A stretch of DNA of 64,000 nt from IMG/VR virus record IMGVR_UViG_3300026484_000007, positions 62,001 through 126,000 of that record; one strand, 5' to 3'. The notes beneath the pieces were generated by a model that saw only the letters and a list, made by a program, of their open reading frames with translations, was not told the origin of the DNA and did no database searches. How positions within the stretch are numbered: position 1 is the stretch's first letter; the number at the start of each line of letters is the position of its first letter. Shown here one piece after another: positions 1 through 64,000 of the stretch. The translations under genes were made by a program, and so were the position numbers.

Positions 1-1
1 T

Positions 2-3000
2 ATGAAAGAAGAATTTGCTAAAATCTATGATAAAATATCTAATATAGATCAAACTGAAGAAATCGCTGAGATACAATTATCCATTAATAAAATTAATGAA
101 AGACTTACTGGAGATGAAGCTAAATTTTCTAATTTATCAAACACAGTAAAACTAGTTCAATCCACTGTTAATTCTTTTGAAAATTCTATGAGAGATACAA
201 TTAAAACATTTATTTCTCAAGAGCAAATGGATAGAGATGCTGCTATCTTAAAAACTCAAGAAAATATTATTAGTACTTATAACGCAAAACTTGCAGAGAT
301 TGAAACATTAAAAACCGAAATTAAATCCTTACAAGATTTAATTAATACTACGATAACTTATGATGCAACTGAAGCAGATCAAAGTTTAGTGGCAAGCAAT
401 TTAAATACTATTCTAAATAAATACAACGATCTTGTTACTCAAATTAATGATATCAATACTGAGTTAAACTCGATTGATGCAGAGTACACAAATAAATTAA
501 ATTTAATGGATCAATCAATTGATTTATTAAAAAATGATTTTAATACTTTAATTACAAACGAAGCTAACGCAAGAATTGCTCAAGATAATATTTTAAATGA
601 TAATATTAATGAAGTTAATACTAAAGTTATAGAAATTGTTGGAGGTTTAACGTCTGACAATACATTCCCTGAAATAAACAATAAAATTTTATTAAATCAA
701 AATAAAATTGAAACTCTTGATAATAACATTAAAGATGTTTACGATAATTTAAATAATAAATTCATGAGTCTTATAAATGACTTAAAAGATTCAATTATTG
801 AATTTAATAATTCATTATCAAATGAGATCGAAAATAGATCTAATGCTTTAGGGGAAATTGCTAATAAATTATTAGATGAAAGTACTGATAGAGCAAAAGG
901 AGATCAAGAAATTTTAGATTTACTTGCGCAAGCAAAATCTGAAATCGAGACTGGAATTTCCGATAACTCTACTAAAATTAATCAAGAAATTCAAGATAGA
1001 GCTAATGCGATCACTGCGCTTGATGATAAGTACACTGAGATTACTAATCAGAATCTTGCAAAGATCAATGATACTATCACTGATTTAAATAATGAGATTC
1101 AAACAAGAGTATCTGAAGATAAAGTTATTTCTGATAAATTAGATCAAGAAATTCAAGATAGAGTTCTTGCAATTAACACTGTTGTTCAAAAAATTGCTGA
1201 TGAAGCGAAACTTAGAAACGACGCTGATATCAATCTTACAAATGAAATTTCAAATATTAATGCTAAATTGAGTGCGATCTTTGATGGATCAACTGTAGAT
1301 CTTGATAGTTTCAAAGAAGTAGTTGATTATATTAATAAATTAAAGAATGATGAAGACGAAATCATCACAAACTTAGTTGATCAAGTTAATGCGAAGTACA
1401 CTGAAGTTAATCAATTAATTCTTGATAAAGAAAATGAAATTAAATCTGACCTTAGCGCTTTAGAAGATAAAGTTAATACTGAAGCAGAAATTCGATCTCA
1501 AGCAGATACTGTTTTAACTGAAAATATTAATAAAGAAGTTCAAGCAAGACAAGATGCGATTGCCCTTCTTAATAATACAATAAATAATATTAATTTAACG
1601 ATTACCAATAATCATAATGAAGTTCTTTTAAAAATTGATCAAGAGGTTCAAGATAGATCTACCGCAGATCAAGAAATAAAAGATTTAATAAGTGATACTA
1701 AAGATTCTTTTAATACTAAAGTTTCTGAAATTAATAATGCGTTAGTTCAAGAGGTTCAAGATAGAAAAGTAGCTGATACTGATCTTAAACAGATCACTGA
1801 TAATATCCTTCAAGATATTTCTGATAAATACAATATTTATCTAAACGACAGCAACGCTATTCATAATGAATTTACTAATATTTATGGTGGAGCACCAGAA
1901 GATTTTAGAAACTTCGCAGTAGTAAAAAATACAATCGATAATAACGAAGCGTATTTTAAAAAGGCTGTATCAGATTTAGATAATAAGTATAAAAATATTA
2001 CTGATAGTAATCTTGCAAAGATCACTAAAGAATCAATTGATAGACAAGATGCAGATCAAACTCTTGATAATAAAATAAGCTCTGAGATCGTTACGCGCGA
2101 GACCGCAGTTAATTCTTTAAATTCAAGAATTGATCAAGAAACTTTAGATAGATCTACTGCAAATCAAGATTTACTTAATAAGATTACTGATGAAATTAAT
2201 ACTAGAAAATCTGAAGATTCTAAATTAGATTCTAAGATTACTGATGAGATTACAGCGAGAACTAATGACGTTAGCAATCTTCAATCTCAAATTGATTCAG
2301 TATCAAGTGATGTTACTGATAAGTACACTGAGATTTCAGGTAAATTAAATAATGAAATCAATACAAGAGAATCTCAAGTTAAGACTCTTGATGATAAAAT
2401 TAATACTGAGATTCAGGATAGAGTTACTGCGATTAAGCAAGTTCATAATGAAGTTGCAGTGGAAACTCAAAGAGCTATCGCTAAAGAAGAATATATTCTT
2501 GAAATTGCTCAAGATAATCAATCTAAAATTGCTAGTATTTTAAAAGACGCAGATTCAACCATTGATTCATTTAAAGAATTAGATGATAAAATCAATGCAA
2601 ATAAAACAAGTCTTGATAATGATATTCACGATCTTGACATCAAAACTGAAAATTATTATAATGAATTAAGAACAGATGTAGACAATGAAGTAAGTATTAG
2701 ACAAAGAGATTTTAATACTTTAAATTCAAAAATTGATAATGAAATTGATAGTAGAATTACTGGGGATAAAATTTTAACTACTAAAATTGATTCTGAAGTA
2801 ACTGCTAGAGTTGACGCGGACAATGCTTTATCAAAAAGTATTCAAGATGAAGCAATTTATAGACAAACTGGAGATGAAAATCTTTCTAATAGAATCAATC
2901 AAGAGATCCAAGAAAGATCTGACGCAGATGCTAAATTAGAATCATTATTAAATAATGAAACTTTAGCAAGAAAAGATGCTGACGATGCTCTTCAAGCTCA

Positions 3001-5011
3001 AATCGATAATCTTGTAACTAAAGATACTGAAATTTATACAAGAATTGATGAAATCGATGAAAGAATTACTAACGATGAAGGTGCTTTTGATACACGATTG
3101 AAAGACCTTGAAAGCTCTGTTGGAAATATTTTAGATTTAGCTCCAGAAGATCTTGATTCATTCAAAGAAATCATTGATTGGGTAAAAAATATCGATGCTG
3201 AGAATGATGCAGATTTATCTAATTTCATTGCTACCGCTAATGCTAAAATCGATGACCTTTATGAAAAATTAGATGAAGAAAGAGATCAAAGAGCTAATGT
3301 AGACGAAAAATTATTAACAACTATTGAGCAAGAAATTCAAGATAGAAAAGTTGCAGATGATGATCTTGATAGCAGATTAAATACTGAAATCTCTGATCGA
3401 GAACATGCTGACTCTTTACTTAAAGGTAAAATTAATGCTGAAGTAACTAGAGCTAAATCAGCTGAGCAAGATCTTAATGATAAAATTGTTGATGAAGAAA
3501 CTAGAGCTAAATCAGAAGAATCTAAATTAGATTCAAAAATAAATGATGAAGTTTCTAGAGCTAAAGACGCAGAAGGTACTTTAGTATTCAATAATGATAT
3601 CCTAAATGAAGATGGAAGTACTCCAGATAATTTAACTGATGCAATCAATGATGTTGATAGAAAAATTTCTGGATATTACAATGAAGTAACTCAAGAAATA
3701 ACTGATCTAAATACTAAAATTGATCATTCTGTATCTGATCTTCAAGCAGAGATCACTCAAGAAAAACAAGATAGATCTAATGAAGATGTAAAAATTTATG
3801 ATGCAATCAATAAAGAGATCTTAGATAGATCTAAAGCAGATACTGATTTATACAATAAAATTACAAAAGAAACAACTGACAGAGAAATTGCAGATCAAAA
3901 TCTTTTAAATTTAATCAATGATAATGAAAAAGACAATTCTAACGAACACACTGTATTCGATAATAGAATTTCTGATCTTGAAAGTAAACTTAATAATATT
4001 TTATCTGGATCAGATATTAACTTAGATAGCTTCAGAGAAATCGTAGATTACATTAATTCTATCGATATTCAAAATGATGAAGAATTATCTGAATTTATCT
4101 CAAGTACTACTTTAAAACTTGATGAATTAAATTCTAAAATCGAAACAGAAATCGATAATAGAACTCAAGATTATCTTGAATTAGACGATGAAGTAAAATC
4201 TTTAGTTGCAACTGAAACCGAAAACAGAATTGCAGCTGACGCAGATCTTAAAAAATACGTTGATGATATGGTTTTAAAAGAATCTGCTGAAAGAAAAGAT
4301 GAAGACAATCAATTAAGAAAATTAATTAATGATTACTTAGATTTAGTAGATGAAGCTAAAGCGGATCTTACTAAATACATTGATAATAAAATCGAGGAAG
4401 AAAAGCAAGATAGAATTTCTCAAGACGATTATTTAAATAAAAGAATTGATACTGAAATCAACGATAGATCTTTAGCTGATGATAAACTTCACGATGAAAT
4501 TATCCAAGAAGCTGATACAAGAGCTATCGAAGATAAAAAACTTCAAGACCAAATAAATAACGAAGTTAATCGAGCAATTAATGCTGAAGATAGATTAGCT
4601 CTTAATTTATCAAATGAAATCAATAGAGCTAAAAATGCGGAAGGAGATCTTGATTTCAACGATGACATCAGAAATGAAGATGGTACTAAAGCAGATAATT
4701 TAACTGAAGCAATCAATATTGTGGATGAAAAATACTACTCTACGATTAACGAAGTTATAGAAAAGCTTGATCAAGAGATCCAAGATAGATCTGTTGCAGA
4801 TCAACTTTTACAAGATGCTCTAGATCAAGAAAAACAAGAAAGAATTGATTCTGATGGTACTCTTGATTTCGATGATGACATTAGAAATGAAGATGGTACT
4901 AAAGCAGATAACTTAACTGACGCAATTAATGCGGTTAATAGAAAATATAATTCTATAATCTTAATGATTACATCATTAAAATCTGAAATTGAAGCGCTAC
5001 GAAGACAATAA
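2..5011 (+). CDS. Large coiled-coil repeat protein, probable tail fibre/virion structural protein (5' partial)
   Basis: Open from window edge. Many E-x-x-x-R-x-x-x-D heptad-like repeats, recurrent 'DLDSFKE(I/V)' and 'EGxLxFNxDIxNEDG..DNLTDAIN' modules. Confidence 0.6.
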   Translation: MKEEFAKIYDKISNIDQTEEIAEIQLSINKINERLTGDEAKFSNLSNTVKLVQSTVNSFENSMRDTIKTFISQEQMDRDAAILKTQENIISTYNAKLAEIETLKTEIKSLQDLINTTITYDATEADQSLVASNLNTILNKYNDLVTQINDINTELNSIDAEYTNKLNLMDQSIDLLKNDFNTLITNEANARIAQDNILNDNINEVNTKVIEIVGGLTSDNTFPEINNKILLNQNKIETLDNNIKDVYDNLNNKFMSLINDLKDSIIEFNNSLSNEIENRSNALGEIANKLLDESTDRAKGDQEILDLLAQAKSEIETGISDNSTKINQEIQDRANAITALDDKYTEITNQNLAKINDTITDLNNEIQTRVSEDKVISDKLDQEIQDRVLAINTVVQKIADEAKLRNDADINLTNEISNINAKLSAIFDGSTVDLDSFKEVVDYINKLKNDEDEIITNLVDQVNAKYTEVNQLILDKENEIKSDLSALEDKVNTEAEIRSQADTVLTENINKEVQARQDAIALLNNTINNINLTITNNHNEVLLKIDQEVQDRSTADQEIKDLISDTKDSFNTKVSEINNALVQEVQDRKVADTDLKQITDNILQDISDKYNIYLNDSNAIHNEFTNIYGGAPEDFRNFAVVKNTIDNNEAYFKKAVSDLDNKYKNITDSNLAKITKESIDRQDADQTLDNKISSEIVTRETAVNSLNSRIDQETLDRSTANQDLLNKITDEINTRKSEDSKLDSKITDEITARTNDVSNLQSQIDSVSSDVTDKYTEISGKLNNEINTRESQVKTLDDKINTEIQDRVTAIKQVHNEVAVETQRAIAKEEYILEIAQDNQSKIASILKDADSTIDSFKELDDKINANKTSLDNDIHDLDIKTENYYNELRTDVDNEVSIRQRDFNTLNSKIDNEIDSRITGDKILTTKIDSEVTARVDADNALSKSIQDEAIYRQTGDENLSNRINQEIQERSDADAKLESLLNNETLARKDADDALQAQIDNLVTKDTEIYTRIDEIDERITNDEGAFDTRLKDLESSVGNILDLAPEDLDSFKEIIDWVKNIDAENDADLSNFIATANAKIDDLYEKLDEERDQRANVDEKLLTTIEQEIQDRKVADDDLDSRLNTEISDREHADSLLKGKINAEVTRAKSAEQDLNDKIVDEETRAKSEESKLDSKINDEVSRAKDAEGTLVFNNDILNEDGSTPDNLTDAINDVDRKISGYYNEVTQEITDLNTKIDHSVSDLQAEITQEKQDRSNEDVKIYDAINKEILDRSKADTDLYNKITKETTDREIADQNLLNLINDNEKDNSNEHTVFDNRISDLESKLNNILSGSDINLDSFREIVDYINSIDIQNDEELSEFISSTTLKLDELNSKIETEIDNRTQDYLELDDEVKSLVATETENRIAADADLKKYVDDMVLKESAERKDEDNQLRKLINDYLDLVDEAKADLTKYIDNKIEEEKQDRISQDDYLNKRIDTEINDRSLADDKLHDEIIQEADTRAIEDKKLQDQINNEVNRAINAEDRLALNLSNEINRAKNAEGDLDFNDDIRNEDGTKADNLTEAINIVDEKYYSTINEVIEKLDQEIQDRSVADQLLQDALDQEKQERIDSDGTLDFDDDIRNEDGTKADNLTDAINAVNRKYNSIILMITSLKSEIEALRRQ

Positions 5012-5053
5012 TATAATACAATTATAATAATTTATAATAATTTTAAGATTTAT

Positions 5054-5080
5054 AAAAAGGATCTTTTTTAGATCCTTTTA
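5054..5080 (+). terminator. Hairpin AAAAGGATC-N7-GATCCTTTT after the 1669-aa ORF
   Basis: Inverted repeat with T-tail, intergenic; built on the GATC-N7-GATC motif. Confidence 0.45.
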
Positions 5081-5096
5081 AAATAAGGAGACTAAA

Positions 5097-6821
5097 ATGG
5101 CTGAAATAAATGATACCTCAGTTTTAAATGCGAATGCAGGGATGAGTATTTATGATGTAAATTTTAATTTAATGCAATTCGCTAGCGTTTATAACGATTT
5201 CATTGATACTGTAAATCCTAAAACTATGATTCTTCAGCGAATCGTTAATAAAGAAATTCTATCTGTTGAAATTGAAAATGTCGCAAGTATTAAAAATAAA
5301 TTAAAAAGCGATATTGATAAAGAAAAACAAGATAGAATTGAAGCAGATAATGAAATCAAAAAAACCATTGAAGAAAAAACCGAAGAATTCGATGCTAAAA
5401 TAGCAGCTGAAGCTAAAAAAAGAATCGATCAAGACGTAATTCTTGATAATAAAATCGATACTGAAATTTCTAGAGCTAAAGATGCAGAAAATACTTTAGA
5501 TACAAAAATTATTAATGAATCTAACCGAGCTCTTGAAGCAGAAAAAGATCTTAATGATAAAATTAGTGCTGAAGCTTCACGAGCGAAATCTGTAGAAAAT
5601 CAATTAAGAACTGATTTAGATGCCGAAACTCTTAGAGCTAAAACGACTGAAGATCAATTAAGATCTGATTTAGATGCTGAAGTTCTTAGAGCTAAATCAG
5701 AAGAATCTAAATTAGATTCAAAGATTGAAGACGAAATTACTCGAGCAACTTCTGTTGAAAATGAATTAAGATCTGATTTAGATACAACTATGGATAAATT
5801 AGATCAAGAAATCGATAGAGCTAAAAAAGCTGACGGTTCTTTAGTATTTAACGATACAATCAAAAATGACGATGGAAGTACTCCAGATAACTTAACTGAC
5901 GCAATTAATGACGTTGATGAAAGATACGAGCATATCACATCTTCATTAATTCAAGATCTTTCTTTTGAGTCTAAATTTAGGCAAGAAGAAGATGAAAAAT
6001 TACAAGAAGAAATTTCTAATGAAATTGCTAGAGCTAAAGATGCAGAAGGACCATTAAAATTCAATGATGATATCAGAAATGAAGATGGTACTTTAGCAAC
6101 AGATCTAACAAACGCAATTAATATTGTGGATGATAGATTAAATAATACTACTAAAGCATTAAAAGATAAAGATGAAAAAATTCTTGAATACATTGATGCT
6201 CAAATTGAAAAAATTATAAATGGATCTCCAGAAGCTTTAGATACTTTAAAAGAATTAGCTGATGCGCTTGGAGATGATCCGCAATTTGCTACAACTATTT
6301 TAGATAAAATTTCTAAATTAAATTCTAAAATAGGTAATTTAGATGAATTAAACACTGATGATAAATCTAGTTTAGTAAAAGCATTAATTGAAGTTCAATT
6401 AGAAATCAATAATGAAGCTAAAATTAGAGTCGCTGCAGATAACACTTTAAATACTAAAATTTTAAATGAAGAAGCTAGAGCTAAAGATGCAGAAAAAGAT
6501 TTAGATTATAAAATCGAAAAAGAAATCGATAGAGCAATCAATGAAGATAAAATTCTTGATGATAAAATCGATGAAGAAATTATTCGAGCGAAAGAAGCTG
6601 AAGGTACTCTTGTATTCGAAGAAAACATAAGAAACCACGATGGTACTAAACCAGATAATTTAACTGATGCAATTAATGCAGTTAATAAAACTTGTTTTGA
6701 GAGAATTGATCAAGCATTTGATGCGTTAGATAACTTTGGATCTTTTATAGATACGTTAGATTCTTCTGAACCAAGTATTGACATAGATTTCTTAAAAATA
6801 GAAATCAAAAAATTATTCTAA
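5097..6821 (+). CDS. Tail-fibre-like coiled-coil repeat protein
   Basis: Classic fibre motif GSPEALDTLKELADALGDDPQFATTI; same repeat modules as the upstream ORF; AAGGAG RBS. Confidence 0.7.
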   Translation: MAEINDTSVLNANAGMSIYDVNFNLMQFASVYNDFIDTVNPKTMILQRIVNKEILSVEIENVASIKNKLKSDIDKEKQDRIEADNEIKKTIEEKTEEFDAKIAAEAKKRIDQDVILDNKIDTEISRAKDAENTLDTKIINESNRALEAEKDLNDKISAEASRAKSVENQLRTDLDAETLRAKTTEDQLRSDLDAEVLRAKSEESKLDSKIEDEITRATSVENELRSDLDTTMDKLDQEIDRAKKADGSLVFNDTIKNDDGSTPDNLTDAINDVDERYEHITSSLIQDLSFESKFRQEEDEKLQEEISNEIARAKDAEGPLKFNDDIRNEDGTLATDLTNAINIVDDRLNNTTKALKDKDEKILEYIDAQIEKIINGSPEALDTLKELADALGDDPQFATTILDKISKLNSKIGNLDELNTDDKSSLVKALIEVQLEINNEAKIRVAADNTLNTKILNEEARAKDAEKDLDYKIEKEIDRAINEDKILDDKIDEEIIRAKEAEGTLVFEENIRNHDGTKPDNLTDAINAVNKTCFERIDQAFDALDNFGSFIDTLDSSEPSIDIDFLKIEIKKLF

Positions 6822-6831
6822 GGAGCCTTTT

Positions 6832-7398
6832 ATGTCAAAATTAACTCAAGATATTTTAGAATTATTACAGTATGTAATAGAATTGCAAAAAAATTATGCA
6901 AATGAAAAAGTTGACGAAAAAGTTGACGAAGTTATCGCAGATCTTGGTCAAACCAAAGACGAATTAAAAGCTTTAGTAAACGCATTAGATGCATTAGATT
7001 TCAAAGAAGATGGTGAAATTGATGTTGCTACTTTAACTAAAGCAGTTGCTGATACCAAAGCAGCATTAGAATTAAATGCTAATGATTTAGATGCGTTAAA
7101 AGGTACTATCGCTGATATGACTGCTAACATCAGCAATATTGCAGAAACACTTGGTGGTTTAGATGAAATTGATGCTCTTAAAAATGATATTTCAGGTATC
7201 AAAAACATCATTGATAATTTTACAGGTGATGACGATATCGCTGATCTTAAAGAAAGAGTATCTACAATAGAAACTAAAGTTGAAGATTTATCTTTAGATG
7301 TTGAAGCAATTAAAGCGCAATTAAGTTTAAGCGTTTCCGCTGAAACTTCTGAGTCAACTGAGACTTCTGAGACAGGAACTACTCCTACATCTTTCTAA
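6832..7398 (+). CDS. Acidic coiled-coil protein, possibly structural
   Basis: AAGGAG RBS, heptad pattern, S/T/E-rich tail. Confidence 0.6.
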   Translation: MSKLTQDILELLQYVIELQKNYANEKVDEKVDEVIADLGQTKDELKALVNALDALDFKEDGEIDVATLTKAVADTKAALELNANDLDALKGTIADMTANISNIAETLGGLDEIDALKNDISGIKNIIDNFTGDDDIADLKERVSTIETKVEDLSLDVEAIKAQLSLSVSAETSESTETSETGTTPTSF

Positions 7399-7421
7399 TA
7401 AATTCGTAATAAAAGTTTTTT

Positions 7422-7476
7422 GGGAAAGTGATCTAAAAAAGATCACTTTCCAGCTTTTTTTTGTCGTCAGAAAAAA
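7422..7476 (+). terminator. Hairpin + T-tract + GTCGTCAG-A6 motif
   Basis: ggaaagtgatc-N7-gatcactttcc then T8 gtcgtcag A6. Confidence 0.65.
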
Positions 7477-7601
7477 CTTGAGTTCCAGAACGTTGCGCTT
7501 CTATAGCTATCTAAAGATATATAGCAGTTCTAAAACTAATTTAGAACTCGTATATATCACTTGTATCTAAAAAAGATGCTACATTGAAAATCAAAGTTTT
7601 C
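7471..7601. repeat. Dispersed ~130-bp imperfect palindrome, copy 1
   Basis: Core agcagttctaaa..tttagaactcgtatatatc; arms match copies at 14165, 32705, 39776, 60478. Confidence 0.9.
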
Positions 7602-7677
7602 AACTAAAAATATTTTTAAAACAAAAATTTGGATAAATAAATTTTATCCAAATTTTTATAAAATTTAAGGAGCTAAT

Positions 7678-8532
7678 ATGGCTGATAATACTGTTAATAC
7701 TAATTATGTAACTGAAGATGAATTAAAAGCATTTGCTGAGCAAGTTCATGCATGTGTATTAAATACTATTGCTACAGAAGAAACATCTTATACTGAACTT
7801 GTAAAAGAATTCGTTGAATCTAAAGTTACTGAACTTGAAAATAAATTAGTTAATAACGAAGATTGGCTAAAAGCTAAAGAAACTATTGATTCTTTATTAG
7901 CAGTTTTCGATGAAAACACTGATGGTTCTTTAAGTGCTGAAGAACTTTTAACTAAAATCGGTGAATTCAAAGCTAATGTTGATGCGTTAAGTGCTAAAAT
8001 TGCTGACGTTGAATCTAAAATTGATGCAGGTCTTTCTGATTTAAACGCTAAAATTGCTGTAAATGAATCTACAATTGATGAAGTAACTTCTAAAGTTGAC
8101 GAAGCTTTAAATAACTATAATGATACTGTAGAAAAAGTTGCAACTATCGAAGGTTCTATTACTGACGTTAATGCTAGAATTGACGATGTTGAATCTAAAA
8201 TTGAGGCTGTAGCTCAAGCTGCTGCAGACGGTGTTAGTGAAGAACTTGAAAGCACAGTTGCTACTCTTAAAGAAGACATTGAAACTTTCAAAGCTAACGT
8301 AAATACTGTTGTTGATGAAGCGCAAGAAGAAGTTAAAACTAAAATAATTACTGAAGTTAAAACTGAAGTTTCTGCGATGTTCACTGGAATGCAAGAAGCG
8401 TTCGCTGCGTCTTGTGATGCTGCAAAAACAACTATTGAAGAAAGAATGGCTAATTTAAGATCAGCTTTCGGATTACCAGCTGCGGCTGATACAACTAATA
8501 CTTCTATAGATGGTGATGGTGCAGTAGTTTAA
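7678..8532 (+). CDS. Acidic coiled-coil protein, possibly structural
   Basis: AAGGAG RBS, Ala/Glu/Val-rich heptads. Confidence 0.6.
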   Translation: MADNTVNTNYVTEDELKAFAEQVHACVLNTIATEETSYTELVKEFVESKVTELENKLVNNEDWLKAKETIDSLLAVFDENTDGSLSAEELLTKIGEFKANVDALSAKIADVESKIDAGLSDLNAKIAVNESTIDEVTSKVDEALNNYNDTVEKVATIEGSITDVNARIDDVESKIEAVAQAAADGVSEELESTVATLKEDIETFKANVNTVVDEAQEEVKTKIITEVKTEVSAMFTGMQEAFAASCDAAKTTIEERMANLRSAFGLPAAADTTNTSIDGDGAVV

Positions 8533-8594
8533 TAACTACTCCCTCCCCTTCTTTTTTTGTCGTTAGAAAAAAACGAATCGAAAAAGGATCTTTT

Positions 8595-8930
8595 ATGGGA
8601 TATAAAAAATACGAAGTTCTTGTAAGAAAAATCAGTAAGACTGATATCGACGATGTAATTAAAATTTTTAAAAAAGCAATTAATACTAAACAAGAATCCG
8701 ATCCAGATACTTACTGGGCAGCAGGAATTTTTGATCTTAGAACTTTAAAAGAATTTATTATTTTCAGCGATAAAGCTGCAGAAATATTTAGTATTGATGA
8801 TGAATACGTCACAAAACATTATGAGAAAATTCCTGGCGTCATGTTTTTAGGTCAAAGGATTACTGATAGAATCCCTGATGAAATTATGGATAAAATCATT
8901 GAAGAATTGAAAGCGCGCGGAGTCGTCTGA
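8595..8930 (+). CDS. Hypothetical protein
   Basis: 111-aa ORF with AAGGA RBS. Confidence 0.6.
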   Translation: MGYKKYEVLVRKISKTDIDDVIKIFKKAINTKQESDPDTYWAAGIFDLRTLKEFIIFSDKAAEIFSIDDEYVTKHYEKIPGVMFLGQRITDRIPDEIMDKIIEELKARGVV

Positions 8931-9000
8931 AAAACAGTGATCCGCGGACGTTAATCAATCAAAGATACACAAAGATATAAAAGCAGTTCTAAAATTTCTA
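8929..9000. repeat. Dispersed palindrome family, left-half copy
   Basis: gatacacaaagatataaaagcagttctaaaa matches the left arm of copies at 39776 and 60478. Confidence 0.75.
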
Positions 9001-9004
9001 CGAA

Positions 9005-9050
9005 TTTTTTCTAACGACAAAAAAAGTGGATCCTTTTGGATCCACTTTTT
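9005..9050 (-). terminator. Hairpin + T7-GTCGTTAG-A6 between convergent genes
   Basis: aaaaagtggatccttttggatccacttttt, possibly bidirectional. Confidence 0.65.
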
Positions 9051-9095
9051 CTAACCTCTCTCACCGTCTCCTAAATTATTTAAAATTATTCTAAA

Positions 9096-10676
9096 TTATT
9101 TTACTAATTTATTTTTCATGATAGTCACGAACGAACTTAATTGTCTTTCTAAATCTACTTTATTCTGATCAATAGTATTAAAATCATCATCAACGAATAA
9201 ATTAAAATTTAATTTAATACTTAAATCTTTAGCTATAGCATTCAATATATCATCTACAGCAGCACTATCTCCAATTATTTCATAAAAATAATTAAACATT
9301 TCAAGATTTAAATATTCTTTAATGATATTAAAATTTTTCTTTTTTGAATTATTTTTGAAAAATTTATGATTTAATTTATGATAATAACTTTCTTTAGTAA
9401 AAGAATTTTTAGTAAATTTAGTGATAGTGTTATATAAAAAACTATGATCTAAAAAATTTATTTGATCTTTATTATACGCTCGCATAAAATCAAAATAATT
9501 TGGTTCAAAGAATGATTGAATGAATTCATCGTTATATACTGAAAAATAATCGTCTTTTAAGAATCTCTTATGTTTATTCAAGAATACAACTAACATTGAA
9601 TCAATTATGAAAGTATTCGTATTCAATTCATTACTATCATCAAACACTAAATTAAAATTTTCAGTAAATAAATTTTCTAATTGTTTAAAGAATCCAACTT
9701 TTACTTTACTAAGATTAGTAGCATAAAAACTAAATAAATTTTGATGAATTAAAGTTAAATACGAACTGAATATTGCTCTAAGAGTCATTGGATTTTTATT
9801 TTTAATCGCAGTAAACATTAAATACTTAAGAACTCTTTCAATGATTTGATCAGGAGTAATCATTAAAATATCATAATAAAATTCTCCAATTTTTGTCTTA
9901 CTATTGTATTTTACCAACCATTGTTCGATTAATGATTTAAGTGTTAAAAGAAATCTAGTTAATTCGGCTTGTCTTCCTAAGATCGAATAAAGATCTTTTA
10001 AGAATAATTCTAATGGATTTTTTGCTCTTTTGATGTTAGTAACTTCTTTTTCAGCTAAATACATCTTAGCGAATTCTTCGAGTACTTTTAAATAATAATG
10101 AAATGATACTAATGTCAATTTATTTACACCTTCATCGAACATCGTTAATTCAATATCATCTGTTAAATTTTTATAAATTTCATGATACATTAATTTATCT
10201 TCTTCAGATAAAAATTCATTATTTTCTTCTTTTCTTTTTAACTCTTTATCAATTTTTTCATAAATAAGATTTTTTATATGCTTATCTATTTTAACGAATT
10301 GCTCGATGGTTAATTGTATTTGATATTCATTTTCAGGTTTATTACCAAGAAGAACATCGAGGTTATTAAAAACAACATCTTTATCTAAAACAGAACTTAG
10401 TTCTTCGTAAATATAAGTTTCAATTTCGAAATCAAGATCATGCTCAACTAAGAAATTTTCTACGATTTCTTCAATCTTTTTATAATCGTATTTTAATTTT
10501 TTTTCTTTTTTATCTTTAAGACTAGCGTAAACGAGTTTAAGTTTTTCGTTTACTTTATCATAAGATTTATTTTCAGATTTATTTTCATTTGCCGTTTCCG
10601 GCATCTCTGACGTTTCTATGGATGTTTCATTAGTTGTCTGTACCTGATCCTGATTCTCCATCTTTAACCTCCTCAA
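9096..10676 (-). CDS. Hypothetical protein
   Basis: 526-aa ORF; likely start at MENQ behind GAGG. Confidence 0.7.
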   Translation of the reverse strand: MRRLKMENQDQVQTTNETSIETSEMPETANENKSENKSYDKVNEKLKLVYASLKDKKEKKLKYDYKKIEEIVENFLVEHDLDFEIETYIYEELSSVLDKDVVFNNLDVLLGNKPENEYQIQLTIEQFVKIDKHIKNLIYEKIDKELKRKEENNEFLSEEDKLMYHEIYKNLTDDIELTMFDEGVNKLTLVSFHYYLKVLEEFAKMYLAEKEVTNIKRAKNPLELFLKDLYSILGRQAELTRFLLTLKSLIEQWLVKYNSKTKIGEFYYDILMITPDQIIERVLKYLMFTAIKNKNPMTLRAIFSSYLTLIHQNLFSFYATNLSKVKVGFFKQLENLFTENFNLVFDDSNELNTNTFIIDSMLVVFLNKHKRFLKDDYFSVYNDEFIQSFFEPNYFDFMRAYNKDQINFLDHSFLYNTITKFTKNSFTKESYYHKLNHKFFKNNSKKKNFNIIKEYLNLEMFNYFYEIIGDSAAVDDILNAIAKDLSIKLNFNLFVDDDFNTIDQNKVDLERQLSSFVTIMKNKLVK

Positions 10677-11070
10677 TTTTTTCTTTCATTTTTTTCTTGA
10701 TTTCGACAAATTTTTCTTTTAAACTATGATTAACTTCTTCAATAAGCTCTGCTTCAGATTTCGCAGGATTAGCTTTGAATCCCATCATATTTAATTCAAA
10801 TGTTATACTTTCTGTTAATTCGTATTGATCCAATGGATGAACTTCATCTGGATTTATTGCAGTTACTTGAAAATCTGGATCATCTTCATTTTCAATAAAA
10901 CTGATTTTTACAAAGTATTTATTTTTTAAATCATTTATTTCAACGATATGCGTTTGAATTTTTTCTTGTAAATATTTTTCAAATTCTTCTTTTGATAAGT
11001 CTTTATTATTTTGAAAAATTTCTACAGAAATTAATCTACTCGGTCCAATTTTTTTAGTATTTTCGCTCAT
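10630..11070 (-). CDS. Hypothetical protein
   Basis: AAGGAG RBS; TATAAATA upstream on the minus strand. Confidence 0.65.
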   Translation of the reverse strand: MSENTKKIGPSRLISVEIFQNNKDLSKEEFEKYLQEKIQTHIVEINDLKNKYFVKISFIENEDDPDFQVTAINPDEVHPLDQYELTESITFELNMMGFKANPAKSEAELIEEVNHSLKEKFVEIKKKMKEKIEEVKDGESGSGTDN

Positions 11071-11176
11071 TGTATCTCCTTAAGATCTTTTTATTTATAT
11101 AGGTATATCATTGTTGATCTTTAAAAGATCTCTCTTTAAAAAACAAATTTATATATTTTTAAAGGAGTAAATAAAA

Positions 11177-12115
11177 ATGAAAATTCACGATAATAACCCA
11201 TTTACAAAAATTTTTCTTTTTTTAATACTTTCCGTACTTTTCGTAGCGTTAAATTTTTTTAACGCTTTAAATGCTGCGGAAAATCTAAGTTATCAAGAAA
11301 AGGATCTAAAAAAGATCTCTTCGAATTATGTAAAGAGCCCAAAAAATATAAAAAAACCAAAATTAATTTTTTCTAAAATTCAATTGGATAATTATTATAT
11401 TTATGCTATTTGCGATCAAGTGCTTTTAGATTCATTACAATCAAAATGTTATAGTTATACTTATAAAGCGCCGGTATTTAATTTTTTTAAAATACAATAT
11501 TCACATATCAGAGAAGGGATCAAAAAAAGATACTTTTTTCATTATGATAAAAGAATTCCATCTTTATATAAAAATTATATAAATGATTATACTAAAGGAA
11601 AAGACAAATACGACAAAGGACATCTTGCGCCTGATGCGTCATTTGATTTTGATAAAGAAGTATTAAAAAGTACATATTTATCAAGTAACGTTGTTCCTCA
11701 AGTTCCATATATAAATAGATACATTATTTCAAAAATTGAAAAAGATGAAAGAAATATTGTCAAAAGATCTAAAAAAGATCTTTACGTGTTAACCGGAGCA
11801 GTTTATACGCATTATGATTATAGATATGTAGATGAGAACATTTTTAAAACAAAAGTTCCTTCTGCGATGGTCTTTTTATTTATTCAAGATGAAAAAGTAA
11901 TAAAAGGTTATCTTGTTCCAAATACTTTTAACTTTTCTTTTAAATACAAACAAGCATCTAAAAAAGATCGAAAAAAGATCTTTGAAAATTTAAGAATCAA
12001 AATAAATAAAAAAGATGAAATCAAAAGACTACTATTAAAACTTAATATTAAAAAAATTACTTTTAAAAAAAATAAAAAAAGGATCTTAAATGGATACAAA
12101 GGATACAAATATTGA
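11177..12115 (+). CDS. DNA/RNA non-specific endonuclease (NucA/EndA His-Me family) with N-terminal signal/TM segment
   Basis: DKGHLAP active-site motif, SNVVPQ..IN motif, YVLTGAVY, KVPSAM; hydrophobic N-terminus. Confidence 0.85.
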   Translation: MKIHDNNPFTKIFLFLILSVLFVALNFFNALNAAENLSYQEKDLKKISSNYVKSPKNIKKPKLIFSKIQLDNYYIYAICDQVLLDSLQSKCYSYTYKAPVFNFFKIQYSHIREGIKKRYFFHYDKRIPSLYKNYINDYTKGKDKYDKGHLAPDASFDFDKEVLKSTYLSSNVVPQVPYINRYIISKIEKDERNIVKRSKKDLYVLTGAVYTHYDYRYVDENIFKTKVPSAMVFLFIQDEKVIKGYLVPNTFNFSFKYKQASKKDRKKIFENLRIKINKKDEIKRLLLKLNIKKITFKKNKKRILNGYKGYKY

Positions 12116-12578
12116 TTCAACCACATCTTCTAGCAAAATTGAGCTTTTAATTCATAATGCTAAAGATGAATTCAAAAAAATTATAAATAAAAATATAGAA
12201 TTTTTTACTACTGAGAATGAAAGTATGAAAAATCGATTAAATAAATTTTTAAAACTTATAAATAATAATAAAGAATCTTTATTAAATCGAATTAATTCAG
12301 TTGAGAAAAAAATTCTTAAAAAACATGAAAGTGATCTAAAAAAGATACAAGATGAATTCGAAGAAAAAATTGAGAGCTTAATAAGATCATTTGATAAACT
12401 TCGTAAAGAATTTTATGAACGAGACAAAGTTGTAAAATATAAAAAATTTGAAGATCTTAATGAAAAATTTGAAAAGTTGTATAAAGAATTTTTAGAGACT
12501 GAGAAGAAATTTGTATCTAAAGAAGATTTTAATAAATTGAAAAAAGAATTTGAAGATCTTCATGAGATCTTTAAATAA
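12090..12578 (+). CDS. Coiled-coil hypothetical protein
   Basis: K/E-rich heptads. Confidence 0.6.
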   Translation: MDTKDTNIDSTTSSSKIELLIHNAKDEFKKIINKNIEFFTTENESMKNRLNKFLKLINNNKESLLNRINSVEKKILKKHESDLKKIQDEFEEKIESLIRSFDKLRKEFYERDKVVKYKKFEDLNEKFEKLYKEFLETEKKFVSKEDFNKLKKEFEDLHEIFK

Positions 12579-12595
12579 AATAAAGGATTTTATCA

Positions 12596-13168
12596 ATGAA
12601 AATACAAGAATACGATTTAATTAAAAAACGTTTCGGTAAAAAGGTTCCTGAAAAGATCCTTTTCCATAGTTATAAAATGTATCCTAAAGAATTCAATTAT
12701 GATTATAAAAAACATAGGTATTATATTTATATCTATCTTGATCCATTTACATCATACCTTGAACATAATCAATTGGGATATATTGAAAAACCAGAGATCT
12801 TTTTTGGATTCGAACCATTCTATGTTGGTAAAGGAACATCGGGGCATGGATATCGTTTGAATCAACATATCCAACATTTTATAAAAAATAAAGAAAAAAA
12901 TGAGTTTAAAAGATACAAAATGAATGAAATTCAGCAGAAGATGTTTTCTAATAAATATCCGGACAAGCCAAAGAATTGGAAAGAATTTCAAGATCATTTT
13001 GTGATGGTATATAAGGCGTTCGATAACGAACAAGATCTAATGAATACAGAAAAATTATTAATAAATAAAATTGGAACAATAAAAAATATGGATGGTCCAC
13101 TTGTAAATAAAATTACAAATTACGATCAAAAAGCAATAAAAAGGATAGAAGATGTATATTACAGTTAA
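12596..13168 (+). CDS. GIY-YIG-like nuclease domain protein
   Basis: YYIYIYLDP..PFYVGKG..RLNQH..E..LI..GPLVN pattern. Confidence 0.65.
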   Translation: MKIQEYDLIKKRFGKKVPEKILFHSYKMYPKEFNYDYKKHRYYIYIYLDPFTSYLEHNQLGYIEKPEIFFGFEPFYVGKGTSGHGYRLNQHIQHFIKNKEKNEFKRYKMNEIQQKMFSNKYPDKPKNWKEFQDHFVMVYKAFDNEQDLMNTEKLLINKIGTIKNMDGPLVNKITNYDQKAIKRIEDVYYS

Positions 13169-13631
13169 ACTTGTTAAACCCAACGGAGAAAATCCATTAC
13201 TAGTTAAACCAGAAGATACTTTTAACCCTGGTATCTTAAATTTAAATTTAAAAAACATTGGATGGATTGAAGACACTGGTGAAAAAATTGATTTTTATAA
13301 ATTAAATTCAGACGAAGAAGATGTAATAGATTACTCAAGAGATCTTTTTAAGATCCATTATAGATTTAAAAATGTTCTTAAAGAAAAATATTTTTATTTT
13401 GCTATCGACAACAGCGAAGTGTCAAAGTATCTCGCTAAACATAATTTTTATAAACTAGAAAGATTTTATATAAATATAGATAATATTTTATTCATTGAAG
13501 AAGAATATAAATTATCAGTGACGAAAGATAAAAATAAAGTAAAATTATTTTTTTATTTATCAGATGGAATGGTTCTTCAAATTCTTACAACAAAATCTCG
13601 TTGGGAAAATTGGAAACATATTCGATTATAA
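13152..13631 (+). CDS. Hypothetical protein
   Basis: 159-aa ORF overlapping the previous stop. Confidence 0.6.
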   Translation: MYITVKLVKPNGENPLLVKPEDTFNPGILNLNLKNIGWIEDTGEKIDFYKLNSDEEDVIDYSRDLFKIHYRFKNVLKEKYFYFAIDNSEVSKYLAKHNFYKLERFYINIDNILFIEEEYKLSVTKDKNKVKLFFYLSDGMVLQILTTKSRWENWKHIRL

Positions 13632-13666
13632 ATCGTATTCGATTATAAATCGTATTCGATTATAAA
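13619..13666. repeat. 17-bp tandem repeat (tattcgattataaatcg) x~3
   Basis: Read directly; spans a stop codon just upstream of the endolysin. Confidence 0.85.
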
Positions 13667-13684
13667 AATCATAAAGGAATAACA

Positions 13685-14089
13685 ATGGCTTATCATTTTG
13701 GAAAAACATCATTAAAAAGAATGGAAGGTTTAGATAGTGATCTTATAAAGATCCTTAACCTTGCAATCAAAGAAACTAAGCAAGATTTTAGTGTTATTGA
13801 AGGTCTGCGAACTGCGGAACGACAATACGAATTATATCAAGAAGGTCAAAGTGAGCTTGATGGCTACGAAAGAAAATCAATGCATCAATTTGGAAAAGCA
13901 GTTGATATTGCTCCATACAAAGATGGAAAATTAGTATGGGGAATTGACGAAGATCCAAAAGCTTGGTTAGAAGTTGGAAGAGCGATGCTAAGAGCTGCTC
14001 GAAAATTAAATATATGTTTAGAATGGGGATTAACTTACAACATCGGTAATGGATACGATGCACCTCATTTTCAATTAAATGAAAAGTGA
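13685..14089 (+). CDS. Endolysin, M15 peptidase (L-Ala-D-Glu endopeptidase, T5-lys-like)
   Basis: EGLRT.ERQ..LY..G.S, SMH..GKAVD, DAPHFQL zinc-ligand motifs. Confidence 0.88.
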   Translation: MAYHFGKTSLKRMEGLDSDLIKILNLAIKETKQDFSVIEGLRTAERQYELYQEGQSELDGYERKSMHQFGKAVDIAPYKDGKLVWGIDEDPKAWLEVGRAMLRAARKLNICLEWGLTYNIGNGYDAPHFQLNEK

Positions 14090-14125
14090 TCTTTTAAAGA
14101 TCACTTTTTTTGTCGTTAGAAAAAA
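14083..14125 (+). terminator. Hairpin + T-tract + GTCGTTAG-A6
   Basis: aaagtgatcttttaaagatcacttt followed by the motif. Confidence 0.65.
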
Positions 14126-14164
14126 TCAAAGAAAAAATTAAAGTTGACTCGCGAAAAAACTTTT

Positions 14165-14312
14165 GAAAAACTTGTTTTTTAATGTAGCATCTATTTTCGA
14201 TACAAGCGATATATACGAGTTCTAAAATTTTCAGGATTTCTAAATCATTTTAGAACTCGTATATATCTTTGCGTATCCATAGAAGCGCAACGTTCTAGAA
14301 TCACTGTTTTTT
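14165..14312. repeat. Dispersed palindrome family, inverted copy with longer loop
   Basis: gatatatacgagttctaaaa..ttttagaactcgtatatatc; arms are the reverse complement of copy 1. Confidence 0.9.
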
Positions 14313-14342
14313 CTTAAACGAAATAATAAAAAGGAGAAATTT

Positions 14343-15455
14343 ATGGCAACAGAATCTACGAAGACCACAAAAACCACACCGACAAAAAGTTCTTCTCCAA
14401 TTTTATTACCTAATATATATACAAGTCGTTATACGAGTAGAATTGGTTTAATGGTTTTTGAATTATATAATAATTCTATTTATTTTTATATGGATTTAGA
14501 AGATGGTCAAATAATTGAAACTTTAAAAAGCATTTATTTATTTAAAGATGTAAAAGCTTTAAACGATCTTCTTGATCTCAATATCCCATTCGATAAATAC
14601 GAATTGGAAAATCCTGAATATTTAATGACTCCAATAGAAAAAATAAGATACGAGATTTCTTCGGTTACTCTCGAGGAATACTATCCAAACGAAGAAAATC
14701 CTCAGAATTGTTTTATTATTGAAAATCAAAACGACGTTATAACACGAGATGAATTAGAAGAAGAATTATTTCATAATAATGAAAATTATTATACTAAAGA
14801 TGAGATCGATGAAAAATTAATTGATCTTCAAAATAAAGTAAATGAATTATATCCTACGAAAGAATCTTTTTTAGATCTCAAAAATGAATTATATAATTAT
14901 TTAGATGAAAAACTTAATTTATTAGAAGATGATCTTCAAAAGATCGCTAATAAAGTTTTCGATGATCTCGACGATGAAATCAGTGAAAAGATTAGAGCAT
15001 CTTTTAAAGATCTTTTAACGACAGAATTTGCGAATCTTGCGTTTTCTCAAATTGATCCACAATTGTTTTTAAAAGAATTAGATTATTCTGAATTCAAAAC
15101 TTTCTTAGAACAATTAGCATTATCTTTATTAGGAAAATATTATTACGAATCTGAAGATTATGAATCAAATGATCTTATTTTGATTCGACATGATCTTAAT
15201 AGTACTTATCTTAATATAAATATTTATGAATACCAAGATGGAGAATATTGGAGTTTTTATCCTTCTTTTTCAACGCATGATAAAAATGTATTATTAATCA
15301 AAGGCGTAAAAGGAAAGAAAATTAGAGTTTTAATAGATAGATTAAAATTCGATGAATTAAATTCTGATATTTTATTGAATGCGAGATACTCGCCAGAAGA
15401 ATTAGCGAATATGTCTTATGAAGAACGATGGGCATTATTATTTAGAATTAAATAA
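14343..15455 (+). CDS. Hypothetical acidic protein, possibly virion-associated
   Basis: AAGGAG RBS, 370 aa. Confidence 0.6.
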   Translation: MATESTKTTKTTPTKSSSPILLPNIYTSRYTSRIGLMVFELYNNSIYFYMDLEDGQIIETLKSIYLFKDVKALNDLLDLNIPFDKYELENPEYLMTPIEKIRYEISSVTLEEYYPNEENPQNCFIIENQNDVITRDELEEELFHNNENYYTKDEIDEKLIDLQNKVNELYPTKESFLDLKNELYNYLDEKLNLLEDDLQKIANKVFDDLDDEISEKIRASFKDLLTTEFANLAFSQIDPQLFLKELDYSEFKTFLEQLALSLLGKYYYESEDYESNDLILIRHDLNSTYLNINIYEYQDGEYWSFYPSFSTHDKNVLLIKGVKGKKIRVLIDRLKFDELNSDILLNARYSPEELANMSYEERWALLFRIK

Positions 15456-15456
15456 T

Positions 15457-15566
15457 TTTAGAACTCGTATATATCCTTAGTATCCAAAAAAGATGCTACA
15501 TAGAAAATCAATGTTTTCTAAGAATTTTTTCTAACGACAAAAAAACTCTCGCATATGCGAGAGTTT
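15457..15566. repeat. Right-half palindrome copy plus hairpin-T7-GTCGTTAG terminator (minus strand)
   Basis: tttagaactcgtatatatcc..agatgctaca; aaactctcgcatatgcgagagttt hairpin. Confidence 0.8.
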
Positions 15567-16062
15567 AAATTATAAATAATTTATCATGTAGTCTATGAAG
15601 TTTATTAAAGAACGATCTCGAAAGTTTTTGATATTCTTTATCATGAATGATATCTTCTGATACTAACGAGATGTCTATCATTTTATCTAACATTTCTACC
15701 AATTCCTGCAACTTTTCTTTTTCATCATAATCTCCTTCATGACGAGTACTAGTCCCCCAAATTTTTTCTATCAATGATAATTTATGTCTAATCACTAATA
15801 ATAAAAAAACAGGATCCGATTGACAATCAATTTTTAAAATAGGATCCCACTTTTTAATATTATTTTTATAAATCCATTTATCTCTTAAATAAGTATCCCA
15901 ATGATACTCAACCATCATTTTTAAAGTTAAATAATAATCTTTGATCGTTTTTAATAATACTTTAATCAAAGTCACTACTAAACTTTCATTTTTAAAAAAA
16001 TTCCAAAGATCTAAAATTGATCTTTTTATTTTAGATTTTAATCTAATAAAATATCTTACCAT
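15565..16062 (-). CDS. Hypothetical protein
   Basis: 165-aa ORF coupled to the exonuclease gene. Confidence 0.6.
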   Translation of the reverse strand: MVRYFIRLKSKIKRSILDLWNFFKNESLVVTLIKVLLKTIKDYYLTLKMMVEYHWDTYLRDKWIYKNNIKKWDPILKIDCQSDPVFLLLVIRHKLSLIEKIWGTSTRHEGDYDEKEKLQELVEMLDKMIDISLVSEDIIHDKEYQKLSRSFFNKLHRLHDKLFII

Positions 16063-17156
16063 GCATTTTCCTTTTCTTCATGAACGTAATATATTTCCTT
16101 ATTAAATTTATTGTTTCTTATTAATTGATTTTTATCTACTAAATAATGTTTAGTATTTCTATAATTAAAAATAAAACTTCTTCCAATAAATACTGCTTTA
16201 ACACTAGCATTATTATATTTAGCAATGGCATATAATTGTTCAACGAATTGTAATTTTTCATCTAATTTTACTGTTAAGATAACGTCAAGCATGTTGTAGG
16301 CTGCAAATCTTGCAGGGTTTTCTAAATAAACTTTATTGAAATCTCCTTCGAGATCTAATTTATTAATTTTTAACTCAACTTCAGCGATAGTATCTAATTT
16401 ATAATTAGGTAAAGATTTACCCATACCTGATCCTCCCGAATCAACGGGTTGGTATAATTTTAATATATCTACCGCAGTTCTATCGGCGATCTCGTATGTT
16501 ATTTGACCATATTTTTTAATACTAAAATTTGATATGATTTTAAAAGCATTTTCTTCGCCAATTAATTTAATTAATCTATTGATAGTATAAGGGTCGTCGA
16601 AGCGAGAGCTGTTGAATCCAATCAAAAACAGCGTTCCTATATCTTCGATGGTTTTAAAAAAATTAATAATCATAGTGGCTTCATCGTCAAATACGTTAAT
16701 AACTATTTCTAAATTTTTTATATCATACATTTTATTTTTTTCGCAAGATTCTTTATAAATTTTTTCTATCTCTTTTTTAAATTCTTCTGCATTATCAAGA
16801 AGCTGATGAAACTTAGAACTTTTATTTCTAAGAAAATCTATATAAATAGTATTATTAATATTATTATAATAAGCTATTGATGTTATTTCAAATTCTACTG
16901 AGATTGGATCAGGTGCTTTCTTTGGATCGAATCTTGTTTCGATATCGTAAAAAGTTTTATTCATAACTTTTCTATCCCAGAACTCTTGATCTTTATCTCC
17001 GTATTCATTTAAATATTTAAAGAAAAATAATTCTCCGGGAGAAACTTCAGTGTTATAAAATTGATAAAATTTTAAATTATCCGTTTTTAAGTTATCTATT
17101 ATATTTCTAAATGAGTCTCCATAAACTACATGCCCTGGAATTTCAATTGCTTTCAT
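16056..17156 (-). CDS. Family-B DNA polymerase, 3'-5' exonuclease module (split gene)
   Basis: ExoI YDIET, ExoII GFNSSRFDDPY, NYKLD, ExoIII YNMLDV. Confidence 0.88.
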   Translation of the reverse strand: MKAIEIPGHVVYGDSFRNIIDNLKTDNLKFYQFYNTEVSPGELFFFKYLNEYGDKDQEFWDRKVMNKTFYDIETRFDPKKAPDPISVEFEITSIAYYNNINNTIYIDFLRNKSSKFHQLLDNAEEFKKEIEKIYKESCEKNKMYDIKNLEIVINVFDDEATMIINFFKTIEDIGTLFLIGFNSSRFDDPYTINRLIKLIGEENAFKIISNFSIKKYGQITYEIADRTAVDILKLYQPVDSGGSGMGKSLPNYKLDTIAEVELKINKLDLEGDFNKVYLENPARFAAYNMLDVILTVKLDEKLQFVEQLYAIAKYNNASVKAVFIGRSFIFNYRNTKHYLVDKNQLIRNNKFNKEIYYVHEEKENAW

Positions 17157-17169
17157 TAATTCTCCTTTT

Positions 17170-18165
17170 TTAGATTCCTGATCTTATTTGGATCTCTTCA
17201 TCAAATAAATCTTTAAATTGATCTAATTTCATATCAATATTAAAATTCATAATTGTATCAAAATCTAATTCGATATCTAGTTCTTTAAAGATCTTTAAAA
17301 GATCATTCTTGTCTTTTTCATTTAAACCAACGGGTATGCTTATAACATTTAATTTTTTATTAATTTCATCTTTATTGATCATATATGGAGATAGTTCGTT
17401 GTTTTTATTTTTTAAATTATAAATATCTAAAATTTTTTTAAGATTATTTAATTTAACTTGAACGACGATGAAACTTTCTCCAGGTCTTAGATTATCTTTA
17501 AAAATTAAATTATAAAACATTGCTCCTTTAACTGGCATCGGTAAAGATTTAAATTCTTTCACTCCCCATTTTTTAGGAATTCCAAAGTATTCGATGTCAA
17601 GATTTTTAATAGCTAACTCTAGTTTTTTAGAATAGATCTTTTTTAGATCATTAAAAATTTTATAATATAATTCTTCTTCCGTTGTAATATCAAAGTTCTT
17701 CGTTAAATTAAAATACACTTCATTTAATAAATCAAATGTTATTTTCGTCACGTCCGATTTAACGATTTGACCTCCTGTTTTTTTAATCTTTCCTTGATCG
17801 TAATATGTTCCTTCATTCCATAATACTAAAAGCGAATAATATTTTTTACCACGGAAGAATCCACGCACTGCTACAACTTCGCTTTTAAAATCCATTAAAT
17901 TATACTTTGGATTTAAATTAAATTTATCTTGAAGATTTTCGTTTAAAAATTTTCCATAATACCCATTTGATGTTAAAGCGATATCTTGTGTATAATCCAC
18001 AGTCTTTTCAATATTTTCAAATTTTTCAAATGGTAATTTAATTTTCAGATACGCTGAGTCAGTATCTGAATATAAAGTCTCTTCTGCTCTGTCAACTGTT
18101 TCTATCCACAAAGGAGCGAAATCAAAGACTTCGCTGTGAAAATCATAATTGTTAATTTTTTCCAT
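17170..18165 (-). CDS. Family-B DNA polymerase, C-terminal palm/thumb fragment
   Basis: Motif C YSDTDS, KKYY, KKTGGQIVKSD; motifs A and B absent. Confidence 0.85.
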   Translation of the reverse strand: MEKINNYDFHSEVFDFAPLWIETVDRAEETLYSDTDSAYLKIKLPFEKFENIEKTVDYTQDIALTSNGYYGKFLNENLQDKFNLNPKYNLMDFKSEVVAVRGFFRGKKYYSLLVLWNEGTYYDQGKIKKTGGQIVKSDVTKITFDLLNEVYFNLTKNFDITTEEELYYKIFNDLKKIYSKKLELAIKNLDIEYFGIPKKWGVKEFKSLPMPVKGAMFYNLIFKDNLRPGESFIVVQVKLNNLKKILDIYNLKNKNNELSPYMINKDEINKKLNVISIPVGLNEKDKNDLLKIFKELDIELDFDTIMNFNIDMKLDQFKDLFDEEIQIRSGI

Positions 18166-18175
18166 TAATTTTCCT

Positions 18176-19066
18176 TTAAAAGAAAACGTTAGTTAAATAA
18201 TATTTATTTAACTCTTCTAAAAACTGATCTTTCCAAGATCCTTTATCATCTTTTTCTTTTAATTTATTTTTTACTTCATTGAATATTTTCTCTGCAACTA
18301 TTATATCTTTATGATCGCCCCATTTGAATACATATCCTTTTTTATTTCTTTCTCTGAAAATAAAAAAGGTATTATAAAATATAATTTTTTCATATAAAAG
18401 ATTAAACGGATCTTCAAAAGATCTATAAAAGATCTCTAAAAATTTTATTATAAAAAGATCAATCAATCCCATTGAAATCATTGGCAATAATTCATTTTCT
18501 ATAATTTCGAATAGTTCTTTTTCATTTATTTTATCTTTAAATTTTTTAGATTCTTTAGATAATTCTGTCGTTAATAACATAGAAAATAAAAAATCATCAG
18601 GATGTTTATAAGTTATAGCAATTCTAAAAATATTAATGAAATAAAAAACGATGGAAGAGAGATCTTTTTTAGATCTCTCTTCCAATAAAACAAACGGCGA
18701 ATTTAAATTTAAAAAACTTTTATTCGATGAAAGAATTTTTAAAATCTCTTGAGAGAATATTTTAGACCAATTTTGATCTTTTTTATTTAGCATCCATTTA
18801 GGATCTATAAGAGTATTTAATTCTATTTGCGACTCAATTAATTTTTCATAAAGAATTGGGTCAATACCCTTTTCTTTAATTAAACTTGAAATTTTATCAT
18901 CTTGCTCTTGAATAATTTTACTAATTGATTTTTTTGCTGGGCTTGCAATTCCATTAATATTATCTACACCAGATACATTAATTATATTTTTTACAACTGA
19001 GTTTACTTGATCTACTAAAGATTCATTCTGAGCAATTATATTCTTCTGTATATCGTTTGTCAACAT
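18176..19066 (-). CDS. Hypothetical protein
   Basis: 296-aa ORF in the replication block. Confidence 0.6.
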   Translation of the reverse strand: MLTNDIQKNIIAQNESLVDQVNSVVKNIINVSGVDNINGIASPAKKSISKIIQEQDDKISSLIKEKGIDPILYEKLIESQIELNTLIDPKWMLNKKDQNWSKIFSQEILKILSSNKSFLNLNSPFVLLEERSKKDLSSIVFYFINIFRIAITYKHPDDFLFSMLLTTELSKESKKFKDKINEKELFEIIENELLPMISMGLIDLFIIKFLEIFYRSFEDPFNLLYEKIIFYNTFFIFRERNKKGYVFKWGDHKDIIVAEKIFNEVKNKLKEKDDKGSWKDQFLEELNKYYLTNVFF

Positions 19067-20978
19067 ATTTAACTCCTTTACATAATGGACAGATTACTAT
19101 TCCTTGTTGTTCAAGGATTTCATGAAATTTAATATCTAATTCATTAACTTTATTTTTTAGATAAATTAAATTTTCATTATTTTTCTGAATCTGATCTTTT
19201 AAAGATCTTTTATCTCTTAAATAATTTTCTATAGTTGTTTTGTCTTCCATAATTAAATTAAATTTACTTTTTATATTTAAGATTTTTTCAATTTTATTTA
19301 CTGTATCTTCAAAGGATCTTTTTTGGATCATTAAGTGATCTTCAAAAGATCTTTTTTGTCTTAATAGATTTAAAAAATAATTTAATCTTTGGAACTCTTC
19401 AATGAAAATTATTTTTTTATTTAATTCATCTTTTCTTTTTAATTGATCTTCAAAAGATCTTTTTTGGATCCTTGCTTGATTTTTAAAATTTAAAAATGAT
19501 TTTAAATATTCTAACCATTGATATTCCGCTTTAATTTCCCCAACCCTTTCAATTTTTTTATTAATATTATTCAATTGATCTTCAAAAGATCTTTTTTCGA
19601 TCCTTAATGTTTCTAAAGTTTTTTTATCATTAAATAATTCATTAATATATTCTATAATAAATTTCAATTCTAATATTTTTAAATCTTTTTGATATTGAAG
19701 CAATTCTGTTTTAATTGTATTGATTTCTTTATCGTAAGATTTAATTTCTTGATTGAGTTCAATGATTTCATTTTTAAAATCTGAAATTGCAAGGCTAATG
19801 TTTTCAGTATTAAATAAAAAGTTAAATACTTTTTCAATATCTGAGCTTTTAGATCCAACCATAAATAATTGATCGTATTGAGAACTATAAGCGATTTTTT
19901 CTGTTTGATTTCTCAATTCGCCTTTGATATTTTTATATAATTTTTTTATATCAAGATGTTTAAAACCTAACTTAGATACTGCTTCTTTAATTACAGAATC
20001 TGCAAGATTTTTACCTAAGTATTGCTCTCCTTCGATTTCAAATATAACTTTTTTAGACTTATAAATCATTACTAAAGGATCTTCAAAAGATCCATCTTCG
20101 TTTTCTTTATAAAATTCAATCTTAGAAACTTTAGCTCCGAGTCTTAAAAATCTTTCTTTAAAATCATTAAATAATAAAGCTTTAATTGCTCTAAGACTTG
20201 CACTTTTACCACAATTGTTTGGCCCTGATATAACAACGAAACCTTTATAATAAAATTCAATATCTTTTATACTTTGAAAATTTTGAATTCTTACTTTGTA
20301 TCCATTTAAGATCTTATCATTTGGAAGATTAGTTTTTTTATCTTCAATGAAGACAGTTTTTAAATCATTTTCATAAAAATAATTTAATTGATAATGAATA
20401 TGAGAACCAACGTTTAAATCGTCTGTTTGAGATACTAATACTAATGTAAAATCGTATTCTTCAGCAAACTTTCTTAAGAATAAACTTAATCTTTCTCGGT
20501 ACTGTGGAGAAACTTGAGCAAAGCTTTCATCAAAAATATAAAATTTATTTTTGCTATAAAAGTATCCTATTAAGATCTTAAAAAGAACACTAATGACACT
20601 AAGTACTCCACCACCGTTAGTTTCAAGTAATTCATCGTTTTTGCCTATGTATTTATCGCCTTGATAAAATGTAATATTGTATTTTATATTCTTAGAAGTA
20701 CTTTTTACTTCTTGCTCAATATTGATTCTAATATCATCCTGAAAAATATCTTTTAACGCTGAATTTATAATATTTAATATAAATTCTTTTTTGTATTCTA
20801 ATTTATAATTTTTTAAATATTCTAAAATAGATACGCTAAGATTCCTTAACCTTATTTTTTCAGATAAAGAAAAAAGAAGAGATTCTCGCTGAGCGAGAAT
20901 CTCTTCTTTTTGAATGATTAGATTTTTTAATTGATTAATCTGAACTTGCAGTTCCTGACTCTTCTTCATTTGATACAT
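19023..20978 (-). CDS. SbcC/Rad50 (gp46-like) ATPase with permuted domain order
   Basis: Signature TNGGG, Walker B YIFDESF and LVSQ come before IQNFQS and Walker A SGPNNCGKS; C-terminal CPLC zinc hook. Confidence 0.82.
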   Translation of the reverse strand: MYQMKKSQELQVQINQLKNLIIQKEEILAQRESLLFSLSEKIRLRNLSVSILEYLKNYKLEYKKEFILNIINSALKDIFQDDIRINIEQEVKSTSKNIKYNITFYQGDKYIGKNDELLETNGGGVLSVISVLFKILIGYFYSKNKFYIFDESFAQVSPQYRERLSLFLRKFAEEYDFTLVLVSQTDDLNVGSHIHYQLNYFYENDLKTVFIEDKKTNLPNDKILNGYKVRIQNFQSIKDIEFYYKGFVVISGPNNCGKSASLRAIKALLFNDFKERFLRLGAKVSKIEFYKENEDGSFEDPLVMIYKSKKVIFEIEGEQYLGKNLADSVIKEAVSKLGFKHLDIKKLYKNIKGELRNQTEKIAYSSQYDQLFMVGSKSSDIEKVFNFLFNTENISLAISDFKNEIIELNQEIKSYDKEINTIKTELLQYQKDLKILELKFIIEYINELFNDKKTLETLRIEKRSFEDQLNNINKKIERVGEIKAEYQWLEYLKSFLNFKNQARIQKRSFEDQLKRKDELNKKIIFIEEFQRLNYFLNLLRQKRSFEDHLMIQKRSFEDTVNKIEKILNIKSKFNLIMEDKTTIENYLRDKRSLKDQIQKNNENLIYLKNKVNELDIKFHEILEQQGIVICPLCKGVKYVDKRYTEEYNCSE

Positions 20979-21417
20979 TTTGAAATTCCTCCTTTAATTT
21001 CTTAAATTTTTTTTCTTTTTCTTCATATAAATAATCGGCAAAAACACTTAAAAATAATAAAGCGTTTTCTCTCTCTTTAAAATAAAAGGAAATAATATTT
21101 AAATTTCCAGAATACTTTAAAGCGCTTAATGCTTTAATTGTTAAGAATCCAACTATATAACCAGAATCATCTATATCTAGTCGATAAATACTTGGATCTA
21201 AATTCATTTCAATGTATTCTTTTGATCCTTTGGAGATCACTAACTCAATTACCTCTAAATCTAATGGATCAATTAATTTATTACCGAGAACGAAAAGTTT
21301 TTCATTTTCGGTATTTTTATAAATAATGTAATCTTCAATTTTAGATATAGGGATTAAAACCCCTTGTTCTTTTAACGTCTCAATTTTTTCAACTGTTTCT
21401 TTATCACGAATTATCAT
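20935..21417 (-). CDS. Hypothetical protein
   Basis: 160-aa ORF with AAGGAG RBS. Confidence 0.6.
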   Translation of the reverse strand: MIIRDKETVEKIETLKEQGVLIPISKIEDYIIYKNTENEKLFVLGNKLIDPLDLEVIELVISKGSKEYIEMNLDPSIYRLDIDDSGYIVGFLTIKALSALKYSGNLNIISFYFKERENALLFLSVFADYLYEEKEKKFKKLKEEFQNVSNEEESGTASSD

Positions 21418-21418
21418 A

Positions 21419-22807
21419 TCACTCCTTTCTTTCTAAATTTTCTAAAGCTTTTTTTCTGAGAATACAACTACCACATTCACCACATGGTTCTCCATTTTTA
21501 GGATAATAACATGAGAATGATAAATTAAGAATTTCATAAAATTTATTTTTACCAAATTCTTTTACGAATTCTTTGATCATATTTGTCTTCGTTCTATTGA
21601 TATATGGAGCTTTCATCCCAAACCCCGTGAAGAATTTTCCACCATGATTTAATACATTTTCCATATTATCCATCCAAGCAGAATTATTATCACCGAAAAC
21701 TTGTCCTTCTGATAAATTTAATCCGAAGACAATTAATCCTAAACTTACTCCATCTTTTTCTGCGATAGATTTAATTATTTCTGCAAAAATAGAATTTCTA
21801 AAAGGAATATAACTTAAATTTTCTTCAGTTTCTCTTTCATCACCTTTTGATGATTTATCCGTAAGTTTTAAGTTAGTATCTAAAATAGATGCTAATCCAT
21901 TAATTATATTTTTTACATCAATAATTCTGAAAGAATATTGATAATCTGGAAAGTCTTTTTTTACTAATTCAATAAACTTTTCAGTAGCAGCAATTTCTTC
22001 TTGAGTACTATTATTACCATAATCAAAATAAATAAAATTAATTTTGATTGCATCTTCATTGAAAATCAACGAAATGTGTTTTTCGATTTCATCAATTACT
22101 TTATAAGCACTTAATGAAATATCCATTCCACCACTAAAACTTATATAAATATTTTTATATACGTCTGATGGCCTATCGCAATGAGCTTCTGTTTTTATAA
22201 ATACACCATCCTTAAAATTAAATTGTGGATCCATGCTATAAATTTTTAAATTTTCGTGTTCATGTTTCCAAAGACCCATTCCTTTATTGACGATATTGTA
22301 TTCGTCGAAATCTGGGAAAATCTCAAGATATGTATATAATCCTTTAATGAAATTTTCTGGTAAATCAGAATGAAACATTATTGCTTCAGTATCAACTGTT
22401 AATTCTTTATTTAATTTTTTTTCAACTTCTTTATCATTCGAAATTGTTCCATGAACCCAATACCAATCATGTTCATTGATAAATGGAGGCATTGTTTCTA
22501 ATCCAGATTTTTCCATTTCAGGTTTCTGTCTAGAAAATAATACTAAGTGACATTTTTGAAATAAAAAAAGCGATTGTTTTTTTAATTCTTCAAAAATTTT
22601 ATCAAAAAAATCATTGTACGTATCTTCAAAAGATTCGCCTTTGCTGATTATAGATTTATAACTACTATACGGATTTCCTAACCACAATAATGTGAAAGAA
22701 TAACCATCTCCACCTTTTTTATTCAATTCATATTCTAATAATTTTTTATTAGATAATAAATCCATTATATTCTTAATTTGATCATTGCTGTAAAGTATTT
22801 GACACAT
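21419..22807 (-). CDS. queC: Gat-QueC: Ntn glutamine amidotransferase domain fused to 7-cyano-7-deazaguanine synthase
   Basis: N-terminal M-C, HGTISN and VDTE in the GATase-II part; SFSGGMD PP-loop, YIPFRN, SCY..PCGECGSC..R. Confidence 0.88.
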   Translation of the reverse strand: MCQILYSNDQIKNIMDLLSNKKLLEYELNKKGGDGYSFTLLWLGNPYSSYKSIISKGESFEDTYNDFFDKIFEELKKQSLFLFQKCHLVLFSRQKPEMEKSGLETMPPFINEHDWYWVHGTISNDKEVEKKLNKELTVDTEAIMFHSDLPENFIKGLYTYLEIFPDFDEYNIVNKGMGLWKHEHENLKIYSMDPQFNFKDGVFIKTEAHCDRPSDVYKNIYISFSGGMDISLSAYKVIDEIEKHISLIFNEDAIKINFIYFDYGNNSTQEEIAATEKFIELVKKDFPDYQYSFRIIDVKNIINGLASILDTNLKLTDKSSKGDERETEENLSYIPFRNSIFAEIIKSIAEKDGVSLGLIVFGLNLSEGQVFGDNNSAWMDNMENVLNHGGKFFTGFGMKAPYINRTKTNMIKEFVKEFGKNKFYEILNLSFSCYYPKNGEPCGECGSCILRKKALENLERKE

Positions 22808-22880
22808 TTTTTTCTCCTTTTGATTTTAATTTTTTAAAATACTTAAATACTTAAAACGCTTAAAACAAAAGAGATCTTTT

Positions 22881-24809
22881 TTAGATCTCTTTTTGCTCTT
22901 CTTCAATTTCTTCATTTTCTTCATCAGATAAAATGAATAAACCTCTTGCATGAATACTTAATGAATCATATGCTCCAGTTTTAAAAACTGAATTTTTAAA
23001 ATTTACTGCATAAATTTTTTCACCAGTATTTATTTCTTTTACTTCTTTTACATGAATTCCTCTATGTTTTCTTGCAGTCGCAAGAATTCCATGAGTTTCA
23101 AGATATTTTTTATCTTCTTCCAAAAGCTTTTCTAATCTTTCAGATTGTAATCTTAATTTTAAAGTATTAGGTTCTCTTTTAGATACAACATGATAGTATC
23201 TGAAATCTTCATCAATAACCATAGCTCTTAGACCAGTATCTTTTCCTCCAAAATCAGCATCTCCATTTAAATTAAAAACTCTAGAATTTTCATCCCCGTA
23301 ATTATATGGAAGCCAATCTACGTTTCTATGTCCATGAATTTGAAATTGATTTTCTTTAGTATGTTTTTCCCAAGTTTTTTTGATAACTTGCTCATCTCCA
23401 TATTTACCAATTCCTCTGATAATTTCTTCAGTTTTTAAAAAGATTTTTGGCGGCTGAATAATTCCTCCATGAGTAAATAAAATTTCTTTTCCTTTGAAAT
23501 CTATCCAAGCCATTTGAGCTAATTTAGAATAAAAATCTTTAATTGCTTTTAATTCTTTATCTTTATAATTTTCATAGATAAAATAAAAGGTTTTTCTTGT
23601 TTGTATTGAAATTAACCTTCTTAATTCTTTATCATAGTATTCTTCGATCTTTAAAAGATTAAATTTTATTCTTTCTAGTTTTTTAAGATTTTCATTGTAA
23701 GATCTAACATCTCTATAAATTTGAATAATTGAATCAAATATATCTGGATCAGATTCTTTGATTACATCTAAATTAAAATATTTTTGAAGTTTGTCTTTAG
23801 ACCAATCTTTTTTTAAATTAAAAAGAACGTTTTTAATTACTGACAGATCTTTTGGATCTGCAAAAGAACTTAAATGTTTTTCTTCGAAAAGTTCTTTATT
23901 TACCTCGAATCTTTTTTCGATCTCTTTTAACTTTTCATTAATTGATTTGATTATAGATTTATAATCATCAATTTTAGATTTAGCATCAATGTACTCATTG
24001 AAATATGTAAATCCTAATTCATGATTTCCTTGTAATAGCATTACATTTTCGTATTGAAAAATTTCCATAAAGAAATCAATTGTCTTCTTAAGATTTTCTT
24101 CGTCTGGAGCTCTATCAAAATAGTCTCCTAAAAATATCCAAAAATAATTAGGATCTTTTATAGATTCAATATTTTCTTCTTTTTTAATTTTATTAATTAA
24201 CTCTTCTAATTCATCGTAACAACCATGAACATCTCCGATAGCAATTACTTTTTGATATTGATTAAAATCAAATGATTTTTCTTTAGATTCTTTCCATTTA
24301 GAAAATTCATCCGGTTTAATTACTTCAACCCAACTTGGAATGTTTTGAGTTCTTTGTCTTTCAAAAATATTTTTAATTGCTTCTTCTGGAACATATTTAT
24401 GTGGTTCAAAAGATTCTAATCTTGATTTATTTCTTTTTAAAATTTCTTCTAAAGAAAGATCTCTGAAGTCAACTAAAGTTACTCTGTATCTGTATTTTTT
24501 AGCTAACTGTCTATATCTATTAATTAATTTAGAAGAACTATGAGTAGCATCGATTACCGTAAAATCTCCTCTCTTCATTCTTTCTTCTAAAAACGCAAAA
24601 ACAAGTTCCCAAACCCTTTTATCGTTTTTTGAGGAAATTGTTTTTATTAGAGAGTCTGGTTGAGAAACCGGACTCTCCATTTTAAGTCTAATATCATCTG
24701 GTTCAATAGCAAATGGTCTAAGACCATTTTTATTAATCCAAGTACTTTTGCCTGATCCAGGCGCCCCACATGTTAAAATTAAATTTCTCATTTTTCTCCT
24801 TTTTTCCAA
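22881..24809 (-). CDS. Polynucleotide kinase (AAA_33)-metallophosphoesterase with truncated RNA-ligase-like start
   Basis: GAPGSGKST, VIDATH; GDVHG, GDYFDR, GNHE, THGG, HGH; C-terminal NF..VF..ARGLF. Probable start 24791. Confidence 0.85.
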   Translation of the reverse strand: MEKRRKMRNLILTCGAPGSGKSTWINKNGLRPFAIEPDDIRLKMESPVSQPDSLIKTISSKNDKRVWELVFAFLEERMKRGDFTVIDATHSSSKLINRYRQLAKKYRYRVTLVDFRDLSLEEILKRNKSRLESFEPHKYVPEEAIKNIFERQRTQNIPSWVEVIKPDEFSKWKESKEKSFDFNQYQKVIAIGDVHGCYDELEELINKIKKEENIESIKDPNYFWIFLGDYFDRAPDEENLKKTIDFFMEIFQYENVMLLQGNHELGFTYFNEYIDAKSKIDDYKSIIKSINEKLKEIEKRFEVNKELFEEKHLSSFADPKDLSVIKNVLFNLKKDWSKDKLQKYFNLDVIKESDPDIFDSIIQIYRDVRSYNENLKKLERIKFNLLKIEEYYDKELRRLISIQTRKTFYFIYENYKDKELKAIKDFYSKLAQMAWIDFKGKEILFTHGGIIQPPKIFLKTEEIIRGIGKYGDEQVIKKTWEKHTKENQFQIHGHRNVDWLPYNYGDENSRVFNLNGDADFGGKDTGLRAMVIDEDFRYYHVVSKREPNTLKLRLQSERLEKLLEEDKKYLETHGILATARKHRGIHVKEVKEINTGEKIYAVNFKNSVFKTGAYDSLSIHARGLFILSDEENEEIEEEQKEI

Positions 24810-25261
24810 AATGATACTTCTTCAAAATAAAGACAATCATCGAAATCTTTTACGAATCTGTATTTCTCATCTAATTCGTATCTATTTTCGATAATGATAT
24901 CTTTATGAGCATATCTTTGAAGGATCATATCAATCCCAGTATTATAAATTCTCATGATCTTTTCATGATCAATGTCGATGATATTGTAATCATTAACAGA
25001 TTGAGAATTTTCTCCCGAAGCGTTTAAATCAATATTTAAATTAATATTTAAATCGCATTCTTCAATAAGTTCTTCATCAGTTGGTAAAACAATTTCATCA
25101 CTACCTTCTTTTTCAAAATCATAATCTCTAATGTGATTATACAATAATTCTTGCGCCGTCAAAAGACAAAGCGCATCTTCAGTTTCATCAGTAACGAAAG
25201 CTACTGTAATAATATCTTGATTTTCTTCCATTAAAGCTATAGCTCTTTGATTTTTAAACAT
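24788..25261 (-). CDS. Hypothetical acidic protein
   Basis: AAGGAG RBS. Confidence 0.6.
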   Translation of the reverse strand: MFKNQRAIALMEENQDIITVAFVTDETEDALCLLTAQELLYNHIRDYDFEKEGSDEIVLPTDEELIEECDLNINLNIDLNASGENSQSVNDYNIIDIDHEKIMRIYNTGIDMILQRYAHKDIIIENRYELDEKYRFVKDFDDCLYFEEVSFWKKGEK

Positions 25262-25288
25262 TCGTGCTCCTTTTAATTTTAATTTTAA

Positions 25289-27022
25289 TTAATTTTTAAT
25301 TTTTAATTTTTTAATTTTTTTAATTAATCCATCTTTAATTTTTTTTAAAGATAATGTTAGATTCTTGAGTAATTTTCTGTACTCGATATATACAAAGGAT
25401 TCATTTGCTATTGTTTTCATATATGATGTAGACTGTCTATCTGCATCATAACTACGACAAACGTATCTTAACGGAACCCTTTCTTCAAGCCTTATTTGTA
25501 CAATATCCTCTAAATTTTCTGAACTTCCACCAAACGATCTAATTTCGATCGGTTCCCCAACTCTTTCTCTTAAAAATCTTAAGATAGCTCTATTTTTTAA
25601 ATACGGTGAACATAACGAAAGAATTTTTTCATCGTAAGCCATATCATACTCTGGAGTTAATACCACTTTAGTATTTTTTAAAAACATTTTAATTAAAGGA
25701 ATATTAATAGCTTTATCATTCTGAACATTAAAATAATTCAGACGATTAAAAAAGTTTAAATTTGAATATATAGCGTTGTAAAATCTATTAACATTCGAAT
25801 CTGCAAGCACTTGTAAAACATTAAATGAAAATGGTTCTCCAGTTTCTTTATCTTTTAAATTTTCGGTCGTCTCATAATACGAAATCGAAATAAAATCAAG
25901 ATAGAATCCTTCAAAGAATCTATTTGGATTTAATAATGTTTTATGAGGAGAGTTTGATGTTTTATTATTAGAATGTTTTAAGATATATTCTAAAAATTCT
26001 TCTTTAATTCTAAGAAAAAATTTAAAATTTGATCCCTTATAACCATAACTTATTAAATCATAAAAATGATTTATTTTATTAGCGAAACTCTTTTTTCTGA
26101 AACTTATTTGATATGAGTTTGAGTTATTCGGGTCATTAGAATCGTTAGCTTTTTTTAAACGCAAATACCACGATTGTTTTATATCAAAAAATTTATATAA
26201 ATATTCTTTTTTAAAAAAGACTTCAAATATTTTTCCAGAATCAAGAACTTCTCTAATTTCTTTATCGTTAAATTTATATGGATACGTTTCGATCGTATAA
26301 TTTTCTGTTATAGCATCAGCATTTTTATATGGAACACGTTTAAAAAAATTTATATCATTTTCATCAACTCCATTAACTAAATTGCTAAAATCTATAATTT
26401 TTGAAATCTTTTTAAATTTATCTTCATAATATTTAAGAATAAAATCATAATCATCTTGAGGAACTATTGGAGCATTCATTGCATCTTCCATTTTTTTCTT
26501 AAAATCATTTTCTAAGAAATCATAAATTACTTTAAATAAATTCACTAATTTAGGGATTGAACGAATCGAATGTTTGTGTTTTGTATATCCATCTTCGTCT
26601 AAAATCTCAAATAAAACATTTGAATCTTTATTATCTATCTGCGTTACATATTCTGAAATAGATAAAGTAGTATTATTTACCGTTAATAATAAATGATATT
26701 TTATGCAAAAAATATCAGGAATATCTCCATTAATAATTTCATCTTTGAAATTATTGATATATCTTTTCATTTTTTCCCAAAACTCAACATATTCTTGTGG
26801 AAATGCATTTGCTGTTTTAAAAACTTGAAGTCGAGTATCGACTTTGTAATTTAATAATTCAAAATGATATTCGCTATATTTTTTTATATAAACCCCAATA
26901 TAATCTTCAGACCAAGAACTAGCTTTTCTTATTATAAAATAATCTTCTGGTATTCCTAATGAAGTAATTTCCTCATTTAATTTATCAATAAGTGTTTCTA
27001 TAGTGTAGTTTTTGTATAACAT
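25289..27022 (-). CDS. Hypothetical protein
   Basis: 577 aa, AAGGAG RBS. Confidence 0.7.
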   Translation of the reverse strand: MLYKNYTIETLIDKLNEEITSLGIPEDYFIIRKASSWSEDYIGVYIKKYSEYHFELLNYKVDTRLQVFKTANAFPQEYVEFWEKMKRYINNFKDEIINGDIPDIFCIKYHLLLTVNNTTLSISEYVTQIDNKDSNVLFEILDEDGYTKHKHSIRSIPKLVNLFKVIYDFLENDFKKKMEDAMNAPIVPQDDYDFILKYYEDKFKKISKIIDFSNLVNGVDENDINFFKRVPYKNADAITENYTIETYPYKFNDKEIREVLDSGKIFEVFFKKEYLYKFFDIKQSWYLRLKKANDSNDPNNSNSYQISFRKKSFANKINHFYDLISYGYKGSNFKFFLRIKEEFLEYILKHSNNKTSNSPHKTLLNPNRFFEGFYLDFISISYYETTENLKDKETGEPFSFNVLQVLADSNVNRFYNAIYSNLNFFNRLNYFNVQNDKAINIPLIKMFLKNTKVVLTPEYDMAYDEKILSLCSPYLKNRAILRFLRERVGEPIEIRSFGGSSENLEDIVQIRLEERVPLRYVCRSYDADRQSTSYMKTIANESFVYIEYRKLLKNLTLSLKKIKDGLIKKIKKLKIKN

Positions 27023-27059
27023 TCTTTCTCCTTTTAATTTTTAATTTTTTTTGAAAAAT

Positions 27060-27170
27060 AAAAAGGATCTAAAAAAGATCCTTTAATAAAAAGGATCTAA
27101 AAAAGATCCTTTAATAAAAAGGATCTAAAAAAGATCCTTTAATAAAAAGGATCTAAAAAAGATCCTTTTT
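27060..27170. repeat. 28-bp tandem repeat x4 (aaaaaggatctaaaaaagatcctttaat)
   Basis: ggatct at 27065, 27093, 27121, 27149; each unit is a GATC-N7-GATC hairpin. Confidence 0.95.
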
Positions 27171-27177
27171 GACTAAG

Positions 27178-28932
27178 TTAAATAACTGGATTCCATTCAA
27201 TTTCAAAGTTATCTTTTTCAGATAGAATTCCTATGTCATCAATAAGTATACCTAAAACATCCGAAGGATCTTCATGAATTTTAAAAGCAATTTCATCGAA
27301 TCCTTGAATAAGTTCTTGATACACTTTTCTTAATACCGAATCTTTTCCATCTTTCATAAAATTACGAATCTCATTATAAAAATCTTTATCAATAATTAAT
27401 AGATTTCCTGATTCATCGTAAGTCAAAGTGTCTCTAGTTTCATCAGCAATTTCGACTCTAACTTCTAGATCTTCTTGATCTTCATATGCAGCTTCTGTTT
27501 CAATTACATTTGCCCATTGAATACTATGATATTGATGGTTTCCACTGATAAATAATGCAGCCCCAACAGGATGCATTTTTAAAGATATATTTTTGATCGT
27601 AATTTTAATTTTCCCAGATTTTTTTGGCTTATATTTATTATAAAGTCTTTTTAAATCTCCAGGAAATTTTTCAATTAAATCAAATAATTCCATTTGATTA
27701 ATATCATAAATACTTCTTAATTGAAGAACTTCTTTAATCTCTTCAAGAAAATCTTTTTCAGTTTGTCCTTGAAGGTTTGTAGCGATAGAAATAGATTCTT
27801 TTCTGTTTGCGTCTTTTCCTCCGAAAGCTCCGAATCCGTAACTAAGTAAATCCTTTGAATTTTTTGATCCATATGATTCATAGTCATATCCTGAATACAT
27901 TCCATATCCATAAAATGAATTTTCAATATTTTCAGGAATTACCATATCTTGTGGTTCGTATGATTCAAGGATTGCCTGCATAATTATTTCTAATTCTGGG
28001 ACACTATCTTGAATTCTAAATTTTTTTACTAACAGTTTAGATATTCTTTGAGTTTCTTGTCCAAAGAAAGCTTTAAATCTATTCGATGGTACAACAAATT
28101 CTTTATCTTGAAGAAGTCCTACCATAGTAGGAATTTCTTCAACTGTTCCAACGGCTCCTTTATCCTCATTAGTCGGATCCACCTGTTGGATATTAAAATA
28201 TCTACATTCTGTTGTAAATAGTTCAGCATCTTTATCACAATAAAGAACACTATCTACTTGATGTAAATCCTGTGCTTCTTTAACTCTAAAGATAACACCA
28301 GGATTAAGAGGATTGTTTCTAAGATCAGTTCCAGAGAACCCAAATCTTCCTGGGTGTCTATGAATTGACCCAACCTCTCCTTCGACGAATTTTACTTCGT
28401 ATCCTTTGTCAGTAAATAATTTTTTTGGAAATGCTTTAATAATTTTTTTAGCAATTTCCATCGATAAAGGTTTAATCTGTTCAGAAACTTGATTAACCTC
28501 TACAAGATTGAAATCTACGCTTCCAGTCGTAACTTTTTGTGGAAAATTAAAATATACCGTTGGAAACGTTAAAACTACAACTTCATTTTTATCATTTTTG
28601 ATTTTTATTTGCAGCGCTCTAAAGTGAAACTGAAATTCACTTCCGTGAGCAATTGGTAAACATTTTTCTTGAATTTTATTTAAAACTGCTTGTTTATGTC
28701 CTACGAATAAAAGATGATCATCTCTCGAACTCTCAGTTGGTGTACTATAAGATTTTGCTTGATAACCATAACTATTATCATAACTATTATCATAACTATT
28801 ATATGAACCTTTTGTATTTACTACATTCCCTGTATTCATTGTATTGATATTTCTCATGTTATTTCCTCCATCTTTTTTATTTTTTTTCTCTGCGTTTAAT
28901 AATGTTTTTTGTGTTAATTTATTTCTTGCCAT
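27178..28932 (-). CDS. JAB/MPN (JAMM) metallo-isopeptidase domain protein
   Basis: GSIHRHPGRFGFSGTD (HxH..SxxD), upstream Glu in HGSEFQF, PQKVTTGSV element typical of prokaryotic JABs. Confidence 0.75.
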   Translation of the reverse strand: MARNKLTQKTLLNAEKKNKKDGGNNMRNINTMNTGNVVNTKGSYNSYDNSYDNSYGYQAKSYSTPTESSRDDHLLFVGHKQAVLNKIQEKCLPIAHGSEFQFHFRALQIKIKNDKNEVVVLTFPTVYFNFPQKVTTGSVDFNLVEVNQVSEQIKPLSMEIAKKIIKAFPKKLFTDKGYEVKFVEGEVGSIHRHPGRFGFSGTDLRNNPLNPGVIFRVKEAQDLHQVDSVLYCDKDAELFTTECRYFNIQQVDPTNEDKGAVGTVEEIPTMVGLLQDKEFVVPSNRFKAFFGQETQRISKLLVKKFRIQDSVPELEIIMQAILESYEPQDMVIPENIENSFYGYGMYSGYDYESYGSKNSKDLLSYGFGAFGGKDANRKESISIATNLQGQTEKDFLEEIKEVLQLRSIYDINQMELFDLIEKFPGDLKRLYNKYKPKKSGKIKITIKNISLKMHPVGAALFISGNHQYHSIQWANVIETEAAYEDQEDLEVRVEIADETRDTLTYDESGNLLIIDKDFYNEIRNFMKDGKDSVLRKVYQELIQGFDEIAFKIHEDPSDVLGILIDDIGILSEKDNFEIEWNPVI

Positions 28933-29027
28933 AAGTTTCTCCTTGTTTTTTTAATTTTTTTTATTTTTTAAATTTCTTCGGTATTTATAATGCGCCCCAA
29001 AGATAAAGCTAAAGCTTGGCGCATGCA
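28933..29027 (-). promoter_or_regulatory. Shared leader A (GCGCC hairpin, TATAAATA, A-tracts, AAGGAG)
   Basis: Near-identical to 30719-30801 and 31974-32060. Confidence 0.8.
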
Positions 29028-29129
29028 AAAAGAATAATAATTATTCATGAAATTAATGGAGAGTTTCGTCCGTAAGTTTTTAATTCTTTTAATTAACTTT
29101 TTAATTAAAGAGATCTAAAAAAGATCTCT

Positions 29130-29210
29130 TTAAAAGTCATTTTGATATCCTAGCATATTTAACCAGCTAAGAAAAATCAAAATCATTAGTATTTCTCCCA
29201 TTAATTCCAT
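29130..29210 (-). CDS. Putative 26-aa hydrophobic peptide MELMGEILMILIFLSWLNMLGYQNDF
   Basis: Hand-translated; AAAGGA RBS; followed by a GATC hairpin. Confidence 0.4.
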   Translation of the reverse strand: MELMGEILMILIFLSWLNMLGYQNDF

Positions 29211-29255
29211 GTCAAATCCTTTACTTTTAATTTATTTTTTTATTTATTTTTTTAT

Positions 29256-29702
29256 TTATTTTTTTATTTCATTTTGAAACCATTGAACTCTTTTACCTAT
29301 CGGTAAAGGTTCTTCTGGCACTAATTTATATTTAGGAAGAAGTTTTACTAATTCTTCGTAGTAATCTCTTCCTGCTAAAATTAAAAAAGTGATCTCTGAA
29401 AGATCACTTTTGAATTTTTCTTTTAACTGAGTATAAACTCTTTGAGCCCATTCTTTTTTTTCTTTTGGACTCATATTCTTGAGTGTAACGTCGTACTTCT
29501 CAATCTTTTTGAATGGATGTAATAATCCATGTTTTGCTGAAATGATGAAAATTTCATCATTTCTCGGATCTAATTTTGCTTTTTGCAAAGCCCAATTCCA
29601 ATGAGCTTTAAAAAGCATACTTGGAGAGTATAATTTATACGCCTCCATTTTATTATTTAATTTCTTGCTAACGCAAGAAATTAAGGCTACCTGTTTCTCC
29701 AT
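29256..29702 (-). CDS. DUF6884-like protein
   Basis: LISCxxKK, A.xLY.xS..F, IISAKHGLL, YDVTL, LAGRDY, L.IG.R motifs. Confidence 0.7.
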   Translation of the reverse strand: MEKQVALISCVSKKLNNKMEAYKLYSPSMLFKAHWNWALQKAKLDPRNDEIFIISAKHGLLHPFKKIEKYDVTLKNMSPKEKKEWAQRVYTQLKEKFKSDLSEITFLILAGRDYYEELVKLLPKYKLVPEEPLPIGKRVQWFQNEIKK

Positions 29703-29704
29703 TT

Positions 29705-30718
29705 TTATTCTCCTTCAGATTTAAACACAACACCTGGCAATGTTTTTTGCCAAAGCATTTTTGTAACTTCCATAGCTCCGTATGAAAGTTCCTTATATCT
29801 TCTGTGGATTATTTCACTAAACCACATTGAGTTCATATTAATTTTTGATAGGGTTTGCCATCCTCTATATGTGTTATTATCATGCGAACCCGTACAAACA
29901 TTATTTTCACGTGAATCGTGGTTTGCTTTTAAGTTTCCACTAAGATTTCCTGGTAATGAAATTCCTTGAATTCCTCCACCAGATGTTTTTATCGTTCCCC
30001 ATCCAAAATACGGAAGAACCATTCCTTTTGAAATAATTTGGAATGGAACTATAATTGATGGAATCACCGCCTTTCTTTCGATTTTAATTTTTCCCGAAAT
30101 TAACGCTAACGAAAAAACATCGTCGAAATTTTTTTCTTCTTCAACGACGCGACTTGATAGTTTTGCTGTTTCAGTAAAACTATTCCAAGTATACGCAGCG
30201 ATAATTGCATTCAATTCGATTGCTTTATTGTATTCTTCAAGATTTTTTTCGACTTCATTTAAGAATTCAAAAATCATTACAGTCCCTTTTGTGTTTAATA
30301 ATTTTTCTTTTTTTGGACTTTTTAAAATTGATAATAATGTTCCAGGATGCATTGGATTGATTAATAATTCATCTCCATCTACATCTGCAATAAAAAGCAT
30401 TCCTGCGAATTTATTCGTAGTATCCAATATTTGAATTCCGATTTCTAGTGCTTTTTCTAAAGTCACTTTTAATTTAAGAACTTTATCTGATACATTATCA
30501 TAAAATGTGCCTGCTGTAAAATACTCAATTGAAGAATACGAATCAAATACATCATTGTAATTTTTTACAACTTCTATGATCTTATTCCAATCGTTTTTAA
30601 TTGGGATAACGATGTCTCCCTTATCGTTAATTATTTCTAATCTTTCTGTGCTTTCTTCACTTCCGTTTCTAAAATCATTAAATTCTTCGTTTAACACTGC
30701 ATTAAAAAATTCAACCAT
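29705..30718 (-). CDS. Putative prokaryotic E2-like (UBC-fold) protein
   Basis: Only Cys lies in SGNL..NNVCTGS..GW, resembling the Prok-E2 N..VC.G site; flanked by E1 and JAB genes. Confidence 0.45.
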   Translation of the reverse strand: MVEFFNAVLNEEFNDFRNGSEESTERLEIINDKGDIVIPIKNDWNKIIEVVKNYNDVFDSYSSIEYFTAGTFYDNVSDKVLKLKVTLEKALEIGIQILDTTNKFAGMLFIADVDGDELLINPMHPGTLLSILKSPKKEKLLNTKGTVMIFEFLNEVEKNLEEYNKAIELNAIIAAYTWNSFTETAKLSSRVVEEEKNFDDVFSLALISGKIKIERKAVIPSIIVPFQIISKGMVLPYFGWGTIKTSGGGIQGISLPGNLSGNLKANHDSRENNVCTGSHDNNTYRGWQTLSKINMNSMWFSEIIHRRYKELSYGAMEVTKMLWQKTLPGVVFKSEGE

Positions 30719-30801
30719 AATTTCTCCTTGTTTTTTTAATTTTTTTATTTTTTTCCTTGGTATTTATAATGCGCCCCAAAGATAAGCTAAAGCTTGGCGC
30801 A
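30719..30801 (-). promoter_or_regulatory. Shared leader B
   Basis: Identical to leader C over ~85 nt. Confidence 0.8.
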
Positions 30802-30836
30802 AAAACGCATAAGCGTAAAGTTTTCTAATTGCTTAA

Positions 30837-31973
30837 TTACATGCTACAAAAAAAACGTTCTTCTGAAGAATCGTTTTTAGCTTCAGTAATTTCTTTACTA
30901 CCTTCTTCATCTTCTACGATTTCTTCTTTCCACTCGAAACCTTTTTTGATTTCATTTTTTTTCTTTTTCGATAATTGATTGTAATCAAATTCGAAAAGCT
31001 CTTCTCCATTTTCAGCATTATAAATTTTTTCTGGGTTAGAGAAAAGTTCGATCAGCTTGTAAGTTGCTACCCATAAGTTTAGTAGCAATACTGGTGTGTC
31101 GATAGAGCCGTATGTCTCAACAACTCCTTCTGAAATGTTTGGACATTTTGTGATTCTTATAGAATTTCCACTATGTCCAACCATAATAAAATTTGCTCCT
31201 TTTTCTGCTAGATATTTTCTAGTAGAAAAATCTGGTGCTCCAATGAAAATAGTATCAGGATTATTTTCGATGATTTTATCGATTTCATCTTTGCTCAGAT
31301 AATCCCTCACTAATGTCGTGGAATCTGAAAGATCAAATTCTTTATCAATTGTATCTAATTTAGATACAACATTCCCACGTGTTTGGAATCTACTGAATGC
31401 TTTATGCATTACTTGTTTCCCAACACGAAAAATATTTGTCAAAGCCCAATTATCTTTCTCATAAATAGAAAGATTTTTAAATAGTGGTCTTGCGTCGAAT
31501 ACGTCTTGTAGAATAGTTAAATTCCATAAAATGTTACTCATTGCCCCACCGAATCCGATCATTACAATTTCCAGATCTTTTGCGGGAATACTTTTTGAAC
31601 CACTTGCTTTAAAATAATTTTTCAATACCGAACTCGCAAATGGCAAGTCTTTAAAATAAGTTTTTGAAATTCCTGCTCCAGTCATGTAGTTAGTAAATCC
31701 ATCTGTTAAAAGATAAGATGGATAAAGTTCATCTGAACTTAAATCTTGATTGCAAACATCAGCTATTCCTGGATTTAGGAATGCTAAATTAGGATTAAAA
31801 ACAATTCCGTTTTTTTGAAGAACTTTTTTAACCTCATCTGGATCATTACTATCTAAATCAAATATTCTATGAATAAAAACATTATCTGATCCTAATTCAC
31901 TCTTTTCTGAAAATCTGTGTCTAATTTCTTCTTGTAGATATTCCACGAAACTTCTGTTAATTGTCTCTGCCAT
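30837..31973 (-). CDS. ThiF/MoeB/E1-like adenylyltransferase
   Basis: VMIGFGGAMS (GxGG), IYEKDNWALTNIFR (D..SNLxR equivalent), SKL, IFIGAPDFSTR (D..R). Confidence 0.8.
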   Translation of the reverse strand: MAETINRSFVEYLQEEIRHRFSEKSELGSDNVFIHRIFDLDSNDPDEVKKVLQKNGIVFNPNLAFLNPGIADVCNQDLSSDELYPSYLLTDGFTNYMTGAGISKTYFKDLPFASSVLKNYFKASGSKSIPAKDLEIVMIGFGGAMSNILWNLTILQDVFDARPLFKNLSIYEKDNWALTNIFRVGKQVMHKAFSRFQTRGNVVSKLDTIDKEFDLSDSTTLVRDYLSKDEIDKIIENNPDTIFIGAPDFSTRKYLAEKGANFIMVGHSGNSIRITKCPNISEGVVETYGSIDTPVLLLNLWVATYKLIELFSNPEKIYNAENGEELFEFDYNQLSKKKKNEIKKGFEWKEEIVEDEEGSKEITEAKNDSSEERFFCSM

Positions 31974-32060
31974 AATTTCTCCTTGTTTTTTTAATTTTTT
32001 TATTTTTTTCCTTGGTATTTATAATGCGCCCCAAAGATAAGCTAAAGCTTGGCGCATGCA
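31974..32060 (-). promoter_or_regulatory. Shared leader C
   Basis: Identical to leader B. Confidence 0.8.
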
Positions 32061-32094
32061 ATATATGCAAAATAAAAAGAATAAAAACCCAAAT

Positions 32095-32667
32095 TTAAAT
32101 TCTTAATTTTTTGGGTTTTTTCTTGTTTTCTTCTAATTTTTTATTAATATTCATTTCCGATAAATCGAAATGGACTCTTGTTTTGTCCAAATCGATTATT
32201 TCCGATCGAAATTCTGCGAGAATTTCGATCGGATCATATTCATTATTATTAAAATATAGCGAGTTAATTTGTCTACTCAGTTCCCCGCTATATTTTATAC
32301 CGTACAACACCCATAAACAGGCGCACGCGATTACCTCAATATCGCGTCCGTTACGGTCGACTAAATCGATACGGTATTCCGTATCGATCGCTCTTCTATG
32401 TCTTTTCCCGTTTTTATCGATTACGTAATTATATAACGTAATCTTTTTTAAAACATTTTTTTCAGAAGGATGCCACCAATAATTGATATATCCTTCTCTT
32501 TTTCCTAATTCCATAATAGCTAGAAAATCAATTTTGAAAAAAAGCGGATCATGAAATTTATTTGCAAGATCTACTATCAGATCTTTATATAATTCTTTCC
32601 ACTTTTTCCATAATTCAAAATTACTTTTTAATTGTGATTTAAATGATTTTCTATTTCTTCTTGTCAT
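32095..32667 (-). CDS. Hypothetical basic protein
   Basis: AAGGAGG RBS; locally CG-richer sequence. Confidence 0.65.
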   Translation of the reverse strand: MTRRNRKSFKSQLKSNFELWKKWKELYKDLIVDLANKFHDPLFFKIDFLAIMELGKREGYINYWWHPSEKNVLKKITLYNYVIDKNGKRHRRAIDTEYRIDLVDRNGRDIEVIACACLWVLYGIKYSGELSRQINSLYFNNNEYDPIEILAEFRSEIIDLDKTRVHFDLSEMNINKKLEENKKKPKKLRI

Positions 32668-32704
32668 TTTTTCTCCTCCTTAAATTTTTACAATTTCGGG
32701 GAAT

Positions 32705-32880
32705 AAAAAAACACGAGATCTTCCATTCCCTCTGCTATTAAAATATCAATCTTTAATATACGAGTTCTAAACTTTAGAACTCGTATATATCGCTTGTATC
32801 GAAAATAGATGCTACTTAAAAAATCAAGTTTTTTACAGTTTTTTCTAACGACAAAAAAACCCTCGCTATAAAAGCGAGGT
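32705..32880. repeat. Dispersed palindrome copy plus hairpin-T7-GTCGTTAG terminator of the topoisomerase operon
   Basis: atatacgagttctaaactttagaactcgtatat core; cctcgctataaaagcgagg hairpin. Confidence 0.85.
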
Positions 32881-32892
32881 ATTATTTTGGTA

Positions 32893-34296
32893 TTATTTTT
32901 TAGGTAATTTTAAAAAAACTTGTCTTAAATGTCTTAATTCATCTAACCAGATTTCGCGAGGATCTTGTTTTTCAACCTCTTGATATTTCTGTTTAAGTTC
33001 TTTAATTTTTTCATTAAATTCTTGAATTTTTTCGGTAGTTAATGACCATAAAGGCATACTTAATAAATAATCGTATTTATCATTAATTTTATAAAAATCG
33101 AACTTTTTCAATTGATTTTCAATGTTAGATTTTTTACGTTTTTCTATGATAATTTCTTTTTTAAAGATTTTTTCTAAGAATTTAATTTTATTTTCTGTAA
33201 TTATAATATCATATTTTATTTGATCAAGAATAAATAGTTTTCTTTTATGATAAAGAGTTAATCTTTCAATAATCCAATCTTTTAGATACTCTGCTAATGT
33301 ATCATATTCTAAAATAGTCTTATTTTCATAAGAATATTTAAGAAAAGTCAGAGTTTCAGAATCTTTTGTAATTAATTTAAATAATTTTAATAATTCTTCT
33401 TCTGATTTTTCATAGATCTCTATTGGAACCTTAATTTCAAAATAAAATGAATTCTTTACGCAATTGTCCGACCAATCAACTACAATATTTTTATCTTCTA
33501 ACTCAGATATAATATTAACCATTTTTTCTCTATCGTATCCAGGTGGAACTTCATTAATAATTATAGTTCCATAACGTTTAGTGGATTTGCTTTTTTCAAG
33601 ATTTCCATAGAAAATAAATTGTTTATCATTTTCTCCACGTTCGATTTTTCCATTATAATATGGAAATTTTACTGGAATATATTTTGGAATTTTCTTAATT
33701 TTTCTTTCAAGAATTCCAATTAAAAGATCAATAATAAAATTTGGGTCTCTTGGTAAAATACTTGCACTATAACCTACCGCAATTCCATTAAAACCATTAA
33801 TTATACTTAATGGAATTATAGGCATTAAATACAATGGTTCAATTTTCTTTCCTTCAAGATATTGCTCTTCGTAAATATTTTCATCAATTTTCGGAAAAAT
33901 TAATTTAGCGATATCACTAAATTTTCCACTTGTATATCTTGGACTACTCGCCGCTTGATTGGTTCTATATCCAAATGAACCTTTTGGCTCAATTAAGTTA
34001 ATATTGTTTTTATAATCAGCTGCTAATGTTTCAAAAACGTTATATGTAGATTTATCTCCATGCAAATAATTAGTCTGATTATACACCAATGAATAAATCT
34101 CCGCTGTCTTAATTTTTTTATTCGGGATCTTGGAAAGAACGTATAATTCTTTCCTTGCCGTTTGACTTAAAGTATCATGAAAACTAGGCATCTGTTGAAT
34201 TAATTTATAAACAGAATAACTTAAATATTCTTTATCTGCAAATTCTTTTACATTGTATTCTTTAGCCATAAAATTCTCCTTATTTTTATACCGCAT
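32893..34296 (-). CDS. Type II DNA topoisomerase, GyrA/ParC-like subunit (T4 gp52-like)
   Basis: YLHGD, PKGSFG, SPRYT catalytic Tyr, NGFNGIAVGYS, YLLSMPLWSLT. Confidence 0.92.
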   Translation of the reverse strand: MRYKNKENFMAKEYNVKEFADKEYLSYSVYKLIQQMPSFHDTLSQTARKELYVLSKIPNKKIKTAEIYSLVYNQTNYLHGDKSTYNVFETLAADYKNNINLIEPKGSFGYRTNQAASSPRYTSGKFSDIAKLIFPKIDENIYEEQYLEGKKIEPLYLMPIIPLSIINGFNGIAVGYSASILPRDPNFIIDLLIGILERKIKKIPKYIPVKFPYYNGKIERGENDKQFIFYGNLEKSKSTKRYGTIIINEVPPGYDREKMVNIISELEDKNIVVDWSDNCVKNSFYFEIKVPIEIYEKSEEELLKLFKLITKDSETLTFLKYSYENKTILEYDTLAEYLKDWIIERLTLYHKRKLFILDQIKYDIIITENKIKFLEKIFKKEIIIEKRKKSNIENQLKKFDFYKINDKYDYLLSMPLWSLTTEKIQEFNEKIKELKQKYQEVEKQDPREIWLDELRHLRQVFLKLPKK

Positions 34297-36190
34297 TTAT
34301 ATCGAATAATTCGATGTTTTTCTTAATTATATTTTTACGGTATTCTCTATCTTCTTGCATCCAAGCTAATAAAGTTTTTTCATCTTCTTCCGTAAATTTA
34401 AATGTTAATAAAAGATCTTCGAAAGAATATCTTTTGAACATCTCTTCCCATTCTTCTTCAGTTAAAGAACCTAAACCTTTTTTATAATCAAATACACAGC
34501 CTTTTGCTTCTTCAGATTTTTCAAATTCTTTTAATTCTTGAAAATCAAAAATCATTTTATCAATTTTATCATTTTTATATATAACTACAATCGGTGTTCT
34601 AAAACTATGAATTTTGCCAGTTTTAAGATACGTTTGAGCAGTCATATAAAAATAAGAAACAAGTAAAATATTAATATGGAATCCATCGAAGTCAGCGTCC
34701 GCACCGATAACGATATTTTCATATTCTAATTTTTCTTGATTACCACTAAAATCAATTCCAAGAATTTTAGCAATTTCCATTAATTCTTTATCGGTTTTTA
34801 ATTTTTTAGGATCTTTTAATACATTACTTGTCTTTCCTTTAATAGGATAGAATCCATAAAAATCTCTACCTACACCATTTATAATACTTCCTATCGCAGA
34901 ATCTCCTTCTGAAATGATAAAGTATTTTTTCTGTTTTCCAGCTTTCCAATATTTTACTGGAGTTTTAATTTTCTTTAAAGTTTTATCAATTTCTTTTTTA
35001 TCCTGAACCATTTCTTTAGCTTTATAAAAGTCAATAATCGGTCCAGTAATTGATTTGTCTTTATAGATTTTATCAATAAATCTACTTTTAGCAATTTCTA
35101 AAACTTCATTAGCAATTTCTGGAAATTTAGATGGAGTATTTGTTGTCGCTGTTTTCATTTGAGAAGTAAATCTCGGATTTGGAATATTTCTATAAACGAC
35201 AATTAAAAATATTTTATTTCTGACATCAGCAAATTTAATATTTTTATAACGTTTTTGTAATTTTTCGGTTACTGGTATTAATATACGTCTTTCAACGTAT
35301 TCTAATGTGCTTCCACCTTCATAAGCATTTACTCCATTTACAAAATGGATAAAGTTATAAGTATCTGAACCACCAACTGCAATACTAACATTATCTGATT
35401 CAATTATATTTAATTTTCCATCAAAGAATAATTTATTCACTGAATTAAGATTATTTATTTTAATAACTTTTCCATTAAATTTAAATTGAATTTCTGGATA
35501 AGTAACACTTAAAAAAATTAAATCAAAATAGATTAAATCTTTATAAATTTCATCAATTTTATCTAATTTGAATCTTTCGAGATCTGGATAAAATGTTACT
35601 TTTGTCCCCATTTTTTTCTTTGAATCAGTAACTTTGTAATCAACATCTTGCATATTATTTTTACAAGTTACCTTAAAGAATTTATTTCCATCATCGGTTT
35701 CTCCAATAAATTTTTTACTAAAAATAGTAGCTAATGAAGATCCAACTCCATTCTGACCAATACTTGTATTCGAAGTATTACTATCGTCAAAATTACTTCC
35801 AGCTTTTAAATTGGTCCAAGCCATTAAAGGCATTAAACTATCAGGAATTTCATTTCCTTGACTATCATAAGCTGGTTTAATAGGTATTCCTCTACCATTA
35901 TCTTCAACGACAAATTTTTCATCATCAATGATTATACTAATTTTATTAGCATAATTCCCTTGAGTTCTTAAGTATTCATCAATACTATTATCTAGCAATT
36001 CTCTCATTAATTTTAAAAGACCAGGAATGTATTCGATTTCATCAATAACTATTTTTTGATGATCTTCAGAAGATACGATAATAGGTCTTTTAATTTTTTG
36101 AGGAGTTATAGCTCCGATATACATTGGAGCTCTTAAGAGAGCATGTTCAATATCATTTAATTTAATGATTTTATTTTCTTGCATTTTCAT
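34286..36190 (-). CDS. Type II DNA topoisomerase, GyrB/ParE-like subunit (gp39+60-like)
   Basis: ELLDNSIDE, EDNGRGIP, GQNGVG, SEGDSA, PIKGK, DADFDGFHI, KGLGS. Confidence 0.93.
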   Translation of the reverse strand: MKMQENKIIKLNDIEHALLRAPMYIGAITPQKIKRPIIVSSEDHQKIVIDEIEYIPGLLKLMRELLDNSIDEYLRTQGNYANKISIIIDDEKFVVEDNGRGIPIKPAYDSQGNEIPDSLMPLMAWTNLKAGSNFDDSNTSNTSIGQNGVGSSLATIFSKKFIGETDDGNKFFKVTCKNNMQDVDYKVTDSKKKMGTKVTFYPDLERFKLDKIDEIYKDLIYFDLIFLSVTYPEIQFKFNGKVIKINNLNSVNKLFFDGKLNIIESDNVSIAVGGSDTYNFIHFVNGVNAYEGGSTLEYVERRILIPVTEKLQKRYKNIKFADVRNKIFLIVVYRNIPNPRFTSQMKTATTNTPSKFPEIANEVLEIAKSRFIDKIYKDKSITGPIIDFYKAKEMVQDKKEIDKTLKKIKTPVKYWKAGKQKKYFIISEGDSAIGSIINGVGRDFYGFYPIKGKTSNVLKDPKKLKTDKELMEIAKILGIDFSGNQEKLEYENIVIGADADFDGFHINILLVSYFYMTAQTYLKTGKIHSFRTPIVVIYKNDKIDKMIFDFQELKEFEKSEEAKGCVFDYKKGLGSLTEEEWEEMFKRYSFEDLLLTFKFTEEDEKTLLAWMQEDREYRKNIIKKNIELFDINAV

Positions 36191-36471
36191 TCTTTATCCT
36201 TTAAAAATGATTGTAATCTTTTTAATCTATTTTTCTTTTTAATTAATTTTTCATAAATATTATTAATTAAAGGAATATTTTGAGCTTCTTTTTCAAATAC
36301 CTCCTTATAAAAATTTTTTTGTAAAAGATCAATGTCAATTTTTATATTCTCAATGAGATCTTTTAAAGATACATTATGAAGTTTTAAGTATTCATCTATT
36401 GTAATTCCATATATATCATCTGTGTTTTGGATTGATATGTCCGGCGTTTTAATTAAATCATCTTTTATCAT
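36187..36471 (-). CDS. Hypothetical protein
   Basis: Translationally coupled 94-aa ORF. Confidence 0.55.
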   Translation of the reverse strand: MIKDDLIKTPDISIQNTDDIYGITIDEYLKLHNVSLKDLIENIKIDIDLLQKNFYKEVFEKEAQNIPLINNIYEKLIKKKNRLKRLQSFLKDKE

Positions 36472-36989
36472 TTTATCTCCTTTTTTAAAAACTCACTTGA
36501 ACCTAAAATTAATTTTTTTAATAAATTAACTGGATCAATATCTTTAGCTTCTATATATTTTAACTTATCAAATTCTTTTTCTAAAAAAGATAAATTAAAA
36601 TCATCCACAATTAATCCATATTCAATTTTATTATTTTTCATAAAATTTCTTATGGCTTTTTCTCTATTATTGATTTCGTCAATGTAATTAATATTCAATT
36701 TTTTTACTATTTCAAATAATTCTTTAATTTCATCTTCGATCGAATCTTTTATAGATTCTTTTAAGTACAACTTGTTGTTTTTTAATTCAAGAATACAAGA
36801 CCAAGAACTTGTAAGATAAATCTCAAAGCCTAAAAGATCACAGAATCTATTAAGAATTTCTACGTTTTGAGAAGTTTCTTTTTTTATAGATTCTAAATCA
36901 TATCCATACGATTTTCTATAATTTCCCCAAGGAATAATACAATCATCTAGATCCAAAAAAAGGATCTTTTTTAGATCTTTTTTAATCAT
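36468..36989 (-). CDS. HAD-superfamily (HAD_SAK-like) phosphatase
   Basis: LFLDLDDCI, LTSSW, LIVDD motifs. Confidence 0.72.
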   Translation of the reverse strand: MIKKDLKKILFLDLDDCIIPWGNYRKSYGYDLESIKKETSQNVEILNRFCDLLGFEIYLTSSWSCILELKNNKLYLKESIKDSIEDEIKELFEIVKKLNINYIDEINNREKAIRNFMKNNKIEYGLIVDDFNLSFLEKEFDKLKYIEAKDIDPVNLLKKLILGSSEFLKKEIK

Positions 36990-39742
36990 TAGAATCCTTC
37001 CCAGAAAGACATTAGGCTTTTCGTATGTTTTTCTTTCACTAAATCAAAATTATTTAGTACTCTAAAAAAGATTTTTTCTTTTAAGTCTTTTAAAATTTCT
37101 TGAATTATTTTTTCGTGCTTCGGTTTTACTAAGGAATTTTGAATTCCTCTTATTTGAATCATATGAATAAATCTTTCAATATTATTAGGATCGTTTTCAA
37201 TAGTATTATTTTCTTTTAACTCCTTGAATTTTTCAAAATTATTTAAAGCGAATTCCACAGTATATTTTAAATCTCTATCATTTGGATCTTCAATCTGGAA
37301 AATAAATGATGATAGATTTCGAACTTGTGTTGAGTATCCTCCAACGCAATGTTTCATAATTAATCCAATTCTTGATAATTCATTAGAAGTGTGTAGTTCA
37401 TAAACATCAATATTTTTATATTTATAATCTATCTTTTCATAAGGAATTAATGGTTCGCTGTTCTTTTTATATTCTTTAACCAGTTTTTCGATTATTGGAT
37501 CAATTAATTTTTCCATAAGATCCTCCATAGTATCAACTCTTGCTGTTACCAATGTCGAATGACCTGCTTTTCCAACTACAATTATATCATTAAATTTAAT
37601 CAATAAATCATTAATAAATTTAGGAATTTTTAATAATTGAGTTTTGATGCCTTCTTTACTTTCTCTTCTTGAAAATTTAAGTTTTTCATTTTTATGGAGT
37701 TCAGTAAATTCTTTTTTTATTCTATTTTCAAGAATACTATTAAAAAGAATAATTAAATCTATGTACTTTTCTTTTTTATATGCAGAATTATATGCATGAT
37801 ATAATTCACTATGATAATAAATTAAATTTAGAAAAGTATAGGTATCTTTCGAGTTTAATTTTAATAAATAAGGCTCAGAAATTAACATATCTAATACAAA
37901 ATATTTATTAAAATCTGGATTCATTTTCATAATTGTATTGAAATAATTAAGAATTTTCTTCTGCCCTTTTCTTAGAAATTCTTCTTCTAATTTAGATAAT
38001 CTAAAAGCAGAAGATGGGATTCCAAAATTTCCTTCAAAAAGAAATTCTTTTAGAGTTTCATTTTCTTTAAGCGACTCAATATTATTAAATAAATCATCTA
38101 ACTCTGAGTCAATATTTTTGCCTTGAAATTCTGCTTTAATTTTTTCAGTTAATTCAATACCAGAATTAAAAACAGTATCAACTGTTTGTAATAATGTATT
38201 TAAAAGATAGAATTTTTCTGGATTTTTCTTATAATCGATAAAATCAATATTATTTTTTTTCATATAATCCTGAATAGTTTTTCTTTTCGGGACTAATGAA
38301 TTTTTTTGAAGTTTAAAAAATGTTTCATCTTTCACATCTTGAAGATAATCCATTTTTTTCAAAAGCTCAGAGCTTCTCAATGAAACTCCTAAATCTTCTT
38401 TTAATAAATTCAAATCACGTAATAATTTTTCAAAGTATGAATTGACTTTGGTTTTTAATTTATCAGGAACTTTTGAATCAACGTATTTTTGAATTTTTTG
38501 AATTCTATTAAAAATTTCTTCATAGTAAATCGACATGATATAAAGCAATCTTAAATTTTTATACTTATCAGTATAAAATCTTTCATCTTTTCTTGATAAA
38601 TTCTTTTTAAATTCACTTATACCATCATTAATGAAATTACCAAATGGAGGCAGTGAAACTGCGGGTTTTGGAAAATCAATATATCTAGTTTTTACTTCTG
38701 GTAAAGTAATATGGAATTTTTCCATTCTTCTTTCATGTCTAAAGACAGTTCCGTAATTAAAATTTCTCATTTTAGATTCTAATTGATTAGATCTTAGCCA
38801 TTCAAGATAATCTTCATGAATTACAATTCTATAATATTTTAGTCCGTTTTCTGGTGTAAATAGAATTCCTATTTTTCCATTATTAAAATCGAAAGCATCT
38901 AAAACTTCTTGAGCATACATTTCGAATCTTGAAAGATTGTCTTTAAAAGATATATTGCTATAGTATCTATCAACAACGTTAATTATATTAACAACTTGAT
39001 TTGAAAAAACTATATCTGTTTTTTCGCTATTGCGAACCTTAACTGATTTTTCTTTGAAATCTGTTCGATATTGTGTATAAACGACATTTTCGAACATATT
39101 GTCATTCTCATCATCTCTGATAAATTCATGTTCTAAATTTAATAAAAATACATCGATATCTTCTGGACTTGAATTATATCTATTTAAAAAACTTTGGATT
39201 ATTGCATCAGGAAAAGATCCTGCTAATAAAGCAATTGGTTGAGTAATAAAATTTCTAAGAATTTTTGGACTAAAATTTTTTTTCAAATTCTTTTTTATAA
39301 GGTCAATGAAAAAAGTATCATAAAATTCTGATAAAGTATAAATTTTATCTTTATCAAAACTTTCATAATTTTCTTTTAATGTTTTCATAAAAAACACTTG
39401 AGGGTTAATATTATGAGGAAATGCATATAAATCATTGATTTCATAAATAATTTGATGTATAGTTGGATCAAAATATATCTCAAAAGCGTTATGAATTAAC
39501 GCTAATAAATTACTGTATTCGTCTAAATATTTTTTCTTAGATTCTGATATTTCACAAAATATTTTATCATGATTGACTTTAAATGTATTACCAATTTCAT
39601 TTTTTACTATCAATTTTGATACTTCATCTGGGCGAATTAATTTTGCATCTAATTCATTTAATTTTCCTTGAAATTTTGCAGGTACTAATAACTCATCTCT
39701 ATCTTGATTAATTATTTCGCTAAGTGATTTAATTCTTTTCAT
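36989..39742 (-). CDS. Large protein with C-terminal PcfJ-like domain
   Basis: EL..IG..MKHCVGGY, YTVE, QIRG..N. Confidence 0.7.
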   Translation of the reverse strand: MKRIKSLSEIINQDRDELLVPAKFQGKLNELDAKLIRPDEVSKLIVKNEIGNTFKVNHDKIFCEISESKKKYLDEYSNLLALIHNAFEIYFDPTIHQIIYEINDLYAFPHNINPQVFFMKTLKENYESFDKDKIYTLSEFYDTFFIDLIKKNLKKNFSPKILRNFITQPIALLAGSFPDAIIQSFLNRYNSSPEDIDVFLLNLEHEFIRDDENDNMFENVVYTQYRTDFKEKSVKVRNSEKTDIVFSNQVVNIINVVDRYYSNISFKDNLSRFEMYAQEVLDAFDFNNGKIGILFTPENGLKYYRIVIHEDYLEWLRSNQLESKMRNFNYGTVFRHERRMEKFHITLPEVKTRYIDFPKPAVSLPPFGNFINDGISEFKKNLSRKDERFYTDKYKNLRLLYIMSIYYEEIFNRIQKIQKYVDSKVPDKLKTKVNSYFEKLLRDLNLLKEDLGVSLRSSELLKKMDYLQDVKDETFFKLQKNSLVPKRKTIQDYMKKNNIDFIDYKKNPEKFYLLNTLLQTVDTVFNSGIELTEKIKAEFQGKNIDSELDDLFNNIESLKENETLKEFLFEGNFGIPSSAFRLSKLEEEFLRKGQKKILNYFNTIMKMNPDFNKYFVLDMLISEPYLLKLNSKDTYTFLNLIYYHSELYHAYNSAYKKEKYIDLIILFNSILENRIKKEFTELHKNEKLKFSRRESKEGIKTQLLKIPKFINDLLIKFNDIIVVGKAGHSTLVTARVDTMEDLMEKLIDPIIEKLVKEYKKNSEPLIPYEKIDYKYKNIDVYELHTSNELSRIGLIMKHCVGGYSTQVRNLSSFIFQIEDPNDRDLKYTVEFALNNFEKFKELKENNTIENDPNNIERFIHMIQIRGIQNSLVKPKHEKIIQEILKDLKEKIFFRVLNNFDLVKEKHTKSLMSFWEGF

Positions 39743-39775
39743 TCTCTCTCCTTAAATTTTTAAATTTTTTTCTTT

Positions 39776-39942
39776 GAAAAACTCGTGATCCTAAAACGTT
39801 GCGCTTCATTAGATACACAAAGATATATAGCAGTTCTAAAAATTTTAGAACTGCTTTTATATCGCTTGTATCTAAAAAAGATGCTACGTAGAAAATCAAG
39901 TTTTTTCTAGTGACAAAAAAACTCTCGCGCTCGCGAGAGTTT
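39776..39942. repeat. Dispersed palindrome copy plus hairpin-T7-GTCACTAG terminator
   Basis: Full arms gaaaaact..agcagttctaaaa/ttttagaactgct..agttttttc; actctcgcgctcgcgagagt hairpin. Confidence 0.9.
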
Positions 39943-39952
39943 AAATTTCATT

Positions 39953-40213
39953 TTAAATTTCATTTAGTAAAGTATTTAATTCTTCTTCTTTTTCTTTAAT
40001 GATCTTTTGAAGATCATCTTCGTTTATCGTTCCGTATTTATCTAAAATATAAGATTCCATTTGTTGAATGTTTTGCTCAAGAACTCCAATGTTAATTTCG
40101 GTTTCTTGAATTTGCTTTTGAAGATTTTCTTTTTCTGCGTTGTATCTATTTAAGATCTCATCTAACTGAGCACTATCTATAGTGTTAGCATTGTTAGTAT
40201 TATCTGGTATCAT
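39953..40213 (-). CDS. Small coiled-coil protein
   Basis: AAGGAGG RBS. Confidence 0.6.
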   Translation of the reverse strand: MIPDNTNNANTIDSAQLDEILNRYNAEKENLQKQIQETEINIGVLEQNIQQMESYILDKYGTINEDDLQKIIKEKEEELNTLLNEI

Positions 40214-40629
40214 GATAGAACCTCCTTAACTAGTTTTGAAGCCATTTTCATATCAACTTCATCGCCAAAATTCTTTTTAAGATATCCCATGATTTGCCCC
40301 ATTTTGGCATCGGGATTATCATTTTTGAATTCAACGATGATATGCATTAATTGAGATTCATTTAAAGTTTTAGGCAAAATATCTTCTCCTAATTCTTTTA
40401 AATAATTTAACTCATTTTCAACATCCATACCATTTTTCTTTGCATCTTCAACTTGCTTAATATATCTTTTTAAACCATCTACTATAAAAAGATCTGGTTC
40501 TGGTTTCTTAGGATTTTTTTCTTTAGCCATTTTTTCAACAGTGTCAATAAGCATCATTAAAACGTTTGCTTTATTTTTATCAGTTCTTTTTAACTTCATC
40601 ATTTCTTTTTTAAGATCAATTAATTTCAT
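40210..40629 (-). CDS. GatB/YqeY domain protein
   Basis: LP..L.E, MGQIMG..K..G..VDMK..S..VK..L. Confidence 0.8.
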   Translation of the reverse strand: MKLIDLKKEMMKLKRTDKNKANVLMMLIDTVEKMAKEKNPKKPEPDLFIVDGLKRYIKQVEDAKKNGMDVENELNYLKELGEDILPKTLNESQLMHIIVEFKNDNPDAKMGQIMGYLKKNFGDEVDMKMASKLVKEVLS

Positions 40630-40643
40630 TTTTTGCTCCTTTG

Positions 40644-40690
40644 TAATTATTTAAAATTATTTAAAATTATTTAAAATTATTTAAAATTAT
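40644..40690. repeat. 10-bp tandem repeat (ttaaaattat) x4-5
   Basis: Read directly; begins at the upstream stop codon. Confidence 0.85.
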
Positions 40691-41100
40691 CCATCGAATC
40701 CAACCCACCAATAAGCGTCACCACCATATTTTTTAATTAAATTATATAATTCCACATCATGTTTATCAAAATCATATAAATCGAAATTATCATAATCGTA
40801 ATCTTTATCATTACAATATAATTCTTCGAGATTGTCTATTCCATTTTTTAAAATAAGAATCTCATCTCCAATTAATGCTTTAGTACTAAGCGAATAGATA
40901 TCATTATCAAATATTACTTTCTTTGCATTTTCATTGTATTTCAAATACCAAGGAAGATTTTTTGGATTTAAGTTTTCTCCCTTATAATATTTTAAATCTC
41001 CTATTTCGCGTTTTTGTCTTTTTAATTCCGATAAATTTATAATTCCTATGATAAAACTCGAACTCGAACTATTGCTCACAAATCCTAATCTAATTTTCAT
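40687..41100 (-). CDS. Hypothetical protein with MKIRLGFVSNSSSSSF N-terminus
   Basis: First 17 aa shared with the neighbouring ORF. Confidence 0.7.
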   Translation of the reverse strand: MKIRLGFVSNSSSSSFIIGIINLSELKRQKREIGDLKYYKGENLNPKNLPWYLKYNENAKKVIFDNDIYSLSTKALIGDEILILKNGIDNLEELYCNDKDYDYDNFDLYDFDKHDVELYNLIKKYGGDAYWWVGFDG

Positions 41101-41132
41101 TTTTTGATCCTTTTTAATTCTTAATAATTAAT

Positions 41133-42029
41133 TTAATGATTATTTATTTTAAATATAATACCTTCCTTAAATCCTACTCCACATTCTAAGAATGGATTAC
41201 AAATATCTCCAGAATCTCCTCCGTCAGTAATTGTAAAATATTTAGCTTTTAAATCTTTTTTTTCTATATCTTCTAAATATTTATACGTAAATTTATTTAT
41301 TATTTTATTAGCGATCCTTGAAAGATCTTTCATGATCTGACTTTCTTCTTCCGTAAAGTCTTTTCTACTATAATAGAATCCATCTAATGGAAAGTAATTA
41401 TAAGGAAAAGTATCAAAGAAATCTATTTTTTTGATCTTTTTTAGATACTTATAAGGACTAGCATGTAAAAAATTAATTACATTTGTAAATACAAATTGTT
41501 TGAAAAAATTATTTAAATTGCTTTTTATTATTTTTTCAATTTCCTTATGTTTTTCGTAATGGTATTCAGTTAATTTTGAATACAATGATATCACCGTTTG
41601 AATCTTTTTTGGATCCTTTTTTGCTTCATCAAAATATTTACAAAATTCTTTAAATAAAGCTCTTGTTAAATCTTTATATACAGGAAAGAAAACTTCTAAT
41701 TCTTCAAGATCTCCAACCCAACCAGATTCAGTAATTTTATCTTCTTTATGCCAATCTTCCATAAATTGAATATTCTCTTTAATGTATTTTATAAGTTTTT
41801 CACTTTCTTTCGTCTTAATTAAATCTCTTATAGTTTCTAAATCTTTTATTGTTTTAGAATACCAATGATTTGCATCTTCTTCTTTAGAATGATGTTCAGC
41901 AAATTCTTTCTTTAACTCTTCTAAATTTTCATTTGATTTTAAAAAATCATCAATGATTTTATCAGTATCTTCTTTAACTATAAAACTCGAACTCGAACTA
42001 TTGCTCACAAATCCTAATCTTATTTTCAT
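41133..42029 (-). CDS. Hypothetical protein with MKIRLGFVSNSSSSSF N-terminus
   Basis: AAGGAG RBS; same N-terminal motif. Confidence 0.7.
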   Translation of the reverse strand: MKIRLGFVSNSSSSSFIVKEDTDKIIDDFLKSNENLEELKKEFAEHHSKEEDANHWYSKTIKDLETIRDLIKTKESEKLIKYIKENIQFMEDWHKEDKITESGWVGDLEELEVFFPVYKDLTRALFKEFCKYFDEAKKDPKKIQTVISLYSKLTEYHYEKHKEIEKIIKSNLNNFFKQFVFTNVINFLHASPYKYLKKIKKIDFFDTFPYNYFPLDGFYYSRKDFTEEESQIMKDLSRIANKIINKFTYKYLEDIEKKDLKAKYFTITDGGDSGDICNPFLECGVGFKEGIIFKINNH

Positions 42030-42283
42030 TTTTTCTCCTTTAATTTTTTTTCAAAATTGTGTTCAAAACCTTTATAATCACAATAAATACATTCAAAATG
42101 TGGGGGCTTAATTTCCCCGTTTTGATAGATTTCTCCAGCTACTGGATAAACATCCTTACCACATTGAGGACATTTTAATTCTTTTGCAATTTTTATACCA
42201 TCTTCCATTGTATCAATAAAGCTTAATAATGTTTTTTCTTGCTTCATTTTATCCTCCTTTAATTTTAATTTCTTACTGTGCAT
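42026..42283 (-). CDS. Small zinc-ribbon protein
   Basis: CPQC..CIYC; probable start at MKQEK. Confidence 0.6.
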   Translation of the reverse strand: MHSKKLKLKEDKMKQEKTLLSFIDTMEDGIKIAKELKCPQCGKDVYPVAGEIYQNGEIKPPHFECIYCDYKGFEHNFEKKLKEKK

Positions 42284-42534
42284 GTTCTAACGCGCCCTTT
42301 TTGATCATATAAAGGAGAAATTGCTATTCCTTTACCTCTAACCATAACCATATATCTAACTCCATCTATACAATAAACCATTATATACTTTTTAAATAAT
42401 TCATTTTCATTTAAAGTAAAATAGCCAATATAATGTACTTTAATATCATCTATTTTACGATCAAACGCGAATAATGAAGTATTCATAAATGAAATTATTA
42501 ATGCTAGTAATATAAATTTTATTTTTGCACTCAT
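42265..42534 (-). CDS. Small exported protein
   Basis: Signal-peptide-like N-terminus; CIDGVRY..C motif. Confidence 0.55.
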   Translation of the reverse strand: MSAKIKFILLALIISFMNTSLFAFDRKIDDIKVHYIGYFTLNENELFKKYIMVYCIDGVRYMVMVRGKGIAISPLYDQKGRVRTCTVRN

Positions 42535-42535
42535 T

Positions 42536-42868
42536 TTATTCTCCTTCTGTTTTATTATTTAATTTATTCTTTTTCAATTCCAGATAATCATGAACTATTA
42601 TTTTCTTAATATCTCCGGATACATTCAATTCTTGAATCTGTCTTTCATTTTTATCTTTAATTAAAAATTGAATAGCTTCGTCTCGAACCGAGTAGTTATA
42701 AAAAACAGCAAGAAGAGAAAATGTTAATGGTATTGATAATGCTATGATTGATCCAAATGCACTAGAACCATTAGTTCCAGTATCAAATCCTATACCTATA
42801 CCTATAAATAAAGTAGTCAATAAAGCAACAACAACCATAAATCCTTCATGTAATAATGACGCATCCAT
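42536..42868 (-). CDS. Two-TM membrane protein
   Basis: Two hydrophobic segments. Confidence 0.6.
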   Translation of the reverse strand: MDASLLHEGFMVVVALLTTLFIGIGIGFDTGTNGSSAFGSIIALSIPLTFSLLAVFYNYSVRDEAIQFLIKDKNERQIQELNVSGDIKKIIVHDYLELKKNKLNNKTEGE

Positions 42869-43287
42869 TATTTTTTCCTCCCATGTAAAATGCAGTTTTG
42901 ATTTATAATAAATCCTATTGTTCCAAGTCTTTCATAGTTATCCAAAATAGGACAAGAACAAGCTGGTTGTTTAAACCACCAAGAATGATAATTTTCGTCT
43001 TGATCGAAATGCCATAATTTTTGCAGTTCGAACTCGATTTCTTTTATTCTTTTATCCATCTCTTTTAATTGATCTTTTTTAGATTCAATCTTGCCTAACT
43101 CAATTATTTCTTTTTCTTTATCAAAAATATTTTGAATCTCTTCGTGGTGTTTTATGATATTTTTAATTTCCTCTACGCTTAAATTTTTTTCCATCATTAA
43201 GCTGGTATTTAAACCAGCTGATTTAGCTTTTTCAAATAATAAAGCTAATTCATTTGGCTGTCTGCAACTCATTCTTTCTCCTTTCAT
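42868..43287 (-). CDS. Conserved phage Cys/His protein
   Basis: LQKLW.F..D.NYH..W...CSCP..DN..C.LHG. Confidence 0.6.
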   Translation of the reverse strand: MKGERMSCRQPNELALLFEKAKSAGLNTSLMMEKNLSVEEIKNIIKHHEEIQNIFDKEKEIIELGKIESKKDQLKEMDKRIKEIEFELQKLWHFDQDENYHSWWFKQPACSCPILDNYERLGTIGFIINQNCILHGRKK

Positions 43288-43289
43288 TT

Positions 43290-44438
43290 TTAATTAAGAT
43301 AAATTATTTTTAATTTATCTTTTATTTTTTTAATCTCATCAATTATATATTGATGATACGTAAATACGACTACCATTACATTTTCATCTCCAAAATTAAT
43401 AATATTACTTAATTCATAAGATACATCTTCTGAAGTCTTATGACTTACAGTATTGATAATTTTTGGTGGATTTCTAAATAAAGATTCTAAAGTATTTTTT
43501 AATTCAAGTATCATTTGATACTTAGGAGAATTCTTTAATGCTACTTTTCCACTTACATTATTTTTATATTCTCCTCCTATAAATACCACTTTGCCTTTAT
43601 TGTCAGTTTTATCTAAGAATTCGAAGATTGTTTTTTTCAAATCATTTAAAATAATTTGATAATAATCTTCATTGATATTATCTGCAGCTTTCCACAGACT
43701 CTCTACTGGACCTGATAAATACTTATTATCTACTCCTATGCATTCTCCACCGATCAATCCTGGATGGATCCCTTTGACAAAATTGTCTTTTAATTCACAA
43801 ATTCTAATAGTCTCTTCAAATACTTTTTGATTAAATATTTGCATTTTAAATGAATTCATTAGCGAAATTAAAATATACCTTTGAGTGTTTTCAAAGATTT
43901 TGGCTAAAATTACTGCTTCTGGAAAATCAGAATATTCAGCTCCAAATATCTTTTCAATATAATTTTTTAAATCGGCAGTACTCCAGTAAGTTAATTTAAA
44001 ATTAACATTGTCTCCAGGCGAGTATCTTTCTGGGACTACTGCTTTACTTTTAGATTTTATACCATAAAAAAATGATACATCGAATGTTGATCTTACTACG
44101 ATCGGATTATTTGAAAAATATTTATTAATTAATCCTGCAAAAAGAAGATCTTCTTCTTTATTTCCTTTGGTGTTTATGCAAATATAAATTTTTGCTTTTT
44201 CATCAATTCTTTTAGAAACTTCTTTCATGAATTCTTTTTCACCCCAATGGATAATAAATGCATCACCTATTTTATTCAATTCTTTTAAATTCTCAGGCGT
44301 TTTGATATCCAGAAAAAGAATTTTATTTTCTGGAAAAGTTTTTTTGATATCTTGAGCTGTTTTTAATCCTATTAAACCAGCTCCAATTATAATTTCATTA
44401 TAATTTTCATTCAATTTACAAATTTCTTGAATTAGCAT
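43290..44438 (-). CDS. Divergent UDP-glucose/GDP-mannose-family nucleotide-sugar dehydrogenase
   Basis: IGAGLIG, VVRST, PERYSPG, AKIFENT.R, PGLIGGECI (catalytic Cys). Confidence 0.72.
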   Translation of the reverse strand: MLIQEICKLNENYNEIIIGAGLIGLKTAQDIKKTFPENKILFLDIKTPENLKELNKIGDAFIIHWGEKEFMKEVSKRIDEKAKIYICINTKGNKEEDLLFAGLINKYFSNNPIVVRSTFDVSFFYGIKSKSKAVVPERYSPGDNVNFKLTYWSTADLKNYIEKIFGAEYSDFPEAVILAKIFENTQRYILISLMNSFKMQIFNQKVFEETIRICELKDNFVKGIHPGLIGGECIGVDNKYLSGPVESLWKAADNINEDYYQIILNDLKKTIFEFLDKTDNKGKVVFIGGEYKNNVSGKVALKNSPKYQMILELKNTLESLFRNPPKIINTVSHKTSEDVSYELSNIINFGDENVMVVVFTYHQYIIDEIKKIKDKLKIIYLN

Positions 44439-44456
44439 TCTTTCTCCTTTTAATTT

Positions 44457-45512
44457 TTAATAATTTGCAGTTTTGCAATAATGAAATGGAATATGTTCAA
44501 ATGTTATATTCTTAGCCATTCTGAAAAAATATGCATCAATGTTTATAGCTGGGACTTTATACTTATTTTTTATTTTTAATAAAATATGCAAAGTCGCAAA
44601 TCTTAATAAGAATTCTTCATTTGAATTTTCAATTAAGAGTTCTTTATTTTTAATTTTTTTAAGAATTTTTTTGAATCTCTTAGTTTCTGGAAATAAGTTA
44701 TAGAAATTCATTGCTTGTGGAAGTCTGTAATCGATAGGAATTTTATTATAATTTTTAACAATTTCCGCGAGACGCTCCACATCTATCTTATTAATAATTC
44801 TATATTTTTTTATATAATAATTGAAAAAATATGCTCCAAGAATCTTCTTTTTTTCAAAGAAATCTTGAGTAAAGATAGGGTTATCAAAATTAACTCCGTA
44901 CTTTAATAAAGATTCCAAAATATTAATTCTTTCTTGCAACATTGGATATTGCTTTTCAGTCATTAATAATATTAAAGAATTTATAACTTTCTTATAAAAG
45001 TTTATATAATTTTTTAAACGAAATTCGTATTTGTCTTTATCAGATAATTCTAAATAATAAAAAATATAATTTCTAATTTCTTTTTTAAAGATCTTATCTA
45101 GATCTTTAGAATAAACCCAAGAATCAATATTACCTTTATAATTTGGCGTCCACCAGAACCCAAATTGCAAAGCACTATTAATAACAGAATATCCATAAAT
45201 TAATTCGCTAAAATCAAAACACATATTGTTTCTTTTTTTTACTTCGATGCTCGTTGAAGTTGGAATACAGTATTCTCTTTTATTGATCCAAGAAAGATCA
45301 GGAAATAAAGGTTTTGCTTTTTTTAATCTATCTTTTAAATCAGGCATTCCTTTATAGAATTTTTTTAATTTTTTATCGATTTGATTTTTTTCTTTATCCG
45401 TTAAAATATTTTTTAATTCTTTATACATTTTTTCTCCTTGCGTATATTTTATATATTTAAAAAGAGATCCTAAAAAGATCTCTTTTCTCTTTCTTTTTTC
45501 TGCTCTCTCCAT
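44457..45512 (-). CDS. Qng1/DUF2419-like queuosine-nucleotide N-glycosylase (salvage) homologue
   Basis: ALQFGFW, P.LQER, FEKK, IDYRLPQ, EE..LR.AT, AINID..F, PFH...T.NY C-terminus; probable start 45428. Confidence 0.65.
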   Translation of the reverse strand: MERAEKRKRKEIFLGSLFKYIKYTQGEKMYKELKNILTDKEKNQIDKKLKKFYKGMPDLKDRLKKAKPLFPDLSWINKREYCIPTSTSIEVKKRNNMCFDFSELIYGYSVINSALQFGFWWTPNYKGNIDSWVYSKDLDKIFKKEIRNYIFYYLELSDKDKYEFRLKNYINFYKKVINSLILLMTEKQYPMLQERINILESLLKYGVNFDNPIFTQDFFEKKKILGAYFFNYYIKKYRIINKIDVERLAEIVKNYNKIPIDYRLPQAMNFYNLFPETKRFKKILKKIKNKELLIENSNEEFLLRFATLHILLKIKNKYKVPAINIDAYFFRMAKNITFEHIPFHYCKTANY

Positions 45513-45943
45513 TTTTCGTCAATTACATCTAATACTTCTGGAACATTATCATGATATTTTTTATGACAATATTCGCAAAGTACGATATAATTTACTTTTT
45601 TATCAAAATGCATATCCATAATTTCTTGACAAACATCAAAATCAGTTTTATCGTCTAAAGTATTCATATTGACATGCATTTGAAGATAATCATCTACGAC
45701 ATCAAATAAAGTTTTTGGATAATGATGAGATTCCATTTTAACGACATCTCTACTTATCCCACAAATTGGGCATTCATCAATTCCAATTTTGCTTCGTTTC
45801 TGCCAAATATCATATGACATTGATCCTCTAATTAATTTTTGAAGATGTTTAATACAACGAATATATTGTCTATCATTGCTTAAGTCATAATTATACCATA
45901 TCGAGGTATTTTCATTTTCTTCTTTGAATCGACTATCAGCCAT
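45470..45943 (-). CDS. HNH-like zinc-binding protein
   Basis: CPICG..ESHH..LCEYCHKKYH. Confidence 0.6.
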   Translation of the reverse strand: MADSRFKEENENTSIWYNYDLSNDRQYIRCIKHLQKLIRGSMSYDIWQKRSKIGIDECPICGISRDVVKMESHHYPKTLFDVVDDYLQMHVNMNTLDDKTDFDVCQEIMDMHFDKKVNYIVLCEYCHKKYHDNVPEVLDVIDEKWREQKKEREKRSF

Positions 45944-45996
45944 TTTATATCCTTTGATTAATTTTCTTTATTTTTCCTTTTTATTCTTATTCTTTT

Positions 45997-47211
45997 TTAT
46001 TCGTCTTTGACTAACAATTCAGTTTTTGTCTTAGAGAATTTTGAGTTCTCAATTATTTTATCAAAATACTTTTCGCTAAATCCACTCAATTCTTTAATTT
46101 CTGATCCAAAATTCATTGCTAGTTTTTTTATCGTATCCGACGAATTTTCCCAAGCATGAATATGGATACTTTTTCTTTTCTTAAATTTTTCCATTGAAGG
46201 TTTTAGATCTTCAATGTTTTTATCAAATCTTCTTTTAGATCCAGCTAAAGTAATTCTTACTAATTTTGGAGTCTTTTCTTTTGAATGATTTTGATTATTT
46301 GAATCATTTTCATTAGTATTTTTCTTCGGATCTTTTTTAGATCTTTTTTTGTCTTTTTCTAAAAATATAAAAAATTTTTCTTTTAAATTTTTTATTCTCT
46401 CTGGCTTTAAACATATTTTTAAAAGCGCATCATTAGAATTTGAAATTTTTAATAATTGCTTTCTCGTTAATTTTGGTAATCTAATTTTAAAATGATATTC
46501 TTCTTCTAAATCTTCAAAAGATAGATTCCAAACATTATCTTCACCAATTTCATTGATAATTGTATCTAAATTATTATAAAATTTTTCAGGAACCGTTTTA
46601 TGTTTTTTTAAACGATCGATAGTTGATTTTGAAAGATTAAATAATAAACTCGCATCTTTTATAGATACATTAGGATACTTTTTTAAAAATAAAAAAGCTT
46701 TTAATCTTAAACTGAAAGATTTTGCTGAAAGTTTTGATTTATAAATTTTTTCATGAATATCTAATACCCAAATTAGATCTTCTTTATTAACGATCTTTTT
46801 AAGATCATTAAGTACTTCATCTGTAATAATTTTATCTTCTTCAAATTTTTTAAAATTTTTATCGATTAATTCTTTTTCAATTTCTTTAGCTAAATCATTT
46901 AAAAAATTTTCATATTTTTTAAGATCAATCCCATTATGATCAAGAATGAATTTATAAATTTTTGGATATTCATTTTTGATTTTATCGTATAATAAATAAC
47001 CTATTTTATATTTTCCATCCATCTTATTTTGAATTCTTGGGAATGTCATTCTTGAAATATTATAATCGTATTCTTCTTTAAAACTTTTAGATAATTTATA
47101 TCCTGATGACTCAGGATTTTTTTCAATAAATTCAATTGCCTTTAAAAGCCAAACCCAAGGTATTCCTGAATGTCTAATTCTAACGTCTGATGCATTTACT
47201 TCTTTTCCCAT
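45997..47211 (-). CDS. Basic protein with HTH-like segment(s)
   Basis: SIKDASLLFNLSKSTIDRLK. Confidence 0.5.
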   Translation of the reverse strand: MGKEVNASDVRIRHSGIPWVWLLKAIEFIEKNPESSGYKLSKSFKEEYDYNISRMTFPRIQNKMDGKYKIGYLLYDKIKNEYPKIYKFILDHNGIDLKKYENFLNDLAKEIEKELIDKNFKKFEEDKIITDEVLNDLKKIVNKEDLIWVLDIHEKIYKSKLSAKSFSLRLKAFLFLKKYPNVSIKDASLLFNLSKSTIDRLKKHKTVPEKFYNNLDTIINEIGEDNVWNLSFEDLEEEYHFKIRLPKLTRKQLLKISNSNDALLKICLKPERIKNLKEKFFIFLEKDKKRSKKDPKKNTNENDSNNQNHSKEKTPKLVRITLAGSKRRFDKNIEDLKPSMEKFKKRKSIHIHAWENSSDTIKKLAMNFGSEIKELSGFSEKYFDKIIENSKFSKTKTELLVKDE

Positions 47212-47238
47212 TTCCGTCTCCTTTTTATTGATTTATTT

Positions 47239-48108
47239 TTATTGATTTATAAGTCTTTTAAAATTTTTATTAATCTCCGATCTTAAACGTTGATAGTCCC
47301 AAAAGTTTAGAACGGTATATTTAATAAATTTATTTTCATCGTAATCTTCAAGATAATCGTTTTGAATGATACTGAATTCTTTTGATATAAAAAAATCGAA
47401 TTTAAAATCTTGAACATAGTATCTTTTAACCGAATTTTTATCAATGAATAAATGAACCATTTGATTCTTTTTTTCATCTATAAAAGAATCGATTATAGTT
47501 AATTCTAATTCATTAATAATTTCTTCATTTAACTCAGTTAAAAATGGATTAATCTTGTTTGTATCTTTTTTAGATCCTTTTGCTAAAGAATTAATTTTTT
47601 TATTTAAATCATCTTGTATGATTTTATTGATTTTTTCATTTAAGTTTTTCTGTTCCTTTTTATCAATTTTCGAAGCCTTAAATTTTTTAATTTCTTGACC
47701 GACTCTATTTGCAACTAACTCTCTCGTTCTAATATCGATGAATTGCTCTTGTTCTTTTTTAGCAACTTCTTCTAATTCTTTAATTTTATTTAATTCTTGA
47801 TAAAAATTAAAAAAGTCGCTTCTTATATCGTATTTTTTTATATCATTTTCGATAATTATCATTTTTAAATAATTTAAAAATAATAAAGGATTTTTTTCAA
47901 TTTCCTGATTGAATAATAAATTATATTTTGATAAAAATTGAACAATTTTCGGTCTTCTCCATAATGCTTCAAATAAATAAATAATATTCCTTTTGACCTC
48001 TTTTTCTGACGACAAAAAAACGTCAGGAATAGATTCCTGACGTGATGTAATATAATCAATTAAATCTCTTACCGTAACTTTAGCTTTCGAAGATTTATTT
48101 TTGGCCAT
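47239..48108 (-). CDS. Hypothetical protein
   Basis: GGAG RBS; contains an internal terminator-like motif. Confidence 0.65.
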   Translation of the reverse strand: MAKNKSSKAKVTVRDLIDYITSRQESIPDVFLSSEKEVKRNIIYLFEALWRRPKIVQFLSKYNLLFNQEIEKNPLLFLNYLKMIIIENDIKKYDIRSDFFNFYQELNKIKELEEVAKKEQEQFIDIRTRELVANRVGQEIKKFKASKIDKKEQKNLNEKINKIIQDDLNKKINSLAKGSKKDTNKINPFLTELNEEIINELELTIIDSFIDEKKNQMVHLFIDKNSVKRYYVQDFKFDFFISKEFSIIQNDYLEDYDENKFIKYTVLNFWDYQRLRSEINKNFKRLINQ

Positions 48109-48814
48109 TTTCTACTCCTGAATTTCCAAATAATTTTTCAAGAGTTTTTTGGTTTAAAGTATAAACATGAATTCCTGTTACAAAAACTTTTACTGCATCA
48201 AATAAATAATCATGTGTTTTAACTTTATTGATTTCAGCAATTGTTTCAGTAATTAATTCTCTGTATTTTTCTGGTTTGATAAAATTATCAATTAGAATTT
48301 TTATTAATATTGGAGAGAAAGTTTCTGATAAAGCATTCGCAATCATATTTACGAATTGATCAAAATCAATTTCTTTCCATTCATTGTGTTTATCGTTTGT
48401 ATCTTTTTTAGATTCGTGTTCTTTATTGAAGTCAATATACACTCTTCTAATAGTTGAATAAGATAATCCTTTTGGTTCAAATTCTTCTCTTAATTCTTTT
48501 AATGTTTTTTCTGGATTTTTTTCTAAATATTTTAATAAGTCTCTTTTTAAAAGTTGACTCATTTTTCTATTAGCTTTTTTTCTTACCTCTTTTTTCTCTT
48601 GAATTTCTTTTTCATGAGAGCGTTTTTCATCCAAAATCTCATTTACAATATCTTGATATTTTTTATATTTTAAATCTCTAATTCTAGTAACAGTCGAAAC
48701 GCTTGTTTCGTAATAATTAGCTAAATCTTTTAAAGTCATAGGTATTTCTTTATTCTTAATTTTATTAGCCGCAACCCAAATATCATAAATATGTTGATCA
48801 GATAATCTTGTCAT
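48095..48814 (-). CDS. Tandem HTH DNA-binding protein
   Basis: TLKDLANYYETSVSTVTRI and TLKELREEF..LSYSTIRRV. Confidence 0.6.
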   Translation of the reverse strand: MTRLSDQHIYDIWVAANKIKNKEIPMTLKDLANYYETSVSTVTRIRDLKYKKYQDIVNEILDEKRSHEKEIQEKKEVRKKANRKMSQLLKRDLLKYLEKNPEKTLKELREEFEPKGLSYSTIRRVYIDFNKEHESKKDTNDKHNEWKEIDFDQFVNMIANALSETFSPILIKILIDNFIKPEKYRELITETIAEINKVKTHDYLFDAVKVFVTGIHVYTLNQKTLEKLFGNSGVENGQK

Positions 48815-48836
48815 TGTATTCTCCTTTTAATATATT

Positions 48837-50075
48837 TTAATATGTTTTTAGAATGTTTTTACATTTAGATTCAAGAATTTCTGTCGAATCTTTTTCGTTT
48901 AAATAAATATCTAAAAATTCTTGAATAATCTGTAGATTATTATAAATCTCAACTGCAAATCTTCCTTGTTCAAATAAAGGATGGATCTTTTTAAGATCAT
49001 CAATTGAATAATCAAAATATTTTCTTAGATCTTCTAATGATAAATTATCTAACAATTCGTGACTAAATTGAATTACATTATTAATATTTTGACACATAAA
49101 ATCTACAAAATCTTCATTTTCTAATTTTCCATGATTGCATAATAAATCTTTTTTTTCTTTAATTGTATCTAAAAAAGATTCTTTATTAGAATGATTATCT
49201 AACATCTTATCAAGATCGTTTATATCTTTAATGAATAAATAATCATCTTGATGTTTGCATACTAATGGTAGTTTATGTTCAATTTTGGCAAATCTTATCA
49301 ATTCACTTGAATCCATAGTAAATTCGATATTAATATCGTATTTACTTAAAAGATTTTCTAAGAAAATCGTTGTGAATATCATAAGTTTACTACTTTGACC
49401 TAATAAATGAAGATGAGTAATTTTTCCATTATTATCTCTAATTTTGCTTAATAGCCAAAATAAAAATGGAACAGCATGACTAAATTTCGCATTAGTCTCT
49501 TTTTTTAATCCTACTAGACCTCCAAAAGAATATCTAGTATAGTATTGATATATATTATGCTTATCCATAAGCTCTTTCCATAAATCAAAGACTGGTTCAA
49601 TTCTCGTTTGGACAATAAAAAGTTGCTTATCAGCAATTTCTGGAATTTCTTTAATCAATTGAATACTTTGACTAATACTGTAATCATTGAATTCAATTTG
49701 CTCTTGTTTATTCCAACCACGATTCATAACGTCCAATGAGAATATGTAATCTATATCATCTTTGTATTTTTTTAGTAAATAATGATATGTTCTGATGTAT
49801 TCTTTAACTCTACGTTTAGAAACATATCCCATAATAACCTGGAACCCTCCCGAATCCACGAATAATTTTATTTTATCTGCGACTTCAGGATAAATCTCTT
49901 TATATTTATTTTTCTGCTTAACGATTTTCTTCATTTGCTTATCGATTTGAAATAAAGTCCAAGATTTATTAGTAGTTGGCTCTGCCATTGATACTAAGAA
50001 ATTTGGAAAATATTTAAACGTAACCTTCGTTATTCTTTCTGGAGCTGCTGCTCCAAGTACTGCTACATATTTCAT
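48837..50075 (-). CDS. DpdA/TGT-like guanine transglycosylase
   Basis: FVDSGGFQ, SLDV, FGGLVG, HLHLLG, TMDSS motifs of the TGT/DpdA TIM barrel. Confidence 0.8.
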   Translation of the reverse strand: MKYVAVLGAAAPERITKVTFKYFPNFLVSMAEPTTNKSWTLFQIDKQMKKIVKQKNKYKEIYPEVADKIKLFVDSGGFQVIMGYVSKRRVKEYIRTYHYLLKKYKDDIDYIFSLDVMNRGWNKQEQIEFNDYSISQSIQLIKEIPEIADKQLFIVQTRIEPVFDLWKELMDKHNIYQYYTRYSFGGLVGLKKETNAKFSHAVPFLFWLLSKIRDNNGKITHLHLLGQSSKLMIFTTIFLENLLSKYDINIEFTMDSSELIRFAKIEHKLPLVCKHQDDYLFIKDINDLDKMLDNHSNKESFLDTIKEKKDLLCNHGKLENEDFVDFMCQNINNVIQFSHELLDNLSLEDLRKYFDYSIDDLKKIHPLFEQGRFAVEIYNNLQIIQEFLDIYLNEKDSTEILESKCKNILKTY

Positions 50076-50079
50076 AAAT

Positions 50080-51645
50080 TTACCTCCATTCGTAAACTAA
50101 ATTTCCACTATCATATATCCTTCGATAACCAGCTTCGATCATAATTAATTCTGCTGTTTTGGAAGAATCATAATTGGGGAATTTTTTCAATTTATGTTTT
50201 TGAAACTTAACTCTATGATAGAGTTTTAATTCTGGATCACTCATTTTAAAATAATAAAAATTAGGTTGAGTAGTTCTTAGATATCTAAATCCAATACTTT
50301 TATAAAGATTATTTAAGCTACTAGCCCATCTACGATTAGCATATGAAATTACTGATTTAGGTTGGAATTTTTTCAGAAAATATTTAAACAATCTCTGAGC
50401 GCATCCAACGCATGCAGTAAATTTTTTTGAAGCGAATCTAATGAGCTCGTACTCATAATTTTTATTAAACCTTGGCTTAGCAAAAGCCATACAAGAGATT
50501 AACTCTTGATCATGATATAAGCCTAAATTTATTTTCGACGAACATGATCCTTGCAAATGATTTTCATTAAAAAAATCATTTGTTTTTTTGGACGTTATTT
50601 CTTTAATTTCTAACTTTCTTGCAAAGTATTTTTCTTTAATAACTCCAAGCTTATAAGAGATTACTGATTTCCAAATCTCTTTAATTCTTGGGTTAATCCA
50701 TTCATTTTCAAATATATGCAAAAGATTAATGTTTTTACTTTCGCAAGCTTCAGTCTTCTTTAGATGACGATCTTTATCAGCTTCCAAAGAATGCCAAAAG
50801 AGACCATTGTATTCTATTGCTAGATTTTTCTTTGGAATTAAAATATCTAATTCTTTTGGTTTTATGGTTTTTCTATCGTTTTCTATTATTTTTCCATCGT
50901 AAATTTCTTTAATATAATTTACGATTTCCTTTTCCGTTTGCGAATAATTTGCATTTTTTACGTAATTGATATTTAATCTTTTTAAAGTATTGTGGGCAGC
51001 AACTTGCCCACAATTGAAATAATCCATAAATTCTTTCAATTTAAAATGTTTATTTTCATCTAAAAAATTTTCTATTATAAAATTTGAATCATTATATTTA
51101 TCTAGATTATTTATTTTGCCTGTACTTGAGGATATATAATTGTATTTTTTTAAGCAAGTTTTTTTTGCTTTTTCTTTTATTTCTGGTAATTGCGCAGTGC
51201 TTCGAACTCCGTATTTTTTAATATTCGTCTCAATCAATTTTGATTTTGATTGTTCTGACATTGATGGAACTGGAACTCCATATTTTTCCATTGAAGTTTT
51301 TATAATTTTATTTTTCTTTTCAATGTTTTTATTTGAACAATTCGTGGAGCAAAATTGCCCATAAGAACCACCACTTCGCCATCTTAATTCTTTAGAACAT
51401 TCTTTACATACTGGTATATAATTTATTTTATTTTTTATATGCCAGATAATCTGCTTACCAGTAAAGCCAGAAACTTCAATTTTAAAATGATTATTTTTTA
51501 AAAATTTATTTAAATTAATTATAGTTAATTTTTTAGCATTATCTATATAATTTTTAAAAATATCTGAAGTTTCATATAATTTAATTAAATCATCCAAAAT
51601 AGGAAGCGTTGTAAGCGTACCATTCATTTGATTTTCCTTCTTCAA
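50080..51645 (-). CDS. Hef-like homing endonuclease (KYGV repeats, PD-(D/E)xK/Vsr-like nuclease, C-terminal accessory domain)
   Basis: CKEC..FCS..C, KYGV repeats, ELDI.IP..NLAIEYNG.FWH, ELIRFA..ISYA.RRW, IYDSG. Confidence 0.75.
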   Translation of the reverse strand: MKKENQMNGTLTTLPILDDLIKLYETSDIFKNYIDNAKKLTIINLNKFLKNNHFKIEVSGFTGKQIIWHIKNKINYIPVCKECSKELRWRSGGSYGQFCSTNCSNKNIEKKNKIIKTSMEKYGVPVPSMSEQSKSKLIETNIKKYGVRSTAQLPEIKEKAKKTCLKKYNYISSSTGKINNLDKYNDSNFIIENFLDENKHFKLKEFMDYFNCGQVAAHNTLKRLNINYVKNANYSQTEKEIVNYIKEIYDGKIIENDRKTIKPKELDILIPKKNLAIEYNGLFWHSLEADKDRHLKKTEACESKNINLLHIFENEWINPRIKEIWKSVISYKLGVIKEKYFARKLEIKEITSKKTNDFFNENHLQGSCSSKINLGLYHDQELISCMAFAKPRFNKNYEYELIRFASKKFTACVGCAQRLFKYFLKKFQPKSVISYANRRWASSLNNLYKSIGFRYLRTTQPNFYYFKMSDPELKLYHRVKFQKHKLKKFPNYDSSKTAELIMIEAGYRRIYDSGNLVYEWR

Positions 51646-52010
51646 TATATATCTAAGACATTCTTTGCTTGATAATATTGGGAAATTTTAATATGCTGAT
51701 CTTGAAAGATCTTGATTTTTTCAATTATCTTAAATAATCTTTTTTTGAGTTTTTGATCGCTATATAATAATCTCTGATAATAAAAATCAACCAGATTATT
51801 TAAAAACTGATTATCAGTTTGATTATCTGGGATTAAAAATATCTTTTCATTTTTTAAAAATTCATCTAACGATTCATTTTTTATTTCATTATCTTTAATA
51901 AAAAGCACTTCGTTATTTTCATTATCTAAAAATAATAATGAATTATCATAGATCACTGGATAGATTTGATCCAGCAACATTTCTAAATTATTAATTTTTA
52001 TTTCTTTCAA
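51642..52010 (-). CDS. Hypothetical protein (TTG start)
   Basis: AAGGAG RBS. Confidence 0.55.
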   Translation of the reverse strand: MKEIKINNLEMLLDQIYPVIYDNSLLFLDNENNEVLFIKDNEIKNESLDEFLKNEKIFLIPDNQTDNQFLNNLVDFYYQRLLYSDQKLKKRLFKIIEKIKIFQDQHIKISQYYQAKNVLDIY

Positions 52011-52058
52011 TTTTTCTCCTTTGCTTTTAAATTGATTCGATTAAGACTCAATTAAGTC

Positions 52059-52589
52059 TTAATCAAGTCTTAACGGTAAATCATTTTCTTTAAAGAAAAT
52101 AGAAATCGCTGAAAAACCATCAAGGTTTTTATTATGAGGTTTATGATAATCGACTGCAATAATTTCAATATCATAATTCATTAATTTAGCAAATTTAAGA
52201 ATCTGTCTTTTTAATTTTGCAATTTCATGCGTTCCTGAATCCATAAGTTTTTCTCCATTCATTGATTGTTTATAAAAAACATGATTTAAACCATCAATTA
52301 AAAATTTTACTTTAAAAATTTTTGGATCTGTTGGAGATTCATTATGTTCATGTAATAAATGTTTGTAATAACCTTTTATCTTATTAGGAACTGTTTCATC
52401 TTCAAGTCTTTTTAAAATATTTTCAACGAATACGATAACATCGTATTTAGCATATAAAAATAATTCATGATAAATTCTAACCCAAAGATTAAATCTTTGA
52501 AATTGAAAATCTTCTTTTTCTAACTCCTCTGTATATATTTTTAATAAATACGATAACTCTTTTTTTTGATTTGATGTAATTTGATTCAT
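52059..52589 (-). CDS. Hypothetical protein
   Basis: AAGGAG RBS. Confidence 0.6.
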   Translation of the reverse strand: MNQITSNQKKELSYLLKIYTEELEKEDFQFQRFNLWVRIYHELFLYAKYDVIVFVENILKRLEDETVPNKIKGYYKHLLHEHNESPTDPKIFKVKFLIDGLNHVFYKQSMNGEKLMDSGTHEIAKLKRQILKFAKLMNYDIEIIAVDYHKPHNKNLDGFSAISIFFKENDLPLRLD

Positions 52590-52617
52590 TTTCTTCTCCT
52601 TCGGTTTTTAATTTTTT

Positions 52618-52833
52618 TTACGCGAATAATATAATTATACAAATAGTGAAAGCTATAAATGATAGCAACAATACTGTATTTTTAGTGATATTTGGAATTT
52701 TTTCTAATTGACCAAATTCGTTTTTATATAGATTATTTAATTCGGCTCCGATTGATCCAGCTAATAAAGTAAATATTGCAAATACACTAAAAATAATAAA
52801 AAATTTTTCCGGAAAACTTAAACTTAAATCCAT
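52618..52833 (-). CDS. Small two-TM membrane protein
   Basis: Two hydrophobic helices. Confidence 0.55.
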   Translation of the reverse strand: MDLSLSFPEKFFIIFSVFAIFTLLAGSIGAELNNLYKNEFGQLEKIPNITKNTVLLLSFIAFTICIIILFA

Positions 52834-52842
52834 TTTTTATCC

Positions 52843-52888
52843 TTTTTTTCTGACGACAAAAAAAAGTGATCTTTAAAAGATCACTTTC
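52843..52888 (-). terminator. Hairpin + T7-GTCGTCAG-A7
   Basis: aaagtgatctttaaaagatcacttt hairpin next to the motif. Confidence 0.65.
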
Positions 52889-53555
52889 TCATCGTTCTCA
52901 TTATTTCTTTTTCTTTTTGATATTTTTCATTTTCTGTTGCAATAGCTAAAGCTTTTAATTGCTCTCCTAAACCTATTGCCATCCAAGGATCCATTGCAAT
53001 ATTAATTTTTCCTTGCCCATTGTAGTTTAAGAAAACTTTATGTTTATTTGGATCTCTTGTGCTTGGAGCTGCAGAAACTGCAACTTTTTTAGTCACTCCT
53101 TGTCCTTGATTTCCTGCAAACTTACTGCTATCAGTAAATATCATGAAATCACATTGTTTATACATTGCTGCATATTTAAGAGCTTCTGCCAATGCAAATA
53201 AATCTCTATTAGAGATTTTCATTGTCTCTTTTCTGCTTTGGTCATAACTTCTACCAGTTGCTTTTGTACTATCTTGAATTCCAGGTACGAACATTAAAAA
53301 TGCGTTGCTCGTTGGAAATTGTTTTCCAAGATCTACAAAACCAGTTGCTTCAAATAATTGCGTTGTAGGAAGATTAACTTTTCCTACTATATCTAACTCA
53401 TATTTAAAATTTCCAGTATTTCCAGTGTTTCCAACATTTCCTCCAGCTGATTGAGACCCTTGTGGTGCTTGAGGTGCTTGTTGTGTTTGTGGAGCTGCCG
53501 GTGGAACCGGAGCTTGAGGTACTTGAGGGGCTGGCATTTGATGTGCTTGTGTCAT
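52881..53555 (-). CDS. P/Q-rich N-terminus protein, possible Whirly/PC4-like ssDNA-binding protein
   Basis: F.PG..RSYDQSRKETMKIS..DL weakly resembles the Whirly YDW.RK..F.LS..E motif. Confidence 0.35.
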   Translation of the reverse strand: MTQAHQMPAPQVPQAPVPPAAPQTQQAPQAPQGSQSAGGNVGNTGNTGNFKYELDIVGKVNLPTTQLFEATGFVDLGKQFPTSNAFLMFVPGIQDSTKATGRSYDQSRKETMKISNRDLFALAEALKYAAMYKQCDFMIFTDSSKFAGNQGQGVTKKVAVSAAPSTRDPNKHKVFLNYNGQGKINIAMDPWMAIGLGEQLKALAIATENEKYQKEKEIMRTMRK

Positions 53556-53602
53556 TTTATCTCCTTTTTATAAGTTTATTTTTTTTAATTTTTTTAATTT
53601 TT

Positions 53603-54313
53603 TTAGAAATTAATTGTAATTCCGTCGTCATCATCTTCTTCAGTCTCTTCAATTACTTCTTGAGTTTTTTCTTGAGAGTTTGAAGATGGATGGATACCTA
53701 TATTTTCCGTCGTTACTCCATTTACGATAATATCGTCAGATGGTATATCTTCTTTGATTAATAATGATTCAAGTACATTATTAAAATCTTCGATATCACT
53801 AACATCTTGTGATAAAGAATGTTCAATAATATCTTTAACAGCTTGAACATCATTTTCATCAAAAACTGCTTTTCTTCTACCTTTCTCTTCGAAAACTGGT
53901 TCTATAAATTCGTGTATACTTTGAAGAGTTTCTTGATATTGAAGATTTATTAATTTTATAACATCTTCTGGAATATCATCTTTGCTAACGTATAATGGAA
54001 TTTTTATATAACCGATTTTATCAAGAAAGGCGTTAAGTCCTTTTTCTTTTAAATGCTCTTCTTTTCCATTGATAAAATTTTTAAGATTAAGATAAGTTTG
54101 ATTTAATCCTAATTTTTTATACAGAGCATTTTTATTTGGAATATCTTTAAGAATTAATCTTAATTCCTCCTCAAAATTGATTATTTCATTTTTTGAGATT
54201 TCTTGATTAATATCTTGATTAACATCTTGGCTAATATTTTGACTTTGACTTTCAGGTCCCTCGTTTTTATGAATTTCTTGATTCATTTCTTCTCCTTTTA
54301 AAAGCTCTAACAT
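53603..54313 (-). CDS. Hypothetical acidic protein
   Basis: Probable start at MNQEI; acidic tail. Confidence 0.6.
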   Translation of the reverse strand: MLELLKGEEMNQEIHKNEGPESQSQNISQDVNQDINQEISKNEIINFEEELRLILKDIPNKNALYKKLGLNQTYLNLKNFINGKEEHLKEKGLNAFLDKIGYIKIPLYVSKDDIPEDVIKLINLQYQETLQSIHEFIEPVFEEKGRRKAVFDENDVQAVKDIIEHSLSQDVSDIEDFNNVLESLLIKEDIPSDDIIVNGVTTENIGIHPSSNSQEKTQEVIEETEEDDDDGITINF

Positions 54314-54374
54314 ATATCTTTAATTGATCTTTGAAAGATCATTTGCGTTCTAATTCTACTCAATATCTCGCGAC

Positions 54375-54866
54375 TTATAGATCCCACGGAAATAACAACC
54401 AACCTTTTGGTTTTTTTTCTGCGTAATAATCTACTAAGTCTCCTTTATTTCTTCCTTTATACATAACTGCTGTATAAATTTCAACATCTGCGAATTCATT
54501 ATTTGCGTCTAAAATTGCTTTAATTGTTTCGCCAGTATCAGTCAAATCATCGACTAATAAAATTTTTTTGCCATCAAATTTTTTTAATTGATGCCTGATA
54601 TGATTTATAATATCATCGGTTACTTCTTTAGGCTCAGCATCATCTTCATAAAGAGTTACATCTATTAAATCAGTTTCTCTAATATTAAGATAATAACTTA
54701 AATATCCTCCTGGAACAATTCCTCCTCTATTTATCATCACTATTTTATCAAATTTTTTATCTTCATGACATACATCAGATTGTATTTCTTCTGCCAATTT
54801 TTTACATGCGTTTTGAACATCTTCTGGCGTAATTAATACTTTTCCATCATCCAATTTTAGCATCAT
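54375..54866 (-). CDS. Type I purine phosphoribosyltransferase (Gpt-like)
   Basis: INRGG, LLVDDLTDTGET PRPP loop, WLLFPW C-terminus. Confidence 0.88.
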   Translation of the reverse strand: MMLKLDDGKVLITPEDVQNACKKLAEEIQSDVCHEDKKFDKIVMINRGGIVPGGYLSYYLNIRETDLIDVTLYEDDAEPKEVTDDIINHIRHQLKKFDGKKILLVDDLTDTGETIKAILDANNEFADVEIYTAVMYKGRNKGDLVDYYAEKKPKGWLLFPWDL

Positions 54867-55119
54867 TTTCTCCTTTTTTGATTAAAAATAAATCTTTATG
54901 ATTCATCCAAAAACTTTTATGTGTTAAAGGATGATATAATTTTACTGTATGATTTGAATGAAAATTTTTATCATAATCGATCACAATAAAAATTTCATTC
55001 ATTAGGTTTTCCAAACCATTGAAATCTTCGATAGTTTTCCCCTGGACTTTGCTATAATCAATACTTTTTATTTTTACGTATTGATTAATAATGTCAGGGT
55101 TTAGCTGAATTATTCTCAT
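54847..55119 (-). CDS. Hypothetical protein
   Basis: AAGGAGG RBS. Confidence 0.55.
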   Translation of the reverse strand: MRIIQLNPDIINQYVKIKSIDYSKVQGKTIEDFNGLENLMNEIFIVIDYDKNFHSNHTVKLYHPLTHKSFWMNHKDLFLIKKGENDAKIG

Positions 55120-55171
55120 GCACTGTTACCTCCTTTCATAATTTTTTTGTAAAAAATAGACGGAATGATGG

Positions 55172-55243
55172 TTACATAACCATCATCCCGTCTTCCATAA
55201 AGTCTTCTGAGGGGTCGAACCCCTCATTTAAAATAATCTTCAT
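55172..55243 (-). CDS. Putative 23-aa peptide MKIILNEGFDPSEDFMEDGMMVM
   Basis: Hand-translated; AAAGGAGG RBS; stop codon inside a strong hairpin (55158-55193) followed by a T-tract. Confidence 0.45.
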   Translation of the reverse strand: MKIILNEGFDPSEDFMEDGMMVM

Positions 55244-55332
55244 TTTTCCTCCTTTGGATTTTAATTTAGGTGAGAAGCGATTTAAAGTCACTCTCACCTA
55301 CTATTATAATATCAATGTTTATTTAAGATATT

Positions 55333-57495
55333 CTAAAGCTCTTCATTTTCATCTTCGAATTTCATTCCGAAAACATGAAGGGCATTATTTAGAGTTTTCT
55401 TAGTCACTGAATTATATTTATCTTTAAGATAATATTCACCATCTCTAATATATTTAATAATAAAGTTTTGCTTTTCATCTAAAGCATCAGATTTAATTGT
55501 ATAAATTTCTTTTAGAACAGCATTATCTTCTTTATGCGCTAATAACGCTGCAAGTGATTGCCAACTTACGTGAGCTCCACCACCTTTTTTTCTACCTCTT
55601 ACTGGCTGACCAGTGATTTTTGAATACGCACTTGTAAAACTAACACTATTAAATTTTCCAAAACTTGTATGATGTAATTTTAGCATATAATTCCAAGAGC
55701 TAAATAACATCAACTCTGTTTCATTATAATCATTAAATGGATCTTTAAATCCATAATTTTTTCTAAGCCATTCTAATAATTCAGATGAATATTTGATTTT
55801 TTGCTTACCTATATTTAGGTCGAATCTTTTCGCGTATGGTTTAATAAAAGTATTCATAAGCTCTTTATATGAAATATTCGGGAAGTTTGGGACATATAAA
55901 TAAAAATTGTTTTTATTTATATCATTTATAAATAATTTCGCAAATTCTTCATTATCTAAATTATTAATGATATTTTCAACATCTTGATAATAATCAAGAT
56001 CATATTTTTTTATAAAATTTTCATTTATAAAATTAATTTTTTCTTTTAGAGTTTCTATCGTTTCCGATCCTTCTAAGATCTTTTTAACAGTATTCTCTAC
56101 ATCGATAATGATTTTTGAAACCGCTAATTCAAATACAACTCCCCAGTTATTTCTTCCAGGAATTCCTAATGAATTAAATATCATATCAAAAGGTTTTCCA
56201 GTGCTTGGATCTTTTGGCATTAACTCATCTGGAATAATCATTGCAATAGTTGCTTTTCCAGCAAATAAGTTAGTGAATTTATCACCTCTTGTTGTGTTTA
56301 AATAAATCTTTGAATCTAATTCAATTAGAAAATCCATATCATTAAATTCTTTGATTAAGTATTCTTCCATCAACATTTGCTTATAATGCTTATATTGTTT
56401 TTCCATTGATAAATACTGTGAATAAATTTGCTCAGTTAATTCTTTAGCTTTTTCTTTATTCATTCCAATATTTAAAAATGAATCATAAACATTTTTCTTC
56501 TTTTTAACATTAGCTATAATTAAATCTTCTAATTCATTAATTATACCTCTTGTGTAAATATATTTTTCATCAAGTTTTCTTATTTCTTTAATAAGATCTT
56601 TTAAAGATTCGTCCGTAAGTTCTTGATCCATATCTATCGATCTTAATTCTCTAAGAATATCTTCATTAAATATATGAAGTTTCATAGTAACAACATCGGA
56701 ATTTAATAATCCATCAATTTTTTTAGTAAAAAATTTAGATGGAGTTTTATCAGCATTGATAATTTCTGATGAAAAGTGTTTACTAGTATCAATTTCAAGA
56801 TACTTGATATAATCATCTTTCACATGCATTCCAACATAAGGTAGATATGTTTCAATTTCTTTTTCTTCATCTCTTACTATTTTAAAATATTTCCAATGTT
56901 TTAGAATTGGAATATAAGTTTTTTTAATTACAGTCTTTTGAGCTTTTTTTGAAAAACTTTCAGAAATAACAATTGCATCATCTGCGTTGTATCCAAAGAA
57001 TGAAGTGAATAAAATGTTTGCTCTGTATCCTATTTTAGGTAATTTATTTTCAATATTCATTCCGGTATAATCATAAAGAACTTCTCCTTTTTTGAAGAAT
57101 TTTTTATCTATTTTATATTTTAAATCTAATGAATACTCGATTAACTTTCTACCTTCTGGCAAATGTTTAGTAATCATTTTTTTCTGATTTTTATAATAAA
57201 TTACTAAAATATTATCATCGTTATGTAACACAATTCCATCATCTTCCGCGAATTCCACGAAAGGAGATTGGATTGTACTAATCTTTTGAAATTCTTTATC
57301 AATCATAAAAGGAGTATCAACATTCTTTGATAACATTGGTTGAACTCCTTGTTTGTAAGACATATTTAATCTATTATTGTCTACTGTTTGTGCGAAAGGT
57401 ACGAAAATTTCGATTTGAGGACTGAAAATTGTTTTTACTAACTTTTGTGTTTTTTCCGTTTCTTTTTTCATCTCTTTTGCTATTTCTTTTGCCAT
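55333..57495 (-). CDS. Multisubunit RNA polymerase beta-like subunit, C-terminal part
   Basis: FGYNADDAIVISE, GDKF..FAGKAT, NSLGIPGRNN.G, YMLKLHH, YSKITGQPVRGRKKGGG. Confidence 0.92.
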   Translation of the reverse strand: MAKEIAKEMKKETEKTQKLVKTIFSPQIEIFVPFAQTVDNNRLNMSYKQGVQPMLSKNVDTPFMIDKEFQKISTIQSPFVEFAEDDGIVLHNDDNILVIYYKNQKKMITKHLPEGRKLIEYSLDLKYKIDKKFFKKGEVLYDYTGMNIENKLPKIGYRANILFTSFFGYNADDAIVISESFSKKAQKTVIKKTYIPILKHWKYFKIVRDEEKEIETYLPYVGMHVKDDYIKYLEIDTSKHFSSEIINADKTPSKFFTKKIDGLLNSDVVTMKLHIFNEDILRELRSIDMDQELTDESLKDLIKEIRKLDEKYIYTRGIINELEDLIIANVKKKKNVYDSFLNIGMNKEKAKELTEQIYSQYLSMEKQYKHYKQMLMEEYLIKEFNDMDFLIELDSKIYLNTTRGDKFTNLFAGKATIAMIIPDELMPKDPSTGKPFDMIFNSLGIPGRNNWGVVFELAVSKIIIDVENTVKKILEGSETIETLKEKINFINENFIKKYDLDYYQDVENIINNLDNEEFAKLFINDINKNNFYLYVPNFPNISYKELMNTFIKPYAKRFDLNIGKQKIKYSSELLEWLRKNYGFKDPFNDYNETELMLFSSWNYMLKLHHTSFGKFNSVSFTSAYSKITGQPVRGRKKGGGAHVSWQSLAALLAHKEDNAVLKEIYTIKSDALDEKQNFIIKYIRDGEYYLKDKYNSVTKKTLNNALHVFGMKFEDENEEL

Positions 57496-57513
57496 TTTAA
57501 TTCCTTTCTTTTT

Positions 57514-58734
57514 TTATAAATTTTTTAATTTAAGTCTACCATATTCATTTACTAACGTTTGAGTTGTAAACACTACATTAGCTCCAACGTTTGCCGCCGA
57601 TACACTAATTGGACAAAGAATTCCTTGTGCACTAGAATCATTTCTCTGCCAAGATTTAGGCAATCTTCCATCATTAATAACACTAATATCTTGAGATACT
57701 TTATTTATTAATGGTAATGCGTAAGGAATACTGATATCATATAAATTTCCTCTATGAAGATTATTTGTAAAACCAGATGTCATAATTACTTTTTGATTCA
57801 TTGTAATTAAAAAGTTTTGACCGTTTTTATCTATTACTCCATAAAGTAATCTTAAATAAGATTCAAAAATCGGTTTAATTAAATACTCAGAATGAATAAT
57901 TCTTCTATTATGAATATCAGACATATCTATTTTTTCTCCAGTTAAAAATAACTCGATGATTTTCCAAACGATATTTTTTATTCCTCTAAATCCATAGAAA
58001 TCTTCAAATAGTTCGTGATAAAAATCTAAAATTAAAAATGTATCAATCCATTTAACAAGATCGATATCATCGAAAAAAGATTCTTTATGGAAACCCAAAA
58101 ATTTTACAAATTTTCTTTTATCTCCAAGAGTGGTTTCTTTAGTATGAATTAAACCATTTTGATAAAGTTCTTCAAGTTTATCTTCATCATCTTTAAAGAT
58201 CACTCTTAAGAATAAATCTAATTCTATTTTTTTATAATTAAAAAATACAATTCTTTCAATTTTCTTTTTGCTTTTATTAGCAACATGAAAATCAAATGTA
58301 AAATTATACATTGGATTTAAATTTGCATAAATTTTATTTTTAATTACTTTTGCATCTGGTTCCGACATAACCCTATCAATAGGAGCTTTTTCAAGCATTA
58401 AAATTGGAACGTAAAGAGCGTTGTTTAAAGTATAATAATTTTTTTGAATCAATTTAGGCACAAAGAAACTAAACTCTCTTGAAAAGTTTTTGTATTCTTG
58501 ATAAATATAATATTCATCTTGATAGGTAATAAAATCTCCGAGGTATGGAGATATATTACTTTTCTTTTCAATTAACACTTTATATTCTGGATCAATCAAT
58601 TTAATTTTATTAAAAATTTCGTGAACCGTCTTTTCGATCTTTTGATGATCAACTTCTCTCCACTCGTGTAAATGCATAAAATTTTTATCGCTTTCTGCCG
58701 TTTTATAAACATTTTCGTATACAATTGTATTCAT
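57514..58734 (-). CDS. RNA polymerase beta-like subunit, N-terminal part
   Basis: DIHNRRI..EY, GILCPISVS..NVG (cf. GRICPIETPEGPNIG); adjacent to the C-terminal part. Confidence 0.72.
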   Translation of the reverse strand: MNTIVYENVYKTAESDKNFMHLHEWREVDHQKIEKTVHEIFNKIKLIDPEYKVLIEKKSNISPYLGDFITYQDEYYIYQEYKNFSREFSFFVPKLIQKNYYTLNNALYVPILMLEKAPIDRVMSEPDAKVIKNKIYANLNPMYNFTFDFHVANKSKKKIERIVFFNYKKIELDLFLRVIFKDDEDKLEELYQNGLIHTKETTLGDKRKFVKFLGFHKESFFDDIDLVKWIDTFLILDFYHELFEDFYGFRGIKNIVWKIIELFLTGEKIDMSDIHNRRIIHSEYLIKPIFESYLRLLYGVIDKNGQNFLITMNQKVIMTSGFTNNLHRGNLYDISIPYALPLINKVSQDISVINDGRLPKSWQRNDSSAQGILCPISVSAANVGANVVFTTQTLVNEYGRLKLKNL

Positions 58735-58809
58735 TGTCCTTCCTTTCTTTATTTTAATTATTTCAACTTGATTAGTATTATTTCTTTAAAATCTTTTTTT
58801 TAGATTTTT

Positions 58810-60444
58810 TTATATTTTAATCTTATTAGTTCTTCTTTTAATAAGCTGTGCCGGCTGAGAATTCTTTTTTAATAATGGAAAATAAATAGTGAACTTCATT
58901 GGTTTTTCTGGATCAGAAACCAATTTAACCTGATTGTACTCAAGCAAAACTTCATTCTCTTTTATTTCATTGATATATTGCTCAATTTTTCCACCCTCAT
59001 GTAATTCTGCTATGTACTTATCCAGAATTTCTTTTAAGATTAAAAAATCATTAATCTTTTCAACCCAGAATTGTTCTTCGTTTTCGTAGTTTCTATTTAT
59101 GAAATCTTTAAAAGATTCTCTAAAATATTTTCTGGGAAGAAAATCTAAAACCAATCTTTCTGTTTTTTTATCTAAATGATAGACTCCGTATTTGTCTTTT
59201 TTATTCAGGTATTCGAAAAAATTATATAAAAAATGTTTTCCGTGAGTTCTTTGATATTCCATAACTTCATAATTATAATAACTTGATGGAATTTCTTTCT
59301 TGAACATTTTAAAAAAGTCGTCCGAATGATAAATATTAGACACGTTCATCAAAGAAATATCTCCTCTCATATTATAATTCTTTTTCAAATACGACGTAAA
59401 TGTAGTTACCATAAATCGTTTTTCAAATTTATTTTTGATTATATTTCTAAGTGTCTCCGAAAAGAATTTCAAAATTTTCGCTGGATTATGTAATCTAATT
59501 TTTATTTTTTTAGATTTTATGTATTTATAATTTTCATGATTCTTAAACTCTGGATAATTCAATAAAGTACTCGTAAATTTTTTCATCGGTGTAGGATAAT
59601 TCATTGTATAAATTGATTTTTTTAAAGTAATTTTATTTATACTAAAGTTTATTCTACTCGGAATGATATTAGTAAAAAGATAAATTTTTCCGAATAATAA
59701 TTCAAATATATTAACCGCCTTTTTGATTCTTCTAATCATAAAAGGATTAGCATGAAGCTGATAATTTATTTGATCGGGCGCTATATGAATAGCTTTAAGT
59801 AAAAGATCAATATTCTTTCTGCTGTTTTCATCAAAGAGATTTTCGTTTTTTAAATACTCTTGGATCTTATTAGGATCTGATATAAAAAAGTATATAAAAT
59901 AATTAAACGAAAAAGATCGAATATTCATAAAGAAATGAAATTTTTCATCTATGTACTTTCTGAACTCTTTTTTATCTTTTAAATTTTCAGGTAAAGTATC
60001 TTCAAATAAATAATACACAAATGTTTCAAATATATTCAATCCTTCTCTATTTTGCAAAAAATTTCCTGTGCGGTCAGCAAACTCATTCAGATCTAAAAAA
60101 GATCTTAATTCTAAATTAATAAAAGAAATTTTCTTTCCATTTTTATCTTTAATTTCCATCTCGTTGAATAAAATTTCGAAAAGTCTCATATATCCAAAGA
60201 ACAAATAAAACACTTCATTGTGTGTAATTGATTCCATTTGAATTTTTAAGAAATTCTTAAATTCAAAACTGAAATAATTAAATAATGTTTTTAAAAAGGG
60301 ATCTTTAATAGATCCTTTATTCTCTTCAAAACTCTTTTTTAAAGTTTTAATTAAAACCGGCAATGATTCTTTAAAATTCTTTTTTGCCTTCGCAACTTCT
60401 CCATACGGCATCTGAATTATTTTTATTCTTTTTCTTTTAGCCAT
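58810..60444 (-). CDS. Hypothetical basic protein between RNAP genes
   Basis: 544 aa, AAGGAG RBS. Confidence 0.7.
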   Translation of the reverse strand: MAKRKRIKIIQMPYGEVAKAKKNFKESLPVLIKTLKKSFEENKGSIKDPFLKTLFNYFSFEFKNFLKIQMESITHNEVFYLFFGYMRLFEILFNEMEIKDKNGKKISFINLELRSFLDLNEFADRTGNFLQNREGLNIFETFVYYLFEDTLPENLKDKKEFRKYIDEKFHFFMNIRSFSFNYFIYFFISDPNKIQEYLKNENLFDENSRKNIDLLLKAIHIAPDQINYQLHANPFMIRRIKKAVNIFELLFGKIYLFTNIIPSRINFSINKITLKKSIYTMNYPTPMKKFTSTLLNYPEFKNHENYKYIKSKKIKIRLHNPAKILKFFSETLRNIIKNKFEKRFMVTTFTSYLKKNYNMRGDISLMNVSNIYHSDDFFKMFKKEIPSSYYNYEVMEYQRTHGKHFLYNFFEYLNKKDKYGVYHLDKKTERLVLDFLPRKYFRESFKDFINRNYENEEQFWVEKINDFLILKEILDKYIAELHEGGKIEQYINEIKENEVLLEYNQVKLVSDPEKPMKFTIYFPLLKKNSQPAQLIKRRTNKIKI

Positions 60445-60477
60445 TTTCTCTCCTTATTTTTTTTAATTTTTTTCTTC

Positions 60478-60632
60478 GAAAACTTGTGTTTCCAGAACGT
60501 TAAGCATCATTGGATACACAAAGATATATAGCAGTTCTAAAAATTTTAGAACTGCTTTTATATCGCTTGTATCTAAAATAGATGCTACGTGGAAAATCAA
60601 AGTTTTTACAGTTTTTTCTAGCGACAAAAAAA
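60478..60632. repeat. Dispersed palindrome copy plus T7-GTCGCTAG-A6 motif
   Basis: Close match to the 39776 copy. Confidence 0.9.
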
Positions 60633-60637
60633 GAAGA

Positions 60638-60668
60638 GTATTTATATAGCGCCCTCTTCAACGGCGCT
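60638..60668 (-). promoter_or_regulatory. GCGCC hairpin + GGGCGC-NN-TATAAATAC putative phage promoter
   Basis: Same core and spacing as the three leaders at 28.9-32.1 kb. Confidence 0.5.
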
Positions 60669-60684
60669 CGATTTAATTTATATT

Positions 60685-62697
60685 TTATTTATATATATTA
60701 ATTAAATCTCTATACATATGATCAACTGATTCATTTTTTCTAGATGTAAATATTTTTTGAATAGTTTTATTTCCAAAATTATAAAATATCGTTAATTTTG
60801 GATCAATATTATTAATTACATCTTTCAATGCAAATTGTTTCACGATAGGTTTATCACTGTATCTATATAATACATCATCTTCATCATAGAAAATTAATGA
60901 TAATACCAGTTCGAAATAAACATTGAAAATATCAGTTTCATCTGAAACATTTATTAATTTATCATAAATTTCTTCAATTGGAACAAGATTTTTCTTATCT
61001 CTATTTTTATCAATTAAACCAGTAATACTATTTAAGATTTTTACTGCATCTTCAGAGAATGGTAAATCAATTACATGAATTCTTAACATTCCTTGTTCTT
61101 CATTAAGATGAAGATCGATTGCTTCTGGTTGATATTTATCTTCTAAATAATTTACGATCAATTTTAGATCTTCTAAAGATCCTTTTAAGATCGTTACTTC
61201 AGAATCACTATAATCTACATCGATTCTTCTTAAAACTTCTTGCACTTGCTTATCTTCATTTGCTAAGAAAACCCCACCAAAATGATGCGCACGAAGTACG
61301 CTTTGGATTGTTGCTTCGCTTAAATATTGTCCTATCGGTGCTCCAAGGTTTGCTGTCGTTGGTCTTTTTTCACCTAAACATTTTGGACAAACTTGATAGT
61401 TTGGCATTTGGCAAGTGATTGGTGATCTTAATAAGATCTTTTTACCAATTAAATGATTTTCATCTCCTTGAATCATTAATTCTTTATCACCATCTAATTC
61501 TTTATACCATCTGTATTTTAAAGTTTTTAAATATTTCTCATTTTTAATTAAAATTTCAAAATATCTTTCTTTTCCAGTGTGTTCAAAACAATCTTGAACT
61601 TCTTTATTTTGCTTTAAAATCCCAGCAGTAAAAAAGAATTTTCTTTGAAGTTCTCCACCTTTTGGAATTGCGTCCTGTCTTTGTCCAAGAGCTAATCTTG
61701 CACTATCTCCAGTATTAAAATATTCATCTTGAGTTAAACCATCAAGTAAAGAATTTTTAATATTCATTGGCATCGCTCTACCATAAATATCAGTAGGAAT
61801 TCCAGTATTACTTGCTGCTTTTAATAACTGAACTGATTTTAATCTTGCTCCAGATTGAAAAAGAGAATTAAAGAAACTCGTATCTTTTTTAGATACTTCT
61901 GTTGTAATATAATCTTCATAAAGTACCATATTTTGCTGGAATGCTAAAAATGGTTCTCCTTGAATTAACTTAGTCTTGAATTTATTAATTTCATCACTTT
62001 CAACAATGAAATCATCTAATTCAAATGTTGGACAAGCGTAATCTAATCTCGAACCGGCTTCTAATAAAAATTTATTAAATTTATGAATTCTATCCCAGAA
62101 TTGTCCACCGATATTATTCTTTTTTAAGAATTCATTGTAATCGTATGTTAATTTATTTAATCCTTTTTTATTCAATAAACCATATTTTTCGAAAGTATAT
62201 AAATGATAGATTTCTGAATCATTTGATTGAATCTTATAAACATCAAGAATTTGATTTATTATAACTTCAAAATATGATAAAATTTTACCTTGAATCATTA
62301 CTGGTCTTCCACCATATTTCATAAGTTTATTCATCGTAATTAAAAATATAGGATCTAATTCCTTATAAATCCTTTCAACTGTTTGGATATTTTCTTGATT
62401 TTTTTCTTCTTCATCCATTTGAGAAAAATCATCAATAAGTTCTTGAGGATTAAAATTTTCATACGCTTTCTTTGATAACATGAAAGCACCATAGATACTT
62501 TCATGTTCATAATCAATTAAAAGTTTATCAGTATGTTCAAATTCAATATTGTTTTTAATGAACATTGCAGCGAAATCGCGTTTTGCTTGTTTTGAATGAA
62601 GAGATAAAGATAACATACTATCCCCATCAAAATCCGCATTAAAGAACGCTGACACTAAATCGTTTAATTCAATAACTCTATTTTTTTTATATTCCAT
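60685..62697 (-). CDS. RNA polymerase beta'-like subunit, catalytic/C-terminal part
   Basis: FNADFDGD near the N-terminus; SGAR; bridge helix ARLAL..GGELQR; LRSPITC..CPKC; trigger loop QSVLRAHHFGG. Confidence 0.93.
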   Translation of the reverse strand: MEYKKNRVIELNDLVSAFFNADFDGDSMLSLSLHSKQAKRDFAAMFIKNNIEFEHTDKLLIDYEHESIYGAFMLSKKAYENFNPQELIDDFSQMDEEEKNQENIQTVERIYKELDPIFLITMNKLMKYGGRPVMIQGKILSYFEVIINQILDVYKIQSNDSEIYHLYTFEKYGLLNKKGLNKLTYDYNEFLKKNNIGGQFWDRIHKFNKFLLEAGSRLDYACPTFELDDFIVESDEINKFKTKLIQGEPFLAFQQNMVLYEDYITTEVSKKDTSFFNSLFQSGARLKSVQLLKAASNTGIPTDIYGRAMPMNIKNSLLDGLTQDEYFNTGDSARLALGQRQDAIPKGGELQRKFFFTAGILKQNKEVQDCFEHTGKERYFEILIKNEKYLKTLKYRWYKELDGDKELMIQGDENHLIGKKILLRSPITCQMPNYQVCPKCLGEKRPTTANLGAPIGQYLSEATIQSVLRAHHFGGVFLANEDKQVQEVLRRIDVDYSDSEVTILKGSLEDLKLIVNYLEDKYQPEAIDLHLNEEQGMLRIHVIDLPFSEDAVKILNSITGLIDKNRDKKNLVPIEEIYDKLINVSDETDIFNVYFELVLSLIFYDEDDVLYRYSDKPIVKQFALKDVINNIDPKLTIFYNFGNKTIQKIFTSRKNESVDHMYRDLINIYK

Positions 62698-62724
62698 ATT
62701 AATTCTCCTTTATTTTTTTAATCT

Positions 62725-63153
62725 TTATTTTAACGCTTTATGTAAATCAGTCTTGAACTCTTCATCTTCAATCCAGCACGAAGGAATTACTTTATTGATA
62801 TGCATTTTCTTTTTAATTTCTTCGATAATTAAAGATAAAATTATATCATAATCTTTCTTAGATTTTAATTTAATTAACTTAAGATATTTAAGAATTATGT
62901 CAGCTCCGACGCAAGATACTTTTTCAATGTCTTTTAAAGAGAGATCTTTTTTAGATCTTTCTATAGAAACTCCATATAATTTTTTATATAATTTAGGATC
63001 GCCATAAATATCAGGAATTAAAATTCCTTTCTTTTTTTCCTTTTGGAATTCTTGAATATAATCAATGATCTTTCCAGGATCTTTTAAATCATTAATACTA
63101 AGAAATCTTACTATTTTATCTTTCAAATCATATTTCATTTTTGCTCTTGCCAT
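62725..63153 (-). CDS. Hypothetical basic protein
   Basis: AAGGAG RBS. Confidence 0.6.
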   Translation of the reverse strand: MARAKMKYDLKDKIVRFLSINDLKDPGKIIDYIQEFQKEKKKGILIPDIYGDPKLYKKLYGVSIERSKKDLSLKDIEKVSCVGADIILKYLKLIKLKSKKDYDIILSLIIEEIKKKMHINKVIPSCWIEDEEFKTDLHKALK

Positions 63154-63165
63154 TTTTTTTCTCCT

Positions 63166-63438
63166 TTATAAAGCTTGAAATTCTAACCAACTTACCCAAG
63201 TTCCTTCGTCTTCGACTGATCTTTCTAAGATCTTTTCTATAAAATCTTCAGTTACCTGAATGTCATTATAAATACTTTGATTTTTATTTGGCTGAAATGT
63301 TCCTGTTTGAAGATAGGCGATTTTATATTTATCGCCTTTATAATAGCAAAACATTTCATTTTTAAAAATTTTAATACTATCTACAAACACTGTTAATTTT
63401 TTATTCGATTTTTTCATTAAAGCTTGAATTCTAATCAT
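63166..63438 (-). CDS. Hypothetical protein
   Basis: AAGGA RBS. Confidence 0.55.
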   Translation of the reverse strand: MIRIQALMKKSNKKLTVFVDSIKIFKNEMFCYYKGDKYKIAYLQTGTFQPNKNQSIYNDIQVTEDFIEKILERSVEDEGTWVSWLEFQAL

Positions 63439-63470
63439 TCTTTATCCTTTTTTTCATTGATATTCTCCGT

Positions 63471-64000
63471 TCATTTCTCTACCGTTTCTTCTTTATCCTT
63501 TTTATTATAAAATAAATCATTGTCTCCAAAAACTCTACCAAGAGTTACTCCGCTGGTATTGAATTTATAAAGAACGGGCTGTCTTTCAAATAATATTCTA
63601 AATTCTTTAGACTTTGATTTTAAAAATTCTATAAATAACGGATCGCTAATTTCGATTCCATCATCATTTAATGTATTGTAAATATATTGTAAATACTCCA
63701 TAACTGTAAAATCAGTATCTTCAATATGATCGTTTTCAAATTTTTCATATAAGAATCTTAAGAATTCAGGAAGAAATAATTTTTCTACTGCTTCTCTATG
63801 CATACCAATTTGGTAAGGTTTTAAAGCAGGGTTTGGCACAATTACAGCTCTTTGACTAAACTCTACTGTTTTCCCAGTTAAAGATTCTCTAATATAACTT
63901 TCTTTTTTCTTAAAATTACTTTGAGAAATACTTTCAAAAATTTCAGATACCTTTTCTTGGTATTTATAAACTGTAAATCCAAACATCTGAGAATTTTCTT
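63471..64000 (-). CDS. RNA polymerase beta'-like subunit, middle fragment (probably 5' partial)
   Basis: GKTVEFSQRAVIVPNP.L..YQIGM (cf. GKRVDYSGRSVI) and ERQPVLY (cf. NRAPTLH); frame open to the window edge. Confidence 0.85.
   Translation of the reverse strand, partial: ENSQMFGFTVYKYQEKVSEIFESISQSNFKKKESYIRESLTGKTVEFSQRAVIVPNPALKPYQIGMHREAVEKLFLPEFLRFLYEKFENDHIEDTDFTVMEYLQYIYNTLNDDGIEISDPLFIEFLKSKSKEFRILFERQPVLYKFNTSGVTLGRVFGDNDLFYNKKDKEETVEK

What the first reader, a model, noticed from the sequence alone, without database searches (positions are those of the whole stretch)
19023..20978. Circularly permuted SbcC/Rad50
Established order: Walker A half, coil, CxxC hook, coil, signature/Walker B half. 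Seen here: short coil, signature TNGGG, Walker B FDE, then NFQS and Walker A GPNNCGKS, long coil, terminal CPLC. The chain is opened just after the zinc hook and the two ATPase halves are fused directly. Most of the return coil is missing. Inference: a separate coiled-coil protein may supply it. No SbcD/Mre11 gene was recognised in the window.
Basis: partly seen in the sequence, partly recalled or inferred. Interest (0 to 1): 0.6.

Follow-up and report, generated by a model that had tools for sequence, protein, structure and literature searches.

The report
Circularly permuted phage Rad50/SbcC ATPase
A giant phage from a hydrothermal-vent metagenome encodes its Rad50/SbcC DNA-end-processing ATPase with the two halves in swapped order in one chain; this is a real, conserved gene that seems to have arisen by fusing the two genes of a widespread, undescribed split version of the enzyme.

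Summary
Window 19023-20978 (minus strand) is a 651-aa ORF. Its order is short helix, C-terminal ATPase half (NGGG signature, Walker B), 12-aa linker, N-terminal half (NFQS, Walker A), 233-aa helix, terminal CxxCxG. Profile and fold comparisons place Pyrococcus Rad50 residues 738-882 on residues 57-215 and Rad50/SMC N-halves on 224-391.

It is not an assembly artefact. More than 60 full-length homologues (34-60% identity) share the order, and contigs from other sequencing studies cross the junction without indels.

The C-half profile also finds hundreds of stand-alone ~200-aa proteins. In their phages a separate 400-490-aa gene encodes the N-half, the coil and a terminal CxxC. The fused proteins form one clade among them, so fission followed by re-fusion in reverse order is the likely origin.

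An Mre11/SbcD-fold nuclease lies 62 kb away, outside the window. Its orthologues sit within 0.3-5 kb of the ATPase gene in four relatives.

It is unresolved whether the distal coil folds back on itself (my slight preference) or pairs between protomers. No conserved neighbouring gene supplies a return coil.

This is a new variant of a known kind, of moderate to high interest.

The parts
19023..20978 (-). Whole gene: 651-aa circularly permuted SbcC/Rad50-type ABC ATPase (P0001)
   Evidence: ORF and translation. More than 60 full-length homologues share the order. It is the only AAA_23 hit over the cut-off in the 272.6-kb genome.
20811..20960 (-). N-terminal helix, res 7-56: the last stretch of the 'return' coil, leading into the C-half
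20334..20810 (-). C-terminal ATPase half (lobe II), res 57-215, placed first in the chain
20607..20621 (-). Variant signature motif T-N-G-G-G (res 120-124)
   Evidence: N121, G122, G123 and G124 are invariant in 65 of 65 sequences. The canonical motif is S-G-G-E/Q; T4 gp46 has SEGE at 471.
20526..20543 (-). Walker B, FYIFDE (res 146-151)
   Evidence: D150 and E151 are invariant. The stretch aligns to the Pfu Rad50 Walker B.
20424..20435 (-). H-loop position, VSQT (res 182-185): Gln where the catalytic His normally sits
   Evidence: The column holds Q in 53 and H in 12 of 65 sequences. His is invariant in 30 stand-alone C-halves. The position aligns to the 'LVSH' of Pfu Rad50.
20298..20333 (-). 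Fusion linker, res 216-227, joining the C-half directly to the N-half
   Evidence: Sequence and length vary across the family, with inserts of up to about 20 aa. Contigs of independent runs cross it with no gaps.
19806..20297 (-). N-terminal ATPase half (lobe I), res 228-391
20202..20225 (-). Walker A / P-loop, GPNNCGKS (res 252-259)
   Evidence: G252, G257, K258 and S259 are invariant.
19872..19907 (-). Q-loop candidates (invariant Q358, Q367, D369)
   Evidence: All three are invariant. Which Gln is the Q-loop residue was not resolved.
19107..19805 (-). Long C-terminal helix/coil, res 392-624. Its first ~55 residues pair with the N-terminal helix; the partner of the distal ~180 residues is unresolved
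   Evidence: AF2 predicts helices 392-512 and 530-624. pLDDT falls to 44-50 at 507-590 and rises to about 70 at 600-640. Family coil length is 198-288 aa, median 214.
19392..19442 (-). Predicted helix break, res 513-529: candidate apex if the coil folds back
   Evidence: The break is in the AF2 secondary structure. The largest family insertions fall before res 509 (40 columns) and 532 (55 columns). The weakest heptad window lies at a median 0.58 of coil length, against 0.62 expected for an apex.
19068..19091 (-). Terminal C-x-x-C-x-G knuckle (C630, C633, G635): candidate half of a shared zinc site
   Evidence: C630, C633 and G635 are invariant; position 637 is G in 64 of 65 sequences and K here. 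AF2 places a beta hairpin at 627-640. The same terminal CxxC is present in all six stand-alone N-half proteins examined.
19193..19591 (.). Cluster of the 15-nt palindrome GATCTT-YWR-AAGATC inside the coil-coding part; in frame it encodes the repeated peptide (K)RSFED
   Evidence: This is specific to this phage's copy and is not a family feature.

Best explanation
The gene encodes the phage's only SbcC/Rad50-type ABC ATPase, as a natural circular permutant. The C-terminal nucleotide-binding half (res 57-215: signature, Walker B, H-loop position) comes first. A short variable linker follows, then the N-terminal half (res 228-391: Walker A, Q-loop). The two halves fold into an ordinary Rad50/SMC-type head.

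The N-terminal helix (res 7-56) packs antiparallel against the first ~55 residues of the long C-terminal helix (from res 392). This rebuilds the base of the coiled-coil arm, the place where Mre11 docks on Rad50 in solved complexes. The arm ends in an invariant CxxCxG knuckle. By analogy with the Rad50 hook, I infer that it supplies two of the four ligands of a zinc ion shared by two chains.

I infer that the protein works with the genome's Mre11/SbcD-fold nuclease (338 aa, G000:C1:144863-145879, outside the window) as the phage's DNA-end-processing and recombination complex, like T4 gp46/gp47.

The permuted chain most likely arose from a widespread two-gene form: a 'short coil + C-half' gene of about 200 aa and an 'N-half + long coil + terminal CxxC' gene of 400-490 aa. 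The C-half gene came to lie directly upstream of the N-half gene and the two fused.

Shown: motif order, fold of both halves, the base coiled coil, conservation of the fused order, existence of the split form, fold of the nuclease and its gene linkage in relatives. Inferred: zinc binding, dimerisation, the ATPase-nuclease complex, the direction of evolution, and the path of the distal ~180 coil residues. For that last point I slightly prefer a fold-back hairpin with its apex near res 510-535.
For: Motif order is read directly from the sequence.

The family profile against PDB sequences aligns positions 230-283 to Pfu Rad50 6-60 and positions 150-212 to Pfu Rad50 296-357.

The word search found 66 relatives at E <= 0.001, 64 of them 567-686 aa at E <= 3e-77 and 34-60% identity. 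They come from many contigs, several of 224-286 kb. Contigs of independent runs cross the junction without gaps.

The exhaustive search with the C-half profile gave 2292 hits. Of the best 150, about 51 are fused forms or their fragments with the match at the N-terminus, and about 96 are stand-alone proteins of 190-250 aa. None is a canonical long protein with the match at its C-terminal end.

The split partner genes were found in the same genomes. In Tunturi_5 they are gp14 and gp181. In five ~110-kb phage contigs there are N-half genes of 401-436 aa ending in CxxC. The N-half profile matches them end to end at E 1e-33 to 1e-14.

In the tree the fused forms are one clade: 51 fused plus one 'alone' row from an 871-nt contig, with two changes needed.

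This is the only AAA_23 gene in the genome.

The nuclease keeps all phosphoesterase motifs. Its AF2 model (pLDDT 85) has Mre11/SbcD chains as all its top PDB matches, the best being MjMre11 at E 1.7e-12, TM 0.60/0.66. Its orthologues lie 0.3 kb upstream (L004), 0.3 kb downstream (L018), 2.8 kb (L017) and 5 kb (L013) from the permuted ATPase gene.

Complex prediction gave weak support: score 0.44 against 0.00 for the best of 3 controls. That mark was reached by 58 of 80 solved complexes and 2 of 110 mismatched pairs. At 0.60 or under, only 7 of those 80 reached it, as did both mismatches that passed. The runs agree in at least 68% of contacts and the partner's pLDDT is at least 77. My own alignments were used, and Mre11-Rad50 complexes are solved, so the pass may partly reflect memory.
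Against: Pfam SbcC_Walker_B finds nothing in the genome. No curated Rad50/SbcC model reaches its cut-off on this protein.

The signature motif is NGGG rather than SGGE/Q. The H-loop His is Gln in this protein and in 53 of 65 relatives, so ATP turnover may be slow or altered.

SMC heads match the model about as well as Rad50 does, so the fold alone does not single out Rad50.

In this genome the nuclease is 62 kb away, and the complex test gives only weak support.

The distal coil is modelled at pLDDT 44-50. Zinc binding and dimerisation are untested.

The tree is unrooted, so 'fusion of split genes' rather than 'fission of a permuted gene' is an inference.
Confidence: 0.8

Rival explanations
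1. Artefact: a misassembly or a sequencing frameshift fused two adjacent genes (a C-half gene and an N-half gene).
For: Split relatives with separate C-half and N-half genes do exist. The Logan unitigs of the source run break at window 20796-20825, inside the gene.
Against: That unitig break lies at res 51-61, not at the junction, and is an ordinary 30-nt overlap at a low-complexity repeat. The junction (window 20297-20366) is crossed without gaps by contigs of four runs from three studies. 64 full-length homologues and about 50 cluster representatives at 50% identity carry the same continuous frame. In the split genomes examined, the two genes lie 2-108 kb apart and, where the order was worked out, the N-half gene comes first, so simple read-through could not give this order.
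Confidence: 0.02
2. Terminal-hook reading. The CxxC is the true apex hook and the return strand has been lost except for its last 50 residues. The ~180 unpartnered residues of two protomers then pair with each other as a parallel two-stranded coiled coil, stapled at the tip by one zinc ion.
For: The terminal CxxC is invariant in fused and split forms. Two Cys per chain call for a second chain to complete a zinc site. No hits of the PDB-wide fold search align a regular hairpin to model 446-624. The simplest fission point of a canonical gene is right after the hook.
Against: The arm would be about 34 nm, nearly twice that of T4 gp46, whose CxxC sits at residue 288 of 560. The predicted helix break at 513-529, the indel hot spots flanking it, the heptad minimum at 0.58 of coil length and the symmetric pLDDT profile all fit an apex there. 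Total coil content (283 aa; family median about 264) is close to my estimate of about 240 aa for the two arms of T4 gp46 together.
Confidence: 0.35
3. A separate coiled-coil protein, encoded elsewhere, supplies the missing return strand.
For: The asymmetry of 50 against 233 coil residues is real. Both flanking ORFs overlap the gene by 44 nt, which suggests co-translation.
Against: The flanking ORFs (160 aa and 296 aa) have no Pfam or PHROG match. They are not conserved next to the gene in five related loci at BLAST E < 1e-4. The upstream 160-aa ORF resembles the 105-aa ORF of L004 only at E 0.18, and neither looks like a coiled coil.
Confidence: 0.1
4. It is not a Rad50/SbcC equivalent but another SMC-like ABC ATPase, for example a defence or counter-defence ATPase, or a RecF/RecN-like protein, that happens to be permuted.
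For: SMC and RecF heads and the retron-associated ATPases (9e8z_C, 9kjz_C) also match. There is a weak NCBIfam hit to the defence ATPase MAD3, 21.8 bits against a cut-off of 420. There is no SbcC_Walker_B hit.
Against: The gene is repeatedly linked to an Mre11/SbcD-fold nuclease in relatives, with the T4-like order nuclease, small ORF, ATPase in L004. It is the only candidate for an SbcC in a jumbo phage, and SbcCD is reported as practically universal in jumbo phages (PMC7824862). A stand-alone C-half gives its best NCBIfam hit to Rad50 PRK01156 positions 786-891. The gene sits among replication and repair genes.
Confidence: 0.1

Closest known systems
T4 gp46/gp47 (phage Rad50/Mre11; SbcC-like and SbcD-like subunits)
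   Same: It is a phage-encoded ABC ATPase with Walker A, Q-loop, signature-like motif, Walker B, a coiled-coil arm and a CxxC motif. Total coil content is similar: about 283 aa here against about 240 aa in gp46, estimated from motif positions. It is paired with a nuclease of about 340 aa of Mre11/SbcD fold. In the relative L004 the gene order is nuclease, small ORF, ATPase, as in T4 genes 47, 46.2, 46.1, 46.
   Different: The order of the halves is reversed in the chain. The CxxC is 19 residues from the C-terminus rather than mid-chain (residue 288 of 560 in gp46). The signature is NGGG rather than SEGE. The H-loop His is Gln. In this genome the nuclease gene is 62 kb away. No sequence-level hit to T4 was found in the phage collection.
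Archaeal and bacterial Rad50/SbcC (e.g. Pyrococcus furiosus Rad50, E. coli SbcC)
   Different: The chain is permuted. The two strands leaving the head are unequal (50 against 233 aa). No Pfam SbcC_Walker_B or curated Rad50 model is passed.
Two-gene split SbcC-like ATPase of phages (phrog_15167 'ATPase' plus phrog_16465/phrog_4747 'exonuclease'; Tunturiibacter phage Tunturi_5 gp14 plus gp181)
   Same: The domain designs are the same: short coil plus C-half with a G-G-G signature and D-E-S Walker B, and N-half starting at NFQS plus a long coil and a terminal CxxC. Profile matches are E 1.9e-11 for the C-half and E 1e-33 to 1e-14 for the N-half.
   Different: There the two parts are separate genes 2-108 kb apart, N-half gene first where the order was worked out. 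Here they form one chain in the opposite order. The stand-alone C-halves keep the H-loop His. I found no paper that describes the split pair as one enzyme.
Mre11-Rad50 fusion proteins (Mimivirus R555 and relatives, PMC3175470)
   Same: This is another case of rearranged gene architecture in viral MR complexes.
   Different: That case fuses the nuclease to the ATPase. It is not a permutation within the ATPase.

Membership tests
Rad50/SbcC (SMC-like ABC ATPase of the MR/SbcCD complex) | Walker A P-loop (GxxxxGK[ST]) in the N-lobe | tested here: met
   GPNNCGKS at 252-259; G252, G257, K258 and S259 are invariant in 65 sequences.
Rad50/SbcC (SMC-like ABC ATPase of the MR/SbcCD complex) | Walker B (hhhhDE) in the C-lobe | tested here: met
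   FYIFDE at 146-151, with D150 and E151 invariant. It aligns to the Pfu Rad50 Walker B.
Rad50/SbcC (SMC-like ABC ATPase of the MR/SbcCD complex) | ABC signature motif S-G-G-(E/Q) | tested here: inconclusive
   An invariant N-G-G-G occupies the place, and the Ser is not conserved at the equivalent position. T4 gp46 has SEGE.
Rad50/SbcC (SMC-like ABC ATPase of the MR/SbcCD complex) | H-loop histidine | tested here: not met
   Q184 in this protein. The column holds Q in 53 and H in 12 of 65 relatives. His is invariant in 30 stand-alone C-halves.
Rad50/SbcC (SMC-like ABC ATPase of the MR/SbcCD complex) | Chain order: N-half, coil, hook, coil, C-half | tested here: not met
   The order is C-half (57-215), linker, N-half (228-391), coil, CxxC.
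Rad50/SbcC (SMC-like ABC ATPase of the MR/SbcCD complex) | Three-dimensional fold of the bipartite ABC head | tested here: met
Rad50/SbcC (SMC-like ABC ATPase of the MR/SbcCD complex) | Antiparallel intramolecular coiled coil leaving the head | tested here: met
Rad50/SbcC (SMC-like ABC ATPase of the MR/SbcCD complex) | CxxC zinc hook at the apex of the coil, shared between two chains | tested here: inconclusive
   An invariant CxxCxG exists but lies at the C-terminus. Its position in space, zinc binding and dimerisation could not be tested.
Rad50/SbcC (SMC-like ABC ATPase of the MR/SbcCD complex) | Partner Mre11/SbcD nuclease encoded in the genome and genetically linked | tested here: met
   A 338-aa phosphoesterase with all motifs and the Mre11/SbcD fold is present. 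Its orthologues lie 0.3-5 kb from the ATPase gene in L004, L018, L017 and L013. In this genome it is 62 kb away.
Rad50/SbcC (SMC-like ABC ATPase of the MR/SbcCD complex) | Physical complex with the nuclease | tested here: inconclusive
   Complex prediction gave weak support: 0.44 against 0.00 for the best of 3 controls. The mark was reached by 58 of 80 solved complexes and 2 of 110 mismatches, but at 0.60 or under by only 7 of the 80 and by both mismatches that passed. Runs agree in at least 68% of contacts and the partner's pLDDT is at least 77.
Rad50/SbcC (SMC-like ABC ATPase of the MR/SbcCD complex) | Curated sequence models (Pfam SbcC_Walker_B PF13558; NCBIfam Rad50/SbcC) | tested here: not met
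   PF13558 gives no hit in the genome at E <= 10. NCBIfam has no Rad50/SbcC hit for P0001. Only the generic AAA_23 passes, at 45.8 bits against a cut-off of 27.
Split two-gene phage SbcC-like ATPase (phrog_15167 plus phrog_16465/4747) | Short N-terminal coil plus C-half with G-G-G signature and D-E-S Walker B | tested here: met
   phrog_15167 matches res 7-189 at E 1.9e-11. The C-half profile retrieves hundreds of stand-alone proteins of 190-250 aa.
Split two-gene phage SbcC-like ATPase (phrog_15167 plus phrog_16465/4747) | N-half beginning at NFQS/NFQR, with a long coil and a terminal CxxC | tested here: met
   phrog_4747 and phrog_16465 match res 228-528. The N-half profile matches six stand-alone proteins end to end, and all six end in CxxC.
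Split two-gene phage SbcC-like ATPase (phrog_15167 plus phrog_16465/4747) | The two parts encoded by separate genes | tested here: not met
   Here there is one continuous ORF, and the same holds in about 50 cluster representatives.

The most novel reading that the evidence does not exclude
The whole assemblage (split and fused forms, more than 2000 profile hits) would be a distinct architectural class of Rad50-like machines. In it the arm is not a continuous antiparallel hairpin closed by an apical hook. Either it is a single helix that forms a parallel coiled coil between two protomers, stapled by a terminal zinc knuckle. Or it is a nicked hairpin whose zinc knuckle clamps the two arms together only about 7 nm above the heads. 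Either case would show that chain continuity through the hook and return strand is dispensable for MR function, and would give natural 'cut' variants for testing how signals travel along SMC-type arms.
Probability: 0.35. Interest if true: 0.8.

Novelty: new variant of a known kind. Interest (0 to 1): 0.62.

Why it matters
Rad50/SbcC and the SMC proteins are defined by one topology: two half-heads joined by a long out-and-back coiled coil with a dimerising tip. How the arm and hook talk to the ATPase head is still debated.

This family offers natural variants in which the chain is cut in the arm. It is either left as two polypeptides or re-joined head to head, and the CxxC ends up at a free terminus. 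They are abundant in large phages, so they evidently work.

They provide ready-made constructs for asking whether covalent continuity of the arm matters, where zinc-mediated bridging must sit, and how tolerant the head is to permutation.

For annotation, the two halves of the split form are currently labelled 'ATPase' and 'exonuclease' (Tunturi_5) or even 'EcfA2' (JGI names). SbcC is therefore being missed in many phage genomes.

The case also looks like a clean example of circular permutation by gene fission followed by fusion.

Tried and rejected
(1) Misassembly or frameshift: rejected.

(2) Tunturi_5 gp23, 'exonuclease recombination-associated protein', as the missing N-half: its sequence has no P-loop. 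The real N-half is gp181.

(3) The 337-aa Metallophos gene downstream in L013 as the partner nuclease: it is not related to this genome's candidate (BLASTP E 1.3). The true orthologue in L013 is at 1844-2881.

(4) The 642-aa kinase-phosphatase at window 22881-24809 as Mre11: it is a Pnkp-type RNA-repair protein (phrog_8238 at E 2e-111).

(5) Flanking ORFs as suppliers of a return coil: no family hits and no conservation.

(6) The word search with the C-half alone found only fragments of fused proteins. The split relatives appeared only in the exhaustive profile search.

(7) The genome-contig scan gave one hit, L034 in a Bacillota MAG. It proved to be two adjacent ECF-type ABC ATPase genes, with the end of one and the start of the next mimicking the permuted order. 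This is a false lead. It probably also explains JGI's 'EcfA2' names.

(8) The phage collection holds only Tunturi_5 as a relative of the stand-alone C-half.

(9) The search for related loci with 30 stand-alone C-halves failed for lack of a conserved stretch. Six closer sequences worked.

(10) The PDB-wide fold search did not resolve the distal coil; all top hits cover only model 1-56 plus 392-~500.

(11) In the ESM Atlas structure search, two bacterial 'AAA family ATPase' clusters (611 and 833 aa) align over query residues 16-433 and 36-605 at TM 0.47-0.50. I could not fetch members, so whether bacterial permuted forms exist remains open.

(12) P0117, the one 'stand-alone' row inside the fused clade, sits on an 871-nt contig that ends 25 nt after the gene. 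I do not count it as evidence of secondary fission.

(13) Four literature searches found no description of a permuted or split Rad50/SbcC. The library lacks most subscription journals.
Full report
**Context.** The window is positions 62001-126000 of a 272.6-kb IMG/VR virus record that CheckV rates 97% complete. GC content is about 25%. Near-identical DNA occurs in hydrothermal-vent metagenomes. The target lies in a block of minus-strand replication and repair genes. These include pieces of a family-B DNA polymerase, a QueC fusion protein and a Pnkp-like kinase-phosphatase.

**Observation.** Window 19023-20978 (minus strand) is one open frame of 651 aa, P0001. Reading from the N-terminus it holds:
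- a helix (res 7-56);
- T-N-G-G-G (120-124);
- FYIFDE (146-151);
- VSQT at the H-loop position (182-185);
- a short linker (216-227);
- NFQS (233-236);
- GPNNCGKS (252-259);
- invariant Q358, Q367 and D369;
- a helix of about 233 residues (392-624);
- C-P-L-C-K-G (630-635), 19 residues before the stop.

**It is a real gene, not an artefact.**
- The word search returned 66 relatives. 64 of them are 567-686 aa long at E <= 3e-77 and 34-60% identity. They come from many independent assemblies, several of them contigs of 224-286 kb.
- In a 65-sequence alignment the catalytic motifs and the terminal C-x-x-C-x-G are invariant. The linker and the middle of the coil vary.
- Logan contigs of four runs from three studies were laid on window 18800-21200. 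The junction (res 205-228, window 20297-20366) is covered without any indel. The covering pieces are the likely source run (record 1, 0 differences) and records 12, 21 and 31 of three other runs.
- The only contig break inside the gene is an ordinary unitig overlap at 20796-20825, far from the junction.

**It is a circular permutant of a Rad50/SMC-type head.**
- Pfam sees only AAA_23, at 228-434.
- PHROGs splits the protein in two. phrog_15167 ('ATPase', a 211-position profile) covers res 7-189. phrog_4747 and phrog_16465 ('exonuclease') cover 228-528.
- The family profile against PDB sequences aligns positions 230-283 with P. furiosus Rad50 6-60, and positions 150-212 with Rad50 296-357.
- The AF2 model has mean pLDDT 79, mostly above 85 (block means 64-97) across residues 11-330. 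Its Foldseek hits are SMC and Rad50 head chains.
- The N-terminal helix therefore plays the part of the last stretch of the return strand, and the base of the arm is rebuilt.

**The wider family is split.**
- tblastn against deposited phages found a 221-aa 'ATPase', gp14 of Tunturiibacter phage Tunturi_5, matching res 67-209. It consists of a short coil, T-F-G-G-G, a C-D-E-S Walker B and T-H-Q.
- The same genome encodes gp181 108 kb away, annotated 'exonuclease', 485 aa. It begins at NFQS, has a P-loop and a long coil, and ends in C-G-K-C-G.
- I then searched 1.84 billion cluster representatives with a profile of the C-half. The word search with that half alone had found only fragments, and the origin and novelty claims depend on which relatives exist.
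- That search gave 2292 hits at E <= 0.001. Of the best 150, about 51 are fused proteins or their fragments with the match at the N-terminus. About 96 are stand-alone proteins of 190-250 aa. None is a canonical long protein with the match at its C-terminal end.
- Five IMG/VR contigs (four of ~110 kb, one of 56 kb) carrying stand-alone C-halves each also carry a separate 401-436-aa gene. That gene has an NFQS/NFQR start, a P-loop, a coil and a terminal C-P-x-C-G. The two genes are separated by 2 to 30 kb; where they lie within 10 kb the N-half gene comes first.
- A profile of res 225-651 matches these proteins end to end at E 1e-33 to 1e-14.
- The unequal-strand design with a terminal CxxC is therefore older than the fusion.

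**Origin.**
- In a maximum-likelihood tree of 147 C-halves, all 51 fused rows fall in one clade. One 'stand-alone' row, P0117, falls with them. Support is SH-aLRT 91 and the label needs two changes.
- P0117 comes from an 871-nt contig that ends 25 nt after the gene, so I discount it.
- The tree is unrooted. Even so, the much greater diversity of split forms and their shared architecture make fission of a canonical gene followed by re-fusion in reverse order the most economical story.
- Direct read-through of neighbouring genes cannot explain the fusion, because in the split genomes examined the genes are not adjacent and, where order was worked out, the N-half comes first.

**Partner nuclease.**
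The only Metallophos domain in it belongs to the Pnkp-like protein.
- The genome has a second Metallophos gene, at G000:C1:144863-145879, encoding 338 aa.
- Its 36-sequence alignment keeps D8, H10, G51-D52, G87-N-H-D90, H172 and G205-H-x-H208. Its AF2 model has pLDDT 85. All its top PDB matches are Mre11/SbcD chains: MjMre11 at E 1.7e-12 with TM 0.60/0.66, and E. coli SbcD at E about 1e-10.
- In the related 281-kb phage the orthologue (38% identity) lies directly upstream, in the order nuclease (345 aa), 105-aa ORF, permuted ATPase. This mirrors T4 genes 47, 46.2, 46.1, 46.
- Orthologues also lie 0.3 kb downstream in L018, 2.8 kb upstream in L017 and 5 kb upstream in L013.
- Complex prediction of res 1-470 with the nuclease gave weak support: score 0.44 against 0.00 for the best of 3 controls. 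That mark was reached by 58 of 80 solved complexes and 2 of 110 mismatched pairs. At 0.60 or under, only 7 of those 80 reached it, as did both mismatches that passed. The runs agree in at least 68% of contacts and the partner's pLDDT is at least 77. My own alignments were used, and similar complexes are solved, so the pass may reflect memory.
- P0001 is the only AAA_23 protein in the genome. SbcC/SbcD are reported as practically universal in jumbo phages (PMC7824862).
- I therefore take the pair to be this phage's MR complex.

**Where the arm goes.** This is the weak point. The N-terminal strand has about 50 residues and the C-terminal strand 233 (family median 214, range 198-288).

The spare ~180 residues must then pair between protomers or with another protein.

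*Reading B.* The long helix folds back near res 510-535 and residues 530-624 are the return strand. The chain break then lies about 50 residues above the head, with the zinc knuckle at that nick.

Evidence for B:
- AF2 breaks the helix at 513-529. pLDDT falls towards that point from both sides, from 85 down to 44 and back up to about 70.
- The two largest insertion sites in the family flank it, before res 509 and before res 532. The weakest heptad window sits at a median 0.58 of coil length (IQR 0.51-0.63), against 0.62 expected for an apex.
- Total coil (283 aa; family median about 264) is close to the two arms of T4 gp46 together. I estimate those at about 240 aa by placing the gp46 coil boundaries by analogy with this protein's motif spacing; the CxxC is at residue 288 of 560.

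Evidence against B:
- No PDB hairpin aligns to model 446-624.
- The two distal arms would be unequal, 71 against 95 residues.
- It needs a new zinc site at the nick and loss of the apical one.

I put B at about 0.5, an inter-protomer coil at about 0.35 and a third protein at about 0.1. Only two Cys are conserved, with no other invariant Cys or His in the family. A zinc site would therefore need two chains under either reading. This is an inference by analogy with the Rad50 hook.

**Deviations that may matter for function.** The signature is N-G-G-G in all 65 sequences. The H-loop His is Gln in this protein and in 53 of 65 relatives, while 30 stand-alone C-halves keep His. In other ABC ATPases the H-loop His supports hydrolysis (general knowledge of the family). 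This enzyme may therefore turn over ATP slowly or use another residue.

**Comparison with what is known.** The protein works like, and is evolutionarily a form of, Rad50/SbcC. It fails two defining features, the chain order and the H-loop His. It also passes no curated Rad50/SbcC model. I file it as a new variant of a known kind, not as an ordinary member. Four full-text searches found no description of a permuted or split Rad50/SbcC. The library lacks most subscription journals, so this is not proof of absence. PHROGs already holds the two halves as separate families with generic names.

**Limits.**
- No structure coordinates could be inspected.
- The distal coil is poorly modelled.
- The tree is a quick search without an outgroup.
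- Contig-level read evidence cannot exclude rare variants.
- Zinc binding, dimerisation, ATPase activity and the complex are all untested.

Noticed in passing
window 19193-19207, 19337-19351, 19445-19459, 19577-19591, 20078-20092, 18409-18423, and 11 other sites in the window: The 15-nt palindrome GATCTT-YWR-AAGATC carries two GATC sites 11 nt apart. It occurs 17 times in the window at up to 1 mismatch, against 0.05 expected. It occurs at 49 exact sites in the 272.6-kb genome, against 0 for the reversed control. The densest cluster lies inside the coil-coding part of the permuted ATPase gene. There it is read in frame as the repeated peptide (K)RSFED at res 462, 506, 542, 553 and 590, with repeat units of 108-144 nt. 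Its function is unknown; it could be a protein-binding or methylation-related site.
   Followed up: partly
window 16056-17156 (-), 17170-18165 (-); G000:C1:4808-6088 (+), outside the window: The family-B DNA polymerase is encoded in at least three separate ORFs. The ORF for the C-terminal part (YSDTDS motif; phrog_262 positions 572-852) lies upstream of the exonuclease-domain ORF (phrog_262 positions 83-373). The palm motif A/B part lies about 73 kb away. This is a second replication or repair enzyme in this genome whose parts are split and out of order.
   Followed up: partly
P0112 (754-aa family member found): One fused family member ends in a hydrophobic, transmembrane-like tail instead of the CxxC knuckle. 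A few others lack the motif but look truncated or frameshifted.
   Followed up: no
window 20935-20978 and 19023-19066: The ATPase gene overlaps both neighbours by 44 nt: the upstream 160-aa ORF and the downstream 296-aa ORF. Neither has a Pfam or PHROG match. The downstream ORF also contains one copy of the palindrome and the peptide RSFED.
   Followed up: partly
window 22881-24809 (-) and 21419-22807 (-): A 642-aa Pnkp-like protein combines a polynucleotide kinase (AAA_33) with a calcineurin-like phosphatase and matches the first 466 of 737 positions of the phrog_8238 'RNA ligase' family at E 2e-111. Next to it is a 462-aa protein with a C-terminal QueC domain and an unassigned N-terminal ~245 residues, which suggests 7-deazaguanine chemistry.
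   Followed up: no
L002:4800-5465 and L011:1450-2907 (Tunturiibacter phage Tunturi_5, PP885688.1): gp14 ('ATPase') and gp181 ('exonuclease'), 108 kb apart, are the two halves of one split SbcC-like ATPase. The record does not say so. Several metagenomic family members are named 'EcfA2' by JGI, probably because tandem ECF ATPase genes mimic the Walker B to Walker A order.
   Followed up: yes
ESM Atlas clusters reported: Two bacterial (mostly Pseudomonadota) 'AAA family ATPase' clusters of 611 and 833 aa align structurally over query residues 16-433 and 36-605 at TM 0.47-0.50. Both ranges span both halves. Whether bacterial proteins with the permuted order exist could not be checked.
   Followed up: no
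L006:48-1088 (-), G000:C1 about 143803-144843: Directly downstream of the Mre11/SbcD-like gene lies a 346-aa ORF with a weak match to thymidylate synthase families (phrog_85 at E 9e-14) over its C-terminal third only.
   Followed up: no

What the first reader, a model, noticed from the sequence alone, without database searches (positions are those of the whole stretch)
21419..54866. Dispersed 7-deazaguanine DNA-modification pathway (Gat-QueC + DpdA-like), with possible salvage arm
Seen: Gat-QueC (21419), DpdA/TGT-like (48837), Qng1-like (44457), Gpt-like PRTase (54375). Established: QueC makes preQ0, Gat-QueC is linked to archaeosine (G+) synthesis, and phage DpdA exchanges guanine in DNA for 7-deazaguanines as anti-restriction. 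Inference: the genome carries dG+ or dPreQ0, and the PRTase could recycle excised guanine. FolE, QueD and QueE were not seen in the window.
Basis: partly seen in the sequence, partly recalled or inferred. Interest (0 to 1): 0.65.

Follow-up and report, generated by a model that had tools for sequence, protein, structure and literature searches.

The report
Jumbo-phage 7-deazaguanine DNA modification genes
An uncultured 273-kb phage from a hydrothermal vent carries a full gene set for replacing guanine in its DNA with a 7-deazaguanine base, built around a very divergent base-swapping enzyme plus two accessory enzymes that seem to recycle the bases.

Summary

- **Gat-QueC** (w21419-22807): an N-terminal Cys2 amidotransferase fused to a QueC domain. 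It aligns end to end with a phage Gat-QueC (hhalign 99.3%).
- **DpdA-like** (w48837-50075): no Pfam or NCBIfam hit, but the model (pLDDT 94.8) is a TGT barrel (Z 18). The TGT active-site motifs are invariant in its family. It lacks the Zn site and the N-terminal lid.
- **Linkage of the DpdA-like gene:** its relatives sit within 10 kb of FolE in 10 of 11 related loci and of QueE in 8 of 11. They share contigs with Gat-QueC in 5 of 5.
- **Qng1-like** (w44457-45428): the fold and catalytic residues of the queuine-salvage glycosidase are kept.
- **PRTase** (w54375-54866): Gpt-like. Among 50,697 phage records its relatives occur almost only in phages carrying FolE or 7-deazaguanine genes. These include the three lineages known to replace all G (CP220, phiST, immuto), and in immuto the gene lies inside the cluster.
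- **Missing genes found:** FolE, QueD, QueE and a second QueC lie elsewhere in the same genome.

The most likely product is dG+ DNA, possibly at high replacement. The chemistry is untested. I rate this a new variant of a known kind.

The parts
21419..22807 (-). Gat-QueC: an N-terminal class-II (Cys2) glutamine amidotransferase domain fused to a QueC PP-loop ATPase domain
   Evidence: PF06508 E 3.7e-25 at residues 248-457 and phrog_1550 E 1e-26. The sequence shows an SGGMD PP-loop and a C-terminal Cys cluster. In 32 homologues M1-C2, R93, H119-G-T and D139 are invariant. The profile hits asparagine synthetase B's N-terminal domain at E 0.005. PF13537 is present in 2 homologues. hhalign to Pantoea phage Vid5 Gat-QueC gives 99.3% probability and E 1.6e-20 over residues 30-453.
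48837..50075 (-). DpdA-like guanine/7-deazaguanine transglycosylase: a divergent TGT-fold enzyme with no Zn site and no N-terminal lid
   Evidence: The AF2 model has pLDDT 94.8. All top 50 Foldseek PDB hits are TGTs. VIA gives Z 18 with 290-316 residues aligned to arcTGT, QTRT1 and Z. mobilis TGT, starting at TGT residues 34-43. Invariant family motifs are D74-SGG-x-Q, D115, Q156, G185-G-L, L225-G and D255-S-S. These line up with E. coli TGT D89, D143, Q187, G213-G214, M244-G245 and D264. No member has a CxCxxC motif. Relatives lie near FolE, QueD and QueE.
44457..45428 (-). Qng1/DUF2419-like 7-deazaguanine nucleotide N-glycosidase (the ORF is open up to 45512; the likely start is 45428)
   Evidence: PF10343 at 30.3 bits against a cut-off of 25. 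12 of 15 family members hit PF10343, best E 2.9e-22. The model has pLDDT 84. The top 11 PDB hits are all DUF2419/Qng1, followed by a gap to 8-oxoG glycosylases. Invariant K193, D233-Y234, D298 and the C-terminal Y323 match StQng1 K199, D231-Y232, D298 and Y323 (PMC9881137). Only 13 relatives exist among 1.84 billion representatives.
54375..54866 (-). Gpt-like (6-oxopurine type) phosphoribosyltransferase, an accessory gene of phage 7-deazaguanine systems
   Evidence: PF00156 E 7.7e-17, xanthine PRTase model E 1.7e-20 but below cut-off, phrog_8995 E 1.1e-20. The nearest solved relatives are S. solfataricus GpT-2, P. horikoshii purine PRTase and E. coli XGPRT. Phage relatives are essentially restricted to FolE/7-deazaguanine phages. 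It is present in 4 of 5 related jumbo contigs.
47239..48108 (-). Conserved neighbour of unknown function (289 aa), between the DpdA-like and Qng1-like genes
   Evidence: Homologues lie within 10 kb of the DpdA-like gene in 7 of 11 related loci, between QueD and FolE in L015 and L017. It has no family hit, and the Atlas gave no usable lead.
45470..45943 (-). Conserved neighbour (157 aa), HNH / T5-type nicking-endonuclease-like
   Evidence: Homologues lie near the DpdA-like gene in 8 of 11 related loci. It hits phrog_12252 at E 4.6e-16 and weakly an HNH phrog. Atlas feature hits include HNH_2 and Phage_T5_Nicking_endo clusters, which are leads only.
50080..51645 (-). HNH homing endonuclease directly upstream of the DpdA-like gene. 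It is context: a likely mobile insertion that helped scatter the cluster.
   Evidence: phrog_3339 'homing endonuclease' at E 5.4e-127 and DUF7487. It is absent at this position in most related loci.

Best explanation
The window belongs to a 272.6-kb uncultured jumbo phage from a hydrothermal-vent metagenome. The phage encodes a complete but scattered 7-deazaguanine DNA-modification system. The proposed steps are as follows.

1. **Base synthesis.** FolE, QueD, QueE and a stand-alone QueC, all outside the window, turn GTP into the free base preQ0.
2. **Amidination.** Gat-QueC uses glutamine-derived ammonia to make the amidine base G+ (archaeosine base), before or after insertion.
3. **Insertion.** The divergent TGT-fold enzyme exchanges guanine in phage DNA for that base through a covalent Asp255-deoxyribose intermediate. 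One free guanine is released per exchange.
4. **Guanine recycling.** The Gpt-like PRTase converts released guanine plus PRPP into GMP. This removes a competing product and refills the GTP pool that FolE consumes.
5. **Base salvage.** The Qng1-like glycosidase frees 7-deazaguanine bases from nucleoside monophosphates, such as those from degraded modified DNA or host queuosine nucleotides, and returns them to the transglycosylase.

The purpose is protection of phage DNA from restriction and other DNA-targeting defences.

What is shown: gene identities, folds, conserved active-site residues and gene linkage. What is inferred: DNA as the target, G+ as the product, and the substrates of the PRTase and the Qng1-like enzyme.
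For: - **Pathway completeness.** FolE and QueD are present. For the QueE-like radical-SAM gene, the five best NCBIfam models are all QueE. QueC is present, as is Gat-QueC.
- **Transglycosylase.** It has the TGT fold at Z 18, and both catalytic Asp residues and the base-pocket residues are invariant.
- **Physical linkage.** FolE lies within 10 kb of the transglycosylase gene in 10 of 11 related loci and QueE in 8 of 11. QueD is listed next to it in L015 and L017.
- **Co-occurrence with Gat-QueC.** 5 of 5 related contigs carry both.
- **Published precedent.** FolE, QueD, QueE, Gat-QueC and DpdA give dG+ in phage 9g (PMC6884629).
- **PRTase family.** In 50,697 phage records it hits 17 records. 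Of these, 13 belong to four lineages that carry FolE. Three of those lineages are the published 100%-replacement phages CP220, phiST and immuto_2-6A (PMC10516641).
- **PRTase position.** It sits inside the immuto cluster, in the order QueD, QueE, PRTase, FolE, DpdA. It sits next to FolE in Brevundimonas phage StAshley.
- **One related contig.** PRTase, QueE, the Qng1-like gene and the DpdA-like gene are co-directional within 10.7 kb.
- **Qng1-like enzyme.** Fold and catalytic residues are kept.
Against: - There is no chemical evidence of any modified base.
- The transglycosylase lacks the structural Zn site that is conserved in all TGTs and DpdAs (PMC10164549).
- It has about zero net charge, with a C-terminal domain of -9, unlike the basic DNA-binding face described for bacterial DpdA.
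- It is not recognisably related by sequence to DpdA1 or DpdA3 (hhalign E 0.04-0.09). There is no tblastn hit in phage records, and a profile search of the CP220 genome found nothing.
- The Qng1-like gene is missing from 3 of 5 related contigs, including the one rated 100% complete, so it is dispensable.
- The PRTase's substrate is unknown. A PRTase acting on 7-deazaguanine would point to a different mechanism.
- The genes are scattered over about 100 kb in this genome. Co-regulation is therefore not shown.
Confidence: 0.6

Rival explanations
1. Nucleotide-level route. The PRTase couples the 7-deazaguanine base (CDG, preQ0, ADG or G+) to PRPP, as ToyH and TubE do in toyocamycin and tubercidin synthesis. 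The ribonucleotide is then phosphorylated, reduced to the dNTP and built into DNA by the phage polymerase. The TGT-like enzyme has only a minor or proofreading role. This would explain complete replacement of G in the phage lineages that share this PRTase.
For: - The PRTase family tracks exactly the phage lineages with 100% replacement.
- It lies inside or beside the deazaguanine genes.
- In StAshley it follows RNR alpha and beta, a dNMP kinase and FolE.
- In phiST it lies near RNR.
- The ADG nucleoside was reported in CP220-infected cells (as cited in PMC10516641).
- PRTases do this chemistry in tubercidin clusters (10.64898/2026.04.15.718813).
Against: - Every one of these phages also keeps a TGT/DpdA homologue with an intact active site. 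That would be unnecessary on this route.
- The nearest solved relatives of the PRTase are 6-oxopurine (guanine/xanthine) enzymes.
- A Qng1-like nucleotide glycosidase in the same genome would undo the PRTase product.
- I did not look for a dGTP-excluding enzyme, and none turned up.
Confidence: 0.15
2. tRNA-directed system. The TGT-like enzyme inserts preQ0, G+ or salvaged queuine into tRNA, either host tRNA or the phage's own tRNA-Asn(GUU). This would tune decoding of NAU/NAC codons in a 26%-GC genome. The Qng1-like enzyme would supply queuine as in the eukaryotic salvage route.
For: - The fold's closest solved relatives are tRNA enzymes.
- The pairing of Qng1 with a TGT mirrors eukaryotic queuine salvage (PMC9881137).
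- The genome carries a tRNA-Asn(GUU).
- The protein is not basic.
Against: - The protein lacks the N-terminal lid and the Zn-pinned insertion that bind the anticodon arm in bacterial TGT (PMC10164549).
- PF01702 does not detect it.
- The genome has no QueF. I did not search for QueA or QueG/H.
- The nucleophile motif reads D-S-S as in phage DpdA1, not D-C-V as in TGT.
- Published work holds that every phage found to carry 7-deazaguanines in its DNA encodes a DpdA-family protein, and proposes that family as a signature of such modification (PMC10516641).
Confidence: 0.1
3. The 'salvage arm' is not part of the system. The PRTase is ordinary purine salvage for a large phage. The Qng1-like protein is an HhH DNA glycosylase used for something else, such as attacking the modified DNA of competing phages, or repair.
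For: - The Qng1-like gene is absent from 3 of 5 relatives and from all GenBank phages.
- Qng1 has a DNA-glycosylase fold (PMC9881137).
- Host HhH glycosylases that attack 7-deazaguanine DNA exist (10.1101/2025.10.29.685425).
- In this genome the PRTase lies 4.3 kb from the transglycosylase gene, with six other ORFs between them.
Against: - The PRTase family's distribution is far too skewed toward FolE-bearing phages to be generic salvage.
- It shows repeated gene adjacency in unrelated lineages.
- The Qng1-like family keeps the nucleotide-enclosing C-terminal Tyr and the deazaguanine-binding Asp of true Qng1.
Confidence: 0.12

Closest known systems
Phage 9g / Vid5-type dG+ system (FolE, QueD, QueE, Gat-QueC, DpdA1)
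   Same: It has the same gene set and the same Gat-QueC architecture (hhalign 99.3% over both domains). In 9g this set gives dG+ in DNA (PMC6884629).
   Different: - Gat-QueC is only about 22% identical.
- The transglycosylase is not a DpdA1 (hhalign E 0.044).
- The genes are scattered over about 100 kb instead of forming one operon.
- There is an extra stand-alone QueC, a PRTase and a Qng1-like gene.
- The genome is 273 kb rather than about 57-61 kb.
[quoted passage not shown]
   Same: They share the same PRTase family and a TGT homologue too divergent for Pfam. CP220 and immuto have large genomes (phiST is 79 kb). In immuto the PRTase sits inside the cluster.
   Different: - DpdA3 proteins are about 260 aa, against 412 aa here with a C-terminal helical domain.
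- No sequence similarity is detectable.
- Those phages make dADG, dDG or fdPreQ1 and do not use Gat-QueC.
Bacterial DpdA (S. Montevideo, PDB 7UI4) and tRNA-guanine transglycosylases
   Same: They share the (beta/alpha)8 barrel, the two catalytic Asp residues and the Gly-Gly base-pocket loop. Like bacterial DpdA, this protein lacks the TGT N-terminal beta lid.
   Different: - It has no CxCx2Cx22H zinc site.
- No DpdB-like partner was sought or seen.
- It is not basic overall.
- It is not detected by PF01702 or by a family profile against PDB sequences.
Qng1 / DUF2419 queuosine-5'-monophosphate glycosidase (eukaryotes and some bacteria)
   Same: It shares the fold, the HhH Lys/Asp pair, the deazaguanine-binding Asp and the catalytic C-terminal Tyr.
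   Different: - It is phage-encoded and found in a DNA-modification context.
- Only the C-terminal third matches the Pfam model.
- Identity to solved Qng1 is 12-16%.
- The likely substrate is a preQ0/G+ (deoxy)nucleotide rather than Q-5'MP. This is inferred.

Membership tests
TGT/DpdA transglycosylase superfamily | (beta/alpha)8 TGT barrel fold | tested here: met
   The model has pLDDT 94.8. All top 50 Foldseek PDB hits are TGT. VIA gives Z 16.5-18.0 with 290-316 residues aligned at rmsd about 4 A.
TGT/DpdA transglycosylase superfamily | Catalytic Asp pair and base-pocket residues (Z. mobilis D102, D156, Q203, G229-G230, D280) | tested here: met
   D74, D115, Q156, G185-G186 and D255 are invariant in 32 homologues. 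They occur in the same order and motif context as E. coli TGT D89, D143, Q187, G213-G214 and D264. Local hhalign registers agree. The mapping is by motif, not by residue-level superposition.
TGT/DpdA transglycosylase superfamily | Structural Zn site CxCx2Cx22H (conserved in TGT and DpdA, PMC10164549) | tested here: not met
   None of the 32 members has CxCxxC. Only one column has Cys in 40% or more of the members.
DpdA (DNA-directed) as opposed to tRNA TGT | Absence of the TGT N-terminal beta-sheet lid | tested here: met
   Model residue 1 aligns to TGT residues 34-43. The ORF cannot extend upstream, because the preceding gene ends at w50080.
DpdA (DNA-directed) as opposed to tRNA TGT | Genomic association with 7-deazaguanine synthesis genes in a virus | tested here: met
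   FolE lies within 10 kb in 10 of 11 related loci and QueE in 8 of 11. QueD is adjacent in L015 and L017. Gat-QueC is on the same contig in 5 of 5.
DpdA (DNA-directed) as opposed to tRNA TGT | Exchange of guanine in DNA for a 7-deazaguanine base | not testable with these tools
   This needs an enzyme assay or LC-MS of DNA.
Named phage subfamilies DpdA1-DpdA4 | Detectable sequence relationship to a subfamily member | tested here: not met
   There is no tblastn hit in 50,697 phage records. The family profile finds nothing in CP220. hhalign gives E 0.044 against Vid5 DpdA1 and 0.086 against immuto DpdA3. BFVD structural hits reach TM of at most about 0.5 at 11-17% identity. DpdA2 and DpdA4 were not tested directly.
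Gat-QueC | C-terminal QueC domain with PP-loop and Cys cluster | tested here: met
   PF06508 at E 3.7e-25. S225-x-G227-x-D229 of the SGGMD PP-loop and C433, C442, C445 and C448 are invariant.
Gat-QueC | N-terminal class-II (Ntn, Cys2) glutamine amidotransferase domain | tested here: met
   M1-C2 is invariant, and R93, H119-G-T-I-x-N and D139-T-E are present. The profile hits AsnB's N-terminal domain at E 0.005. PF13537 occurs in 2 homologues. hhalign to Vid5 Gat-QueC spans the domain. Pfam alone does not detect it in this protein.
Gat-QueC | Formation of the G+ amidine | not testable with these tools
   Inferred from phage 9g (PMC6884629).
Qng1 / DUF2419 (PF10343) | Pfam gathering score and fold | tested here: met
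   30.3 bits against a cut-off of 25, C-terminal part only. 12 of 15 relatives hit PF10343. The top 11 PDB fold hits are all Qng1.
Qng1 / DUF2419 (PF10343) | Catalytic HhH Lys and Asp, ribose-stacking Tyr, base-binding Asp, C-terminal Tyr | tested here: met
   K193, D233, Y234, D298 and the terminal Y323 are invariant. They correspond to StQng1 K199, D231, Y232, D298 and Y323. W302 appears to be replaced by Phe. The mapping is by order and spacing.
Qng1 / DUF2419 (PF10343) | Hydrolysis of a 7-deazaguanine nucleoside 5'-monophosphate | not testable with these tools
   An enzyme assay is needed.
6-oxopurine PRTase (Gpt/XGPRT type) | Type I PRTase domain with a PRPP loop | tested here: met
   PF00156 at E 7.7e-17. 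A VDD-x-x-DTG motif aligns with GpT-2.
6-oxopurine PRTase (Gpt/XGPRT type) | Equivalog-level match to xanthine/guanine PRTase | tested here: not met
   The best model, NF006613, scores 73 bits against a cut-off of 138. The nearest solved relatives are GpT-2, P. horikoshii purine PRTase and E. coli XGPRT at E 2e-14 to 7e-10.
6-oxopurine PRTase (Gpt/XGPRT type) | Substrate (guanine versus 7-deazaguanine) | not testable with these tools
   An enzyme assay is needed.

The most novel reading that the evidence does not exclude
This vent jumbo phage and its roughly 185 metagenomic relatives would carry a fifth, zinc-free clade of DNA guanine transglycosylases. The Gpt-like PRTase family (phrog_8995) would be an unrecognised signature component of phage systems that replace most or all guanine. 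It would close a guanine to GMP to GTP to FolE to 7-deazaguanine loop, so that each excised guanine is rebuilt into the base that replaces it. Alternatively, it would feed 7-deazaguanine nucleotides to the polymerase. The Qng1-like enzyme would be the first viral 7-deazaguanine nucleotide glycosidase.
Probability: 0.3. Interest if true: 0.75.

Novelty: new variant of a known kind. Interest (0 to 1): 0.62.

Why it matters
7-deazaguanine DNA is one of the main ways phages hide from restriction enzymes. How some phages reach 100% replacement is still unsettled.

This locus adds three things:
- **A new transglycosylase clade.** It is large, unannotated and lacks the zinc site thought universal in the family. 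It extends the DpdA family, proposed as a marker of this modification, to jumbo phages of an extreme environment.
- **A testable genomic clue.** One PRTase family travels with these systems in at least five unrelated phage lineages, including all three published complete-replacement lineages. That bears directly on the question of post-replicative versus nucleotide-level insertion.
- **A phage copy of the queuine-salvage glycosidase.** This hints at base recycling during infection.

All three proteins can be expressed and assayed in E. coli without culturing the phage.

Tried and rejected
- **tblastn of the DpdA-like protein against 50,697 phage records:** no match.
- **phmmer and a family profile of it against PDB sequences:** nothing. 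Only structure revealed the fold.
- **PF01702 search of the whole genome:** nothing.
- **Family profile against the CP220 genome:** nothing.
- **hhalign of the family against single TGT, DpdA1 and DpdA3 sequences:** only short motif-level alignments with low probability. These were used only to check register.
- **PADLOC scan:** uninformative.
- **Pfam on the isolated Gat half:** nothing. The domain was settled by homologue conservation and hhalign instead.
- **QueF search:** it only re-found FolE weakly.
- **Palindrome statistics.** GATC is over-represented (O/E 1.21). G/C-containing 6-mer palindromes have a median O/E of 1.0, and CTAG and CATG are depleted. This fits protected DNA but is not diagnostic, so I give it no weight.
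- **Atlas look-alikes for the 289-aa neighbour:** no usable lead.
- **One mistaken call (15)** translated a whole locus and returned an error.
- **Not used: read laying.** All listed holders are kept as Logan's contigs, which by the tool's own description cannot show modified bases.
- **Not used: complex prediction.** No binding claim is made.
- **No tree of the TGT superfamily was built.** At 10-14% identity a sequence alignment would not be trustworthy.

Full report
**Setting.** The window is bases 62001-126000 of a 272,602-bp IMG/VR virus record, rated 97% complete by CheckV. GC content is about 26%. Genes are tightly packed on the minus strand and read cleanly in the standard code. Near-identical DNA occurs in hydrothermal-vent metagenome runs. 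Other window genes are typical of a large lytic phage:
- topoisomerase II subunits (w32893-36190);
- an RNA polymerase beta-like protein (w55333-57495);
- an SbcC-like ATPase (w19023-20978);
- a kinase/phosphoesterase fusion (w22881-24809).

**Gat-QueC (w21419-22807).**
- Residues 248-457 are a QueC domain (PF06508, E 3.7e-25).
- The sequence shows a PP-loop and a C-terminal Cys cluster.
- The N-terminal half is invisible to Pfam, but the protein begins Met-Cys.
- In 32 homologues M1-C2, R93, the H119-G-T-I-x-N motif and D139-T-E are invariant. This is the pattern of class-II Ntn amidotransferases.
- The family profile touches the glutaminase domain of asparagine synthetase B (E 0.005).
- Two homologues carry PF13537.
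- hhalign against the Gat-QueC of Pantoea phage Vid5 gives 99.3% probability over residues 30-453, which covers both domains.

**DpdA-like protein (w48837-50075).**
- It has no Pfam or NCBIfam hit and only a weak phrog_887 hit.
- It belongs to a well-populated family. 185 proteins matched in the word search, none with a Pfam domain, and many lie on contigs of 200-295 kb.
- An AlphaFold model built on 32 of them is confident (pLDDT 94.8).
- All top 50 Foldseek PDB hits are tRNA-guanine transglycosylases.
- VIA-align gives Z 16.5-18 over about 300 residues with archaeal TGT, human QTRT1 and Z. mobilis TGT.
- The family's invariant residues fall in the same order and local context as E. coli TGT:

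| This family | E. coli TGT |
|---|---|
| D74 in D-S-G-G-x-Q | D89 |
| D115 | D143 |
| Q156 | Q187 |
| G185-G186-L | G213-G214 |
| L225-G226 | M244-G245 |
| D255-S-S | D264 |

- The D-S-S nucleophile motif matches phage DpdA1 rather than the D-C-V of TGT.

Three things set this protein apart.
- The alignment to TGTs starts at their residues 34-43, so the N-terminal lid is absent, as in bacterial DpdA.
- No member has the CxCx2C zinc motif that is conserved in TGT and DpdA.
- It is not detectably related by sequence to DpdA1, DpdA3 or any protein in 50,697 phage records.

The nearest Atlas clusters are unannotated viral proteins.

**Does the DpdA-like protein belong to a 7-deazaguanine pathway?**
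- In the same genome I found FolE (179189-179980), QueD (182263-182859) and a radical-SAM protein (158063-158911). For that last protein, the five best NCBIfam models are all QueE.
- There is also a second, stand-alone QueC with a zinc-ribbon N-terminus.
- In eleven related loci (two are probably the same phage), FolE lies within 10 kb of the transglycosylase gene in ten and QueE in eight.
- Gene tables show QueD two genes downstream in L015 and L017. They also show FolE plus a Fer4_12 radical-SAM gene upstream in L018.
- Gat-QueC is on the same contig in 5 of 5 IMG/VR relatives.

In this genome the cluster has been pulled apart. A homing endonuclease sits directly upstream of the transglycosylase gene (phrog_3339, E 5e-127).

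Having both QueC and Gat-QueC suggests a division of labour. QueC would make preQ0 and Gat-QueC would make the amidine. By analogy with phage 9g, dG+ is then the most likely product (PMC6884629). This is inference.

**Qng1-like protein.**
- It passes the Pfam gathering score, but only over its C-terminal third.
- It is rare. There are 13 relatives at E 1e-3 or better among 1.84 billion representatives, and none in GenBank phages.
- Twelve of fifteen family members hit PF10343.
- The model's top eleven PDB matches are all Qng1/DUF2419, followed by a 300-fold gap in E-value to 8-oxoguanine glycosylases.
- The invariant residues K193, D233-Y234, D298 and the C-terminal Y323 correspond to the catalytic and substrate-binding residues of S. 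thermophilus Qng1 (PMC9881137).
- It is present in 2 of 5 related contigs and absent from the complete one, so it is an optional accessory.

**PRTase.**
- It is a type I PRTase closest to guanine/xanthine enzymes and is present in 4 of 5 relatives.
- The unexpected result came from tblastn against the phage collection, which matched only 17 records:

| Phage group | Records |
|---|---|
| Flavobacterium immuto phages | 4 |
| Cellulophaga phiST, phi13:1, phi19:2 | 5 |
| Campylobacter CP220 | 2 |
| Brevundimonas StAshley, MaInes | 2 |
| Unverified faecal scaffolds | 2 |
| Small fragments | 2 |

- CP220, phiST and immuto_2-6A are the three phages reported to replace all guanine, using DpdA3 (PMC10516641).
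- In immuto_2-6A the PRTase lies inside the cluster, in the order QueD, QueE, two small genes, PRTase, FolE, then DpdA, a formyltransferase and QueF.
- In StAshley it is the gene after FolE, which itself follows RNR and a dNMP kinase.
- In CP220 it is two genes from a radical-SAM gene.
- FolE is present in four of the five records checked.
- In related contig G002, PRTase, QueE-like, Qng1-like and DpdA-like genes are co-directional within 10.7 kb.
- None of the Escherichia, Pantoea, Vibrio or Pseudomonas QueC-bearing phages appear among the PRTase hits.
- The main text of the paper that defined DpdA3 never uses the word 'phosphoribosyl'. Two full-text searches found no paper linking the two. 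The library is incomplete, so prior notice elsewhere cannot be excluded.

**Mechanism.** The best-supported reading is the one given under best explanation:
1. De novo synthesis of the free base.
2. Amidination by Gat-QueC.
3. Post-replicative exchange by the TGT-fold enzyme through Asp255.
4. Conversion of the released guanine to GMP by the PRTase. This both removes a competing substrate and refills the GTP pool used by FolE.
5. Return of 7-deazaguanine bases from mononucleotides by the Qng1-like enzyme.

A PRTase and a nucleotide glycosidase in one genome make sense together if they act on different bases, guanine and deazaguanine. That is why I prefer recycling to the nucleotide-level rival. 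The rival is not excluded, and it is the more interesting possibility.

The tRNA rival is weakened in three ways. The tRNA-binding elements are missing. No QueF was found, and I did not search for QueA or QueG/H. Published work also holds that every phage found with 7-deazaguanine DNA encodes a DpdA-family protein (PMC10516641).

**Comparison and novelty.** The pathway as such is known. Three things are new here:
- a populous zinc-free transglycosylase clade outside DpdA1-4, found in jumbo phages;
- the consistent association of one PRTase family with these systems across at least five lineages;
- a phage Qng1 homologue.

I therefore rate it a new variant of a known kind. No chemistry was or could be tested here.

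Noticed in passing
outside the window: genome 258149-272592 (locus L013 4149-18592): A run of about eight or nine radical-SAM genes at the end of the contig, several of them SPASM/peptide-maturase-like. The best NCBIfam hits are PapB, HxsC4, NirJ, tungsten-cofactor maturase and viperin-like, all far below cut-offs. That is unusual for a phage.
   Followed up: partly
window 50080-51645, 48095-48814 and 45470-45943: The DpdA-like gene is flanked by a strong HNH homing endonuclease (phrog_3339, E 5e-127) and an HTH protein. A 157-aa HNH / T5-nicking-endonuclease-like gene lies further downstream. That last gene is conserved near the transglycosylase in 8 of 11 related loci, so it may be part of the system rather than a selfish insert.
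   Followed up: partly
window 47239-48108: A 289-aa protein with no family or structural lead is conserved next to the deazaguanine genes in 7 of 11 related loci, between QueD and FolE. It is a candidate for an unknown pathway component.
   Followed up: partly
outside the window: genome 180319-180780 (L011 5319-5780): A MazG / PRA-PH-like nucleotide pyrophosphohydrolase lies between FolE and QueD. If it is specific for (d)GTP, it could bear on the nucleotide-level rival.
   Followed up: no
outside the window: genome about 132.7-133.8 kb (L044 1441-2499) and L044 3078-3578: The second QueC has an N-terminal CxxC...CxxC zinc-ribbon extension. Two genes upstream is a 166-aa ORF that looked to me like a NADAR/YbiA-type N-glycosidase. 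That is from memory of the motif and was not tested.
   Followed up: partly
outside the window: genome 17865-18313: A cluster of five tRNA genes: Arg-TCG, Ser-GGA, Asn-GTT, Thr-GGT and Gln-TTG. tRNA-Asn(GUU) is a natural TGT substrate, which is relevant to the tRNA rival.
   Followed up: partly
window 43290-44438: An NDP-sugar dehydrogenase-like protein (TIGR03026, E 1.5e-13, below cut-off) lies directly downstream of the Qng1-like gene. Its role is unknown.
   Followed up: no
window 22881-24809: Directly upstream of Gat-QueC is a 642-aa fusion of an AAA_33 kinase domain and a calcineurin-like phosphoesterase. It resembles a polynucleotide kinase/phosphatase.
   Followed up: no
whole genome: GATC is over-represented (1602 observed, 1328 expected, z about 9), while CTAG and CATG are depleted. 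G/C-containing 6-mer palindromes show no general avoidance.
   Followed up: partly
outside the window: genome 179189-179980: FolE carries an N-terminal extension of about 95 residues. The Pfam domain covers residues 98-262 of 263. FolE homologues in the related loci L015, L017 and L018 are of similar length (256-267 aa).
   Followed up: no
phage record ON529865.1 (L050 7310-8465): Brevundimonas phage StAshley has FolE and this PRTase family side by side after RNR and a dNMP kinase. The downstream genes are unannotated. It may be an unrecognised 7-deazaguanine phage.
   Followed up: partly

What the first reader, a model, noticed from the sequence alone, without database searches (positions are those of the whole stretch)
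27178..32060. Candidate phage-encoded ubiquitin-like conjugation system: co-regulated E1 (ThiF), E2-like and JAB genes
Seen: in transcription order, ThiF/E1-like (30837-31973; GFGG, D..TNIFR, APDFSTR; candidate Cys in TKCPN), a protein whose only Cys is in N..NNVCTGS..W (29705-30718), a coupled DUF6884-like gene, a 26-aa peptide ORF, and a JAB protein (HRHPG..SGTD). The E1, E2-like and JAB genes each have their own copy of one ~85-95 nt leader, which links them independently of homology. Established: E1-E2-JAB sets perform conjugation and deconjugation in bacterial systems such as CBASS Cap2/Cap3, Bil and PRTRC-type cassettes. Inference: a jumbo-phage protein-tagging or counter-defence system. 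No beta-grasp Ubl is visible here, so the modifier is encoded elsewhere, is host-derived, or is not a Ubl. The E2 call is the weakest part.
Basis: partly seen in the sequence, partly recalled or inferred. Interest (0 to 1): 0.9.

Follow-up and report, generated by a model that had tools for sequence, protein, structure and literature searches.

The report
Phage E1-like, cysteine-protein, JAMM-motif trio
A three-gene module found almost only in phages joins a genuine E1/ThiF-fold enzyme and a JAMM-motif protein to a cysteine protein that has no ubiquitin-conjugating (UBC) fold or other known fold, so it is not a standard ubiquitin-like system and its substrate is unknown.

Summary
They are far more than chance.

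- **E1:** the fold call holds. A confident model (pLDDT 86) matches only E1-superfamily structures: PaaA, ThiF, MoeB and UBA1/6/7. The proposed catalytic Cys is not conserved (5 of 24 relatives).
- **E2:** the fold call fails. A very confident model (pLDDT 92, pTM 0.88) matches nothing in the PDB, including UBC domains. Its single Cys is still invariant in 146 relatives, together with N121, H124 and N262.
- **JAB:** the protein keeps E..HxHx6Sx2D in 74 relatives.
- **Co-occurrence:** the three genes sit side by side in at least 27 distinct phage loci. Some are tight operons and some lie on small contigs. Cellular genomes essentially lack the module.
- **No modifier:** no conserved ubiquitin-like (Ubl) or Gly-Gly-ended protein accompanies it.
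- **Leader:** it is one of six copies in the genome of a hairpin plus TATAAATA element, so it is not private to the trio.

My reading is an ATP-dependent carboxylate-activating module with a new-fold cysteine partner and a metallohydrolase. The substrate is unknown. It is a new variant of E1/JAB systems.

The parts
30837..31973 (-). E1-superfamily (ThiF/MoeB/PaaA-like) protein, 378 aa. It has an all-helical N-terminal domain (about 1-125) followed by a Rossmann-type E1 domain (about 135-320).
   Evidence: The AlphaFold model has pLDDT 86.1 and pTM 0.87. Foldseek against the PDB gives PaaA 5ff5 at 2.3e-6, ThiF 1zud at 3e-4 (TMt 0.52) and MoeB 1jwa at 6.5e-4 (TMt 0.53), plus UBA1/6/7, APPBP1 and SAE1. 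Invariant in 24 relatives: G140, G142, G143, N147, E172, N180, R183, G266, H267, E286, Y288, G289, N299. C277 is not conserved and D248 varies between D, N and T. No Pfam, NCBIfam or PDB sequence hit.
29705..30718 (-). It has no match to any solved structure and carries an invariant single Cys (C275).
   Evidence: The model has pLDDT 91.8 and pTM 0.88. There is no PDB match (best E 0.17). The only BFVD match is an uncharacterised phage protein at 1.3e-10. The family has 301 representatives at 50% clustering. G106, N121, P236, N262 and C275 are invariant in 146 sequences, H124 is present in 145 of 146, and Q227, G277, N294 and S297 are nearly so.
29256..29702 (-). DUF6884 protein, 148 aa, translationally coupled to the gene before it. 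It is an accessory gene, not a conserved part of the module.
   Evidence: Pfam DUF6884 1e-34, PADLOC PDC-M57A 2e-37, weak DpdC. The CxxxK and (L/I)SAxxG motifs are present (motifs as given in PMC11701544). Among relatives it sits beside the trio only in this phage; elsewhere it lies several genes away.
29130..29210 (-). 26-aa hydrophobic ORF, probably not a gene.
   Evidence: This is a mechanical ORF only. Relatives whose trio is a tight operon leave no room for a counterpart. A sigma-70-like hexamer pair overlaps its start.
29105..29133 (.). Palindromic GATC hairpin (terminator-like) between the DUF6884 gene and the leader of the JAMM-motif gene.
27178..28932 (-). JAMM-motif (JAB-like) protein, 584 aa. 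It has a low-complexity N-terminus, a conserved core (about 65-300) and a variable C-terminal half.
   Evidence: E99, Q101, H191-R-H193-P-G, S200, D203, P211, G212 and D227 are invariant or nearly so in 74 relatives. No Pfam, PHROG or PDB sequence hit. hhalign against E. coli YicR aligns only the HxHP residues. The fold was not modelled.
31970..32058 (-). Leader copy 1, before the E1 gene. It consists of the hairpin GCGCC..GGCGC, then TATAAATA, an A-rich tract and the Shine-Dalgarno sequence AAGGAG.
30715..30803 (-). Leader copy 2, before the Cys-protein gene. It is 100% identical to copy 1 over 87 nt.
28933..29024 (-). Leader copy 3, before the JAMM-motif gene. It has one extra base in the loop, and CCAAGG is changed to CCGAAG, which still pairs with the loop CTTTGG.
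27029..27196 (.). Five tandem 28-nt GATC hairpins (terminator-like) just after the JAMM-motif gene.
60600..60675 (-). Fourth, diverged copy of the hairpin-TATAAATA element. It lies after the RNA polymerase beta' piece and about 220 nt before the 544-aa gene at 58810-60444.

Best explanation
This is a phage-specific three-enzyme module.

**Shown**
- The first protein belongs to the E1 superfamily.
- It keeps the glycine-rich nucleotide loop, the acidic residue after strand 2, the N..R motif and the TR of the 'D-N-x-x-x-R' region. It has no conserved cysteine.
- The middle protein has a fold with no match to any solved structure and an invariant Cys/His/Asn set.
- The third protein keeps a JAMM-type metal-site motif.
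- The three genes travel together.

**Inferred**
- The E1-like enzyme uses ATP to adenylate a carboxylate, as ThiF, MoeB, MccB and PaaA do. It does not form its own thioester.
- The activated acyl group, or a sulfur, passes to C275 of the middle protein. That protein would then do an E2-like or carrier job without being an E2 by descent.
- The JAMM-motif protein either trims the substrate to expose the reactive end or reverses the linkage.
- The substrate is unknown. The two leading candidates are the C-terminus of a phage or host protein with no dedicated Ubl (as in CBASS Cap2/Cap3), or a carboxyl-bearing nucleic-acid base or small molecule.
- The module usually sits among replication and recombination genes, which suggests a role early in infection or in DNA metabolism.
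For: - E1 fold. hhalign puts GxGG, D/E..N..R and D-N-x-x-T-R in register with E. coli ThiF, although the score is not significant (E 0.03).
- Invariant catalytic-looking residues in all three families.
- Adjacency in at least 27 distinct loci sampled from the JAB side and in 3 of 3 sampled from the Cys-protein side. This includes overlapping-gene operons and rearranged orders that keep all three genes (L008, L045, L059, and L041/42 with a second E1 plus Cys-protein pair).
- Phage specificity: only 3 small MAG contigs among 185,579 species genomes.
- Usual neighbours are topoisomerase II and SbcCD-like genes, or helicase and primase-like genes.
- E1+JAB systems without a dedicated Ubl are already known (rows 6a/6b of PMC1779556).
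Against: - No biochemical evidence exists and no substrate has been identified.
- The JAB fold is untested. The motif spacing is x6, not the usual x7 (the x7 figure is from my own knowledge).
- The Asp of the E1 'D-N' motif is not invariant (D, N or T at 248). In the hhalign register it may even align to Pro247, so adenylation itself is unproven.
- Five well-flanked loci carry a longer JAB-like protein (about 700 aa) with no E1 or Cys-protein nearby. The JAB-like protein can therefore work alone or with distant partners.
- The middle protein may have a role unrelated to acyl or sulfur carriage.
Confidence: 0.45

Rival explanations
1. One reading: a canonical ubiquitin-like conjugation cascade. 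A thioester-forming E1 passes a Ubl to a UBC-fold E2, a JAB deubiquitinase reverses the step, and the Ubl is encoded elsewhere.
For: The E1 fold is confirmed. The JAMM motif is kept. The Cys of the middle protein is invariant. The order E1, Cys-protein, JAB is conserved. The C-terminal half of the middle protein runs beta-meander, long loop with N262 and C275, then helices, which loosely recalls the order of elements in a UBC domain.
Against: A high-confidence model has no UBC or other E2 match, although the PDB holds many UBC and bacterial E2 structures. No E1 Cys is conserved. No Ubl or Gly-Gly-ended small protein is conserved nearby or sits behind the other leader copies.
Confidence: 0.07
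2. Nucleic-acid base modification. The E1-like enzyme adenylates a carboxyl group on a modified base, as TcdA does on t6A in tRNA. The Cys protein and the JAMM-motif protein complete or edit a DNA or tRNA hypermodification.
For: The module lies in replication and recombination gene blocks. In this phage a DUF6884 gene is translationally coupled into the operon; PMC11701544 predicts DUF6884 to bind DNA and flip bases. A QueC-domain gene at 21419-22807 and QueC or PTPS genes in relatives point to 7-deazaguanine chemistry, which includes a carboxylated intermediate. The E1 has no Cys, like TcdA (my own knowledge).
Against: DUF6884 and QueC are not consistently linked to the trio. Three small-contig phages carry the trio without them. 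No DNA transglycosylase or other DNA-modifying enzyme was identified here.
Confidence: 0.2
3. Sulfur transfer. A ThiF/MoeB-type adenylase works with a Cys persulfide carrier, and a JAB hydrolase acts like Mec+ or QbsD, to thiolate a cofactor, tRNA or DNA.
For: The E1 lacks a Cys, as MoeB-type enzymes do, and matches ThiF and MoeB. The partner has an invariant Cys. Operons joining E1, JAB and a Cys-domain protein for sulfur chemistry are known (PMC1779556).
Against: No ThiS/MoaD-like carrier, rhodanese or cysteine desulfurase was seen in any locus.
Confidence: 0.12
4. Peptide (RiPP-like) modification, as done by MccB and PaaA. The E1-like enzyme modifies a short gene-encoded peptide and the JAMM-motif protein acts as the maturation protease.
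For: The best structural match is PaaA (2.3e-6). A 26-aa ORF lies inside the cluster.
Against: The 26-aa ORF has no counterpart in the tight operons of relatives. The N-terminal domain is modelled as all-helical, whereas the peptide-clamp domains of MccB and PaaA contain beta strands (my own knowledge). No exporter or immunity gene is present.
Confidence: 0.06

Closest known systems
CBASS type II Cap2/Cap3 and the E2-E1 + JAB operons without a Ubl (rows 6a/6b of Iyer et al. 2006, PMC1779556)
   Same: An E1-fold enzyme works with a Cys-bearing partner and a JAB-type hydrolase. No dedicated Ubl gene is present. The genes are mobile and tightly linked.
   Different: In those systems the Cys partner is a UBC-fold domain fused to the E1, and the E1 has a catalytic Cys. 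Here the partner is a separate protein with no match to any solved fold, and the E1 has no conserved Cys. Those are bacterial defence systems, whereas this module is essentially phage-only.
Cys-independent adenylating E1-like enzymes: ThiF, MoeB, MccB, PaaA, TcdA
   Same: The fold matches. The nucleotide-loop and N..R motifs are kept. No conserved catalytic Cys is present.
   Different: No ThiS/MoaD carrier or peptide substrate gene is present. There is an extra helical N-terminal domain. The Asp of the D-N motif is not invariant. The enzyme is paired with a JAMM-motif protein and an orphan-fold Cys protein.
Bub pathways (Ye et al. 2024, PMC11601596)
   Same: This is a diverged bacterial E1/E2-type pathway whose E1 lacks a catalytic cysteine and whose chemistry departs from the textbook relay.
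   Different: Bub has recognisable E2 and Ubl proteins, works through oxyester intermediates and uses a serine protease. Here there is no recognisable E2 or Ubl, the partner has an invariant Cys, and the third protein has a JAMM motif.
PeSL composite terminator/promoter cassettes of T4-like phages (PMC2839356, PMC4122927)
   Same: Short repeated hairpin-plus-promoter-like cassettes stand in front of individual genes, are near-identical within a genome and differ between genomes.
   Different: No sigma-70 promoter or T-run terminator was detected in the trio leaders. The element has a second conserved pairing that brackets TATAAATA. The phage encodes its own multisubunit RNA polymerase.

Membership tests
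E1 / ThiF / MoeB superfamily (30837-31973) | Rossmann-type E1 adenylation-domain fold | tested here: met
   The model has pLDDT 86. All 36 PDB hits at E<=1e-3 are E1-superfamily structures. TMt is 0.52-0.53 to ThiF and MoeB.
E1 / ThiF / MoeB superfamily (30837-31973) | Sequence match to the ThiF family model (Pfam PF00899) | tested here: not met
   No hit for the window protein. One of 24 relatives hits at E 0.15. hhalign against E. coli ThiF and MoeB gives E 0.02-0.03.
E1 / ThiF / MoeB superfamily (30837-31973) | ATP-site residues: glycine-rich loop, acidic residue after strand 2, N..R arginine finger, Mg-binding Asp of the D-N motif | tested here: inconclusive
   GxGG, E172, N180, R183 and T251-R252 are conserved. 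D248 varies between D, N and T, and its register against ThiF D127 is ambiguous.
Canonical thioester-forming E1 (Uba1, Cap2, BilD type) | Conserved catalytic Cys in the crossover-loop region | tested here: not met
   C277 is present in only 5 of 24 relatives. No other Cys is conserved.
UBC / E2 fold (29705-30718) | UBC alpha/beta fold | tested here: not met
   The model has pLDDT 91.8. There are 0 PDB matches at E<=1e-3, the best is E 0.17 with TM <=0.2, and no E2 appears in the top 50.
UBC / E2 fold (29705-30718) | Conserved catalytic Cys preceded by an Asn (HPN-like) | tested here: inconclusive
   C275 and N262 are invariant. They lie in a long loop of an unrelated fold, and the spacing and flanking residues differ from HPN..C.
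JAB / MPN+ (JAMM) metalloproteases (27178-28932) | E..HxHx7Sx2D metal-site motif | tested here: inconclusive
   E99, H191, H193, S200 and D203 are invariant or nearly so in 74 sequences. The spacing is x6, not x7.
JAB / MPN+ (JAMM) metalloproteases (27178-28932) | MPN fold, or a match to the JAB, Prok-JAB or RadC models | not tested
Sequence tests failed: Pfam on 38 members, PDB profile search, hhalign against YicR.
Ubiquitin-like conjugation system | A beta-grasp modifier with an exposed C-terminal Gly, or a defined protein C-terminus as substrate | tested here: not met
   No conserved small or Gly-Gly-ended protein lies next to the trio in about 35 loci. None sits behind the other three leader copies. 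A modifier encoded far away or by the host cannot be excluded.
DUF6884 (29256-29702) | Pfam PF21818 match with the CxxxK and LSAxxG motifs | tested here: met
   E 1e-34 and 119.9 bits against a cutoff of 30. CVSKK and ISAKHG are present.

The most novel reading that the evidence does not exclude
A widespread, phage-only conjugation machine has replaced the UBC E2 with an unrelated new-fold cysteine enzyme. It tags a protein or DNA-linked target without any ubiquitin-like modifier, working inside the replication and recombination programme of the phage. This would be an independently evolved analogue of E2 chemistry and the first E1-based tagging system used by viruses of bacteria.
Probability: 0.2. 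Interest if true: 0.85.

Novelty: new variant of a known kind. Interest (0 to 1): 0.68.

Why it matters
E1-based systems in prokaryotes are known as cofactor and sulfur pathways and, more recently, as antiphage defences (CBASS Cap2/Cap3, Bil, Bub).

This module differs in three ways:
- It is carried by the phages themselves and is almost absent from 185,579 bacterial and archaeal species genomes.
- It is absent from 50,697 GenBank phage records by tblastn with four members of the module's families, and from PHROGs for two of the families.
- Its middle-protein family alone has 301 representatives at 50% clustering.

The middle component is a confidently modelled fold with no match among solved structures, and it has an invariant Cys/His/Asn site. 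Working out its chemistry could reveal either a non-UBC route to acyl or sulfur transfer, or a new nucleic-acid modification step. It would also show what phages use E1 chemistry for.

The repeated hairpin-TATAAATA element may separately define a promoter or RNA operator class for a phage that encodes its own RNA polymerase.

Tried and rejected
- **Sequence searches on the three proteins.** Pfam, PHROGs, PADLOC, NCBIfam and PDB sequence and profile searches gave nothing usable.
- **GenBank phages.** One blastn and five tblastn searches against 50,697 records found no match, even with distant family members as queries.
- **hhalign against E. coli proteins.** ThiF and MoeB gave the right register but no significance. 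YicR (RadC-type JAB) aligned only HxHP.
- **FtsZ-like reading of GGAxxN.** It was considered after weak PDB hits and rejected on the E1 fold result.
- **Domain fusions.** Ten long members of the Cys-protein family carried no informative extra domain.
- **Hidden E1 or Cys-protein genes beside the long JAB-like proteins.** None were found.
- **Ubl candidates.** I checked the small leader-bearing genes in L004, the conserved neighbouring small families, and the 202-, 219- and 544-aa genes behind the other leader copies. None has a Gly-Gly end or a known fold by sequence.
- **Leader as a known RNA.** Rfam gave nothing, including no preQ1 riboswitch. The fold energy is no better than shuffles. Shuffling the tail gave no individually significant second pairing.
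- **TATAAATA as a general promoter in the window.** It is not found upstream of other genes.
Full report
**Setting**

The window has 25-30% G+C. It comes from a 272,602-bp viral contig, IMGVR_UViG_3300026484_000007. Related contigs come largely from hydrothermal-vent metagenomes.

Genes from about 15.5 kb onward lie on the minus strand. The phage encodes:
- split multisubunit RNA polymerase pieces (55333-57495 Rpb2_6; 60685-62697 Rpb1_2 with NADFDGD);
- topoisomerase II subunits (32893-36190; relatives);
- an SbcC-like ATPase (19023-20978);
- a QueC-domain protein (21419-22807);
- a kinase-phosphoesterase fusion (22881-24809).

**Observation**

The five ORFs are at the stated coordinates. The leader repeat is real. 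Two copies are 100% identical over 87 nt, and a third differs by small indels. None is expected by chance. Its 17- and 18-mers occur nowhere else in the 272-kb contig.

**First protein: E1-like**

No sequence library recognises it.

I gathered 24 relatives and modelled the protein. The model has pLDDT 86.1 and pTM 0.87. Foldseek against the PDB returns 36 hits at E<=1e-3, and every one is an E1-superfamily structure:

| Structure | E-value | TMt |
|---|---|---|
| PaaA 5ff5 | 2.3e-6 | 0.41 |
| ThiF 1zud | 3e-4 | 0.52 |
| MoeB 1jwa | 6.5e-4 | 0.53 |
| UBA7, UBA1, UBA6, APPBP1/UBA3, SAE1 | up to 1e-3 | lower |

. The fold claim therefore holds.

The family keeps GxGGxxxN, E172, N180..R183, K205 (nearly invariant), GAP-x-x-x-TR, GH267, E286-T-Y-G and N299. 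D248 varies between D, N and T. The N-terminal 125 residues are modelled as an extra all-helical domain.

This looks like a Cys-independent adenylating E1-like enzyme of the ThiF, MoeB, MccB, PaaA or TcdA type. One caveat remains: the Mg-binding Asp is not clearly kept.

**Second protein: the proposed E2**

The word-index search found only five homologues. A profile search of 1.84 billion representatives found 301 at E<=1e-3.

In a 146-sequence alignment, G106, N121, P236, N262 and C275 are invariant and H124 is present in 145 of 146. Q227, G277, N294 and S297 are nearly invariant.

The fold test is not. A 108-sequence alignment gave a model with pLDDT 91.8 and pTM 0.88. Foldseek against the PDB finds nothing:
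- 0 hits at E<=1e-3;
- the best hit has E 0.17 with TM <=0.2;
- no UBC, Cap2, Bil or Bub E2 appears among the top 50.

In BFVD the only match is an uncharacterised metagenomic phage protein (1.3e-10, TMq 0.59).

The C-terminal half runs as a five-strand beta-meander, then a long ordered loop carrying N262 and C275, then helices. This loosely recalls the order of elements in a UBC domain. Foldseek does not support any relationship. I treat the protein as a fold with no solved relative and a probable active site, not as an E2.

**Third protein: JAB-like**

Across 74 relatives, H191-R-H193-P-G, S200, D203, P211, G212 and D227 are invariant, and E99 and Q101 are missing only where the alignment has gaps. 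This is a JAMM-type signature with x6 rather than x7 spacing.

No Pfam, PHROG, PDB or hhalign comparison supports the fold.

**Linkage**

I sampled loci with the JAB-like family from IMG/VR and from JGI metagenomes, and then searched them with HMMs.
- The three genes are adjacent on one strand in at least 24 distinct loci.
- In distant relatives they form tight or overlapping operons without leaders.
- Orders vary while all three genes are kept: Cys-protein/E1/JAB in L008, JAB/E1/Cys-protein in L045, and a second E1 plus Cys-protein pair in L041/42.
- Three of three loci sampled from distant members of the Cys-protein family also carry all three genes in order, on 3-44-kb contigs next to helicase and primase-like genes.
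- Five well-flanked loci have a longer JAB-like protein (about 700 aa) with no E1 or Cys-protein nearby.
- Among 185,579 species genomes, only three small MAG contigs carry the JAB-like gene.
- Among 50,697 GenBank phages there is no match.

DUF6884 lies inside the trio only in this phage.

**No modifier**

No conserved small or Gly-Gly-ended protein accompanies the trio.

**Leader**

Close relatives (L001, L004, L008) have their own leaders, different in sequence, in front of each trio gene. In L004 the leader also precedes unrelated small genes.

In the source genome, the architecture GCGCC-loop-GGCGC-NN-TATAAATA occurs six times. Three copies belong to the trio. The other three precede genes of 544, 219 and 202 aa.

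In all six copies, the bases just 5' of GGCGC can pair with the bases just 3' of TATAAATA, and the sequences differ: CTTTGG/CCAAGG, CTTTGG/CCGAAG, AAGAG/CTCTT and TTTAG/CTAAA. Relatives show analogous changes, for example GAGA/TCTC against ACGG/CCGT in L004. This suggests a conserved second pairing, either as an RNA pseudoknot or as a DNA hairpin around a promoter. The supporting tests were weak:
- single-copy shuffle tests are not significant;
- fold energies are ordinary;
- Rfam finds nothing;
- no sigma-70 promoter or T-run terminator is called in the trio leaders.

The closest described analogue is the PeSL terminator/promoter cassette of T4-like phages. From my own knowledge, TATAAATA equals the T4 late-promoter consensus, and the pseudoknot-plus-A-rich-tract layout recalls the T4 gene 32 translational operator. 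Neither resemblance was tested.

The leader therefore marks the trio genes as separately started units of one regulatory class. It is not private to them.

**Interpretation**

The most economical reading is an ATP-dependent carboxylate-activating module built from an E1-like enzyme, a new-fold Cys protein and a JAMM-motif hydrolase. Its substrate is unknown. It is carried by phages and usually embedded in replication and recombination gene blocks.

It works most like the Ubl-less E2-E1 + JAB systems. It fails the membership tests for a UBC E2 and for a thioester-forming E1. Nucleic-acid modification and sulfur transfer remain live alternatives.

Noticed in passing
window 28933-29024, 30715-30803, 31970-32058, 60600-60675; L113:11992-12020; L135:2648-2676: The genome holds six copies of the element GCGCC-loop-GGCGC-NN-TATAAATA. 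In every copy a second pairing brackets TATAAATA, and it is kept with different sequences (CTTTGG/CCAAGG, CTTTGG/CCGAAG, AAGAG/CTCTT, TTTAG/CTAAA). It may be an RNA pseudoknot operator or a hairpin promoter for the phage's own RNA polymerase.
   Followed up: partly
window 27029-27196 and 29105-29133; L001:8602-8712: Tandem 28-nt palindromic hairpins built around GATC (AAAGGATCTAAAAAAGATCCTTT, five copies) follow the JAMM-motif gene. A single copy follows the DUF6884 gene, and a relative has three similar copies before its E1 gene. They look like stacked bidirectional terminators.
   Followed up: partly
window 55333-57495 and 60685-62697: These are split multisubunit RNA polymerase pieces: a beta-like piece (Rpb2_6, 1e-19) and a beta'-like piece carrying NADFDGD. 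The phage therefore transcribes with its own polymerase, as phiKZ- and AR9-type jumbo phages do.
   Followed up: partly
window 21419-22807; L012:12779-13585; L008:1168-1758: A QueC-domain protein has a 245-residue N-terminal extension. Relatives carry QueC and PTPS (QueD-like) genes. This suggests 7-deazaguanine DNA modification in this phage group.
   Followed up: no
window 22881-24809: This is a fusion of an AAA_33 kinase-like domain with a calcineurin-like phosphoesterase, resembling a polynucleotide kinase-phosphatase. It sits where relatives have the SbcD-like gene.
   Followed up: no
L041:711-6277 and L042:4402-10010: Some phages carry E1, Cys-protein and JAB followed by a second, diverged E1 plus Cys-protein pair. 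One JAB-like protein thus serves two pairs.
   Followed up: no
L012, L023, L026, L036, L049 (JAB-like genes of 673-707 aa): One subclade has a longer JAB-like protein placed between topoisomerase II and the SbcD-like gene. No E1 or Cys-protein lies within 6-7 kb. A conserved protein of about 120 aa precedes it.
   Followed up: partly
L013:5448-7064; L053, L054 and L056 (about 628-aa E1-like genes): Distant E1-like members carry long N-terminal extensions. In L013 that extension gives weak FliH-like, low-complexity matches.
   Followed up: no
window 36989-39742; L001:1348-3513: A large PcfJ-domain protein is conserved upstream of the topoisomerase genes in this phage and in a relative.
   Followed up: no
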